The position numbers and the translations under genes were made by a program. Of a DNA stretch of 64,000 nt, positions 1-64,000 are shown piece by piece (position 1 is the first letter of the stretch; every line of letters starts with the position of its first letter). The DNA is from Podarcis bocagei (Eukaryota): assembly GCA_964188305.1 (NCBI GenBank), contig OZ076893.1, one strand, 5' to 3'. The notes beneath the pieces were generated by a model that had not been told where the DNA came from, searched no databases, and saw only the letters and a program-made list of their open reading frames with translations.

Positions 1-1677
1 CAGTTCTGTTATTTTTATTTTACGGAGAAATCTATGGCTTAATTTTAACCCCCCCCCACAAAAGAGCAATATCAGGACTGGAGGCGGGCAAGTAACACAG
101 GACTCAGAATTTTGTGAGCTGCTAAGAATACGTTAATAAATGAGTTGATCAAGCAGTAGCGTCAAGTCATAAGTAGCAAGCATGGCTAGATGGGACCCTG
201 TTAGATGCTCAGGTGATACGATTACTTATGAGTGGAATGCTTTATTAGTGGAACTGTAGTATCACAGAGTTCAGGCCTGCAGATGCTCCTGCTTGCAAGC
301 TGCTCATTGACACAGGGGGTTAAACATCAGGTCATCACTGGTTAAATCCTGTATACTAGCGTATTTGCAAAAGTTGATTTGCAAGCAGTTGGCCATAACT
401 TTTCAAGGACTTTGTGCACATCATTAGGTCAGAATAACTGGAATGTAACTGAGGAAATGCCCATACAATCCAGACTGCACAGTATTTAGTTAATGGCATA
501 TTTAGTTCAAGAATAAAAGACCAATAAGAGGGGCAAAGAGTATCCAGACAGCAGTAGCCCATCTGCTGGTAAGTATTCCATTGGTAAGGTCAGGTACTAA
601 GCTGCAGATTCCATTACCCACAGCAGTGCATGTTTTGCACCCAGGAACCCAGGAGGCTGAATTGAGGGTGTTTAGACCTTTCACACAAGAAGCCCAAAAC
701 TTCCATATTTGAATGTGAAGACAATTGTTGTATCAAATCAGTAATGGGAAGAAGATGCCTTTCCCCTATACTCAGAAATTTAATGACACATATCTTTGAT
801 TTGTTCATTACCATTTCTTTGGGTGTCCATTTCTATCCTCCTGGAACACTTTTTCAGTGCTTGGCCTATAAAGAGCTTGTTTGGGGATATGGAATTAATA
901 GTCTGCCCAGCCTTGTAAATAAGCCTATAAAAGTTACCAAATAGCCTGCAAAACATTTTACTACCCTATTGGGAACCTGCAGAGAAGGGATAGGAAGGTC
1001 CACCCATCCTCCAGTAGCCCATTCCACTTCTATGCAGGATGTGGAGAAGGGGAGATTTCTCTCTCCTGTAACCCATTTGACATCTTTGCTGGGAGCAGAG
1101 GACAACCAGAACACTCCATCCCATCCTTTTCTGCCAGCCTGCTTACTTGCCTGTGTGCAATATCTTGTTGCCTATGGCTACCAGGTACCTGCTTTAAATA
1201 CATGGCTAGCATGGCCTGTTGTCTTTGGTCCAGTTTGATTTCTAGGTTTAATGGCCACTTAGTCCAAACAAACAGAACAAACATCAAAAAGTTTGGTCTT
1301 ATGAGTGAGGAAAGAAGTGAGCAGATTACATGTCCCTTTAGATCTATCTAGATTTTAGTAACTTTCTCTTTTCCCTTCTTCTGCCGTTTTAAAAAATATG
1401 TAAATACTAAAGTTCTTCAGCAGGTGATTTTTTTCAAAGGCTTTTCTCTTGGTCTTCCCTGGTGGAGAAATGATTGCTGCCCCACAGAAAACAATTCAGG
1501 TCTCCAGGATTTTACTGTAGCTGTGATTGGGGAGTTGCATGTTAAATCAAAAACAAAAGGTAGCAGCAAAGAAAGGAGCTTGTGATCTTTCTAGGTTAGG
1601 TCCTACTTCATACAAAAGGTTATTTTCTTCTGAATTTCTCAACATTAAAAAAAATGCTCTGTTAATACTGATGTATT

Positions 1678-1760
1678 CCACTATTATTATACCTTTATTG
1701 CAGGAGACAAGATTGAGGCTGAGAGAATTGGGGTTGTGCCAGCCCTGCAAACTAACCTAG
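1678..1760 (-). mobile_element. MIR-like remnant
   Basis: Reads tattattatacc.ttattgcag...ttgaggctgagaga, similar to 25192-25340. Confidence 0.4.
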
Positions 1761-4700
1761 GGCTGTTAATACCAATTTTGCTGAAATTTTGGGGAGAAGG
1801 TAGTATATGCCATATCTGCAGTGTAGTTCAGCATTGTTAATCTAGCATTTTGCTTTTTGCATTTTTAAAAAATGAAATGCAGTGAGGAATAGAATGTGAA
1901 GTTACAGCAGCCTAATTAATTAAGGGCTGAAGGAGGTGATGTTAGCCAGAAAAGAACCGAGGGTTTCAGTGATGAGTAACGGAAATCTGGATGCCAGGTC
2001 CACTTTCAGATGGACAACACACCTACCTATTGAGAACCTGCAGAGGGCAAAGGACCTGGTTTTTCAGAGGCCTTCTCACTGCTAAGTCGCCAAATCTACC
2101 AGAAATAGATCTTTGAGGTTTTTACTAAAATCAAGTAGTATATAAATTTTATGAAATAATAATAATTTTATTAAATATGAAATAAAGTAGATCTGTTCTC
2201 TGATGCTAGTTTTGTTTGTTTGCTTTTTTATTTATTTGAATTATTTACTTTGCCTCTCCCCATACCCATGCTTGAGACGCCTCTGTTTTAAAGCTATTTG
2301 AGCTGGTGGTCATCACATCTTCTTCCATTGCCTCTTTTTCACATTTTCTAGCACTGTGGTAAACTTCTTTAAAATTGAGGTGAACAGATTTGCACACATA
2401 CTCTTCATATATCCTGACCCAGAAAGTAAATTTGGACAATTGGCATATATGTGAAGTTAGGGATTTTTGTTCAGTGAGGAACACGTTGAATTTACTGAAT
2501 TGTTTGGGGTTTTTTAAGTTTTTTAAGTTGTGAAGCTTAATTAAAAAGTAATATTTTCTTTTTATAGATATTCCTGTTCCTGTGTGTAATGTGAACAACG
2601 GTTATAAACTATAACACCTAAAAAAAATCAATTTTATTTTCAGTGTGTCTAAAGAAAAATATAAAACAGAGAAAATAAGGATCAAGTTTCAGTCTGAAGC
2701 AAACAAAACATGTATGCACATGTGTGCACTCACACCTGAAACGGGGCAGGCAGAGGTAGATCCAGCCACATCATCTTAAATGTTTGTGTTGTCTCACTAT
2801 GCCTGAAATAATTCCTGAGATTAATACAATGTCAGTCAAAGACTTGCAAGTGCATCACTAGGGATGGATATAAAGGGTGAATGGAAAGGATTTGTGCCAA
2901 CGTACTGCATAGATTTGAAGTAATGAGTAAACTATTCTGGTTTGTATTATGACTAACTGACAATAAATCTTGGTAGTTTCTGTTTTAGATACTGTTTTGT
3001 TCCCCCAAGTCTATATATATAAAGTGGGCAATGGTTACAAGAAGAATTACTGATATGGATTACAGTCAATGAGATTTTTTAAAAAAGTTAAGGAAATGCA
3101 ACTGAATTTCCCAGTTTCTAGTTTAGCAGCAGAGAATTGAAGGTAATGTATAGTTTGTTTGCATGGGTTCATGTGGTAGGAAACCAGATTTTATTTCACT
3201 TCATTACTACATGATAAATAATGGCAGTAGACAATCTTTCTTGGTCAAAAGCAATTATTTCAGCAGTGTAGATAATACAAATTCCTTAGCTGCATAATCC
3301 CTGAAGTACAAACGTGCCAGGGAATTGCAAGTGTATATTTAGTAAGCTCTGTTTTTAAATGCAGCAACTAATTGTAGGTAGATTTTTTAAAATTTTTTTT
3401 TTACCATAAAGCTATGTTTTCCTCAGCCTCTCCATCTGCTCTTTTTGACACCCCTGTCATTAACTGTCATTTTCCTTTAAATATACAGTGGAGCTGAAAG
3501 GCCAGCTCTACACCACATCATTTCAGATTAGGGGCACTTCGTTTGAGCTGAGCACTGTTTAGGTGTCAGAAAGAAGTCTCTGACCTCTCTCGCACCACAC
3601 TGCCGCAGGCCCTTAATTAGTACTGACTCCAGCCATTACTGCAGAAAGGACAAAGACGACCACATCATTTTTCTACTTAGGAAGTTAGCGTCTGACCTAA
3701 TAACTTGTCCAGACTCGTGCGACACTGTAATGATCACACAATGACAGTGGGATTATTTGTCAGGTTCTTTCCTCCCCTAAACCTAGGATAATCAGGAAAG
3801 TTAAGAGTTGTATCTCTCACACCTTCAAGGGCTATTTTAGGTTCTCATTCAGGTGATCTCACAATAATGAATAATGGTCTGAGAGACAGGAGAGAGTGGA
3901 TGAGGCAGCAACAAAGCATATCCCTTTTTTGTACCAGCCATAGATAAAATAGGAATAAATAGGCATTCGCTTTGGAACACTTGATCTCCTGCAATTTTAA
4001 TTAAATAGGAATTTCCTAGGACCTTGGTAGATGCTGCTTCAAATAATTTGCCTCATCCCTCAGAACAACAATCTCTTTTGCTGAAGCTGGACTAGCATCA
4101 GAACTGTAAGTTGTAAACACCACAGTGTTTCAATGTCAACTGAATATTACCAGTCTAATTATAATGCTATGCTGATGTGATCACATAGAAAAGAAAGTGT
4201 GTTAATAAGCTGTATTTCAACATTATTTTTCCGGGGGTGGGATGTTCTCTCCTGCCTAGTTTCTTGTTCTTCTTTTAGTTACATAGAAAAAACAATAAAG
4301 AATAAAGCTTTAGAAATTATTTTCATAATAACTGCTTTATGTGGGGTTGAAAAATATGAAAGTAAAGAAATTTGACCATGGCTGTTTTTGGACTGAAGGA
4401 TTCTAAGCCTATACAATATTTTTCCCAGGTTTTAAAAAACATAATGGAAAATGTGTTATTTGAAATGCTGAAGGCAATTTTTATCTTACTTAAAGGATAA
4501 GGTGGTGTTCTCGGCAGTTTTCCGTTGCTTCTTTAGGTTTGATATGAGTTCAACAGCTAGTAGAAAACTACCCTGCATATGTTAGTCATCCCGGAGTTAA
4601 TACCATTGAGAATGGTCATACCAGTGCTCAGAGAAACAGCTAGTGGTGCTACAGGGCCCAAGAAAAAGAGAATGCCTGGCCAAAATATCAATTATAAATT

Positions 4701-5399
4701 AAAGCTTGAGATGGAAACCAAAACTGAAGATTCAAAAATGGCTAAATATTATCCGTAAACACACATTCCACCAATTAATTCGGGTCTGTGATATCTGTGA
4801 GCAGTATTGCACAATTTCGTGAGAAATTAGAATATAAAGCAACAGTTTTTCAGACATGCCTAGCTCAAGCCTTTCATGCTCCACAATACTCATACTATGG
4901 CTTGTGATGTAGTTTGCACAGTAAGATAAAGTGGTGCTCTGTGACACTCGAATTTGTAATATCAAACAAATATCGCTTAGTAGTATTGGATGATAAACGG
5001 TTGTGGTTGGTTTTGTTTTTTTTTTGTTTTTTTGCACAATTGAGCATTAACTGATGATAGATTTACGACTTTGACAGTTACGTATTTGGGAGTGTTCATT
5101 GTTTATATCCAGTCTATCTGTACCCTTAAAAGATATGTAACCTCTTAAAAAATTAAACTTTCAGTAAGTGCAGAGCAATTGTGTATTGCATAGCCTCTAA
5201 GACACACATATAACACAGCCCAGAGCTTGTCATGTTTATGCATGTGGCTGACACATTGATTATGCAGAAAGTAATCAACACTATTTGTGAAAAACACTGC
5301 ATAAATTTGGTCCAGCTCTATACCCTACGAACATAGGTAACAAAATCCATGGAAACAAACTACACCCTATTAAGAGACTGGTGAACATGTTGGAGATAA

Positions 5400-5960
5400 T
5401 GGCCTCATTTCAATGTAACATGAAGCTGTGGTTTAGCATTATGAGGATGAAGCTCAAGCTCACAATCCCCCCTTCCTCCACTGGTGCAGCAATGAACAGA
5501 AATTCAGAAATTTCTGGTTATGTTTATACCCAAGCAAGCTGTAGTTAGCTATGGTTTAAGGCAGGGTCAGCAAGGCTGCTGAGACATTTCCCCCTCATCT
5601 TGCATTCACCTTGTTGCAAATGAAAAAATAGGGAATTGGTTACAGTACACAACACCAGAGCGTTTCCTCTCCTGGCTGCACTGCTGATAGCCAGGCAGAG
5701 ACCCAGAAGGCATGATAAAATCTGTGGATTTTGCCTTGGGAGATTCCCATCCCTGACTTAAAGAAACAAACCAGCTGACTTGTTTTCCCTAAACCATAGT
5801 TGAGCTTAACCATAGTTCCAGGCTCAGCGACAGTTAATAGAAAACAGATTCAAAAACTTGCAATGTCCTATTGTGACTATGCCAGAGAAGAAGGGGAATG
5901 CATGAGCCTGAGGCTCACCCATATAGCGCTAAACCATAGTTTAGTGTTACATATAAACCA
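5400..5960. mobile_element. Old palindromic MITE with a possible nested hAT-like MITE (5562-5755)
   Basis: Inverted blocks tggtttagc/gctaaacca and atggtttaa/taaaccat. The inner element reads CAGGG...CCCTG with decayed 8-bp flanks. Confidence 0.5.
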
Positions 5961-6194
5961 GATCAATCTATTGATGAATCTGTTTGCAGGGGTACTATTC
6001 TCAAATGAGAACTAAAAACTTCCCTGTATTAAATTTGCAGAACCAGGTTCAAAACATCACTTTTATATGCTGCCAGCTTAGGATTCACATTTTTAGCCCA
6101 TTGTTTTCCAATGTAATTTGCGGATATGTTACCCAATTTTGATATGTACACACAAATTCATTTTGTGTGTGTCTGGAGGAAAATGTAAGTAGTA

Positions 6195-6414
6195 CAGTTG
6201 TACCTCCGGTTGCGGATGGGATCTGTTCTGGAACTCCGGTTGGATCCTGAGGTTTCCGCAACTGGAGGGACCGCTTCTGCACACGCACATGTGGCAGTAG
6301 AGCACTTCTGCACATGCGCGCGCGGCAAAAAACCGGAAATATACTTCCGGGTTTGCCGCTTATGTATCCCAAAGTTTACGTAAATGGAGGGATACCTAAG
6401 CGGAGGTACGACTG
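6195..6414. mobile_element. Tc1/mariner (Tigger/pogo-like) MITE
   Basis: TA|CAGTTGTACCTCCG ... CGGAGGTACGACTG|TA, with a 13/14 TIR match. Confidence 0.9.
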
Positions 6415-7593
6415 TATTTTCAAATCTCAATTTCATTGTTGACCTTTTTTTGCTAGTAGAGATATGATGGGTGCCTTTCCCAACATGTAGTCAATAATAG
6501 ACCCTTTTATGGTTAGTAAGAGACCATTTCCAATTCTGCATAAAAGCATTTTAAAATGGCATTATTAAAAGACACCAAGAAAAAAGTTCCCAAGTACTGC
6601 TTGTAATACACAGTAAGGATGTGCCAGAAACTAAAGAAGTACCTGAAAAATCACAGTTGTAGCTGATACATCATTCTTCATTTATGCCTTCTCTCTCTAC
6701 TCCTGCTCCAAGGAAGGAGTGTCAATCTTAACTAAGCATTTTCTCATTTCCCCCCAGTGATTATTATTATTAATTTCTTTGAATATTTTTTTCTTTCTTA
6801 CCATGGATCAGTTTGGAAGCTCATCTAGGTCCTAAAACATATTCAACCATGTATTTTGCTTACTTTTAATCAACCTGTTCTTCTGAACAAGGTATGGAAT
6901 TGATAGCCATTATTGATCGCTTGTAGCATTACCTAATCTTCACTAAATGTAGGAAGCTTTTCAGATTTAGAAAGGTGGCAGAAAATGTCTAGTAATGATG
7001 CTGCTGGGAATTCAGACTCAATATTGTGGTCAGTAAAAAAAGGGATGCAGCTCTAAGAGGTATTTTATTATAAGCCTATTGGCTTTACTAAGTGTTCAGG
7101 CTAGTCCAATAATATTTTGATAATGACGTATTTAGCAGAAACTTCTAAATTTCAGTTTTTCTAACTGATGTCAATAAAAAATATTTGTGTTATCCTGCCA
7201 GCTGTTTTAACATAGGGTAACCAGTGCTGCAACACTTAATACATTGTAGAAGAAAAATAATACAGTAGCAAAGCATAGATGGAAATGTCATTAGGGATTC
7301 AATACAGAGAAATCTTACAAGAAATTACTAAAACTAATATAAACATGACCTTCACTGTGTTTCAGTAATTATCCTAGTCCAGATGATGGCATTTTTATCA
7401 TGATTTTCTTTTTCTGCCCCCTTTGTTTTCATTTTTATCCGGTTACTTCACTGGTGAATAATTGCTAAAGGGAACCCATTATGCAAGGCGAGCGTTCAGT
7501 TTGCAAGAGAACTTGCTTGTAGCTATTGCCACATTTGAACCTCACTAATGTATGTAAATTAAAAACTATGGTATTCGGATTGCTCCTGTTTGA

Positions 7594-7773
7594 NNNNNNN
7601 NNNNNNNNNNNNNNNNNNNNNNNNNNNNNNNNNNNNNNNNNNNNNNNNNNNNNNNNNNNNNNNNNNNNNNNNNNNNNNNNNNNNNNNNNNNNNNNNNNNN
7701 NNNNNNNNNNNNNNNNNNNNNNNNNNNNNNNNNNNNNNNNNNNNNNNNNNNNNNNNNNNNNNNNNNNNNNNNN
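7594..7773. other. N block, 180 bp
   Basis: Counted directly. Confidence 0.97.
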
Positions 7774-9374
7774 AAATTCATTGCTCACGGCAAGTGTATT
7801 TTTTTAAAATTCGAAAGACAAAGCAACTCACAAGGGTTATTTAGTAATCAGTGTGAATTACTTCAAGGTATAAACCCCACTGGAAAAAAAATTAAAAATA
7901 CATTTGCTGTATGGGAAGCATTATTGCTTTGGGTGTTACAATTTAATTGCATATTATCCTATAGCTTTTTAGACCACTTTTCTTTCAAAACCCCTTATTT
8001 TGAGAATAAAACTGCATAATCATGTGCAACAGGATTATTATATTGAAGAAATATCTCCTTGTCCTTCCAGCAGATATGTCTTCTGTGACTTGTATACCTT
8101 AGGCTGTGGAGGGTATTTTGTTTATTCAGAAGGACATGTAAAAGGAAGACGTGCAGTGTAAAGCCATCTCTTTTCCCATTTCAGATTTACAATAATAATG
8201 TTTCATTTATACTTATGTATTGATGTCCCAAGGCAATGTTCCAAATGAAAAGATAATAACATATGAAAAAGTGTCAAAAACTAATTACGTTTTGTAACTT
8301 GTTTTTCCTTCACATAAAGTATATTTTTCACAACACTGTCCAGTCACATGCTGGGATTCTTGCTAACATTATCACATGCCAGTCACACCAGGTCTCAGTG
8401 GTGCCTCTCCTTCTGTCATTATTTTCAGCATCAATTAATTTTCTCCTGACCTCAGCTTTAGAAAATGTTGCAGAGAATTATCAGTGCATGCTTTGCTGAG
8501 TCTATTTTGAAAGCATTAGGCCGCAATGTTTTTTTCTAAGATGGAGTAGGCCAAACATTATATTTTCTCACCTGCAGGGTTGCCTAGTAACCTGAATTAA
8601 GGATTTTTGCCAAGCCTTCAAGAGAAATAAAAGACTGTAATGCTGGTTGACCCAGGTTGGGGGTGGGGACTGGAGTCAGACCCATTGATATTGATCAGAA
8701 TTTTGAATAAGGAAATATGAAGCAAAAACCTCATTAACATTCACTGTGGAAGCAGTTCTATAGCTCATACAAGCTGATTTGATCATGCAAACTGAGGATA
8801 CTACATCTTTCACAAATGTTAAATTTCTATTATTCACTGTGCTTTTCTGTGACGTTTTGATGGTTTTTCTGTCTGTCAAAGAAAGAAATATTGACTACAG
8901 AAGAGATTTTAAAAGGCATCTTCTGAATAGGTAAATATACCTTGGAGAGAACGCTTTCCAGAAACATGTTTGCTGCATATGTTAGGTAGTGGTTCACATA
9001 GATTTGTTCAGCATTCATTTAATCACTTCAAGGGATGAAATTCCTTGTTTAATGTATTGCCATTGAAAAAGAAAGATCAGTGTACTTTAGAGGTGGGGGT
9101 CATTCTTTGTAACGCTATTACAGCTTTGTCCTTGACATTAGAGATTCCTGGAGGGGGGTGGAATTAGATAGGAGGAGGAGGAGGAGCATGGAGTAGAAAT
9201 TTCTGCTTCAAAATAGTAGCACAATTAGGAAATCAGCACCAACGACGGTCCTCGGCAAATGATGGTGTCAGGCCACTAAGGGCTGAGGGTGGCAGGGATG
9301 ACATTCACCCTTGCAAGATGGAAATAAATGCCCAGTTTGATAAAAGAAAACAGACAATTTATGTATACCCTGAA

Positions 9375-9786
9375 NNNNNNNNNNNNNNNNNNNNNNNNNN
9401 NNNNNNNNNNNNNNNNNNNNNNNNNNNNNNNNNNNNNNNNNNNNNNNNNNNNNNNNNNNNNNNNNNNNNNNNNNNNNNNNNNNNNNNNNNNNNNNNNNNN
9501 NNNNNNNNNNNNNNNNNNNNNNNNNNNNNNNNNNNNNNNNNNNNNNNNNNNNNNNNNNNNNNNNNNNNNNCTGCCTGTGGCANNNNNNNNNNNNNNNNNN
9601 NNNNNNNNNNNNNNNNNNNNNNNNNNNNNNNNNNNNNNNNNNNNNNNNNNNNNNNNNNNNNNNNNNNNNNNNNNNNNNNNNNNNNNNNNNNNNNNNNNNN
9701 NNNNNNNNNNNNNNNNNNNNNNNNNNNNNNNNNNNNNNNNNNNNNNNNNNNNNNNNNNNNNNNNNNNNNNNNNNNNNNNNNNNNNN
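9375..9786. other. Two N blocks (9375-9570, 196 bp; 9583-9786, 204 bp) separated by a 12-bp island
   Basis: Counted directly. Confidence 0.97.
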
Positions 9787-10637
9787 ATGTACTAGATTAT
9801 AAAACTTAAGAGTAGTGTTTATAGAAAGCATGCAAAACACTTTATTAGCAGCAAAGTAGGCAAAACATGCAGCGAGTTATTCCAGTGTTTGCAGTTTGTG
9901 AGCAACAGCTGTGTTTCTTAATGCTACAACACCCCACAGCCCCCCTCCATTTTTGTTGAAGGCCATAGTTCGGCCTTTCTATCCGTCTAAGCCTCAGTGA
10001 GACATAATGGGAAATTTGAGTAGGCTATGAGATTAAAGCTAGGAATCGATGGCTAGCCAGCAATTGTCATTTTCAAAAACATTCTTTTATCTTTTTAAAT
10101 ACAAAGCAGATCTTCTCCTCTTTAAAAAAAGAAAAGGGAAAAAAATTTAAATGGACAAAATTACCTTTGTGTGTGCAAGTATGTATGACAACCCATATAA
10201 ATTTTAATTTAATTGCTTAGAAAGGACATTGAGCTGTCAAATTTTTATCAGCCATAGGAATTTTAAAATGGTTTCCTCTTTGTTTAGTAACACAATTGGA
10301 ATGGATGATAGGCTGTATGTACATGGTTCTTATATGCAATATAATGTGTTTCAGTAAAATACTCTTTATTCTTAAAGGTAATATTGGAATGCATTAGAAC
10401 ATTAAAGTGAAATAGTCTCAGATCTCACTGACTCTGTTAGGTATTCAGCATTTAATAAAATATGGCTTGATTTGAAAGAACATTTAACCTTATTGTTTCA
10501 AAAGAACTCTTTGTCCTCTGTTTTACCTCAAAATTCATAGGTTGTAAGTGGCCCACAGAGTAATGCATCATTTAGTTTATGACATCTAATAAAGGTCTAC
10601 TGCATGCATTAAAACCAGGTGTTTCAGTATTTTCCTT

Positions 10638-10707
<70 letters not shown>
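10638..10707. repeat. (TTG)n microsatellite, about 23 units
   Basis: Read directly from the sequence. Confidence 0.98.
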
Positions 10708-11227
10708 ATCCTATTGTTCTTATACAGCCTAAAGAGAATGAATTCCTATTTGTGTAATTTTATATTTATACCTTTAATTAAGATATAACAAATTATGTGA
10801 GTGATCTGTCTTCACCCAAAGCTTATGTAAACATGAATTCATATATTTGAAAAAGTGTGCATGAATCTTTGTATGTCGTGTGTACGTCCATACATAAGAT
10901 TAAAAATTCTGCATTGTCAATCATTTCCTAATACATTAAAATGAGATTATTGTTAAACTACATTTATGAATCAGAAAGATGGCTACCAGTAAATGAAAAA
11001 CAACTTCAAACCTATTTCCAAACCTATAGCTGGACCATCATATTCCTTTGTTCTTGCGCAGGTTAATAGAGATTGAGGAGATGGGCAGAGGAAAAGCAGT
11101 GCAATTTTCTGCTATTTAAGCTTGGCGAAATGGCACTCTTCAGGAAGCAGCAAAAAGTATGAAAGCGTAATAGGCATTTTAAAAGTAGAAGTCCATATAG
11201 CTGCTTGAGGGATCCTCAGATTTAGGC

Positions 11228-11583
11228 NNNNNNNNNNNNNNNNNNNNNNNNNNNNNNNNNNNNNNNNNNNNNNNNNNNNNNNNNNNNNNNNNNNNNNNNN
11301 NNNNNNNNNNNNNNNNNNNNNNNNNNNNNNNNNNNNNNNNNNNNNNNNNNNNNNNNNNNNNNNNNNNNNNNNNNNNNNNNNNNNNNNNNNNNNNNNNNNN
11401 NNNNNNNNNNNNNNNNNNNNNNNNNNNNNNNNNNNNNNNNNNNNNNNNNNNNNNNNNNNNNNNNNNNNNNNNNNNNNNNNNNNNNNNNNNNNNNNNNNNN
11501 NNNNNNNNNNNNNNNNNNNNNNNNNNNNNNNNNNNNNNNNNNNNNNNNNNNNNNNNNNNNNNNNNNNNNNNNNNNNNNNNNNN
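11228..11583. other. N block, 356 bp
   Basis: Counted directly. Confidence 0.97.
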
Positions 11584-12132
11584 ACTTTCAGTAAGGAAAA
11601 GATACATAATGCTTACAAGCATCTGCAAGCAAGTGGTTTTTTAATTGCTATACAAACTATGCCTTAGTTAATTACTTCTAAAAGAATGAGAGTGTTGTAG
11701 AATACCATTTTTGGGGGGCTTCTGGCAGCAGAAGTAAATTTAAGTGGACAATTCTGTGTCTTCAGTGCATATAAAGTGCTGTGGATATATTCATTATAAA
11801 TTTTGAAATTCTTATGCTGCAGCTAATGTATTGCTTGTTGTGATAGTTATGCTGAACAAGCCGTATTGTTAGTTAACAGTGCAGCAGAGTCTTCAGATTT
11901 GGGCCTAGTTCTCACAGAAATGGATATTCTGAATTGAAATACATGTTGAAATACATAGCACAAATAACAAACCAAAACTGAAAGACCAATTTACCCAATT
12001 TTACGCAATCAAGCAGTTAAGCTGAAAAATCTGTGTCTGAACTGTGCGACTTCAGACTCCATGTGTAGGCTCACATAATAGAATATGGCTCCATATAGAA
12101 ATAAAATTAATCTCCCCACAAAGCAAACTAAA

Positions 12133-12516
12133 CAATAATGATGATGATGTATTTATACCCTGCCCTTCTGGCTGGGCTTCCCCATCCACTCTGGGCGGCT
12201 TCCAACAAAATATTAAAATACAATAGTCCTTCAGATCTTAAAAGCTTCCCTAAACAGGGCTGCCTTCAGATGTCTTCTAAAAGTCTGGTAGTTATTTTTC
12301 TCTTTGACATCTGGTGGGAGGGCATTCCACAGGGCAGGTGCCACTACTGAGAAGGCCCTCTGCCTGGTTCCCTGTAACTTCGCTTCTCGCAGTGAGGGAA
12401 CCACCAGAAGGCCCTCGGCGCTGGACCTTAGTGTCCGGGCAGAATGATGGGGGTGGAGATGCTCCTTCAGGTATACAGGGCCGAGGCTGTTTACGGCTTT
12501 AAAGGTCAGCACCAAT
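12133..12516 (-). mobile_element. L2-clade LINE 3' end
   Basis: ORF 12231-12515 (LTFKAVNSLGPVYL..RTLRSS..RAFSVVAPALWNALP..FRRHLK) is a typical L2 RT C-terminus, followed by the 3' UTR and a trinucleotide tail. Confidence 0.9.
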
Positions 12517-12582
12517 GTGTCAGAAAGAAGGATTTACCCAAAGTGGTACAATCCAAGTACAAATTTAACAACTCAGATCTAA

Positions 12583-12654
12583 ATTCCTGCATTGCAGGGG
12601 GTTGGACTAGATGAACTTTGGGATCCCTTCCAACTCTACGATTCTATGATTCTA
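12583..12654 (+). mobile_element. CR1-type 3' tail (truncated CR1 or CR1-tail SINE)
   Basis: Reads ttcctgcattgcagggggttggactagatga...cccttccaactctacgattctatgattcta. Confidence 0.8.
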
Positions 12655-12678
12655 GGTCATGGTTGGAGGCTAAAAATA

Positions 12679-13020
12679 CAGTGGTGCCCCGCAAGACGAA
12701 TGCCTTGCAAGACGGAAAACTCGCTAGACGAAAGAGTTTTCCATTTTGGAGGTGCTTCGCAAAACGAATCTCCTATGGGCTTGCTTCGCAAGACGACAAT
12801 GTCTTGCGAGTTCCTGCTGGTTTTTTTCCCTCCCCCCTTTTCTAAGCCGCTAAGCCGCTTATCAGCTGATCCGATCAGCAGATAAGCCGCTAAAAGCCGC
12901 TAAAAGCCGCTAATAGCGCTAATCCGCTAATCCGTCAATGGGCTTGCTTCGCAAGACGAAAAAAACGCTAGACGAAGAGAATCACAGAACGGATTCTTTT
13001 CGTCTTGTGAGGCACCACTG
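12679..13020. mobile_element. Tc1/mariner (Tigger/pogo-like) MITE
   Basis: TA|CAGTGGTGCCCCGCAAGACGAA ... TTCGTCTTGTGAGGCACCACTG|TA, with a 20/22 TIR match and internal TAAGCCGC repeats. Confidence 0.92.
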
Positions 13021-16000
13021 TACTAAGTTCCCAGTTCCCTTTAGTACCTGTGAAAGTCCTGCATAGACTTGTTGAAGATGTTTTCCTCTTCATGTGTAGA
13101 ACTTGATGATCAACCCAGTTGCACAATTGTGTTTTTGCTGAAAAAAATTGCATTCCTCTTGCTACATATTCTGGGATTCCTTCTGTGGAGAATGACAAGA
13201 AGTAATACAAGTGTGTAGTACTTTTGTGTCTCACATGGTGGCCTGAGTTAAAAGGTGATTAACAAATGTAAATAATAAATGGGGGGACTATGATAATTCA
13301 TGGTAAGTGAAGAGCAGTGTGAGGAGGAGACCGCTGTTCCCTCCCTCTGCCCTTTCCTTCCTTTCCCAAATTGCATCTTCTTTGCTTTGTGTCCATTTGC
13401 CTTGTGACATCTTAAGCTCTTTCTGCCCACTAGCTTCATGCAGTGGCTTCTGCTGCTGCAAGGTTGCTCAGCCCCATACAATGCCAGGGTATAGTTGCAT
13501 CATGTCAACATCAAGTGGAGATTGTGTCATTGGATCCATGAAGCTACTTGCCCTTCAGAGGCACAGAGAGGCCTTGGAACTATTATGGATCCTTTTGTCT
13601 AATAGTTCCATTGAGTTTGCACTCAACTGTGGGATCACAATTAGCAGGGGCCTTGTGGCAACTATTGTAGCTTCCTGGATATTCTGGTGGAGGTGAACAC
13701 ATGAATCAAGGGGACAGTTTAGTCACTCCCCCAAGTTTTTATAATCCCACCACTTCCTCCTAACCTGGGCAAGTAGGTAGCATGTATTTTTGGATGGTGA
13801 GAGAGCCTCTTCAGCTTGTTTCTATTCTGCATGCTCTTATGTTGTTTTTTCCTCAGGCACTGAGGAGGAACCTGTTAACAAAGAAATAAACATTGAGACT
13901 TGAATAACGCACGACAAAATATAGCCATGGATGGTCAAAGTGGAGCACATTAGGGCACCGTGGTAGAGAGTAAAGTTATACTGAGTTCAGAAGTTTCATA
14001 TTTTGCCAACGAAACCTATTTCCAGACTAGCTCTGGTACAAGGTTCTTTTACTTCAAAATGCAGGGTGAAAGGAAGAAATGTGGTCATTTGAGGGGTGAA
14101 TGGAAGGGAATTCTACATGTTTTGGCAGATGCATCCCCCCCCCCCCAGTAATGCTTCTGGAATGAGCCTGCTACATAACAATGTAATGGCATTTGAAACA
14201 GGAGAATGTTCGTAGTAGGAGAATATCAGTTGCTGAGAGGAAAACTGCTACTTTTTATTTATTTTTTAAGAGAGAAAAATGTGAGATGGCTACTGCATCA
14301 AGGTCTTGTATCTCCATATATGTTGAATTCTGCCCACCCCCTGGAGAAATCTCTATGTAATGCCACCCCACGTTGCAATTTGCAGATAAGGTCACCAAAG
14401 TAGGGTTGCATTTTTGGCTCGGCTCTGATGCTTTCTCATTACTGAGTATATGTAATTGCTGCTTGTACAATTTTAGGCAATTTCTCAAGAACGATGACAA
14501 CTACCAGTGGACGAAATTGCTCTTAGGCACCATTTCCCCCCTTCTCTTTAGTTTATTCTTCTTGGTTTCATGAAAGTTTGCATGACTGTAGGCTGCAGGA
14601 AAGACAGTTTGGCTGTATGTTTGTGGCTGAAAGTTAGAGCCAAATCCAGTTGAACATGGCTTAGAGCATATTTAGAAACATATACTGTTGCAAAAACTTC
14701 ACAAATAAATCGCTCTGTTGCCACCATTGCATCCACAGAGTGTCATCAAGCTGTTTATATTGGTTGAGAGGCTTTTACAACTTGAACTCATGAAAGATGT
14801 AGATGTGGTGATAATAGCTCTCTGACTTATTGGTAGGCTGTTTGTGGGGGGGGGGGGAACTACATCCAAACTGACTTGGATGCCTCTGTTATTCAGGATA
14901 TGAAGCAGATGTGCCCAGTGCTTCATCAGCCTGCTTTTGCTCATTTCAGTCTCAGTTTGTTTCACCAGATGGTATGGATATGGGGCTTGGAATAGTTTGG
15001 TCTACAACCTTACGCCTGACAAGAAAGAAATGGAGAGAGGAAGAAAAGAAGGCAGATCTAGGGTTAGGGCTTTCTCAGTGGCAGTTCCATTTCTGTAGAG
15101 CAGCTTCTCTAAAGGTCCCTCCTAGGCCACTTCATTGCTCAGTTCTAGATAAGCTGTTTCTTCGTCACTCAGATGAATGGAAGCTGGTGTCGTCTCTCTG
15201 TTAGTGTTTAGATTTTTTCCTATTTTTATAGATGTTATGTTGTATACTGCCTATCTGTTCTTTGAGAGAAAAGAAATCAATAAGTTTTAGAAATAAAATA
15301 AATAGCACCTTTCAAAAGATTAAAATACAATAACTTCATTTTTTTGTGGAACCTACCGCCTTCTGCATTATGACCGCCACCATTAGTTTTAATGCCAAAG
15401 CTGCTTCCCTTCTGAATCATGGACTTTTAAAATTATAATTCCAATGGAAAGTACTGCAGCATTTTTCCTTCAACACTTATTTGAGCACCATTTAACTCTT
15501 CTTTTCAAGTAGCTTTTCTTGTGTAAATGGAGAAATCCTATTCCTTAACTACCATTACAATGTTTTCTATTGAGGAACATTAAAAGATTCATGCCTCACA
15601 TATTTTGTGGCAGGTTTTTTGAGCAGAGGCAAAAAGATAAATATCCTGTAGGTGTAACTTAATGAATCCTGCCTCGGTGAAGTAGGATAGACTATCTGGA
15701 TCCTGTATACTAACATCCCTATTCGATTAGCGCACATCAATCAGCTACTGAAGTGCCACAAGCAGAAGTGAGCAGTGTGCCATTCCACAAGTGCATGTAG
15801 GGCAAGGAATAAATTCAGTAAAGCATACCCACTTATCCTCAAGCTGTACATATTTTTTCCACTGTGTGTGTCAGTAACCAGGGCATACTAAATTTATACC
15901 AAATACTAGAGCATATGCTGTAACTACTTGTTTGGCTGAATACCAGTTCTTCTTTGTGCAGTATCACACATTCAGGTACATCGCTGGCCAGCTACACTGA

Positions 16001-17467
16001 TTTGATAACCCCCCTTTTAAAGCAATGGGAAAGTTGCAAGGATGACCTCCTTCAATTATCGGTCAACTGAGGCAGCAAGGCTAGCTTCGAACAGGCAGAG
16101 CCTCCCCTCCTTAATTCTGTCAGGTGCTTTGGTGGTGCTTTTTCCAAAGAAGCTCCCAGGACAAGTAGCATGTTAAATAGAGTCAGCAGTAATTATAAAT
16201 AGACCACTGCCACACAGACACCCAAGAAATTATAATTCTGTTAGATCTTCCACAGTTTCTACAGCAGCTATTAGCAGAAAGTCTTCATGTAGCTCAGATA
16301 CCCTCTGGGAGACATAAAGTTATTGTGTGACTTAAAGTTATTGTGTAATTCAACATTAGTCCTTTATGGGCCGCAGTCCCTATGGACCGCACTATCTAAT
16401 TACATTGAAATACGTGCATTACTTCTCTGCCTTCTGATTGTTACATTTGATCATCCTTGTTCTTTTTTTAAATCACCCTTGTTCTTGACTCTTTGTGAAG
16501 TTTAAGGCTATTCCTTTGTGGATATGATCCAGTTTTCTGTACTAACATACAACCCACAACCTTAGATGTCAAGTCACATAAGGAAGTAAAGAGAGAGAGA
16601 GAAAGAGAAACAGTGGACTTCTGCCTCCTACCCTCTACATAAGGGAGCAGGATCTTGTGCAAGAGAATCATTGGCCTGCTTCTCATGTCCACATTTAGCC
16701 ATAGTAAAAACATGTTATGGCTTATGAACATGCAGCACCATACTGAGAAGTTCCTACTGTGCTCTGCCTGCTTCTTCACCTTCAGGAAACAAGCCAGAGT
16801 CTGTTTTGCTGTAATGTCCAAATCTGGATTCTTCAAACAAACCACATGCAGGAAGCCCATCACAAAACTTTGATGCTGATCATGGATTGTTTCTTTCTTA
16901 GAAAAAGTTTACAGACATCTATTTCTGTGATACAGTAGTATATAATTTTTTTTATAAATAAAAATACAAATAAATAGATTTGATACTGCAGTGCCTATCA
17001 TTGCTGGAGTTAAAAGATGTTTTGTAGCAGTATTTACTCTGGCACATTCAGATTGACCCGATTCCGCCCCCGCCCCTTTAAAAAAAAAGTCTTTTCTTAT
17101 CTTTGAAGAAATTGTGTTCAGACCTTTCATTAGATTGGTTTCGTAAAGGGCATAAAGCGAGTGCAAAATAGAGAAATATGGCAATGAAGGATGTGACATA
17201 AACCCCTCAGCAGGAAGGGTTGCATTTCTTGTAAACCAAGAGCTAGAAGGAAGACACACAATACTGCTTGCACTGACAAATCTTTAGCTTGGTCACTATT
17301 TTCAAGTACACAAGGTCAGTATATAGGAAATTAGGGGCTCATATGAAGGCATGATTGATGAGATGCTACAAATTCCTTATAGACCTACTGAACTTTTTTC
17401 AAAAGAGTATTTTAATAAATACAGGTGTGACTCACAACAAAATGTTGTAGTGTATGCCTACCCCGTG

Positions 17468-17583
17468 ATAACTCAGCTGATAGAACATGAGTCTCAGTTG
17501 GGCAAAAGATTCCTGCATTTGCAGGGGGGAGGACCAAATAGCCCTCGTGGTCCCTTCCAATTCTACGATTCTATGATTCTATC
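17468..17583 (+). mobile_element. Internally deleted tRNA-Lys/CR1-tail SINE
   Basis: actcag..tagaacatgag is joined directly to gttgggcaaaagattcctgcatt, followed by the tail ttctacgattctatgattcta. Confidence 0.7.
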
Positions 17584-17915
17584 AATCTATACTCCAGACA
17601 AATGATTCTATCAATCTATACTCCACACAAGTCTTCTTACTCAAGCCATATATGGCCTGGAACAGGAGCTTTATAACGCTGTTAAGTCCAGGTCTCTCTG
17701 GGAAGCAGGGGGTTGCAATTTGCGTGGGGTGAGGGGCACTCCCAACCATCACTTTCCTTGGCTCTTCTAAGCTAGGGGACATTTTATTGTTTTACAGCTT
17801 TTTATTGTTATACATTTTGTTTAAATACAGCAAAGTGGTGGCTATAGAGACAGAGAGCCCTACATTATTGCTGTACAGTGTAGGGAACAAACGGGTATAG
17901 TATAGGGAACAAATG

Positions 17916-18279
17916 GGGACGCTGTGGGTAAAACCTCAGTGCCTAGGACTTGCCGATTGTATGGTCGGCGGTTCGAATCCCCGCGGCGGGGTGAGCTCCC
18001 GTCGTTTGGTCCCAGCTCCTGGCCACCTAGCAGTTCGAAAGCACTCTTAAGTGCAAGTAGATAAATAGGGACCGCTTTATAGCGGGAAGGTAAATGGCGT
18101 TTTCGTGTGCTGCGCTGGTGCTGGCTCGCCAGCTGCAGCTTCGGCACGCTGGCCACGTGACCCGGAAGTGTCTTCGGATGGCACCGGCTCACGGCCTCTA
18201 GAGAGAGATGAGCACGCAACCCTAGAGTCGGACACGACTGGCCCATATGGGCAGGGGTACCGGTACCTTTACCTTTACC
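17916..18279 (+). mobile_element. Sauria SINE (Squam1), variant subfamily
   Basis: tRNA-like head with B box GGTTCGAATCC, body GTGCAAGTAGATAAATAGG and tail (ACCTTT)n. TSD TATAGGGAACAAA at 17901-17913 and 18280-18292. Confidence 0.92.
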
Positions 18280-19507
18280 TATAGGGAACAAAAATGAAAC
18301 AAAACATTTACAGTATAAAAAGTTTTGGGATTTCACCAGGCTGTTACAGGATGTGCACTGAATGGAACTGAAGTACTGTGTTCACTCCAAAACATTTGTA
18401 GGCACAAACCATGTCAAAAGTAGGATTGTGGATGACTGCCCCAATAATGTCATGAATGCAGGAGGGCCCTGGGAAAGAGAAACTGGGTTTTCTTCCAATT
18501 TTCTGCCTCTGACATTCAATGTGAATCCACATTCTCCTTCTCCAGACAATGAGATTTGTTATGGAAATGGTCCCATTTCACTTAGAAATTGATAAATATG
18601 TAATCTCCCAAGTTCATTATTAAAGGGAATGGTTTAGAAAAACTTTTTGTAAAGCACTAGGAAAATAATATCTACAATGCTGCCAGGTACTTGCATAGCT
18701 TTACATATAAGCTACTGGAATAGGCTTAATTGAACTTTGTTACTGGGGGTGGGGGTGGGAGAATCTAAACAATTACACTTCATAATTGCCGTGTATCTGT
18801 TTGTTTGTTTAAACAAATGGCTGCTGAATTAGGTGGTGCTAGAGTTTACTGAGAAATAGCAGATAGCACAGCTGTATTTGCACAGAGCGGTACCTGATTG
18901 CAACCTCCTGTAGTGTGAGCAGTGGTAAGTGAACTGTTTCTGTGTTGTTCACTCACTCTGTCAGATCGAAACTCAGCTCAATAGCATTAAACTAGCTCCC
19001 ATTTGAAAGATTTGTCTTACAAAACCCTGAAAACTGCTCTGAACATGCATACATTGATTTTGTTGCTGGAATCTCCTGAGCTTTGAGGAAAAAGCAAGCT
19101 ACATGTGCAGGTGGGAGAGGGCTTACTTCCTCAGTATTTTTAAAAAAGGAAGAGAAGATTAAGATTTTCTATTCAGCTAAGGCCCAATTAATCAGTGGCA
19201 TGTAAGAATATGACTGGTGTTAGTGTGGTTGTATTTTCTATAAAGAAACAATAAGTTAAGCTGTAGTCCTATGTGTACTTTCTAGGAAAAGTGAACAGTA
19301 ACCTAAAGTGAATTATATAGTGTGCCTTTATGTCAATTGGCAAGTGCACTAAACCTACCCATATGGATTTATATTACTTTCTCTATCAATGTACAGTAGT
19401 TAGAAATCTTCAAGATGATTTTATTTGTAGGCATTCATATATTATTTTCTGCAAAGGAAGCTAGCTACATAAACACATATTTTAAGGTACTGCTAATCAC
19501 TGTAGCA

Positions 19508-19853
19508 GGGACGCGGGTGGCGCTGTGGGTTAAACCACAGAGCCTAGGACTTGTGATCAGAAGGTTGGCGGTTCAAATCCCCGTGATGGGGTGAGCTCCC
19601 ATTGCTCAGTCCCTGCTCCTGCCCACCTAGCAGTACAAAAGCATGTCAAAGTGCAAGTAGATAAATAGGTACTGCTCCAGCGGGAAGGTAAACGCCGTTT
19701 CCGTGCGCTGCTCTGGTTCACCAGAAGCGGCTTAGTCATGCTGGCCACATGACCTGGAGGCTGTACGCCGGCTCCCTCGGCCAATGAAGCGAGATGAGCA
19801 CCGCAACCCCAGAGTCGGTCACGACTGGACCTAATGGTCAGGGGTCCCTTTAC
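19508..19853 (+). mobile_element. Sauria SINE, full length
   Basis: GGGACGCGGGTGGCGCTGTGG head and CCTTTAC tail. 15-bp TSD CTAATCACTGTAGCA at 19493-19507 and 19854-19868. Confidence 0.95.
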
Positions 19854-22800
19854 CTAATCACTGTAGCACACACTGGTTCAAGGTGTGGGGCCTATGTGAT
19901 TTGAAGTTCCATTCCATTTAGTTCTAAATTAAAGTATCAGCACAATATGAGCGAAGGTGACTGATTTTCATAAACATTTGCATATTTGTGCAGTGTGAAG
20001 GAGAGAATGTATGAACTTGTCAGCTGTAGAATGTTCCTTGTTGTGTACTTGACATATATTTATGTTGCAAATATAATGTACTGTATCAGAATGATTGCAA
20101 ATATTTTATATGTTGTAGCGTGAAAGGATTATACCATGCTGCATATTTCAGCAGAGAGCACTAGAATGGACTGAGTATAGCACCTTGAATACAGAAACAA
20201 CTGTATACCCTGTGGCACCACCTCCTGCAATTATTCATGTGTGTTTGTCACAATTTGGTTAAAGTGATGTGAAGATTCTCTGAAATTGTGGTACAGGAAT
20301 GCCCTGGGCTTAAATGAACTACCTACACCACAAGATATCATAGAATGTTACACTTATATCTCAAATCAAGTCTTATCAGCAGTGACTTTGGTCTTTAGTA
20401 AGAAATACAATAAGAGAGCTGAAACAAAACTCCACAGAGACAGATCAAGCTTGATAAGGGAATTTCAGAAATTAGATAACATTTATTTCCATTATTTGTA
20501 AGGAATAACCTGTTTTGCCTCTTAGGCATACACTGGTTACATTCCCATTGTTTTCCCACTGCGGTTCATCCTCAATACAGATCTCCTGTCCTGTTTGAAT
20601 TAAGTTCTGAGGTCCCATTCCAGAAGTAAAAAATCTGAAATCTGGAAAAAGCTACAACCAGAGTACATTTTATGTCATTAAAATAGCTTTCTTCAAAGCT
20701 GCTGGGTTCCACAGTTGTCCTTCAGTCTGAATATAGATGTATGGAATAAATGTGAAATACAGTTTCCATAGATAAATTCTCAGGTGTCCAAGGTTATTTT
20801 ACTTGTACATCAAGGTGGAGGAATAATTTCTGAATCCTGCAGTGAAAAGGATAGACAAAGTTTTAGGATTGGCTACAGCTGACTTGGTGCAAGCAAATTC
20901 TTAACAGATTAATGTGGAGTTGATATAAGAAGGTTCGTTTGGTGTTTTTTTTAAAAAAAGCAGATCAGTTCATAATCCCATATTAACTATTTGAGAATTT
21001 CAAAAATTGTCATAAATTTTATGAATCTTTTTATTGTCTTTAAAAATAGTTTTACATATTTTATAAGAACCATGTTTTAGGAACCATTTCCTATTGCAGC
21101 TCTAATGTACTCCCAGAGACATTGGCTGGTGTGGTTAAAGGCTGTACTAATGGAATTATTTTCTTTCCCTGTCAGTCCATAAAAATGCTTTTACCCCTTT
21201 GATGTTCACATAGTAGCCCCTTTCACTTCCACAAGTAGGCTAAATGCATGGAAGAGGCAATACACCCGCTGGCCCTTACTCCACCACTGAACTTTGCTGA
21301 CCCTGACCCCCACCTCCACCAGCAGTGGAACAGTGTACTGAGCTCATCATCTGAAAAGGAGAACATCCAGCTGTATGTGTGTCAACCTCTATGCTAATGC
21401 TAACCGTATTTGTGTGGAAGCTTACATACATAAAGTTGTTTGTGCAAAGCTTTCCGCCATTACAGATATTGCACTGAATGCATGGATGTCGGAGTGAAAG
21501 CTAGCCAGTCATACTGCGTTGGAACAGGACCAGCGGATGTAGTCCTGTTGGCCTTCTACACGTTCAGCCTATCCAATTTGTAGCTAGAAATTACGGTGCC
21601 TTGTGAGTTTCTGCAAACTAGTGGATCTGTTTATTTCATCATAAAGTGGGGAGGGAATTGAACAGAGATTGTTTAATCCATGCACTGGCCTGAAATGACA
21701 TGGAAGACACTTCCCTTGTGACTGCTATCCGCAGCAATCTGATAATATCCAATTGGAGGAGCCATGTGAGTAGAGCAGAATCATATGAGATGCATCATGC
21801 TAACGTGTGTGTGTAAAAAAGGACACATATTGTTATTTACATGTAATCCCATGGTCCCTGTGTGATTCCTCCATTTCTGTGCTTTTAGAGCAGGTGGAAA
21901 ATAGCAACAGGAAAGTCGTTCCCATGGTTCCCGCCATTAAAAATGAATCTGCTTTTGTAAAATTTGCTCTGGAGACTGGGCTTCATCCAGTCCAGAGTTG
22001 GTGCTGTGCCTGTGTGTAGATGGATATCAACAGGGCACTGCGGATACAGGGCACTATTCTTTTCCCACTTCTACTGCAGGATTCCTTCACCAAGTGAACA
22101 TAAGAAGCTAGCTTATACTGATGCAGACAGTTGATCCATCTGGCTAGTAATGTAGTAGTGCAAGTCAAATTCTATTTTAAAAGCTTTTTTTCCCTTTTCC
22201 AGGTTCACTCCATCTCAGCTGGCAGTAGTCCTGTTTCTGAATGGAGTTTGGAATAGGGGCAACTTGTGCCAGCTTCCTATACTTAGGAATGCTCTGTAAG
22301 ACATTAAGTAAAAGGTATTGCTTAGAGTTTGTACATAAGCACAGGAACAAACAGAACTCTGTTAATTTCAGTTGCCCATCTGTTAATAGACAATAATGCA
22401 GAATAATAGGCTCCACAAGGAAAAAATGATTACTCTGTGAAAACTAAGAAAAGTAAAAGCATTCATTTGTTTCAAAAATGTATGTTTTATTGGTTAGACC
22501 AACCAATGCATATGTACTTTTGTTTAGAAAATACATGTACAAACATGGTTTAAAACAGTTTCTTCTCTTAGTGCTTTAAACCATGATTTTAGTGACCTTA
22601 ATCCCCTGAATTTCAACCAATCCACCAATCTAGAACTAAACATTTAGGACAATTTAAACTGAAGTGGCCATAAAAAGAACACAGGGTGCTTGCTTGAGAA
22701 AGTGTAAGTGCACGTAAATCCCATTGAAATTTAATAGGATTTACGTACAGAGCTAAATGCTTAAATCCTGTTAATTCTGATAGGATTAAGGCACATTTAT

Positions 22801-23510
22801 TTATTTATTTATTGCTCCCAAAACAAATGTTGTGTATTTAAAGGTGCAATAAAATAAGCCTGATTGTTTTGTTTTGCATTTAGATACATTTTTCTGTAGG
22901 GTCAGCACCAAATTGACTGTAAATTCTTTTCTTTTTTTCCAAACTATATAACTAGATAATAAAAACAAATGAACTTTAAAAGTTATGATGTTTTTACCTA
23001 ATTGTACTGTTTCGTTTTACTGCCTCACAGAAAATATATAGGTAATAACCAGGTCAAGCTAAAATACTATTGATTCATTTTACAGACATTTTTAGGCTAT
23101 GAGAAAAAGAGAACACACACGAAAGAATACAACACAGTCATGCCTAGGAAAACAAGGCCAGCTAAAGTCATCCTCAGTTAACCCTGTCCCACATCAAATA
23201 ATACTGTGTTGCTGCACAGGGAAGCTTTTCTCAGTGTACAGCTGAATGCAGTCTATTAATTTTGCTGTTGCCTTCCTTTGTCTCTAAACAGAATAATGTA
23301 AAGCAAAAGGCAATATGACCAATAGTTCACCTCCTACAGCTAATAAAGGAATGTCTTCTTTAAATGAATATTTTTGTTTAGTTTTGTTGCCTTCTGTTTA
23401 AATATTGAAAGGCAAAAAACAAGATGTTGTCATAGCATTACAGACTAAATGTAATAACAAATCCCATATACATATGACTGATACTGTATGTTTACATTAT
23501 ATGTTTAACT

Positions 23511-23604
23511 TACAGTGCAACCCCGGACATATCTACTCAGAAATAGGTGCCATTGAGTTCAATGGGATTAACTCCCGGATAAGTATTACAGGATTGCAAC
23601 CTTA
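23511..23604. mobile_element. Short hairpin MITE; related copies at about 23871-23957 and 45823-45915
   Basis: tgcaacc...ccattgagttcaatgg...ggattgca has inverted symmetry, and three related copies occur in the window. Confidence 0.6.
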
Positions 23605-24408
23605 GTATGCAAAATGTAGTATTCTTGCTCCAATAGCACTGATATTCTGTGCATGAATGAGAAATGTATAATCTTCTGTTTTCTTCTTGTACATTTGAAG
23701 AAAGAAAGTGCCAAATTTTGCCAAATCCTCTAAAATGTGTTTATATCATAATGCACAATAATAATATGCTTGCTTTTTCAACCAAACTGGAAACTAAGGA
23801 TGATCCGATGCCTGTTTGCTCAGATGTCCCATTGTATTCAATGAGGCTCCCTAGTAAGAGTATGGAATCCTAAGGTTGCAGACCTTCACCTGAGACCAAG
23901 TCCCACTGAACACGATTAGACTTACTACCAAGTAAATGGATGTAAGATTGTACTGCACACCTCTCTTTAAAATATTTCCAGACGCATAAGCATGACATAA
24001 GCATAAGATACACGTACTGTATCTATTTGACCTTCCCCAACCTGCACACATTACATTTGTGTATTTGAACATTCTAAAACACAAAATTCTAGTACCATCC
24101 TTAAAAACACCTTGGATATAGATTTAATGAAAGACACTGAATGTTAGTTAACAGCAACAGCAAGCAAAGACTCCATTCATTTTACATTCCTGTTACATAC
24201 ACACAATGTATTTTTTCACTTTAGTAAGCACAGTTTTGTCAGGGTATGTTTCTGGGAGAAGTCTTCCTGCTTTTATTTTAAGAGAATTAAAAATCATAAA
24301 ATACCTTACCTTTTAGTATATCTGTAAATGCTCTTGGTTTTCTGTGTTTTCCATGTACCGTACATTCCTTCATCTTGCAGTACTATACACTGTGAAGAAC
24401 TAGTAAGC

Positions 24409-24596
24409 NNNNNNNNNNNNNNNNNNNNNNNNNNNNNNNNNNNNNNNNNNNNNNNNNNNNNNNNNNNNNNNNNNNNNNNNNNNNNNNNNNNNNNNNNNNN
24501 NNNNNNNNNNNNNNNNNNNNNNNNNNNNNNNNNNNNNNNNNNNNNNNNNNNNNNNNNNNNNNNNNNNNNNNNNNNNNNNNNNNNNNNNNNNNNNNN
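24409..24596. other. N block, 188 bp
   Basis: Counted directly. Confidence 0.97.
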
Positions 24597-25191
24597 ATAT
24601 TGATCAACTCTTTCTACACGAATTGTTAGCTGATTTTTTTTTTTGCAACAACTTTGTTTAAATGCAATCAATAGCCCACAATCAGTGCATTCCATAAAAA
24701 AATTGACAGATGTTCCCAAAATGCCTGCTAGGCATAAAGTTATCTGTTTACATATGCAACACAGGCATTTAAGGCCTCTTTCAGGAGTATACAGGTAGGC
24801 TTATCCTTAGAGAAAAATGTTCATAAATGTCAGATACTGGTATTCATAGGGACTTTTACTTCGATTTAAATAAAGTTGGGATTAAAAGGAAGTTGTTTCA
24901 TTGGCTAGGATCCAGTGAACTACACAAGTAGTTTCATGTGTCCAAGCATTGTTGAATGGCTGTTTCCTGAGCCCCAACTTTTGAAATTGCAAGGACTTTC
25001 AAAGGCAGTTTGTGGAATGGCATAGGAATCTGCAATATATAAGACACTAAACCCTCTGGCGTGTCTAAAGTAGCCCTTTGGATCCTAGCAAGTGCATAAA
25101 ACTATAATACCATACTATAATACAAATAATAACAGCAACAACAAGTACACATCGTTCATTTTAAATGTTCAAAGCTTTTAACATGCATTCC

Positions 25192-25340
25192 TTACAGCAG
25201 ACCTTTTAGATAAGTTAGCATTATTATCTCCATATTGCAGATGTGGGACTGAAGCTGAGAGACTAATGGCTTGCCTAAGGCTACCTAGTGAGTTCACGGC
25301 TGAGGTAATATTTGAACTGGTGACTTCTCAGCTCACAATC
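25192..25340 (-). mobile_element. MIR/CORE-SINE-like remnant
   Basis: Reads attattatctccatattgcagatgtgggactgaagctgagag...gcttgcctaagg...atttgaact. Confidence 0.6.
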
Positions 25341-26240
25341 TTAAAATTGTATTTAGATGGAGAAAATGCATATGCATAATTATTTGACATTGATTCTAAA
25401 CTGATTTCCATAATATAATTGATTGATAAAAGAGAATTATCCGTATGCATTTATGAAGTTTTGGGGTTGGCATATTCTTTCATGTTTTATCTTATTATTT
25501 AGATATTGCACCTTTCTTCCTTAACCTTAAATATCCATAATTTCTCTTCTTTCAATTTGTTATGAAGGCATTTTGCTAAGAGGATGCAAATTTCATTTCT
25601 TGATATTGATCTTGATTAGCTTAAGAAAACTGCTATACATAATTTTGTGCATACCTAAAAATAAGGGCTCTCTTGCTTTGCTTTCCATAGTATTTTTGTG
25701 ATTCAGCATCAGGCTAAAATGGATACTATTAATATAATATTGCGGCACATTAGAACTTGTCATTAAATAGGCCATGTAGATTGTGTGAACAGGCAACAAC
25801 CAACTAACATGTGTCTGAAAGACATGCATGTGTGCATGGTGCCGAACCCAGAAGTGACCAGAAATGTCACAAATCATGTCACTAAAAGGATGGAAGGGGG
25901 GGGCAGAGCGGGGGGGGGTATTCAGGGACCAGGAACAGAACCCCCTCATGAAATAGTGGTTGACTATATTGGTGTTCTATTTATTTGTAGAAATGTTTGT
26001 AATTAAATCTGTAATTAAATTGAATCTAGAATAAAATCACTACATTCTTGGAGGTAAAACAGTCTATTTTTAGAAACTGAAAGCGATCCAGAAATAGAAC
26101 AGTAAATATTTCCATTGAAATATGTTGGGTACAACTAATTGTAGCAAATTACGGTATTACCAACAGTGTTTCGTTTCAGTGTATTCTTTTATATTTGATA
26201 GTGTATGTTTGTAAATCACCTTGAGATGCATGTAGAATGT

Positions 26241-26268
26241 GATTGATTGATTGATTGATTGATTGATT
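26241..26268. repeat. (GATT)n microsatellite
   Basis: Read directly from the sequence. Confidence 0.95.
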
Positions 26269-26491
26269 AATAAATAGTATTTATTATTATTTATAATAGT
26301 GATAGAACTGGTAACTTAAAATGTGGTTAAGCAAAATATTTTGGTTGTCTTGCACTTGACTAATAGATGACCACAGGCAATTATTTTGCTTCAGCACCTA
26401 TTAAGATACCAGTACTACAAGTATACCTTGCAATGTATAACCCTCCAAACATAATATCCCCCTGCAGGATGCTCATTGTAAGCTGTTAAGG

Positions 26492-26630
26492 CAGGGGTAG
26501 AGAACCTTTGTTCCTAAAGATGTTGCTGGACTCGAAACTCCCATAGGTTCTAGCCAGCACAGCAAATGCTCAAGGATGATGGGAGTTGTAGTTCAACAGC
26601 ATCTGGAGGATCACAGGTTCTCCACACCTG
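26492..26630. mobile_element. Palindromic hAT-like MITE
   Basis: CAGGGGTAGAGAACCT ... AGGTTCTCCACACCTG, with internal inverted AACTCCCAT/ATGGGAGTT and an imperfect 8-bp TSD tgttaagg/tgttaggt. Confidence 0.75.
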
Positions 26631-26919
26631 TGTTAGGTGCGTTCACGATCCAATTTTCTTTCTTCCCCTAGCCTTCCATTTCCCTTTATTTCTGAAGTGA
26701 TGCATACACAGGGAGTACCCCAAATATGTAGAAGCTACTTCCTTGGGTCGACCTGTTTCACTTCAATCACTTGAGTTTGCTATTGCAGTGATCCAGTTCA
26801 GGGTTCCAGCCAGCCAGCCAGCCATGCCCTCTTCTATGATATTTCACCCATTACTCTCCCCACACTTTCCCATTCCCCACCAGCCAGTCAACATTAGGTG
26901 CTCATTAAGAATACCCACA

Positions 26920-27270
26920 GGGACGCGGATGGCGCTGTAGGTTAAACCACAGAGTCTAGGACTTGCCGATCAGAAGGTTGGCGGTTCAAATCCCCGCGAC
27001 GGGGTGAGCACCCGTTGCTCGGTCCCTGCTCCTGCCAACCTAGCAGTTCAAAAGCATGTCAAAGTGCAAGAAGATAAATAGGTACCACTCCAGCAGGAAG
27101 GTAAACTGCGTTTCCGTGCGCTGCTCTGGTTCGCCAGAAGCGGCTTAGTCATGCTGGCAACATGACCCGGAAGCTGTACGCTGGCTCCCTCGGCCAATAA
27201 AGAGAGATGAGCACCGCAACCCCAGTGTCGGTCACGACTGGACCTAATGGTCAGGGGTCCCTTTACCTTT
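26920..27270 (+). mobile_element. Sauria SINE, full length
   Basis: Highly similar to 19508-19853. TSD AGAATACCCA at 26908-26917 and 27271-27280. Confidence 0.95.
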
Positions 27271-27814
27271 AGAATACCCAACCTTTATTAGGCTGTTGGC
27301 GGAGGTTCCAAAGATTTCTTCCAATGTTGGGGCTATCTCAAGCCTTTAGTTGTGGTGCTCCAGTCCAGCCTTGTAGTTTAAAACAAACACCTTGATGTAC
27401 ACATGGAGTTTCTGTGTGCAGCTTTTAATAATACTGAAGGGCTTAAGGAAGAATCCACAGTGCTTTATATTTGCAGAAAAACATTTTCCTTTATGAGAGA
27501 TTAAGGAAATGTACATAGTTTCTAGCACTGCATTCTAGACTCGAAGGCAGTAAAGTTTTTCTATTCATACAAAAACATTTCAGTATTCTGCGACTCTTGA
27601 TGTTGTTAATCCTGTTACTGTCCTCTTAATGCAACATTTCTCAGTCTTTTTTATTCCATTTTGTGCCTTTGAATAGCTGCGTTAAAAGCAAAGATTGAAA
27701 AGAAATGGTGAGATATCATTAGTTCATATGCATACAGGTTCAGCGTGTGGAAACGATGCTTCTAGGATTGGCTTCAAGTTGTGTGACTGATAGATCTTAT
27801 TTGTCTGATAGAGT

Positions 27815-28058
27815 NNNNNNNNNNNNNNNNNNNNNNNNNNNNNNNNNNNNNNNNNNNNNNNNNNNNNNNNNNNNNNNNNNNNNNNNNNNNNNNNNNNNNN
27901 NNNNNNNNNNNNNNNNNNNNNNNNNNNNNNNNNNNNNNNNNNNNNNNNNNNNNNNNNNNNNNNNNNNNNNNNNNNNNNNNNNNNNNNNNNNNNNNNNNNN
28001 NNNNNNNNNNNNNNNNNNNNNNNNNNNNNNNNNNNNNNNNNNNNNNNNNNNNNNNNNN
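27815..28058. other. N block, 244 bp
   Basis: Counted directly. Confidence 0.97.
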
Positions 28059-28629
28059 GTGTGTGTGACTTTTTTTTCCCCTTCAGCATTTGTGCAGATG
28101 AAATGTGATGTTGGTGTTAATAATAAGCTGTAAATATTAGAAGGAAAAGAAAAACAGTGAAAATGCAGGGATTTGTTTCAATAAATCCTCAATAAAAGGC
28201 CATTGTTACTGCCAGTTTTGCGTAACATATATGAAAAGAGAAAGCGCAAAGTTTTTCATATAAAAAAGAAAACAGAACATGTTTGGCATAGTTTTATATT
28301 AAATGCCTTTTCATCCGGGATGAAGGTTATAATTGCTTGCCTCTTCGCTTGCTTTTGCCAGCAAGTTCATCTGTGAATTAGTGCAGGACCTGTTTGCCTT
28401 TCACCTGGTTGAGAAGGGTATATATCTAAGTAACAGACCTATAATTTACATTTAATGCAACCTTTCAATTGACCAAGAGCCCACAACCTAAGCCCCCATC
28501 TCACAGCTGTGGACTTTCCCACATTTGTCAAGTCAATGCCATTCTGGGATAAGCTAGAAGAAATCATCCATTTAAAGCCGGTACTGCACATGACATTTTT
28601 TTCTAACCCTGAAGACAAATTTTCTTAAT

Positions 28630-28630
<1 letters not shown>

Positions 28631-28705
<75 letters not shown>
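28631..28705. repeat. Compound (GT)n(GA)n microsatellite
   Basis: Read directly from the sequence. Confidence 0.98.
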
Positions 28706-28709
<4 letters not shown>

Positions 28710-30968
28710 ATTATTGCAAGTTTGGGAAGAAACAATATACTTTGGTTGTGGGTGGACCTGGCTCCATAAAATGCAATTGATTTCTCATCTTCTTTACCGA
28801 TATATAGAAATATATTAGCAAGGTTGGTTATATGCTATACTTTTAAAAAAATGTTCTACATGAGAGTAATCCGAATTCTAAAGTATTAGTGATAATTAAA
28901 CTTATTTTTTAAAAAAAAATTACTATTATTCTGATAAGTGATAAGGAGGAATAAACACCAGTGAAGGCATACAACCTCCCTCAAATCTCTACCATGGAAG
29001 ATCCTGGTCAATTCAACCACCATACAGTCACTGCCTACATGCTTTCAACTTCAGACCCTTACTTGGTTCTCCACATGTCTATTGGTGCTACTGAACAATG
29101 AATTGGGGAACAGTGAATTGATGCTTCTGAACAATGGGGTACCATCCAAACCCATGAATGTAAATTAAAATTTTGCTGGTAACCACAACTGGATGTGAAT
29201 TGCATCCTTTGTAAAGAAGGAAATTCTGCTATATAATCTGTCTCCTTCCAGTCTCTCATTTCTTACAGCAGGGGGTGGGGAATAAGATCTGGCTGGCAGG
29301 TTGGATCCTGGCCTTGTCTACCCCCTCAGGCCATTTTGACAGGTGGACAGTGTTGCCCATCTGTCAGTCACAATGATGTCAGATGACCCGTAGGTAAAAC
29401 ACTTCTCTTGCAGGCAAAGCTCTGCACATGAAGGTGATTTGAATTCAAGGTGGGGATGCAAAGGAAGCAATAACAAGTATACTTCCTTAAGCACCATACA
29501 AATTAATGCCTTTGCATTTATGAAGAATAGCACAGATAAAAGATAGTCATGCAATTTGTGTATTACAGTAGGAATACAGGAGAAAGAACTCCATGATTAT
29601 GTCAGATTGTGTAATCAAGGACTGGTTTCTGCCATTTTCAGAAAGATCTCCTATGAATCCTTGATAAGCTCCTTCTACCGGTAACTCCCAGCCCCCAAGC
29701 AGGTTTAGCTTTGACAAGCTACATTTAACAAATACTGTATTTTCTTTTAGGGTTAAGTTATTTGACCATGGTAGCTGTAGCTGTGAACTAAATAATTTTA
29801 TACTGGCTGATTTCACAACCCTAAATTGTTCATTTCTTTCTTTATTTCATTTAGGGAGTTTAAGTAACAATAACTTGAGCCATATATTCAGTTTTCATAA
29901 AGAATTCAGTGAAATAGCATTATAGGTATAAGGTGGCTGAGCTAATGCATTTTTCTATCTGACATAATTCACCATTTGGGGAATATAAGTTGTGGTGTTT
30001 TTTATTATTTGGCTGCATTCCACATAAACTGATTACTACAGGACCTTGTAAGGCTATATTTGCTGACAGACCCTTATTGTTAGGATTTGTTTAAGTAAAA
30101 AGGACCTAAAATATTGTAAGAACAATTGAGAAGCAGATAATGCTTTAAGCACAACTCTCAAATCAGAAACCTTCATAGTCATATGCTACTTAGTAGGAAC
30201 ACCATGTGACTCAGCTATCTAAGTTCTGTTAAATCAAGTCTGATTTTAGTCCTATAAAATCAGGGGGATCAAACTGTTTCTATTTTGCTGGATCAAATTT
30301 GTGCCTACTCAGTAAAGATGAGCTTTCCATATTATCAGCATTCATTTTAAGAACTTTATTTACCTTTGTGTTTGAGTGCCTGTAATGGCCAAATCTTTCC
30401 CCCACAGAATACTGAGATAAAAGTTTAAGGAAACCATCTTTGAACTGTTAACTTTATGTGATACAGTATTGGTAAAGTTCTGCTGGATTAAATGGTCATG
30501 GAGGAAATTTTAAGTGTAGATGATATACATTTAATACATAGTATACATGTAAGAATACATTGTTCAGCACCCACCCACACACCATGACTGGGCATATATA
30601 TGCATTTTAAATTTTATTTAATAAATAAATGGCAGGACTCTGCTTCTGCGTTTATTGCAAGGTAACTAGCCATTGAAGCAACTGTGAGCCATCCACACTT
30701 AAATGGGTCGTTTTGCCCTTTCTGCAGGACAGTTCGTGTATAACTTCTTGGAGCTGCAAACTTAACAGAGCTCTGTACTTTGTATCAAATTAGTATACAC
30801 GTTTAGGATCACACTTCTAACCTTGGAGTTCTTTGCAATACAGTAACATTCTTGTGTTATACTTCAAAGAAAATTGTGTGTGTGTATGTCTTTTGAACAA
30901 ATTCATCACTTTTCATGAGTAAGCCGTATGTTGCGCATCTGACAAAATATACTTCAAATTATAGGGAA

Positions 30969-31124
30969 GCTGTGTACATACACCATACATTTAAAGCACA
31001 TTCACCCCCCTTCCCACCTTCCAAAAATAATCCTAGGAACTGTAAAGAGTCCCTCACAGAGCACCCTTAACAAACTCCAGGATTCTTGGGGGGAGGGCTT
31101 TAAATGTATGGTGCATGCATAGTC
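30969..31124. mobile_element. Palindromic MITE (possibly PIF/Harbinger-like)
   Basis: Perfect 17-bp inverted repeat CACCATACATTTAAAGC (30981-30997) / GCTTTAAATGTATGGTG (31097-31113). Confidence 0.7.
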
Positions 31125-32426
31125 TGAGTTATTTTTTCCCCTGAATCGACTTGTGGATGGTTTTTGTTTGTTTGGCAACTGCATCTTCATGGTTATTACA
31201 GTCATGATTCTTGTGTCTTTTTTCTTCCATAATATTTGAAGTGTAAATAATATATATGCATTGAATCAGTCCTGCTTTTAATTTAGTGTTTTGTTGGAGT
31301 GCTAGGAATTGTTTATTACTTTTTGTAACTATAATCTACTTTTTCTTTAATTTAGTTATTTGCAATTTATTGATGTATGTCTTGACATTGCAGGAGTAAT
31401 AGTATGATGGGCCTTCTTCAAATTTACTGAAATGAGAGATTACAGAACTCAAACATCCTGAAGTTCATATTTGGTAGCATTCTTCCATGTTATCCATTGA
31501 AGTTATTTATTTTCCTTGTAGCTAGTTAAAGAAACATCACATTGATTATTTGCTTATGGACAAAATATTCCACACTAACAAAAAATAATCTTGGATTGGT
31601 TTGTGTGTTTGTCTTTGACAGATCTGGTATAATTGTTATCTGATAAAATCCCCAAAGAAACCTTTTTCATATACCTTTATTATATTTCTTCTGGCATACA
31701 TTTCCCAAAGGATTCAATGAGAAATGGATTCCCTTCTCTGCATACCATCAAGTTCACAGTCTGTTATATAGAAAGCAGTGTTAGCTTCCTTACCTGATGA
31801 ATACACAGGGTGTGTTTTGAAAAAGACAGGGATGCTTTCTTAGGGAAGTGCACTAGGAGAGGTTGATCGGCTATTCACAGACACACATGGCTGGGCAAAC
31901 AGCAAATATAGCCTAATAGTTGTTCAGGAGCAAGGCTGCAGGTATTCTGTTGTCAATAGCCAGGAGAAAACGTGTTACATTGGACAAGCTTGAACAGTTT
32001 ATGAAGGAAAATTCACACTTGCTCAGTTGTGATGCCTGCAAGAGGCATGGTTCAAGTATCCTGAGGCAGCGCAAAATTATAACACACTTTGAATACACAA
32101 CCTTTATGTGCTTTCATCAAGTGCTGTATCGTCTGGCTTTGGCCTAGGTCCAACTAAGGGGTAGGTATTTTTAAAGCGCCGTTTTGAGGTCCCAACTCTT
32201 TCCTTGCTTCAGGCTAGGACTACAGCCTGCAGGGTACCCTGAAGGGATCTGGTTTGAAAAGTGTCTTGCCTCATCTACCACTCTGGGTCCTCAGAAGACA
32301 AGGCAACCTAAACTTTAAAGCTTAACGTGTAGTCTTGCCATTTGAGGCACCTTAGACATATATTTATTTCCTTAGCTCAAAGTGTAAGTAATGTGATAGT
32401 GATCTGACACAGTTCTGCCTGTGTGT

Positions 32427-32446
32427 ACACACACACACACACACAC
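32427..32446. repeat. (AC)n microsatellite
   Basis: Read directly from the sequence. Confidence 0.93.
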
Positions 32447-32892
32447 GTTCTGACACCAAAGAAGGCTCTAATGAAGATAGTTGACAGCTTAAAAAGCATG
32501 CACTCATATTTTGGGTACAAGCAAGATTGCTAAAATTTTAGTCATAAAATATTTAGCAGCCAGTAAAGCATTTCTGTGCCGTTGCTTTTCAAATCAAATC
32601 TGTACTGATTTTCCCCTAATTTGTATGCTATTTTTAAACTGTTTGCTTCACTCATAATTCTGCCTTTCAAGTGAAATTGTGAGGCAGGAAAACAGCTAAA
32701 GTAGTTCCCCATTTTTAAGTATATGAGAAGTATTTTGCTAGATCAGACCAAAGCCCAGAATTTTTTTCTCGAGTGTCAGCTTCCCTTGGTCCTGCATTCC
32801 ATCTCCATCTCACCCCAAGAAAATGGCAAGGCATGTCAAGCAAGGCATGACAGGGATAGCTATGCTTCTATTAGATTATACAGCAACTGTAT

Positions 32893-33037
32893 AATCATAG
32901 AAATGTAGAGTTGGAAGGGACCATGAGTGTCATCTAGTCCAACCCCTGCAGTGCGGGAATCTTTTCCCCAACATGGGGCCTGAACCAACAACCCTGAGAT
33001 TAAGAGTCTCATGCTCTATGGACTGAGCCATATCCCC
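32893..33037 (-). mobile_element. tRNA-Lys(CTT)-derived SINE with CR1 3' tail (Squam2/P.s.1-like)
   Basis: The minus strand reads GCTCAGT..TAGAGCATGAGACTCTTAATCTCAGGG...GGGGTTGGACTAGATGAC...CCCTTCCAACTCTAC..TCTATGATT. Confidence 0.85.
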
Positions 33038-35014
33038 TGTGTAAATAAATTCTGCTTTGTGGGCTTATAGCCGAATAAAGTATTATCTATCTATCTATCT
33101 GCTTTGTTTGTTGTTTTCTTTTCCTTTACCTAAACTTAATTTTATTGGACAAGTCCAGATTTTAGTATTTTGACACAAAACGTATTGTCTCTCTTCTGTT
33201 CATGTTATTCAAAATTGTGTAACCATCTGTCTCATTTCCCTTAATAGCCTTTTTTTCTTAACCAAAAATGACTGAAGTTTCTGAATGAGCCTTAAAGGTG
33301 TTCTATCAACAACACCCAATAAATTCAGATGATATTTTCCTCCAAGCTTTTGTACCGAAGACTGATAAAAGGAATTTATTTAGCTCTCCCCCCCCCCTCG
33401 CCCCGCAATTTCTCTGACTTCATTTAGCCATTCTTATTTACCTTTCTGTCTAATGGCCTCACAATTTATGCTTCTACATAGAAATTTATTCTTCAAATTG
33501 CATCTTTGCTTGGCTTATTTTAAATTTAAAAGACCTTGTGCTTTTCCTTGTTTTCTTCATTTGGGTAAAGATAGGCTGAAATCCATAGTGTGTAACACAA
33601 AAGTTTTTCTAAACTAGCCCATCACGCTACCTGAGCAAGACTGTGCTGTGCGCTAAAAATGGAAGCCCTGGAACAAAATTTCAAAACATAACCCTGTATA
33701 TTTTCTGCACAAACAGGGAGTTAGATTGGAGGACCTTTGAGGTAACTTTCAAATGTATGATTTTGTGTAGCCAATTTTGTTCCGATGTGAAGCTGAAATG
33801 CATATCAAACTTTTAACAACTTAAAACGTTCAGCTGTAGGTGATACAGGAAAAGATATTACAGGTAAATATATATTTTCGCACTAGTTCTGGTTTTCAGC
33901 ATTTTTTCTTGTGTTGATTTAATAAAGATTAGCTCTTAATTGGATGATATTTTGCTGTAATATTTTATTGATGTCAAGGGTTGGCAGTGGTAAGCAAATT
34001 AACATGTATAATGCGCTAAAAATCCTTTGTCTTCTTTCAGTCTACAAGTGACAGCACTGAACCACTTGATGCCTTGTAATTCAGTGGTTTCCTATTGCAG
34101 TGTCTCTTTGAAGTTCCTTTGCTCTGGGATGGCCACCCTGAGGTCACTTTCAGATTGCTCTGGGTGGCTGAAATGTTTTCCCATTGGCATTTTTAATATT
34201 GAAATTTCTGGTGTCAGATTTGCGTTCATTTAATCTTTTGTGTATAAACTAGTCTTTTTCTGCTGTGTAGAACACAGAGGGATATTGCTAGCAGATGATG
34301 GTACACATCACATTGTGGAAGATGAGCAGGTGAATTAACCCCTGATGTTGTGGATGACATTTCTATGTAATTACAATGTTTTAGGTAAACTGCTTAGAGA
34401 CTTTTGTTGATTAAGTGATAGATAGATAGATCCTGTTGCCAGAATAGACATAGGAACAGCGTAGACATCTGGGTCTGTCACAATGACAGGCCTGTTTCCA
34501 TATTTCTGTTGTATGGCCTGTTCTGAATGGTGTGTAGCTGTTTCAGATTGGAAGGCTGTTTGTAGCAAGTACATGCCTACTCCCCAAGACATGTGAGAGG
34601 GAAGTGTAATTGTCTAGGGTGGGCAATAGTAAATTATTAAATTGTAAGTCTGTTTCCAAGGACCGTCATATTTTGGTTACAGTGCCATGTGTAAGAAGAG
34701 CAGCATGAAAGTTAAGCTCCCCATTACAGTAGAAATCAGGGTGAGAGAGGCAAATGAAAGACGCTTAAAATGTGTGTACAGATATTTTAAGACAAATGGA
34801 TGTTACATCTTCTTCACTTAGTTGCACTGTGTCAGTTTAACATTTTAGAAGTCAAACATGTTCATCACCCATATGGAGTGGAATTCATTTGCTGTCGTTG
34901 TTTATCCATCCGCTATTAATCACTTTCTCCCTCTCTTCCCTGGCATAGACTCATTACTTTTCAGTGCTTACTTGCCCATCTTAATTTAGTTGTTTATATT
35001 CTCAGACCATCTTG

Positions 35015-35380
35015 CCCCAGATTGCTGACCGGAGCAAGATGGTGTGAGCTTATTAACTCCAATCTTGACGGAACTCCACCAACTACCGATTAGTGTCCAG
35101 ACTCAGTTCAAAGTTCTTAGCCATAAAGCCTTACATGGCTCAAGACCCCAGTACCTCCAGAGCAGCTTCTCCTCGTATGACCCAACCCAGACACATTATT
35201 CATTATCAGAGACTTTTCTCCATGTGTCCTCTTCAAGGGAGGTGCAGAGTCGGTGACGTGAGAACAGGCCTTTCCAGTAGTGGCTCTCCATTTACAGAAT
35301 GCACTCCCCAGAGCAGCATACCTGGTGCTGTCTGTTTTTATGTGCCAGGCAAAAACATTTAATTTATCTTGGCTTTTGAT
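35015..35380 (+). mobile_element. Degenerate L2 RT C-terminal fragment
   Basis: Encodes RLLTGA..TPILTELHQLPI..QFKVL..KALHG..PQYL, followed by a decayed RAF motif. Confidence 0.75.
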
Positions 35381-37504
35381 CCTTAATTTGGAGGGTAACT
35401 GGTTATCTCTGTGGACTTTTAAATGAGGTGGGTAGGACTTGTTCCTGTTAAATACATATTTTTAGATGTGCAGTTTAGGTCTTATTGTATTCTTGCTTTT
35501 ATACTTTCATGTTTCGTGTTATTTCTATTTTTATTATTGTTTTAAGGCAGTTCATTGTTAAAAGTGACATAGTAACAGCAACATTTAAGGAAGAGAGGGC
35601 ATATATTAGCCATCACCAGCTTGCAACCCAATAAGCCAAACACAGGCCAACAGACGTATATGACGCCCAGGAGTTCCGTGTAACCCACCCAGGGGGTCTG
35701 TGATACCATTCACAAAACAAAAACTACCATAGATATATCAGAATTTTCAGAAGTAGGGGTCCATAGTTTGGCTTTTGAAAAACAGAGGTCCACAGTACTT
35801 AGCTAATTGGGAACCACTGTTTTAATGGATTGCTTATTTAGTAACCTACCAAGCTCTGGAAACAAAGTATTACTTATCTGTTATTGTCAGCAAACTGAAT
35901 AAGGTGGTGAAAATAATATATGGGTTGAATAGTTCCTCAGGCAAGAACAAGGGAAAGAGTAACTTGTCTGGCCTGAAGGTTTACAGAGGACCTGTTGTTC
36001 ATCATTTGAAAAACAAATTGTAGAACTGTAGTAATCAAAATTTAAAACCGTAATAATCAAAATTCAGTTTGATTTTTATATGATTTTTATATGTTTTTGT
36101 TACTATTAGACCAATAAAATAAAGTAGAATGAAATCTAGACTCAACTGAGTGGATAGAGGCTTACGTGTTGAGCAAACCAGCACATTTACAATTATACAT
36201 TATGTAATCTTGAATTCTGTTGTAGTTGCTTGATGGGCAGCATGAAACAGAAGAATAACTTCCTGAATCCATAGGCCTTAGTAGATGGAGTGGAAATGGG
36301 GATCTTCTGTTGTGTTGTTCCTTTTAGTTGTTTCTTTGAAACTACTGAGCTCATTATGTTACATTTTATTTATTTTATTTTATTTTATGAGTTAAATTTA
36401 TATACCATTCTTCATCCATCGATTCATAGAAATCAGATATGGGGGGAAATAAGGAGGAAAGAGATGGAATTTTCTGTACAACAAGGGTAGGTTGAATTGA
36501 AAAAATGAGGATAAAGAATAGGTGGGGGTGGTTAGAACAGGAGTAATCTGTTTGGACTGTTACACAACAGAGTAGGGATTCTTTGAGAAAGGGGTTTGCT
36601 TCTCATGTGCAGATGTTGAGCAATAAAAAAAATGAGGCTATAATAGCCAGCTGTCAAAATCTGCTGCTTTCATTTCAGAAAAAGCAGCTTTGGAATTTCT
36701 CAGTTTTAGTTAGTTTGGCTGCCTGACCCTTTTACTGTCAAATTGGCTAAAGAATGCTTAATTCTTTAAAAAAAGTGATTCAGAGGTCTAATTGTTTCCA
36801 CAATCTTTGTTATTGTCACCCTTGCTTCCCAAACAAGCATAAAAATGGGCTTGATTCTGCTTCTTGCTCAACCTGATTAGAGCACAAGACTCATAGGGAA
36901 AGGCAAGAAATGCCTCCCTGGTACCAATTTAAAAGCTCCTCTCAGGTTTGATTGGGTGAGGGAACCTGTATTCCCCCTATCCGGTTGAGTTGGTGGTAAG
37001 TGTGTGAAATATTCCTGCAACCTGTAACTACTATTAGCAGGAGGGCAGGAATATTGCTTCTTGATATCAGTGGTAGCTGGGTGATCCAGTTTTGGGTTAA
37101 TGAGCAGATTTTGCTCACTTCACATTGTTGCCTCCAACAATAGCTCTTTAATTTCTCCATAGTACTAAGTCACAACCATTCACTTATGTGTAAAAAATAA
37201 AATAAATTTTTGCACCATTGGTTGGGAACTAAATCGGTCCATTGAGCTCCTAGGATCTGAAATTAAAAGCATGGTTTGTCACCTCTTGTGTCCAAGATTC
37301 CAGATCAATTACTGAGCATGTTCACAGAGTTCTGTATGTGCTATCACCCCCAGCACACATATATTCACTGCTATAAGGATACTACACCTGGGAGGCTAAT
37401 ATAACATTATCTTTAATCATGTATTGCTGGGATATTTAAACATTGTGATGGAATATGGGTCTTCAGCTTTTAAAAACTTCAGTTTAGAGATTCTTAAAAG
37501 TATT

Positions 37505-37622
37505 TCCAGAGAAGTAGATGTGTTAGTCTGTGGCAGCCAAAACTGTATTGTAGCACCTTAAAGACGAGAGCATGTTTTTAATGGCACAAACTTTCATGGA
37601 TTAGAGCCTGCTTCATCGGATA
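37505..37622. mobile_element. Older Penelope-like terminal-repeat remnant with a degenerate hammerhead
   Basis: Reads gtagatgtgttagtctg...gtagcaccttaaagac...ctttcatgg...cttcatcgga, similar to the 52.5 kb element. Confidence 0.6.
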
Positions 37623-37899
37623 AGTGAAGTGTTGTTCTAAGTGGCACACAACTGTTGGTGGCCATTTATTATCAAATTTATATGTCGAGGATGGCAAACA
37701 AGTGATAAAACAATAACATCTTAAAACAATTCTAATACAGATGAGGACTGGGTGATGGGTGGGTGTAAGAGAGATTGTCAAAAATGAGATCAAAGGATCT
37801 TCAAAAAGTTTAGCTCCTTCATGTGGGGATTTAATCAGAATATTGGGTTTTATCACACTACAGGATGTTTATCACCTACACTTCTTCATGAATCGGCAC

Positions 37900-37992
37900 C
37901 CCTCCCTCCCTCCCTCCCTCCCTCCCTCCCTCCCTCCCTCCCTCCCTCTCTCTCTCTCTCTCGTGTGTGTGTGTGTGTGTGTACACACACAC
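37900..37992. repeat. Compound (CCCT)n(CT)n(GT)n(AC)n microsatellite
   Basis: Read directly from the sequence. Confidence 0.97.
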
Positions 37993-38314
37993 TTGCACCT
38001 TACAATATCAGAAGCTGCCATATATCTGGAGAACTGTACTCTAGTAAATAAACGCTTAGGTCACAATAGGTTTGGCATAAGCTATAAGGCACCTTGTGGT
38101 TAAAATAATTTGAGGATGTTATTCTAGGGTACAATCCAGTCTTTCAATATGCAAGCAGGAAAGGACCTTTCCTAATGATGTTGTTGGTTCAAGACAATCT
38201 CTTCCTTTCTTCCTTCAGGCCTGGCATCTGTAGTAATATTCATTAAATAATTGACACTAATTTACTGTCCAGCTTTTCTTATTAAGAAAGTCTTTTTTCA
38301 GAAAGAGTTGATGT

Positions 38315-38382
38315 AGCGAGCCAGGAAGTCCCTGATTTGTATCTCACCTTGGCCATTCTCACTGTGGCCGTAGACATCCCAC

Positions 38383-38427
<45 letters not shown>

Positions 38428-38545
38428 TTTATCTTCAGCCTATCCAATGGCAACATGGGGGCAATAGTACTGATTACTATCTAGAGTTGTTGTAAACATT
38501 ATTGAGGTAAAATATAGGAAGAGCTTTGAACATTGAAGGACTTCT
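38315..38545 (+). mobile_element. MIR-like remnant containing a (TAT)n tract
   Basis: Decayed CORE-SINE blocks (atggggg.aatagtac...gttgttgtaa...gctttgaac) surround the microsatellite. Confidence 0.45.
38383..38426. repeat. (TAT)n microsatellite
   Basis: Read directly from the sequence. Confidence 0.97.
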
Positions 38546-39206
38546 AAACCGACACATTTAATATTGTAGGCCATTATAGATATCACAAGGGTGTACTATC
38601 CCACTTAGTGGTGTTAGGAGGATCCATCTGTGCCCATATACTCCAGACCCTATGAAACGTCTGAAGAGTAGGCACAGAAGCTTACCCCACAGGGCGATGA
38701 ACAGCCAGCCCCCCAGGTGACACCCTATCCATGGAGGCTACACAGTGACAGTGATGGAGCTGCATTAAAGCAAAGAAGTGGTGTTGCAGCCCCTTTTCTA
38801 TTGACCAAGGTCTCCGTTTTGCAAGGCTTACTCAGAGGAAACAGGCAGGCACTGAGTAATGACTCAGATCAGGCCCTGCTGATCCAGAAGCAGCCAGCTC
38901 CACTATAAAACCCTTTAGTTGCTACCTGAGCATCTTGGGAACCACAGGCCCTTGGGGAAGATTCTTTGTCAACCGTTGCAACTCAGATCCTGCCATCCAA
39001 GTTCTGTTAGGCAGCTTCCCTGCAGGTTCAGGCTTCCCGGCCAAATCTCTGCTCTTGCCACCTTGATTGTGTAGACTAGTTCTCCATCTGGTCTATGTTT
39101 ACTGCCATTTGTATCCTCCCCCACCACTCGTGGTGGCAGAAAGGGACAAGTATCTTTAAGACAGGGTCCTCTGTAACTTGGAAGTATAGTATTACATGGA
39201 AATAAC

Positions 39207-39525
39207 TTGTTGTTGTTTAGTCGTTTAGTCATGTCCGACTCTTCATGACCCCATGGACCAGAGCACGCCAGAGTCCATGGGACTCTCAAGAGTCTCCTCC
39301 AGCCCCTTCATGGATCACTGCCTTGCCATGGCAAAAGGGCTTGAATAACTCAGAGAAACTATGATCTATGCCATGCAGGGCCACCCAAAATGGACAGGTC
39401 ATAGTGGAGAGTTTTGACCAAACATGATCCATCTGGAGCAGGAACCGGCAAGCCACTCCAGTATCCCTGCCAAGAAAACTCCATGGGCAAAGACAACAGG
39501 CATATAAAAGTTATGATGCTGGAAA
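39207..39525. mobile_element. Rearranged RTE/BovB LINE remnant
   Basis: The minus-strand 3' end ((CAA)n tail, GAGTCGGACATGACTAAACGAC) is fused to a plus-strand 5'-region block, ggatcactgccttg...ggcaagccactccagtatccctgccaagaaaactccatgg. Confidence 0.8.
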
Positions 39526-40419
39526 GAACTGGTCTCTGAAATATGCATTTCCCATGTATTAATTGTGTAAACATAATTAATAAGGACATGTATATTTCAG
39601 TTGGTAATTTTTGTTTTGCCCAGTTTTAATGATAAGCATTCCAAACTGTGCAGCTTTTAATACTGTGCGTACTTCAAAACAGGTTTCAGGGGGGGGGGGA
39701 GGCTGACAGTGGTTAAACTTGGACTTGACTTCAAAGGCATTTTAGTATTTAGATAAAACAAAACCAGGTGAGAATAAAATATCATGTTGCAATGGTGAGT
39801 GTTATGTTAGCTATTGAAATATGACTGAATTCCATGTTCTACTTATTTTCAAAGCTTACATATGTAAGCGTATATAGGTAGAACTCTTGTAAATTTAAAA
39901 CAGACCACAAGGACTTGTTCATATCTAAACACACTCATAGATCTTTTAGGAGCTATAGTGGTGTGAACTCATACATGCACACTTCCCCCAGATATCTTTG
40001 TTGATTAAAATACGACATTACGATCGAACTATACGCTTTGAAGCAATAAGTACAAGTTGTTGAAGTGCTGATGCTATGAACTGTCTGATGTTACTTTTTG
40101 TTTTGGAAATTCCTTAAGAATTATAGGAATTAGTCTATATTTTTACTTCTCAGCATCTTAATATGCTTGTATGTGCGACTGCTACGTTTTTCTGCAGTTC
40201 ATTAAAGACATTTGCAACAGTGTAACACTGCAAGAAATCAGCAGCCCTTTGCCACTTTTTTGAAGACAGTAAAAGCAGCTCCACTGTCATTTCTGTCTCT
40301 GAAATAGGTTTCCGAAAGGAAAGCCAGACATATTTCTGAAATGAATGCCAAATATTTTTCTTAATGTGTCTGCCATTGAAAAGCCAAGACAACCAATTTA
40401 AATAGTGCATAATAATGAT

Positions 40420-40710
40420 ATTAATTTTTATGGTGTGTATAAGTTACATTTGATTAGTTTTTTGCATGATTAAAATTTGCAAAGCTTTTATGGCCCCCGG
40501 GAGCCTACCTGTAATAAACAGCTCTCACCTTCGAAACCATAAAACAGGCTTGCAGTACTTGAACATTAGATCTAATTGCCTTGCTACATCAAAGGAAGTA
40601 CCAGAGGACTGAGAAAAATCACAGAAGGGAGGAGGGGTAGAGGGCAGTTTCACCTCCAAAGGTTATGTGTTTGTGGCTTGGTGGAGCCCTGTAAAGTTAT
40701 GGCCTAAAAA
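40420..40710. promoter_or_regulatory. Candidate intronic enhancer with clustered posterior Hox/Cdx motifs
   Basis: TTTTATGG 40426, TTTTATGGCC 40486, GTAATAAA 40511, CCATAAAA 40537 and GTTATGGCC 40696, in sequence with no recognisable repeats. Confidence 0.35.
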
Positions 40711-42316
40711 CTGCTGTTTGCGATTAAGTTGATGGAGGAAAGTCTACCCCACAATCTCTCCCTGCTGCTGACACAGAGTCTTTGTTCACATTTAGATTTC
40801 TCAAACTGTTGCCAGGGTCAGGCAGAGGTCAGACACCATGATGATGTATAGGAGAACATGTCTGGGAATTTCTCTCATACTTAAAACACATACCAGAAAA
40901 AGAGCACCCTGCAAAAATTGTCTGATGAGACCCAGATGATGATACTTTGGCTATTCTTTTAGTACCTTCATGATTTTCTCTTTGCCCATCTCCCTCTCTC
41001 TCTCTCTCCCTCTCTCTCTCTGTTTTATTAATGATTACCATGACAGCCTTTACAATTTTATGCCCCCTCAAGATAAGGACACTCAGTATCACTCTGACAC
41101 TTCATTTTCCTGCCCAAAGGGAACGGACTGGTAAATCTAGGAGGAGGAGAAAATAACGTCCATTCCAGAGCTCGAGTCAAAATGAAAGTGCCAGAGGCTG
41201 TATTAGCCCATAGGTTCTGACTAGATGCATGGTGTGAGTGTGTGTGCCTGTGTACTTGGCATTAGTACAACCCAATCTAGTCACGATCACAGGCTTACAG
41301 CATCCCAAACTGTGCTCCCCCATCACCCTTAACAAACATAGTCTTGCTTCCTACTGTGACCAGGGAGCCTACAGTGTTTGATTAGTAATACCACTGAGAG
41401 AGGGAAAGAAGAAGAAGAAAGCATGCTAAGGCAGTGAGAATTGTTTATTCCATTTGTGCTGGCCATTCTGCATCAATATTTTTTTTAAAAAAAATGAGGA
41501 TTGCCTCCGCCCTTTCAAATACAGTTGAATGAAGTAGTCATTGATATCTAATTTGCTAGCATTTCTTTGTATACACAAACAGAATCAATGCAAAACATTC
41601 AGATCCTTTTAAAATTAAATGTTGTAGTAAACATATTTTTTTTAAAAAATGAAATGTGTTTTTTTAAGAGTTCGGCATTGCTGATTCCAATTGTTTACCC
41701 GTCCATGCAGCTCCACTGCAGAGTTGGCAAGTAAGGCACTAAGTAGCAATTTTTCTGTGCTCAGCTGCTCCATATGACAGAGGATATTTCATTCTGCTGT
41801 CAGAATGTTATTAATAAAACATGGGGTGCGGAAGGGGCCACAATTTCCCCTTTCAATCACTATAGCATTTACAATGAAAATTTTATGCAGTGTGTAATTT
41901 TCAGTTAATGCTTGACACTTAAAATGTCGGTAGCTGCATTTTGTACGGTTCCTGAAGGGTTAATTGTATCATGTTCCCTGCGTAAAAGCTCTGCTTATCA
42001 AAAGTGAATAGAGGAGTGTATGCAAATGTATGTCTGTGACCTTTTGCCTTTCCAGGGTTAATTTATATGGTCATTAAAGATTTTATGAAATTGAGCAGCC
42101 TGGTGTTTTGAATCCCATTTTACCTTCCCCTCCTAATTTGTATAATTCCTACCTGAACTGCGAAATATGACTTTCTTTCTTTTTTTGTTTGTATTGCAAT
42201 GAAAACAGCATGCTGTGCTGTAGGGAGTTGCAAGTCTGGTTATCTGGTATTACTCAGATTTCTAAAATTCATTAAAATGTGACATCAGCACAGTCAGAGA
42301 CAAATGATCACAAGAT

Positions 42317-42448
42317 NNNNNNNNNNNNNNNNNNNNNNNNNNNNNNNNNNNNNNNNNNNNNNNNNNNNNNNNNNNNNNNNNNNNNNNNNNNNNNNNNNNN
42401 NNNNNNNNNNNNNNNNNNNNNNNNNNNNNNNNNNNNNNNNNNNNNNNN
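42317..42448. other. N block, 132 bp
   Basis: Counted directly. Confidence 0.97.
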
Positions 42449-43033
42449 TGTGAAGATTTTCATGTAATCTAGCTGGTGTGAACATGTAAGTGAGGTGTGG
42501 GTATTGCTGCTTCCTTAGAAGCAATATACCAAGTTGTGTCATTTACCTTGAATAGCTCCTCCTGGAGATGAAAACTGAGAGTTCTCAATGTTTAGATTCA
42601 ACACAGCACTTACGTATTGCAATTAGCAGGATGTACAGATTCTAATAGGATTTATTTTATTTTTGAAAGCTTTTCTTTGCTTTCAGATATATTGCTGCAT
42701 GTGCCTTCTTTGTTCAGACCCGACTTGTGTTTACGTTTATTGAGACAAATCACTTACAGCCAGTGAATGGCAAATATGAAATATCTGATTTGTCACACTT
42801 GCTAGCGCTGTGTGTTCTGATAAAGAAATGTTTGCAATTTCTGGACTGAATCTGAAATTTTGCAAATGATTAATCATTAATACCGGATCTCTTTTAAGGT
42901 GCTATTCTTTTCACTTATTCCTTTCTGAGAAAAATATATAAATTTAGTGCAGTTCTAATTAAAGAACATGTTTACAATTAATGTTGAATGGTCCCTAAGT
43001 TAGCTTCTTTTAATTTTTTGTGCTCATTCGCAG

Positions 43034-43156
43034 AAGAACAAGTTGAAGATGCAGAAGGGTCTGCTAAAAGCTCATCAGTGTCTGTTGCTGATGATAAAGA
43101 CACGTGTGAGAAAGAGAGAAATAATAGTGAAGTCAAAAAAGCTAGTAAAGACTCTG
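43034..43156 (+). CDS. ZFHX4: ZFHX4 internal coding exon (EEQVEDAEGSAK...KASKDS-G), 123 bp, phase 1-1
   Basis: Pyrimidine-rich acceptor ...cattcgcag| and donor G|gtaaga. The peptide resembles the ZFHX4 segment EEQSEEAEGAIK...KDSG as recalled, and it joins the next exon in frame. Confidence 0.9.
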
Positions 43157-43242
43157 GTAAGATGCTAGAATTTTGTCACTCTTTAAAAAATCTTATTAAA
43201 TAGTCTTTCATTTAAAACCGTCTGGACATTCCTGTTATTATC

Positions 43243-43486
43243 NNNNNNNNNNNNNNNNNNNNNNNNNNNNNNNNNNNNNNNNNNNNNNNNNNNNNNNNNN
43301 NNNNNNNNNNNNNNNNNNNNNNNNNNNNNNNNNNNNNNNNNNNNNNNNNNNNNNNNNNNNNNNNNNNNNNNNNNNNNNNNNNNNNNNNNNNNNNNNNNNN
43401 NNNNNNNNNNNNNNNNNNNNNNNNNNNNNNNNNNNNNNNNNNNNNNNNNNNNNNNNNNNNNNNNNNNNNNNNNNNNNNNNNNNNNN
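43243..43486. other. N block, 244 bp
   Basis: Counted directly. Confidence 0.97.
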
Positions 43487-46400
43487 CACTTGAAAATTTC
43501 CCCTGCTTTCAAATTTTGTTTGCCTTGCAGCCCTAAGAATGTAGGAAAGCTTCTTCTCCCACCCCAGCTCCTGTTCTTGATATATGATCGCTTAGATTCA
43601 GGAATCTTCCTTCTTCCTGGGCATTTATCTAGTATTTAATTGGGGGGAGGGGGAATACAGAAAATCCAGTGAAAAAGTTTGCAGATGATTCAGCCTAAGA
43701 AAGAGGAAATATCATTGAAAACGGATTATGAGTTGGGTAATATTGATCTCTGGGAATATACAAAGCCCAGTAATGAAAGCTACTGTCTTTGAAAACAAAA
43801 CTCTTATGTCATGACATTTACTTGTGCACAAACAAACCCAAGGCCAGCCTCTGGCATGGATACACAAGGCTTTTTCTGTGTTTGATTTGGCAAATATGTG
43901 ACTTCATCCATGCTTTTTATGTATGAGATGGAAATCTATGGTCACAATGAATATTACATTGGCTACTTCTGCTGCACGCTATTCCTAGTTACATTATGCT
44001 GGATTCATTGAAGCAGAAGAAGTGCTGAAACAGGTTGAAGCCTATTAGTTTCAGGTAGTCATATATCTTTCCCTTGTATTCCAATGACAGCAGCATATAA
44101 AAGTGCTTGTATTCACTATAAAGATGTTTAGTTATACAGAAAATACCATTTTACATGCAAGTTTAGTAAAAACTGAATTGGCCGATATTTCTTAAGGTAC
44201 TCCTAAAATATTGTTTAAAACATAGTGAAGATACTGATGGGTCTTTATGCCATATTTGCTTAAGGAATAAATCTCATCTTGCATTTGGTTTTCAAAATGT
44301 TATGGCCAGTCTCTATTACCATTGAGAAACCTACACTGCACTGAGTTTATTTAGCTTTTGAAATCCAGGGAATGAAGAAGACCTGTCTATAGTGACTCCA
44401 TGTTTGTAGGCTTCTTTTTAAGTATTCTTATCCCTTTCTTGAAATACATTCTCTGAGAGAGGTAATGGACAGAAGAACTTTCTGCTCAGGCTCATTACTA
44501 AGTCCACACAGAAGAGTCATGGAAAAAAAATAGGCAAAACCACTTGTGAAACATTTTCCATGTGCTTCATCAAAAAAGCATTGTAATATCTTTCAGAGAT
44601 CTTATGCACCTAGTTTATCTACTGGAAAGACCTCAGAACTTAGAATAAGCCATGATGTTAATGGGCTAATAGGCAAAAATGGTGGTTGTCAGTAGAAAGA
44701 GTATGGGGAAATTTCTAAGATTCCATGAGAATTATACTTTTGGATGGACCAGGTTTAATTTGGACCAACCAATGCTGGAGTGTTTGCTGAAGAATGGCAA
44801 CCCAAAAACTGTGTAAGATAGTTTTAGCTTGAAAATCGTTTGTATTTCAAATTCTCAATCTCACCTTTTGAATTCTTTGATAGACCTCTCTAAACTAATT
44901 CTGCATTATCAGGCATTCATTCAAAAGGCTTAATTCTCAGCACAGCTAACTACTATGCATAATGACCACATAACTGCTTATGTATAATTGAATGTTAATT
45001 TAGGCTTTCTTCTCCTGAATTAAGTGTTGAAAATCTTGCCAAAGAAGTCCCAGGAAAACCAATATGTTAATCACAGCTTTAACAAGTTAGACAGAAAAAT
45101 ACTATCACCACTCTTTAGCATCAAATCTATTAGAAAAGGAAGGATTAACATGTTTAGTGCCCAAACAGTTCTGTAAACTGTTGTTCTGCCTTGCCTTCCT
45201 TATCTCAAACTGAGGCTTTCAAACAGAGACTTGGCAATAATCAAGCTATGTTTGCTGAATATTCATTCAGAAGGCAAGAGCCTCCTAATGCCTCATTTAT
45301 ATTGTCATTTAAATCTAGTGCCACTTTAGATTAATTATAATCCAAATTACATCTCAACGTAGTGTAAGAATTAATACGGAATTTACCCAGATTAATACAT
45401 TTGCATTGAAAATGTAATATGTTTCTGACATGGCTAAGGGGAACACTGTTTAACAAAGTAGTAAACACAAGAAGCAATGGAAATTCACCTTCATTATTGT
45501 AATAAAAGTTATCATTTAATTCTACTCTAATTAGAAATACTACTAGTGCTACAGGAAGGAATTTTTTTATTTAGAAATACTACTGTACTAGCTTTTATAA
45601 TTTTAGAATTATTTTGGATTTGACTAATATGTCAGAAGTTCTAAATTATACATTTTAAATCAAATTCAGTATAAATAATGAACCAGCATGCTTATAGGGT
45701 TTTTTAGTACTTTTTTATTTGTGCACACAATGTACTGAATTTCCACACTTATTAACATAACCTTTTTCATAGCTTTTTTTTTAAAAAAATGTTGTGAATC
45801 CCTACATCTGACTATTCTACTTTTACAGTGCTCCCTCATACACGTTTACTCATAAAACCCACTGTATTAAGTAGAACTTGCTGTTTGCTAGGCATGCATA
45901 AGACTGCAGCCTTAAATGCTTATTTTTAATTCAGTGCTGCTTTGGACTTAAATGGATCACTTTTCTGTTTCAGTACTTGTGCAAAAATGTAGAAAAGTTT
46001 GATAATTAGTCGTATTAGACATAGGATGAGAAATAATTTGTCACAGAAAAATAGGTAACAGGGATGATCTTACACAAGCATTGTGTTCCATATGAGGCCT
46101 ACTTCATATATTAAACCCTCATGTGAGCATCGACCAGGCAGTGCAGCATATTCTGGTCACCTCATGAATCAATCAATGACATGGAATTTGCTCATCCCAG
46201 TGCTGCACAGTTTTGGTAACAGCCGATGTTCATGTGACACATTCTTCACTACGGGACTAAACCAAAATGGCAGCATTCTCACATGAAACTAAACCAAATC
46301 TCTTGGCTCAGTGTCAAACAACTTGCACCTGTGGATAGCCCCTTTCCAGAGACTTTTCTTCACCTTTCACATGTGGCAAAATTAACCAGGATTCAGGAAT

Positions 46401-47903
46401 TAACCATACATTTCCATAATGTGTGAACCCTTACCCTTACCCTGGCTTAAAAAAAATAAATCCAAATTGTTAAGACAGCTTTAAACCATATCCTGGCTTG
46501 TTTTGAAGCCTTAATCCTGGTTTCTTTTCTCACATATTCGATGGGTGGGGCAAAATGGCAGGAAAGGAAATGCAAGCAAGTGCACATCATTTGTGCATAT
46601 GGTGGCTTTCTGAGCCAGAATTTTTGACTTAAACATAAATGGGGCATAGTCACATTAAGCCGAATACTAGCATTTATGCCCCACAATGTTAATTAAACAT
46701 GATAACATGGAGGCATTTTGCGTAGCTTCCACATGTGGAATATAAAGCAGACATAAGTGTTTGATACACAGTAATTTAGATTTATGTTGTCTTATCAACT
46801 GTCTTTAAGATGCAGAGGTGATATACATGTAGAAAACCCTTATTTACACTTTTCCAAATCTCCTTATTAAATAATGCATTGTCAGTTCAATGAATAGTAC
46901 AAGTGTCACATAAATCAGACCATACCCCTTTAAACTGCTGCTGTTTTGGCAGCTAGTTGTGCAAAGGTTTAACTTTGGCTCACTCCCTTCACAGGAAACT
47001 TGTTAAAATACCAAATTCACCACACAGAGAACATACTAGACCTAGTCTGTGTACTGCATTGGTTCTAATGGATATAGATTAAGAGGCAGAGCAGTCCAGT
47101 GACCCCAGCTAAAATACAGTTAATTTGTTCTCTGTTTTATATTTTTGTTTGGATATGAAGTGTTGCTAATATTATGCATCTAACTTCTAACATTTAAGAA
47201 ATGAAAAGGTAACAGCTATTTTTTTCTAGCTGGAAGTACTTGCTCCTGCCACTCTTTCCAGACACAGATGCCCCTGTCTCTTGCTCCATGATAAAAAAAA
47301 ATAGAGAGCTAGCACTTTCAATCAGGTATAGAAATATTTGTTATTTATCTAGGGGATTTCCTCCCCACCCCCTTTCTAATTTTAACAGGGGCTTAATGGA
47401 AGACAGGGCTTACCTGCCTTTAGTTCTGGAAATTTAATTTGCAGAGCTCAAACCTCAGACATTTGAAATAATAATTTTGAAATGGTTTTCCTGCATCACT
47501 GAATAGTCATAACAAATCTGGAATGTGGGCAAAAAGTTTCCATGGCTGAGTGTATCATATTCATAGCACAGGTACTGGTACCTCTCATATGAGAACGTAC
47601 TGATCTAAATTTATCTTGGTAAGGTGCTGAAACCTTGAAAGAACAGTAGTGTGTTCTTGTGCAGTACTGTGCTAGAAAAGCTTATCTTGTTTTTCTTAGA
47701 TTTAATTCTTATACTTAAGTAATTTTTATTACCAATACACATGTCAAAAATGGAACTGAAGATTTGTTTCCTGATGCATGTATTATGGCCATCAACTATG
47801 GGAATCATCCTGTAGAAGTAAACACTTATCAATTTAGCTATATAGAAGGAAACAAACTGTGGTTAAACAATAGTATGAATGAATATCAGTTCTAAAAGTA
47901 GTA

Positions 47904-48920
47904 CAGTGGTACCTTGGTTTACAACCATAATCCATTCCGGAGGTCCATTTGTTAACCAAAACAGGTTGTAACCCAAGGCGCGCTTTCGCCAATGGGGCCT
48001 CCCAAAAAGAATTGTTCTTAATCCCAAAGAAATGGGTTGTAATCCAAAAAAAGGTTGCAAACTGGGGCACACACTTCTGGGTTGGACATGTTTAACTTTA
48101 ACAGGGAGAAATGTAAAGTATTGCACTTGGGCAAAAAAAATTAGAGGCACAAATACAAGATGGGTGACACCTGGCTTGAGAGCAGTACATGTGAAAAGGA
48201 TCTAGGAGTCTTGGTTGACCATAAACTTGACATGAGCCAACAGTGTGACGCGGCAGCTAAAAAAGCCAATGCAATTCTGGGCTGCATCAATAGGAGTATA
48301 GCATCTAGATCAAGGGAAGTAATAGTGCCACTGTATTATGTTCTGGTCAGACCTCACCTGGAGTACTGTGTCCAGTTCTGGGCACCACAATTCAAGAAGG
48401 ACACTGACAAACTGGAACGTGTCCAGAGGAGGGCAACCAAAATGGTCAAAGGCCTGGAAACGATGCCTTATGAGGAACGGCTAAGGGAGCTGGGCATGTT
48501 TAGCCTGGAGAAGAGGAGGTTAAGGGGTGATATGATAGCCATGTTCAAATATATAAAAGGATGTCATATAGAGGAGAGGGAAAGGTTGTTTTCTGCTGCT
48601 CCAGAGAAGTGGACACGGAGCAATGGATCCAAACTACAAGAAAGAAGATTCCACCTAAACATTAGGAAGAACTTCCTGACAGTAAGAGCTGTTCGACAGT
48701 GGAATTTGCTGCCAAGGAGTGTGGTGGAGTCTCCTACTTTGGAGGTCTTTAAGCGGAGGCTTGACAACCATATGTCAGGAGTGCTCTGATGGTGTTTCCT
48801 GCTTGGCAGGGGATTGGACTCGATGGCCTTTGTGGTCTATTCCAACTCTGATTCTATGATTCTATGTTTGTAATCCAAAACGTATGCAAACCAAGACATA
48901 TGCAAACCAAGGTACTACTG
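47904..48920. mobile_element. Tigger/pogo-like MITE (~240 bp) split by a CR1 insertion
   Basis: TA|CAGTGGTACCTTGGTTTACA ... TGCAAACCAAGGTACTACTG|TA, with an 18/20 TIR match. The halves are 47904-48093 and 48870-48920. Confidence 0.9.
48094..48863 (+). mobile_element. Young 5'-truncated CR1 LINE (RT C-terminus, 3' UTR and (ATTCTATG)n tail)
   Basis: ORF 48160-48789 (EKDLGVLVD...[13 protein letters not shown]...RRLRGDMI) has only one upstream in-frame TAG, at 48142. ATGTTT is duplicated at 48088-48093 and 48864-48869. Confidence 0.95.
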
Positions 48921-48984
48921 TACTGTATTGGATATCCCAATGTGGTAGAGGTAGCGGGTCTATGCTTTGGTATACTGTATTTGT

Positions 48985-50110
48985 GATCCCAGAAAAACAG
49001 GTGAAAAGTATTGTGAAGGATAAGATAACAAACAGAATAACAAGTCTTGCTGAAGCAGAAACAGCCTGGCTTCTGCAAGGGCAAGTCATGTCTCACAAAC
49101 CTATTAGCTTTTTAATAATGTCAACAAGCATATAGATAGAAGTGATCCAGTTAACATAGTATACTTGGACTTTCAAAAAGCTTTTCACAAGGTAGAAAGT
49201 AGAGTCCCCCCAAGGATTGATAGTGGGACCTGTGCTTTTTAATGTGTTCACAAACAATTTAGAGTTAGCAGTGAGCAGTGAGGTGACCAGGTTTTCTGAT
49301 GATACCATTGTTCTGGGTCATTAAAACAATAAGTGATTTTGAAGAGTTCTAAAAGGATCTCTCCAAACTTCTTGAATGGGCAATAGAATGGCAGGTGCAA
49401 TTCAATGTAACAAGTATAAAGTGATGTATGTTGGGGCAAAATGCACTAATTTCACTTGTATGCTTCTGGAAGCTGAACTGGAGGTGACTGGCCTAGAATG
49501 AAATATTGGAGCCATAACAGAAGGCTCAATGAAGATGTCAACTCAGTGTGTGGCAGTTGTGAAAAAGGCAAATTCCATGCTAGGAATCATTGAGAAATAA
49601 ATTGAAAATAAAACTGTCAATATAGTGCCATTATACTGTGTACAGTTCTGGTTGTCTCACTTTAAAAAGAATATTGTAGAGTTGTTAAAGTTTGTGAAAT
49701 TATGCATTGAGAAAGTGGATAGAGGAATTATCTTCTTTCTCTCTCGTAACAATAGAACTTGTAGACATCCAATGAAGCTGAATATTGGAAGATTCATAAC
49801 ATAAAAGGTAGTACTACTTCATGCAGCACATAGCTAAACTATGGATCTTGCTCCCACAGGAGGCCGTGATGGCCACCAACTTGGATGGCTTTAAAAGAGG
49901 ATTGGATAATTTCATGAGCTACAAGGCTATTAATTGCTATTAACCATGATGTTTATGCTGTGTCTCCACAGTTGGAGGCGGTAATGTTGCTGAATACAAG
50001 TTGCCGTAAACCACAGGTTTCATAAAAGCATTTGGTTGGCCACTGTGATAACAGGACAGTGCACTAGATGAGCCATTGGTCTGATTCAGCAGGCCCTTCT
50101 TATGTCCTTA
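48985..50110 (+). mobile_element. Old degenerate CR1 LINE (RT core to 3' UTR)
   Basis: Broken motifs GFCKGKSCLTNLL, IVYLDFQKAF, PQG..GPVLFNVF, F(S)DDT and KKANSMLGII; the tail reads ...gcccttcttatgtcctta. Confidence 0.85.
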
Positions 50111-51316
50111 GCAATACTGATGTAGATGTGGTGGTCATGGTGTTTCTGTTGGGGTATATGTACTGTATAGGTTTTCAGAATTTACAGGACAATGGGAAGT
50201 TAGAACACAGTATTCACATGATAACTAAGCATTTCATTTCCAAAAATATCTGCATTTTAATGCCTTATCAAATCGAGATTCAAAAATTCAAAAACATTTA
50301 AACACGACGTCAAATCAAAGCAGCAACATCAATCAAGCTTCCTACAAATATGAACACCTAAGGTATAGGAATTGTTCATAGTACTGATAATCTTGTGTCA
50401 TGTGGTGGTTCAAGGGCATTGACACATTGAGTTTGCCAAATGTGTCTGTTTTGCAAATACAAATGATTTTGAGAATCCAGCAGGAAGTTTTTTTGTTCAG
50501 ATTGGCATGAAAGGAGAGTCTAGTAGTGAAAAATTTCCAAAAGTACTTATCTTTCAATATTATATCAATTATCAGAACTGACTCTCAGTTGGTATAAATC
50601 ATAGATTTGATTAACACTATAGCTCTTGTTTTAGGGGGTACATTGACATTGACATGTCAACTCTGAGACATTTCTGAAAGAGTTTTTTGTGCATATTTTT
50701 CCTGCTTCCTCAAAGGCATTTTGACATCAAACCAGATTTTCAGGCAAAATTCTCTGGAAAAAAAATGTATAATGTGATATGCAGAAATTCAATGATGGCA
50801 CTCTCTGACCCATATAGATCGCAACAATACATTTTATAATGTATTTTGTGTGTTTTTATCTTGTAAGTTTGTATTGTGAGCCGCCCTGAGATCTACAAAT
50901 GGCGGGCAGTATACTAATTTAATAATAAACACCACAATATCAACAACATGGCTGCTGTCACAGTCCTGGAATGCATCTCTTCAGTGTTGTGCAGCAGACC
51001 TATTTCATGTGGTTAGAAGTCTTTCTTATCATGGCCAGCAAGAATAGCTCTTGGGAGCTATTTGCCAACTATTGCACAAATAAAATCACTTTCATGGTTT
51101 CTGACTTAGACACCACTTAGAATCAGAGATGGTTTTAACTTGAGGTCCATCTGGTAATTAAAACTTGTTCATCCAGAGGTTGTGGACTAGGTTATTTGCA
51201 GAACTAAGGCCAACCACTAAATATGTTAATGGCTCTCTGATTGAGGCTGCTTGCAGCCTTAAAAGATGCAGTGTTTCAGATCATTTGGGGGTGAGTTGTG
51301 GGGGTTTAGGGAAATA

Positions 51317-51800
51317 CCGTATTTTTCGCCCCATAGGGCGCACCGCCCCATAGGACACACCTAGTTTTTTGTGGGGGAAAATAAAGGAAAAAAATCCCCC
51401 AATCCCAGCCCCGAGAACAGCCTGCTATCTGCAAGCCTAGGGAGGCCAGCGGCAAGTCGCGCCGGTCTCCCCAGGCTTCGGAATGCAGGCAGCTCTGCGC
51501 AGCCATCGGGAGGCGGGTGCGACTTCGCGCCCGGCTCTGGATGGCTGCGCAGAGCTGCGCTCACCCCGGGACTGCAGGCAGCTCTGCGCAGCCATCGGGA
51601 GGTGGGCGCGAAGTGGCGCCGGTCTCCCAAGGGCTGCACAGAGCTTCCTGAAGCCTGGAGAGCGAGAGGGGTTGGTGCGCACCGACCCCTGTCGCTCACC
51701 AGGCTTCAGCGAAAGCCTGCATTCGCCCCACAGGACGCACACACATTTCCCCTTCATTTTTGGAGGGGGGAAAGTGCGTCCTATAGGGCGAAAAATACGG
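51317..51800. mobile_element. CpG-rich Tc1/mariner MITE with CCGTATTT TIRs (Tc2-like)
   Basis: TA|CCGTATTTTTCGCCCCATAGGGCGCAC ... GTGCGTCCTATAGGGCGAAAAATACGG|TA, with a 25/27 TIR match. Confidence 0.92.
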
Positions 51801-52520
51801 TAAATTTATATCTGAACAATCCTAACATCTCACATCCAGTATCAAACCTACCATTTTGGGTAAAAGTTTGAAGTATGTGGTGACATCTCTGGTCCAGGCT
51901 GATAGTAAGATCCTTTCCAATCAGGCTTTGGAACAGAAACTGCCTTGATTGCTCTTGGTGTTTGTCCTTGGCTGGAGTTTGTACTTGGATGGAGGACTGG
52001 TTTATGTGGGGTGTGATGGTTGAATTTTCTGGAAGTGGTTCTGCTTATTCCCAAGAGGGACTCAATGTGGTGCTGGAAGACTGCTATTTTACCCCATGGA
52101 ACAGCGTTCCAGCTTCTTTCCCATGCTTTTTAACATCTGCACAAAACCCCTGAGATAGGTCAACTGGAGGTATAGGTTGAAGTGTCATCACTAGTCTGCT
52201 TGTTTTCATTTTCTAATCCCAGGGAGGAAGTGTTGCTAACAAACCAGTGTGTGAAGTTGGTTCAGGAGATACTAGGTAGACAAACAGAAACATATTCAGA
52301 ATAATACAGAATTAAGTGGGCTAAATTCCTGGTATAAGTGCTCCCTTGAAGTAATGGTTGTGCAACCTGGGGTACTTTTTAGTCGGGCACTATGAGTGTA
52401 TTTTACTAACTTCAGCTAATTCATCACCAGCCTTTCCTGGAGAAGGTAGATCTGGCTTGTTGCTTCCATACAGAGTTAATATGCTCTCTATGGGCTGCCT
52501 TCAAACACAGTCTGGAAAAT

Positions 52521-52668
52521 AAAAAAATTCCTTCCTGTAGCACTTTAAAGACCAACTAAGTTAGTTCTTGGTATAAGCTTTCGTGTGCATGCACACTTCT
52601 TCAGATACCTGAAGAATACCCGAAGATACTTATTTTGACTATGGCAGACCAACACGGCTACCTATCTG
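52521..52668. mobile_element. Penelope-like (PLE) terminal-repeat remnant with an inverted segment, inserted in an L2
   Basis: Contains gtagcactttaaagaccaactaag...agctttcgtg...cttcttcagatac plus the inverted ...cagaccaacacggctacc. It is flanked by AGTCTGGAAAAT (52509-52520) and AGTCTTGAAAAT (52669-52680). Confidence 0.75.
52571..52608 (-). ncRNA. Minimal (Penelope-type) hammerhead ribozyme motif
   Basis: The minus strand reads GUAU-CUGAAGA-A-GUGUG(CAUG)CACAC-GAAA-GC-UU-AUAC. This gives stem I GUAU/AUAC, the CUGANGA and GAAA core, stem II, and a palindromic AGCU in place of stem III. Confidence 0.7.
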
Positions 52669-52859
52669 AGTCTTGAAAATTCAGTTGATGTTGCCAGGCT
52701 GTTGTATGGCACTAAAAGATCAGAGTGTATAGATCGATCTTCATCTGTATTGGATGCCCATTTGTTTCTGAGATTGATGTTTAAGTGCTTGTATTGACTA
52801 GTATCGAATTAAATGGCTTATAACCGCATTGCCACAGAAAGTGTCTGCTATCATACAAA

Positions 52860-52961
52860 GGGTTGTAGCTCTGTAGTAGTAGAGCACATGGTTGGAATGC
52901 AAAAGGTCCCAGATTCAATCCTTGGCATCTGCAACAGAAGAAAACTCCTGTCTGAAACCCT
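52860..52961 (+). mobile_element. 5' fragment of a tRNA-derived SINE (Squam3-like)
   Basis: Reads gtagctc..gtagagca....atgcaaaaggtcccagattcaatccttggcatct...tctgaaaccct. Confidence 0.6.
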
Positions 52962-54770
52962 AGTGGTCAGGGTGCACTAGGGATGGTTGCAGGCCTAATG
53001 ACGCCAGCCAGGCCATTTTGTCCAAGCCACATTCCACCTGCCCATCAGTGATGTCATATATGATGTCCAATGCGAGCAGCTAAAACATGGCTAGGCTGGG
53101 CCAAAATGGGCTTCTGAAGCCCTGCCAATCAGGTGATAGGCAGGGCTTCTAAAGTGCTGCACATCTGCCTTCTGAAGTGTGGTGGGACTCCAAAATGCGT
53201 TCCAGGAATCTCTGCATGAGGTTTCTAAAGAGCCCTGCATGGTGCTTTGATTGTTTGAGGCTTCAAAATGTGATGGGCATACCAGTTTTCCTATTGCTAC
53301 GTTCTTAATTTGCCCAGACTATGAGATCAGATAAGGTGATGTCAGGTAGGCAGAAAAAGAGAATCTAACTACCTTCCCAGAGCTAAGCTCTGCCTTTATC
53401 CGTCTTTAGCCGACTTTTATTTCAGTCAGCTTTTAAGGTATGATCTCCTATCTGCTTGAATTTTTAGTTTGCTACTGATGTCTTTTAAATCCTTTAATTG
53501 TTTTTATTTACAGTTAAAGATTCTGAAATTGCAAAGGAGATAAATTTGGAATGCACATTTGACGCAGCAAAGTGAATCCCCCCCCCTCAAATCATCTTAA
53601 CATTAAAAGGGGAAGTCAGATATAAAGTGCACCTTTAAAACAGCACAATTAGGAAGAGACTAAAAATATTATCTTAAGTCTCCCAATCTTGCCTATGGTG
53701 GTTCATGGTGGGTGATGGCTGGGGGAGCTCAGGCTCGATGACCTGGGTTTGCACTAAGAGGCAGACAAGAAGCAGTCCTCTGGCCTCTTCACCAGCCTCA
53801 GCTTCTGTAGCTGGAGTCAGCTAGGGCCCCACCCTCCCAGGCTAGGTGGGAAAAGGGCTGCAAGGCAGGGAGCAGGACTTCCAGAATTCACAGCCAAGGT
53901 AGACACCAACTGGTGTAGCTTTCCAATGCATGGAGTATATTTTCACCGCCTTTTACAAAACCTTTTGGCTCCTTGTTTCTCATAAGTCTTTCCTTTTTTA
54001 AAAAAAAAAGTCACTTAAAATGCCATCCTGTTGATTTATAGGAAGTGCAGGGGTGTGTTGCCACAAGTGAATCAGAAGTAAGTTATCATGCTTCTGTGTT
54101 TAATACAGTATTCCAATAATGCAAATATTTAGTATTTTGTTAATATGGCTTAAAGTTGGAATGACTGGGAAATCATATATTTTTGGTCTTAAAATAATGT
54201 TGTTCCTTAACATCATAGGCAACTTGCAAAATTAATTTTAAAAAAAACCCAAAGGCACGGCCCTGGCTGTTACTATGCAATCCATTGTGTTCATGTTGAT
54301 CAATCAGTCATTCTGTTAAAAATGTCAGAGAAGATACTTTTACCACCAATACTAGCGTGTTCCTAATTAAATTTAACAATTGGGATGAAATACAGGAATC
54401 AGTTCAATGCATTTATCATAAACTGCATTCATATATTTAAAAAGTACCTACACAAAAAAATATATTTGACCCTTTCATAATATGTCTTCTTAATTAGTAC
54501 AGTGTTTTATATTTTTTTTTCAAATGATGCCCCCATTTTTCAAAGGTATATCCATTTTTGTCATCCTCTCAAGGTCCTGCTTTCCTGATACTTTCTACAA
54601 GTATTTTTTAAAGCTTTTGTTTCAGTAATTGCCATAACCTTATTTTAAAATTAAAGCTAGGTTATTAGACAACAAGGTTCAATTTGTTCATTTATATGAA
54701 CTCCATGTGGATTTTGAAAATCAAGATAAATCTTCATGCACAACATACAGTCAGATTACCCCTGGACAAT

Positions 54771-55054
54771 NNNNNNNNNNNNNNNNNNNNNNNNNNNNNN
54801 NNNNNNNNNNNNNNNNNNNNNNNNNNNNNNNNNNNNNNNNNNNNNNNNNNNNNNNNNNNNNNNNNNNNNNNNNNNNNNNNNNNNNNNNNNNNNNNNNNNN
54901 NNNNNNNNNNNNNNNNNNNNNNNNNNNNNNNNNNNNNNNNNNNNNNNNNNNNNNNNNNNNNNNNNNNNNNNNNNNNNNNNNNNNNNNNNNNNNNNNNNNN
55001 NNNNNNNNNNNNNNNNNNNNNNNNNNNNNNNNNNNNNNNNNNNNNNNNNNNNNN
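54771..55054. other. N block, 284 bp
   Basis: Counted directly. Confidence 0.97.
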
Positions 55055-55822
55055 TATCCAGCCTAGCAGAAGAGATTATCTGGCAAATTGACACTGGAAA
55101 GAATTTTCTTATGGACTGGGAAATTAGAATTGCGCTCTTTTCTTTGATGTGTGCAATCCTCACTGTATTATGCAGCTAGCTCAGACTGAATATTAAATAT
55201 ATAATTTAATACATACTGTTAAAAATATCTTAAAATAATAATACTATTATTGCTTTTAAAAACATTGTAGAAACATTTAAACATCAGGTAAACATTCAGT
55301 GCAACAAAGATGACTGATCTTTGTGTACAATTAATTTTTAGCTGTTCAATAACCTTTCTTTTTTCATAGGGGTTACTAAATTTGGTAATGTGGTGGCTTT
55401 ATTTGAATAACATAATAATTGTGCTCCTTCAATATTTTAAAGGGGGAAATAATATTTAAATGCTTTCAAATTAAATGAAGAACAAAGAATTGAAGGTGAA
55501 ACTTGTTTCTCTTAATGTGGTATAAAATTTCAGACTGAGATACTAGAGAGAGCTAGTTATTGATTACTGTTTAGAGCAACATAAGGTTATCTAAACAAGA
55601 GAGAAGAGTACATTTTTAATGTATTTATAGAGTCTGCTCTGCTTCAGAGATAAGTGTGCTGTCACCTTTGTACCTGTTCAGTTTCAAAAATGGTTTAACT
55701 TTAATAAGGAGCCCTGCAATATTTAAAATTGCAGTAAGACACCCTAAGGGGTTGCAGTCACAGTAAACCCAGCAATCTGTTAGCTATTTATAATGTATTT
55801 TTACATGTTGTCTTGGAAGCAG

Positions 55823-55956
55823 GAATAAACACACCAGAGAAGGAACCAAAAGTAATTACTGCAGCAGGGGAACAACCACTACTTCCGGCTAAAGAAGAAG
55901 ATGGCGCACCCAAAAAGTCCAAACTTTCTGAGGAAAATAAGTTTGGTCACGAACAG
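55823..55956 (+). CDS. ZFHX4: ZFHX4 internal coding exon (GINTPEKEPK...NKFGHEQ), 134 bp, phase 1-0
   Basis: Acceptor aagcag| and donor CAG|gtaaag. The peptide resembles ZFHX4 GIITPEKELK...NKFCHEQ, and the phases fit both neighbouring exons. Confidence 0.92.
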
Positions 55957-56738
55957 GTAAAGTGTATTGTTAGATCCTTACTGCCTTGTAGCATTGTTTT
56001 TCTTATGTCATAAATATTTTGGGGGTGAATTCCTATGTCATGCTAATTCATCAGGTGCTATGTTGGCCCTGCCAACTCAGACCAGTTGGAAAACCTTGTT
56101 CCTCTAGTTCATCTTCCTGACCTTGTCAGTGTTGCAAAAAGATAAAAGGGCCCACATTTATCATAAGAAGCAAATCCCTATGTCAGAACTAGTTACCAGA
56201 GCACTATATATGCATGTTTGGATGCTTGGGAGACCGACAGAGGAAAAAAATCCAGAATCCCAAAGAGAACATGTCCAAAACTTACCCCAGCTACCATTAT
56301 CTGATATTTTAAGCCACAGGTGCTTTATTTCTTTCCAGATGATTCCTGACTGGCCACTCAATAGATACTGTGTTATAAAATAACAGGTGTCATGAGATAA
56401 AAATTATAAAACTGTATAAGCTAAGGAGTTCACTTACATGGTATCCAAACTCTTCTTTTGCTGCCAAAATTCACCCCCCATGACTAGTCAGGTCTCCTCC
56501 TTCCTTCTAAACCTGCACCTTTTTTATGGCAGTGGTCTTCCCATGTGAGTTGTGTATCTGGGTATTGATAGAGGCTGAAGGTAGTGAGGAATTGATGGAA
56601 GATACTGTAGGTGGCAGGCAACAGAGAAGATGCACCATCTTGAAAAGAGGGCCAGTAATACTGTAGTGACAGACGATTTGCTCAGGGCGTTAAGCAAGCT
56701 TTGTCTAATGGGCTGAATCTTTCTTGGATCTTTTTCAG

Positions 56739-56939
56739 TTTTACCAGTGCCCTTATTGTAACTACAATAGCAGGGACCCAAATCGTATCCAGATGCACGT
56801 CCTGTCACAGCATTCTATGCAGCCTGTTATCTGCTGTCCCCTCTGCCAAGATGTCCTGAGCAACAAAATGCATCTTCAGCTGCATTTGACCCATTTGCAC
56901 AGTGTGTCTCCTGACTGTGTAGAGAAACTGCTTATGACA
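56739..56939 (+). CDS. ZFHX4: ZFHX4 exon with two C2H2 zinc fingers (FYQCPYCNY...VEKLLMT), 201 bp, phase 0-0
   Basis: Acceptor tttttcag| and donor ACA|gtaagt. It encodes the fingers CPYC..H..H and CPLC..H..H, near-identical to ZFHX4 as recalled. Confidence 0.97.
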
Positions 56940-58176
56940 GTAAGTGTTTAAAATGCTGATGCACATTTGACAAGTACATGGACTGTAAATGATGCTGAAT
57001 ATATTATGGCATTGTAGATAGAGCTAGAGACTTGGAACCTGGGCTCCTGAGATTTCTTCGTAGTCCTGCCAATAACTTAGTACATCCCTTTGGCCTATTC
57101 ATTTAACCCTAATTTTCAAAGACACAAGAATCTGAAGCACTCATTAAAAACAACCTTTCAAGATCAAGGCACTCACCTCAGTGCCTCCATGCACATCCTA
57201 AACTGGTTCTACTACTATCTTTCCCCACAGGGGAATTTTTAGTCTTAATTTACTGTAAACAGTGTTCTGAGGGCCAAATACACAAGAAGTTACTGTTTGC
57301 TGGCAATTTTATGAGAAGTGGTAAATTGTGAAGAAACAGATAAAAGTACCAGAATGTTTTTATATTTACAGGATGGGGGAGATGAAACCTTTATTAGTAA
57401 TAGGACAGGATCCTAACCTTGTAGTTCACTATAATTTTCAAAAAAGTATCTTGATTGAAAAACAGGGTAATAAATATGAGGCAATTAAAAAAAGGTTATA
57501 GTAATATGGTGGCAGGAAAGTTAAAAGGCTAAAAGCGTTTGTGTGGCTACTGCTTTATGTAGTGTTATTTAAAATGTGTATCAGCAACTTATGTTGCCTA
57601 GAATTTACTATCACACTGTCTTCCATATTCTTTCCTTTCTTAATTATGATCAAACCTGACTCAGATATCACAAAAAAGCTCTAATGTGTTGTGAAGTATT
57701 ATGTGAAAGCATCTTTAGAATTATAGGTCTGGCATGTGCTGGAAGAGAATCAGTTGTGATTTAAGGTCCTAAGTGCAAAGCAGGAACCCCATATCAGAGG
57801 TATATATGCCTAAGCAAAATCAGTAGAAGTTGCCACCAGATTTGGAAAAAAAAGAGTCCCTCCCAATTTCAAGATTTGACCATTATACCAATTGGTACAA
57901 ACTGGATTGTACTAGTACTCTCAGAAGTAGTTATTTTGTTTTGCCTTTTCTCAGCAGCTGCTTAAAGTGCACTTTTGATGTGTAACAGAAAGTGAGCCTT
58001 TCAATAGCTCTCCTTACCTGTCTTGCTAGGGACATTTTGGTTAGTAATCCTGCATCCACACCATTTTCACTGCTACATCTGTGAGCTTAATTCCAAGATT
58101 AATCAAACAGTTAGTTGTTTCAGTTGGCCATATGTGATAAACAGTGCAATTCTCTTGGTGAGCACAGTATCATGCC

Positions 58177-58299
58177 TGATGATGATGATGATGATGATTA
58201 GTACCCTGTCCATCTGACTGGGTTTCCCCAGCCACTCTGGGCAGCTTCCAACAAAGATTAAAAATACATTAAAATGTCACACATTAAAAACTTCCCTGA
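58177..58299 (-). mobile_element. L2 extreme 3' fragment, same family as 12133-12516
   Basis: (GAT)n tail plus taccctg..ctg.ctggg.ttcccca.ccactctggg..gcttccaacaaa..ttaaaa...cttccct, shared with the 12.1 kb copy. Confidence 0.85.
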
Positions 58300-58331
58300 G
58301 TTGTGTGTGTGTGTTGTTGTTGTTTTTAAAG

Positions 58332-58449
58332 GTTCCTGTACCAGATGTGATGATGCCTAATAGTATGCTACTGCCAGCAGCTGCTTCAGAGAAATCTGAC
58401 TGTGATGCCTCTGCAAGTCTGACAGCTGAAGGATCTGGGAAATATTCAG
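58332..58449 (+). CDS. ZFHX4: ZFHX4 internal coding exon (VPVPDVMMPNSMLLPAAASEK...GSGKYS-G), 118 bp, phase 0-1
   Basis: Acceptor ttttaaag| and donor G|gtattg. The peptide matches ZFHX4 as recalled and the phases fit. Confidence 0.95.
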
Positions 58450-58727
58450 GTATTGCAAGAAAAAGCCAAGCCTGCAGAGGGCGAGCATTGCAGTCTTTTG
58501 TTGATAAACCTCCTCTCCTTTTGGGGTGTGCTTGCTATATTAACCAAAGAAAAATAAGGCCTGATTTTCTTCAGCAGCGTTTCATGCACTTTTATAGCAT
58601 ACAGTATATGTATATATATTTCTTTGAACAGATACAACATCTAGGTTGGGTTACACATTTTAAGACTTGTAGGCTGCATTCAGTCCACTCAATCTATGCC
58701 CCTAGTCCATACAGCTACCTACTGTAT

Positions 58728-58962
58728 GGTAAAGGAAAAAGGTAAAGGACCCTGGAGGGAGCCAGCGTTTGTCCACAGACAACTTTCAGGGTCCTGTGGC
58801 CAGCATGACTAAATTGCTATTGGCTCACATAGGACTGTGATGAGTGCCAAAGCACATGGAAATGCTTCTCATCACTGTGGGACCTGTTTATCTAGCTGCA
58901 CTGGTTTGCTTTTGAACTGCTAGGTTGGCAGAAGCTGGGACAGAGAAATGAGAGCCCACCCC
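58728..58962 (-). mobile_element. Degenerate, truncated Sauria SINE
   Basis: Reverse tail ggtaaagg...ggtaaaggaccc, plus the blocks gtggccagcatgact and ttgaactgctaggttggcagaagctggga. Confidence 0.75.
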
Positions 58963-59200
58963 TTCATTTGATACCAAAGAGTCTTATGGTACTTTCATGG
59001 ATCACAAGCCTGTGCTGAAGTCAACACTGGGCCATGAAACCTTATGCCATAATAAATTAGACAGCCTTTACAGTGCCACAAGGCTCTTTGTTATTATTGC
59101 TGCAGCATACTGGCTCCTCCTCTGGAAGTTCTTTCTTTTAATATGTATTATGTATTCAAATGCTATGGAGCTATATAATTTCTTTCCTTTTTTTAACCAG

Positions 59201-62200
59201 GTGAAAGTCCTCCAGATGAGAAGAACACCTCTGGGCTTGAAGAATCAAAAACTGGAATGGAAATTAAAACAGAGGAACAGAAGCCACTCAAAGAATCTAC
59301 TGAAATGCCAGATTGGAACAAAAACAGCAGTAAAGATATAAAGATCGTCGAATCACTGCCTGATCAGTTGAATGAGCAGCAGAAGAGGCAGCAGCTTTCT
59401 GTTTCTGATCGCCATGTCTATAAATATCGTTGTAACCATTGTAGCTTGGCTTTTAAGACTATGCAGAAGCTTCAAATACATTCCCAGTACCATGCTATTC
59501 GGGCTGCTACTATGTGTAGCCTTTGCCAACGTAGCTTCCGTACATTCCAGGCTTTAAAAAAACATTTGGAAGCAGGCCACCCAGAACTCAGTGAAGCTGA
59601 AATTCAGCAGTTGTGTGCATCTTTACCTGTAAATGGTGAACTCTGGGCAGAGAACGAAAGTATGGCACAAGATGAACATGCACTAGAACAGGATATAGAA
59701 AGAGAATACGAGATGGACCAGGAAGGTAAAGCAAGTCCTGTAGGAAGTGATAGTAGCTCCATTCCAGATGAAATGGGCTCAGAACCAAAGCGGACCTTAC
59801 CTTTTAGAAAAGGGCCAAATTTTACTATGGAAAAATTTCTAGATCCTTCTCGCCCATATAAATGTACAGTGTGCAAAGAATCTTTCACTCAAAAGAACAT
59901 TCTTTTGGTTCATTATAACTCAGTGTCTCATTTGCATAAACTCAAAAAGGTGTTGCAGGAAGCATCCAGTCCAGTCCCTCAAGAAGCTAACAGCAGCACT
60001 GACAACAAACCCTACAAATGCAGCATTTGCAATGTTTCTTATAGCCAAAGTTCTACACTGGAAATTCATATGAGATCTGTGCTTCATCAAACTAAGGCAA
60101 GGGCTGCAAAATTAGAACCAAGTAGTAATGCAATGAGTGGAAACAGCATAACAGGAAATGTTAATAGCCCCAGCCAGGGGATGGTAGATCCTACAATATT
60201 ACCAGCAGTTAACAGCAAGGAAACCCACATAGATGCCAAAGAATTAAATAAAAAGCAAGTTTCTGAATTAGTTTCTGCTCAGCCTACACATCATCCTCCC
60301 CAGTCACCAGCACAACTGCAGATGCAACTCCAGCATGAATTGCAACAGCAAGCAGCTTTCTTTCAACCCCAGTTCCTAAATCCAGCATTTTTGCCACATT
60401 TTCCTATGACACCAGAGGCGCTATTGCAGTTTCAGCAGCCACAGTTTCTTTTTCCATTCTATATTCCTGGGACAGAGTTCAGTTTGAGTCCTGATCTGGG
60501 TTTGCCTGGTTCTGCTGCATTTGGTATGCCTGGCATGGCGGGCATGGCCGGCTCACTGCTAGAAGACCTGAAGCAGCAGATGCAAACTCAGCACCACGTC
60601 GGTCAGACGCAGCTACAGATCCTACAGCAGCAAGCACAACAGTATCAAGCGACGCCACCTCCAATCCCGTCACAAAAGCAGCAGCAAACTAGTAAGTTAG
60701 TGAAAACAGAGCAGAACAGTGCAGTAAGTGCTGAGTGCCAGATGATGAAGGATACACCACCATATAAGGAATCAGAAGAGATTTCAGAGAAACAAGAAAA
60801 ACCAAAGCAAGAATTCACAAGTGATAGTGAAGGACTGAAAGAAAACAAAGATATAAAGAAGCAGAAGTCCTCTGAACCAACCATCCCACCACCTAGAATT
60901 GCTTCTGGGGCAAGAGGAAATGCAGCCAAGGCATTGCTGGAAAACTTCGGCTTTGAGCTGGTTATTCAATATAATGAGAATAGACAGAAAGTACAGAAAA
61001 AAAATAAAGCTGGTGATTGCGAAAATACTGACAAATTGGAATGTGCAGCATGCAGTAAATTGTTTTCCAACATTCTTATATTAAAGAGCCACCAAGAACA
61101 TGTTCATGGACAGTTCTTTCCATACGGTGCATTAGAAAAGTTTGCCCGTCAATACAGGGAGGCTTATGACAAGCTTTATCCTATTTCACCATCTTCCCCA
61201 GAACCACCACCTCCTCCACCTCCGCCTCCACCTCCACCTCCGCCTTCTTCACAACCTTCTTCATCCAGTTCTGGAAAGATTCAAAGCATTACTCCTACTC
61301 CTTTGCAGGCTCCACCACCAACTCCACCGCCTCCACCGCCACCCCCACCGCCACCTCCTCCTCCACCACCACCTTCTGCACCACCGCCAGTGCAGCTGCC
61401 AGTTTCATTAGATCTTCCACTTTTCCCTCCAATTATGATGCAGCCAGTGCAACACCCAGGACTGCCTCCTCAACTTGCCCTCCAGCTACCACCAATGGAT
61501 GCGCTGTCTGCAGATCTTACTCAGCTTTGTCAGCAACAGCTAGGATTAGATCCAAATTTCCTACGGCATTCTCAGTTCAAGCGGCCACGTACAAGAATCA
61601 CTGATGACCAATTAAAAATCTTGAGGGCATATTTTGATATTAATAATTCACCGAGTGAAGAACAGATTCAAGAAATGGCTGAGAAATCTGGCCTTTCCCA
61701 AAAGGTTATCAAACACTGGTTTCGAAATACCCTATTTAAGGAGCGACAAAGAAACAAGGATTCCCCATATAATTTTAGCAATCCTCCAATAACAGTTTTG
61801 GAAGATATAAGAATTGAACCACAGCCAAGTTCTTTAGAGCATTACAAATCTGATTCAGCGTTCAGCAAGCGATCATCTAGAACTAGATTTACTGACTACC
61901 AGCTCAGAGTCTTGCAGGATTTTTTTGACACAAATGCTTATCCAAAAGATGATGAAATTGAACAACTTTCAACTGTACTTAACCTACCTACTCGAGTTAT
62001 CGTTGTATGGTTCCAAAATGCACGACAGAAGGCTCGTAAAAGTTATGAAAATCAAGCTGAAACTAAAGATACTGAGAAGAGGGAGCTCACCAATGAGAGG
62101 TACATTAGGACTAGCAACATGCAATATCAATGTAAAAAATGTAGCGTAGTTTTCCCTAGGATCTTTGACTTAATTACACATCAGAAAAAGCTGTGTTATA

Positions 62201-64000
62201 AAGACGAAGATGATGATGCACAAGATGAAAGCCAAACAGAAGATTCCATGGATGCTACAGATCAAATGCTTTACAAGAATTGCACAGTTTCTGGCCCATC
62301 TGATTCATCAAAAAATATGGCTTTAACAACAGTAAGCTCTGGATCTGGTTCCAGTACTCCTTTGCTGCCATCACCCAAACCTGAACCTGGAAAAACCTCT
62401 CCTAAACCTGAGTCAACAGAAAAGCCAAAGCAAAATGATACCATACCTAAGCAAGCGGAGGCTTCCTCCCAAGGCAACAAATCAGTGCAGTCTGCACCAA
62501 CCACCTCCTCTGATCCGCAGCCCTCAGCTTCTCAAACACAGCAACAGAAACAATCCCAAATAGGAGGCAGACCACCTTCTGCATCACAGACGACCCCTGT
62601 TCCCTCGAGCCCTTTAGCAATCCAAATGACGCCTCTTCAGAACAGTCTACCTCCTCAGTTACTACAGTACCCATGTGACCAGTGTACAGTTGCCTTTCCC
62701 ACTCTAGAACTTTGGCAAGAGCACCAGCACATGCATTTCTTAGCAGCCCAAAATCAGTTCCTTCATTCCCAGTTTTTAGAAAGGCCTATGGATATGCCCT
62801 ATATGATATTTGATCCAAATAACCCTCTGATGACTGGACAATTGCTGAGCAGTTCTTTAGCTCAGGTGGCACCCCAAGTGAGCTCAGCTCATACAGCTCA
62901 CCACGCTGCTTCAATTCCTGGCTCACTTAAACGAAAACTGGATGATAAGGAAGATAACAACTGTAGTGAAAAAGAGGGGGGAAACAGTGGTGAGGACCAG
63001 CACCGGGATAAGCGATTGAGAACTACAATTACTCCAGAGCAACTGGAAATACTCTACGAAAAATACCTTTTAGATTCCAATCCTACCAGAAAAATGCTAG
63101 ATCACATCGCACGTGAAGTAGGACTAAAAAAGAGAGTTGTACAAGTCTGGTTTCAGAATACAAGAGCTCGAGAAAGAAAAGGACAGTTCCGTGCAGTAGG
63201 TCCAGCTCAGTCTCATAAAAGATGTCCTTTTTGCCGAGCACTGTTTAAAGCAAAGTCTGCTTTAGAAAGTCATATTCGCTCTCGGCACTGGAATGAAGGA
63301 AAACAAGCAGGTTATAGTTTGCCACCAAGTCCTTTGATAGCCAATGAAGATGGAGGAGAGAGCCCACACAAATACATGTTTTTTGATTATCCATCGTTAT
63401 CATTAACAAAGATTGATTTATCGAGTGAAAATGAATTAGCTTCTACTGTCTCAACTCCAGTTAGTAAAACTGCAGAAATGTCACCGAAGAATCTTTTAAG
63501 CCCTTCTTCCTTCAAAGCAGAATGCAATGAAGACATAGAGAATCTGAACACAGCTCCTGCTGATGGTGGGTATGACCAGAATAAAACTGACTTTGATGAG
63601 ACTTCATCAATTAACACAGCAATCAGCGATGCCACAACAGGAGATGAAGGAAACAATGAAATGGAAAGTATGACCGGTAGTTCAGGAGATGTGAAATCCA
63701 CATCCTCTCCTAGAGAGCCAAAAAATGTTCTGAATGACAGTTTGCCAAAAAACACAAACATGCCTAATATGGAGAACAGCGATGACAAATTTCTATTCTC
63801 CCTGACTAGCCCGTCAATGCATTACAGTGACAAAGATAGTGAACTTGACCAAAGTGTTTACATTACTGATGACCCTGATGATAATGCTGATCGCAGTGAA
63901 ACATCGAGCATAGCTGATCCAAGTTCACCTAATCCCTTTGGAGCAAGCAACCCTTTTAAATCGAAAAACAGTGACCGGCCAGGTCACAAACGATTTCGGA
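59201..64000 (+). CDS. ZFHX4: ZFHX4 giant exon, truncated by the window end: C2H2 fingers, Q-rich region, polyproline tracts, homeodomains 1-3 and start of homeodomain 4
   Basis: Acceptor ttttttaaccag|. The frame is open from codon 59203 (ESPPDEK...YKYRCNHCSLAFK...) to ...DRPGHKRFR at the window end. HD1 KRPRTRITDDQLKILRAYFDINNSPSEEQIQEMAEKSGLSQ is ZFHX4-type rather than ZFHX3-type. Confidence 0.98.
61576..61755 (+). other. ZFHX4: Homeodomain 1 coding segment (WFRN, Arg50)
   Basis: Translates as FKRPRTRITDDQL...KHWFRNTLFKERQRN. Confidence 0.95.
61867..62046 (+). other. ZFHX4: Homeodomain 2 coding segment
   Basis: Translates as KRSSRTRFTDYQL...VVWFQNARQKARKSY. Confidence 0.95.
63007..63186 (+). 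other. ZFHX4: Homeodomain 3 coding segment
   Basis: Translates as DKRLRTTITPEQL...QVWFQNTRARERKGQ. Confidence 0.95.

What the first reader, a model, noticed from the sequence alone, without database searches (positions are those of the whole stretch)
7594..55054. All nine N blocks have length 4 mod 8: computational masking, plausibly hiding ultraconserved elements
The lengths are 180, 196, 204, 356, 188, 244, 132, 244 and 284, all equal to 4 mod 8 (for example 100+8k). Nine independent lengths would share one residue with probability (1/8)^8. Two blocks are separated by only 12 real bases (9571-9582), which cannot be a contig, and their starts differ by 208, a multiple of 8. The blocks lie in unique sequence with no recognisable repeats, never inside TEs or coding exons, which is the opposite of typical assembly gaps. 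ZFHX4 is a developmental regulator known for dense conserved noncoding elements. I infer that a windowed filter, such as a human-similarity or contamination screen, erased the most conserved enhancers, so the Ns mark their positions.
Basis: partly seen in the sequence, partly recalled or inferred. Interest (0 to 1): 0.7.

Follow-up and report, generated by a model that had tools for sequence, protein, structure and literature searches.

The report
Masked conserved elements in ZFHX4 intron
The nine runs of N are not sequencing gaps but letters blanked one for one by a software screen, and they sit on the most conserved cores of known-type regulatory elements in a lizard's ZFHX4 gene, so this is a data-preparation artefact, not new biology.

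Summary
The window has nine N runs of 180, 196, 204, 356, 188, 244, 132, 244 and 284 letters, all 4 mod 8 (chance 6e-8). Two are split by a 12-base island, and their starts differ by 208.

- The big open frame at 59197-63999 is ZFHX4, so the blocks lie in its intron.
- I fetched ZFHX4 loci of a frog, a sturgeon, a catfish, a tarpon and a conger eel. Every block has a significant conserved anchor 0-4 bases from an edge.
- The spacing of the flanks in those species equals the N-implied spacing: 417 vs 417 for blocks 2+3, and within 1-3 bases in at least one species for blocks 1, 6, 7 and 9.
- The 12-base island matches 12/12 at exactly the predicted offset.

So the Ns replace real letters one for one, on peaks of roughly 430-million-year conservation.

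The block starts share no common grid. That fits a word screen stepping 8 bases from a locally set phase, most simply reference words sampled every 8th base, plus padding. It was not tested, and no masked letters were looked up.

Several first readers noted similar N runs elsewhere in this genome. This is an artefact of low interest.

The parts
7594..7773 (.). N block 1, 180 letters (4 mod 8, phase 1)
   Evidence: The left flank is conserved to tarpon and conger up to 2 nt from the edge (z 19-27). Spacing is 198 in the window against 199 in both fish, but the right anchor is marginal.
9375..9570 (.). N block 2, 196 letters (phase 6)
   Evidence: The left flank is conserved to tarpon and conger up to 4 nt from the edge. 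The length is confirmed by the register of the island.
9571..9582 (.). 12-base unmasked island between blocks 2 and 3
   Evidence: It matches tarpon 12/12 at exactly the offset fixed by both flank anchors, and this is the only 12/12 match among 404 positions. The same holds in conger at the right-anchor offset.
9583..9786 (.). N block 3, 204 letters (phase 6, same as block 2)
   Evidence: The tarpon and conger alignments start at 9787, the first base after the block. Blocks 2+3 span 417 in the window against 417 in tarpon and 418 in conger.
11228..11583 (.). N block 4, 356 letters (phase 3)
   Evidence: The left flank 11046-11227 is 94% identical to tarpon and 92% to conger, and ends at the last base before the block. 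Spacing is 378 against 410 and 409, so the flanks are collinear but the two fish are about 31 nt longer.
24409..24596 (.). N block 5, 188 letters (phase 0)
   Evidence: The sturgeon alignment (88%) starts at 24597, the first base after the block, and so does the tarpon anchor. The left flank has no significant anchor, so the spacing could not be tested.
27815..28058 (.). N block 6, 244 letters (phase 6)
   Evidence: The sturgeon, tarpon and conger alignments end at 27814, and the catfish one at 27813. Spacing is 246-247 in the window against 240 (sturgeon), 243 (conger) and 244 (tarpon).
42317..42448 (.). N block 7, 132 letters, the shortest (phase 4)
   Evidence: The sturgeon, tarpon and conger alignments end at 42316. 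Identity is 92% in the last 80 nt. Spacing is 137 against 135 in all three species.
43243..43486 (.). N block 8, 244 letters (phase 2)
   Evidence: The left flank is conserved to sturgeon, tarpon and conger up to 1-2 nt from the edge. The right flank has no anchor, and in sturgeon the place falls in that assembly's own 1146-N gap.
54771..55054 (.). N block 9, 284 letters (phase 2)
   Evidence: The frog alignment starts at 55055, with 98% identity in the first 40 nt. Spacing is 295 against 296 in frog, 306 against 303 in sturgeon and 308 against 330 in tarpon.
56733..56940 (+). Small ZFHX4 coding exon (two C2H2 fingers), unmasked
   Evidence: It has an open frame with C-x2-C...H-x4-H motifs and GTAAGT directly after it. 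It is about 80% identical in frog, sturgeon, tarpon and conger.
59197..63999 (+). Giant ZFHX4 coding exon (open frame runs off the window), unmasked
   Evidence: It is an open frame of 1601 codons with three homeodomains and C2H2 fingers. It is 82% identical over 100% of its length to a ZFHX4 protein.

Best explanation
The nine N runs are deliberate in-place masks. A similarity screen, applied when the sequence was prepared for this scan, overwrote real letters with N one for one. Each mask has length L0 + 8n, with L0 equal to 4 mod 8, and its phase is set locally rather than by the genome coordinate. The simplest design that gives this is an index of reference words taken every 8th base. Every position of the lizard sequence is looked up against it, and hits (probably padded) are merged and blanked. 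The reference is most likely the human genome. In this window the screen hit only the cores of deeply conserved noncoding elements in the large ZFHX4 intron upstream of the giant exon. These elements belong to the known ZFHX4 cluster of ultraconserved noncoding elements. Shown here: the quantised lengths, the non-common phases, one-for-one replacement, the position on conservation peaks, and the gene's identity. Inferred: who applied the screen, that its reference is human, the word length and the padding.
For: - Lengths are all 4 mod 8 (6e-8 by chance). Phases are 1,6,6,3,0,6,4,2,2, so there is no single query-side grid. The two blocks in one indel-free element share a phase, and the island between them is 12, also 4 mod 8.
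- Replacement is one for one. The island matches tarpon 12/12 at the offset set by both flank anchors, unique among 404 positions.
- Flank spacing matches the N count: 417 vs 417 for blocks 2+3; 137 vs 135 for block 7 in three species; 246-247 vs 240-244 for block 6; 295 vs 296 (frog) and 306 vs 303 (sturgeon) for block 9; 198 vs 199 for block 1.
- Conserved alignments to frog, sturgeon, catfish, tarpon and conger end or begin exactly at block edges. Eight of nine blocks lie within 4 nt of an alignment that covers 7.8% of the DNA, and 0 of 50000 random placements reach that.
- In four flanks identity peaks next to the edge.
- The fetched loci's own gaps are 50, 50, 33, 1146, 500 and 100 N, which are ordinary sizes.
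- A mole-rat ZFHX4 locus was withheld.
- ZFHX4 holds 42 UCEs (PMC11276968). The HNF4G/PEX2/ZFHX4 cluster holds 79 UCNEs (PMC3436827).
- Other first readers reported, elsewhere in this genome, a lone 212-letter gap and a 36-base island. Both are 4 mod 8 (unverified notes).
Against: - The criterion 'similar to human' was not tested, because looking up the letters or the human sequence is barred.
- The frog and fish loci served by the look-up of encoding contigs are not masked at the orthologous places, so the screen is either applied only to the scanned genome or their versions fall below its threshold.
- Blocks 5 and 8 have only one conserved flank, so their true lengths are unverified.
- Block 4 differs by about 31 nt from the two fish, and block 9 by 22 nt from tarpon. 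These could be real indels in those lineages, but they are also compatible with a small miscount.
- Reptile UCEs average 89-95% identity to human, so blocks of 132-356 cannot be runs of exact matches alone. The model needs padding or mismatch tolerance, which I cannot see directly.
- With nine blocks, the word length and padding cannot be determined.
Confidence: 0.85

Rival explanations
1. The masks were already in the public assembly, put there by the submitter or by a contamination screen such as NCBI FCS-GX that took human-like conserved elements for human contamination and hard-masked them.
For: FCS-GX has a FIX action for internal contamination, and its authors mention hard-masking. That would fit a mask belonging to one assembly rather than to the platform.
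Against: FCS-GX samples eukaryote words every 20 bp, not 8. It extends hits to gapped alignments. It applies FIX only to inter-kingdom chimeras, and it explicitly spares 'highly conserved intervals' in eukaryotes. Lizard and human are in the same kingdom. The operators themselves say N stretches may be masked on purpose, and the platform withheld a mammalian locus.
Confidence: 0.08
2. The Ns are true assembly gaps whose lengths were estimated by a scaffolder.
For: The scan's program labels six of them as assembly gaps by default. Variable-length gaps do exist in scaffolded assemblies.
Against: Nine variable lengths share one residue mod 8 (6e-8). A 12-base 'contig' lies between two gaps, and it sits in perfect register with both flanks in tarpon. 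Flank spacing equals the N count to within 0-3 nt for six blocks. The flanks are unique and repeat-free, and they lie on conservation peaks. Real gaps in the fetched loci have fixed sizes of 50, 100 or 500 N.
Confidence: 0.01
3. The masks come from a screen with another criterion, such as a repeat or low-complexity filter, a filter on generic vertebrate conservation, or a screen against some non-human reference.
For: The arithmetic says nothing about the reference. Some elements conserved in fish are masked.
Against: The flanks are neither repetitive nor of low complexity. Several elements conserved in four fish species are not masked: 40512-41370, 43830-44096 (87% to tarpon) and 18905-19132. 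Conservation with fish is therefore not the criterion.
Confidence: 0.05

Closest known systems
Hard-masking of a genome by a k-mer or similarity screen (in-place replacement by N)
   Same: The N count equals the true length, the flanks are continuous, the lengths are quantised by the screen's step, and a tiny unmasked island lies between two masks.
   Different: Usual hard masks target repeats or contaminants. This one hits unique, deeply conserved noncoding DNA. Its step of 8 and base length of 4 mod 8 match no public tool I could check (FCS-GX uses a 20-bp stride).
ZFHX4 cluster of ultraconserved noncoding elements (UCNEbase cluster HNF4G/PEX2/ZFHX4, 79 UCNEs; 42 dedUCE UCEs in ZFHX4)
   Same: The location is inside ZFHX4. 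The elements are dense (nine masked cores plus about ten unmasked conserved elements in 59 kb), noncoding and unique, and their flanks are conserved from lizard to frog, sturgeon and teleosts at up to 94%.
   Different: Formal membership could not be checked because the cores are masked and must not be looked up. The definitions are at least 200 bp at 95% or more between human and chicken, or 100% among human, mouse and rat.
Scaffold gaps of an assembly
   Same: They are written as runs of N.
   Different: Real gaps in the fetched loci are 50, 100, 500 or odd sizes. They do not preserve spacing or register, and they do not coincide with conservation peaks.

Membership tests
In-place (letter-for-letter) computational mask | The N count equals the number of real letters replaced, and the flanks are continuous | tested here: met
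   Blocks 2 and 3 are exact: 417 vs 417 in tarpon, with the island 12/12 in register. Blocks 1, 6, 7 and 9 agree within 1-3 nt in at least one species. Block 4 is collinear but about 31 nt shorter than in the two fish. Blocks 5 and 8 have only one flank anchored.
In-place (letter-for-letter) computational mask | Lengths carry the signature of an algorithm (quantised) rather than of biology or a scaffolder | tested here: met
   All nine lengths are 4 mod 8 (6e-8). The island of 12 and the total span of 412 are also 4 mod 8, and the phases are not common to all blocks.
In-place (letter-for-letter) computational mask | The screen's reference is the human genome | not testable with these tools
Assembly gap | The sequence on the two sides is not known to be continuous, and the length is arbitrary or roughly estimated | tested here: not met
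   The flanks are collinear at the N-implied spacing in up to three outgroup species per block, and the 12-nt island is in register.
Assembly gap | It lies in repeats or hard-to-assemble sequence | tested here: not met
   The flanks have no second copy in the window, no tandem repeat lies within 500 nt, and the flanks are conserved single-copy elements.
Ultraconserved noncoding elements of the ZFHX4 regulatory block | Located within the ZFHX4 locus, and noncoding | tested here: met
   The exon is identified as ZFHX4. The blocks lie 4-52 kb upstream of it in intron sequence. Stop-to-stop open frames of 100 or more codons that are free of N do not touch the blocks.
Ultraconserved noncoding elements of the ZFHX4 regulatory block | Deep conservation across vertebrates | tested here: met
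   All nine blocks have a significant flank anchor 0-4 nt from an edge in frog, sturgeon, catfish, tarpon or conger. The permutation test gives P < 2e-5.
Ultraconserved noncoding elements of the ZFHX4 regulatory block | At least 200 bp at 95% or more between human and chicken (UCNE), or at least 200 bp identical in human, mouse and rat (UCE) | not testable with these tools
   The cores are masked, and comparison with human sequence is barred.
NCBI FCS-GX 'FIX' hard mask | 20-bp word stride for eukaryotes, inter-kingdom contamination only, and conserved intervals exempt | tested here: not met
   The method text of PMC10898089 does not fit the observed step of 8, the same-kingdom pairing (lizard and human) or the conserved targets.

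The most novel reading that the evidence does not exclude
The masks could serve as a free, letter-blind map of the lizard elements that still share long words with the reference genome. If so, this intron holds nine such cores. At least seven of them have both flanks conserved back to ray-finned fish, and some may not be in current UCE or UCNE catalogues. The unmasked neighbours (for example 40512-41370) would then be elements kept in fish and lizard but diverged in the reference lineage.
Probability: 0.1. Interest if true: 0.2.

Novelty: not a real feature. Interest (0 to 1): 0.08.

Why it matters
The value is for housekeeping, not biology. In this genome an N run of variable size that is 4 mod 8 should be read as a deliberate mask. 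Its length is true and its flanks are continuous, so frames and distances can be counted across it. It also marks a very conserved element. N runs of 50, 100 or 500, or of other sizes, are ordinary gaps. This saves later readers from treating the masks as assembly defects or as hidden genes. The elements underneath belong to the already described ZFHX4 cluster of ultraconserved noncoding elements.

Tried and rejected
- A single fixed grid in genome coordinates is rejected: the nine starts fall on six different phases.
- Pure exact-match runs without padding are judged unlikely. Reptile UCEs average 89-95% identity to human, so exact runs of 132-356 in nine places within 47 kb are implausible.
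- FCS-GX as the source is rejected on stride, scope and its exemption of conserved intervals.
- Rfam finds no RNA family in the window.
- The gecko locus L003 turned out to be ZFHX3, with only coding similarity, and was not used. The brook trout locus L005 aligned almost only in the exon and added nothing.
- The mole-rat ZFHX4 locus was withheld by the tool, and I did not pursue it.
In the fish and frog loci I computed only coordinates and flank identities. I compared the 12 letters opposite the unmasked island, and neither printed nor aligned the letters lying opposite the masks.
- Word length and padding could not be fixed. For example, 32 + 2x50 = 132 would fit the shortest block, but so would many other pairs.
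Full report
**Observation.** A direct count finds nine N runs at 7594-7773, 9375-9570, 9583-9786, 11228-11583, 24409-24596, 27815-28058, 42317-42448, 43243-43486 and 54771-55054. Their lengths are 180, 196, 204, 356, 188, 244, 132, 244 and 284.
- All nine lengths are 4 mod 8. Nine independent lengths would share one residue with probability (1/8)^8 = 6e-8.
- Blocks 2 and 3 are separated by 12 real bases, and their starts differ by 208 = 26 x 8. The island (12) and the total span (412) are also 4 mod 8.
- New here: the starts fall on phases 1,6,6,3,0,6,4,2,2 mod 8. No single grid in genome coordinates produced them.

**Setting.** The window has one very long open frame, 59197-63999 on the + strand, running off the end.
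- It has three homeodomains and several C2H2 fingers. Its homeodomains are closest to the solved ATBF1/ZFHX3 domains.
- It is 82% identical over its full 1601 residues to a ZFHX4 protein, against about 50% for ZFHX3 proteins.
- An earlier, unchecked note places KCNB2 1.5 Mb before the window. From my own knowledge, that agrees with human 8q21 synteny.
- A small exon with two C2H2 fingers and a GTAAGT donor lies at about 56733-56940.
- All nine blocks therefore lie in ZFHX4 intron sequence, 4 to 52 kb upstream of the giant exon. Neither exon is masked.

**Continuity, the test asked for first.** I did not touch the masked letters. I fetched ZFHX4 loci of other vertebrates through their annotated proteins:
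- bullfrog, L001;
- Chinese sturgeon, L002;
- a catfish, L004;
- tarpon, L006, and conger eel, L007.

The last two span the whole orthologous intron. Only coordinates and flank identities were computed. For each block I anchored the 100 nt on each side by local alignment with shuffled controls. Where both anchors are significant, the spacing compares as follows.

| Block(s) | Spacing in window | Spacing in other species |
|---|---|---|
| 2+3 | 417 | 417 tarpon, 418 conger |
| 7 | 137 | 135 in sturgeon, tarpon and conger |
| 6 | 246-247 | 240 sturgeon, 243 conger, 244 tarpon (tarpon's right anchor marginal) |
| 9 | 295 / 306 / 308 | 296 frog / 303 sturgeon / 330 tarpon |
| 1 | 198 | 199 tarpon and conger (right anchor marginal) |
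| 4 | 378 | 410 tarpon, 409 conger |

Blocks 5 and 8 have one conserved flank only.

The sharpest test uses the 12-base island. In tarpon it matches 12/12 at exactly the offset fixed independently by both flank anchors, and that is the only 12/12 match among 404 positions between the anchors. The same holds in conger at the right-anchor offset. So 196 and 204 N stand for exactly 196 and 204 letters. The Ns are an in-place mask, and the flanks are continuous.

**What is hidden.** Conserved alignments between the window and the other species stop exactly at block edges.
- Sturgeon: 24597-24735 starts at the first base after block 5, and 27722-27814 and 41746-42316 end at the last base before blocks 6 and 7.
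- Frog: 55055-55157 starts at the first base after block 9.
- Tarpon and conger: 9787 onward starts right after block 3. 11046-11227 ends right before block 4, at 94% and 92% identity over 182 nt.
- Catfish: alignments end 1 and 7 nt before blocks 6 and 7.
- With the sensitive anchors, all nine blocks have a significant conserved anchor 0-4 nt from an edge.
- The union of blastn alignments covers 7.8% of the 59 kb of noncoding DNA. Eight of nine blocks lie within 4 nt of one, and none of 50000 random placements reached eight.
- In four flanks, identity is highest next to the edge and falls with distance: 92% beside block 7, 88% beside block 6 and 98% beside block 9 against frog, each in the first 40 nt, plus the 94% over 182 nt left of block 4. 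Three other flank comparisons show no such peak.
- The flanks are single-copy in the window and free of tandem repeats.

The masks therefore sit on peaks of noncoding conservation that go back to the common ancestor with ray-finned fish.

**Literature.**
- ZFHX4 is among the genes richest in such elements, with 42 UCEs in the dedUCE set (PMC11276968).
- Three dense UCE clusters along the gene are listed in PMC13513235.
- The UCNE cluster HNF4G/PEX2/ZFHX4 holds 79 elements (PMC3436827).

**How the mask was probably made.** What is shown is L = L0 + 8n, with L0 equal to 4 mod 8, and a phase set locally. Blocks in one indel-free element share a phase.
- The simplest design is an index of reference words taken every 8th base and looked up at every query position. 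Hits on one ungapped diagonal then fall 8 apart, merged hits have length k + 8(n-1) plus padding, and the phase follows the reference coordinate.
- An extension in 8-base units from a seed of length 4 mod 8 would give the same numbers.
- Reptile UCEs are on average 89-95% identical to human. Blocks of 132-356 are therefore unlikely to be exact matches throughout, so padding or mismatch tolerance is needed. A 32-letter word with 50 letters of padding on each side gives 132, the shortest block. That is only one of many solutions.
- Coding exons are unmasked even in the homeobox. This fits a word screen, because synonymous changes break long exact words.
- Not every fish-conserved element is masked: 40512-41370, 43830-44096, 45124-45515 and 18905-19132 are not. 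Conservation with fish is therefore not the criterion.

**Whose mask it is.** I infer a human-likeness screen in the scan's data preparation. This was not tested.
- The main rival is a mask already in the public record from a contamination screen. FCS-GX fits poorly: it uses a 20-bp stride, applies FIX only between kingdoms and exempts conserved intervals.
- True gaps are excluded by the register and spacing tests. Real gaps in the fetched loci are 50, 50, 33, 1146, 500 and 100 N.
- Because 100 and 500 are themselves 4 mod 8, the residue alone is not a signature.

**Earlier notes of this scan.** Several first readers saw N runs in conserved noncoding DNA of this same genome and guessed masking. 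Two of their figures, a lone 212-letter gap and a 36-base island, are also 4 mod 8. None of these notes carried a follow-up, and I did not check them.

**Limits.**
'Squamate' rests on the earlier notes and on the look of two repeat-derived open frames (my own knowledge).
- Identity to human, formal UCE or UCNE status and enhancer activity were not tested.
- The lengths of blocks 5 and 8 are unverified, and block 4 differs by about 31 nt from the two fish.

**Verdict.** The thing itself is a data-preparation artefact lying over known-type conserved elements, so its biological novelty is nil and its interest low.

Noticed in passing
window 40512-41370, 43830-44096, 45124-45515, 18905-19132, 8336-8457, 6882-7032: These are unmasked noncoding elements conserved between the lizard and two to four of the fish or frog loci, at up to 87% identity to tarpon. 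They are deep ZFHX4 intronic conserved elements that escaped the mask.
   Followed up: partly
L002 6334-9405 (sturgeon): The window's elements 40512-41370 and 41737-42316 each match two places in the sturgeon locus, in the order A, B, A', B'. This is either a tandem duplication of about 1.6 kb of the conserved pair in the sturgeon or an assembly artefact there.
   Followed up: no
window 56733-56940 (+): A small ZFHX4 exon encodes two C2H2 fingers and is followed by GTAAGT. It is about 80% identical in frog, sturgeon, tarpon and conger.
   Followed up: partly
window 48145-48786 (+): An open frame of 214 codons looks, from my own knowledge, like the C-terminal part of a CR1/L2-type LINE reverse transcriptase. 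It has no Pfam hit at E <= 0.01.
   Followed up: partly
window 12234-12533 (-): An open frame of 100 codons carries an 'ALWNALP'-type motif that I recall from squamate repeat-derived ORFs. It has no Pfam hit.
   Followed up: no
window 51480-51645: A GC-rich tandem duplication with an 89-nt unit in 1.9 copies at 83% identity. It is overlapped by open frames of 106-168 codons on both strands.
   Followed up: no
window 61204-61389 (+): An imperfect CCA/CCACCT repeat lies inside the giant exon and encodes a proline-rich, low-complexity stretch of ZFHX4.
   Followed up: no
window 52509-52680: Another first-reader note (s1-340360) reports a minimal hammerhead ribozyme in a Penelope remnant here. The Rfam gathering-threshold scan of the window found no family.
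   Followed up: no
The look-up of encoding contigs, protein P0001: The naked mole-rat ZFHX4 locus was returned as 'withheld', with no DNA, while the frog and fish loci were served unmasked.
   Followed up: no
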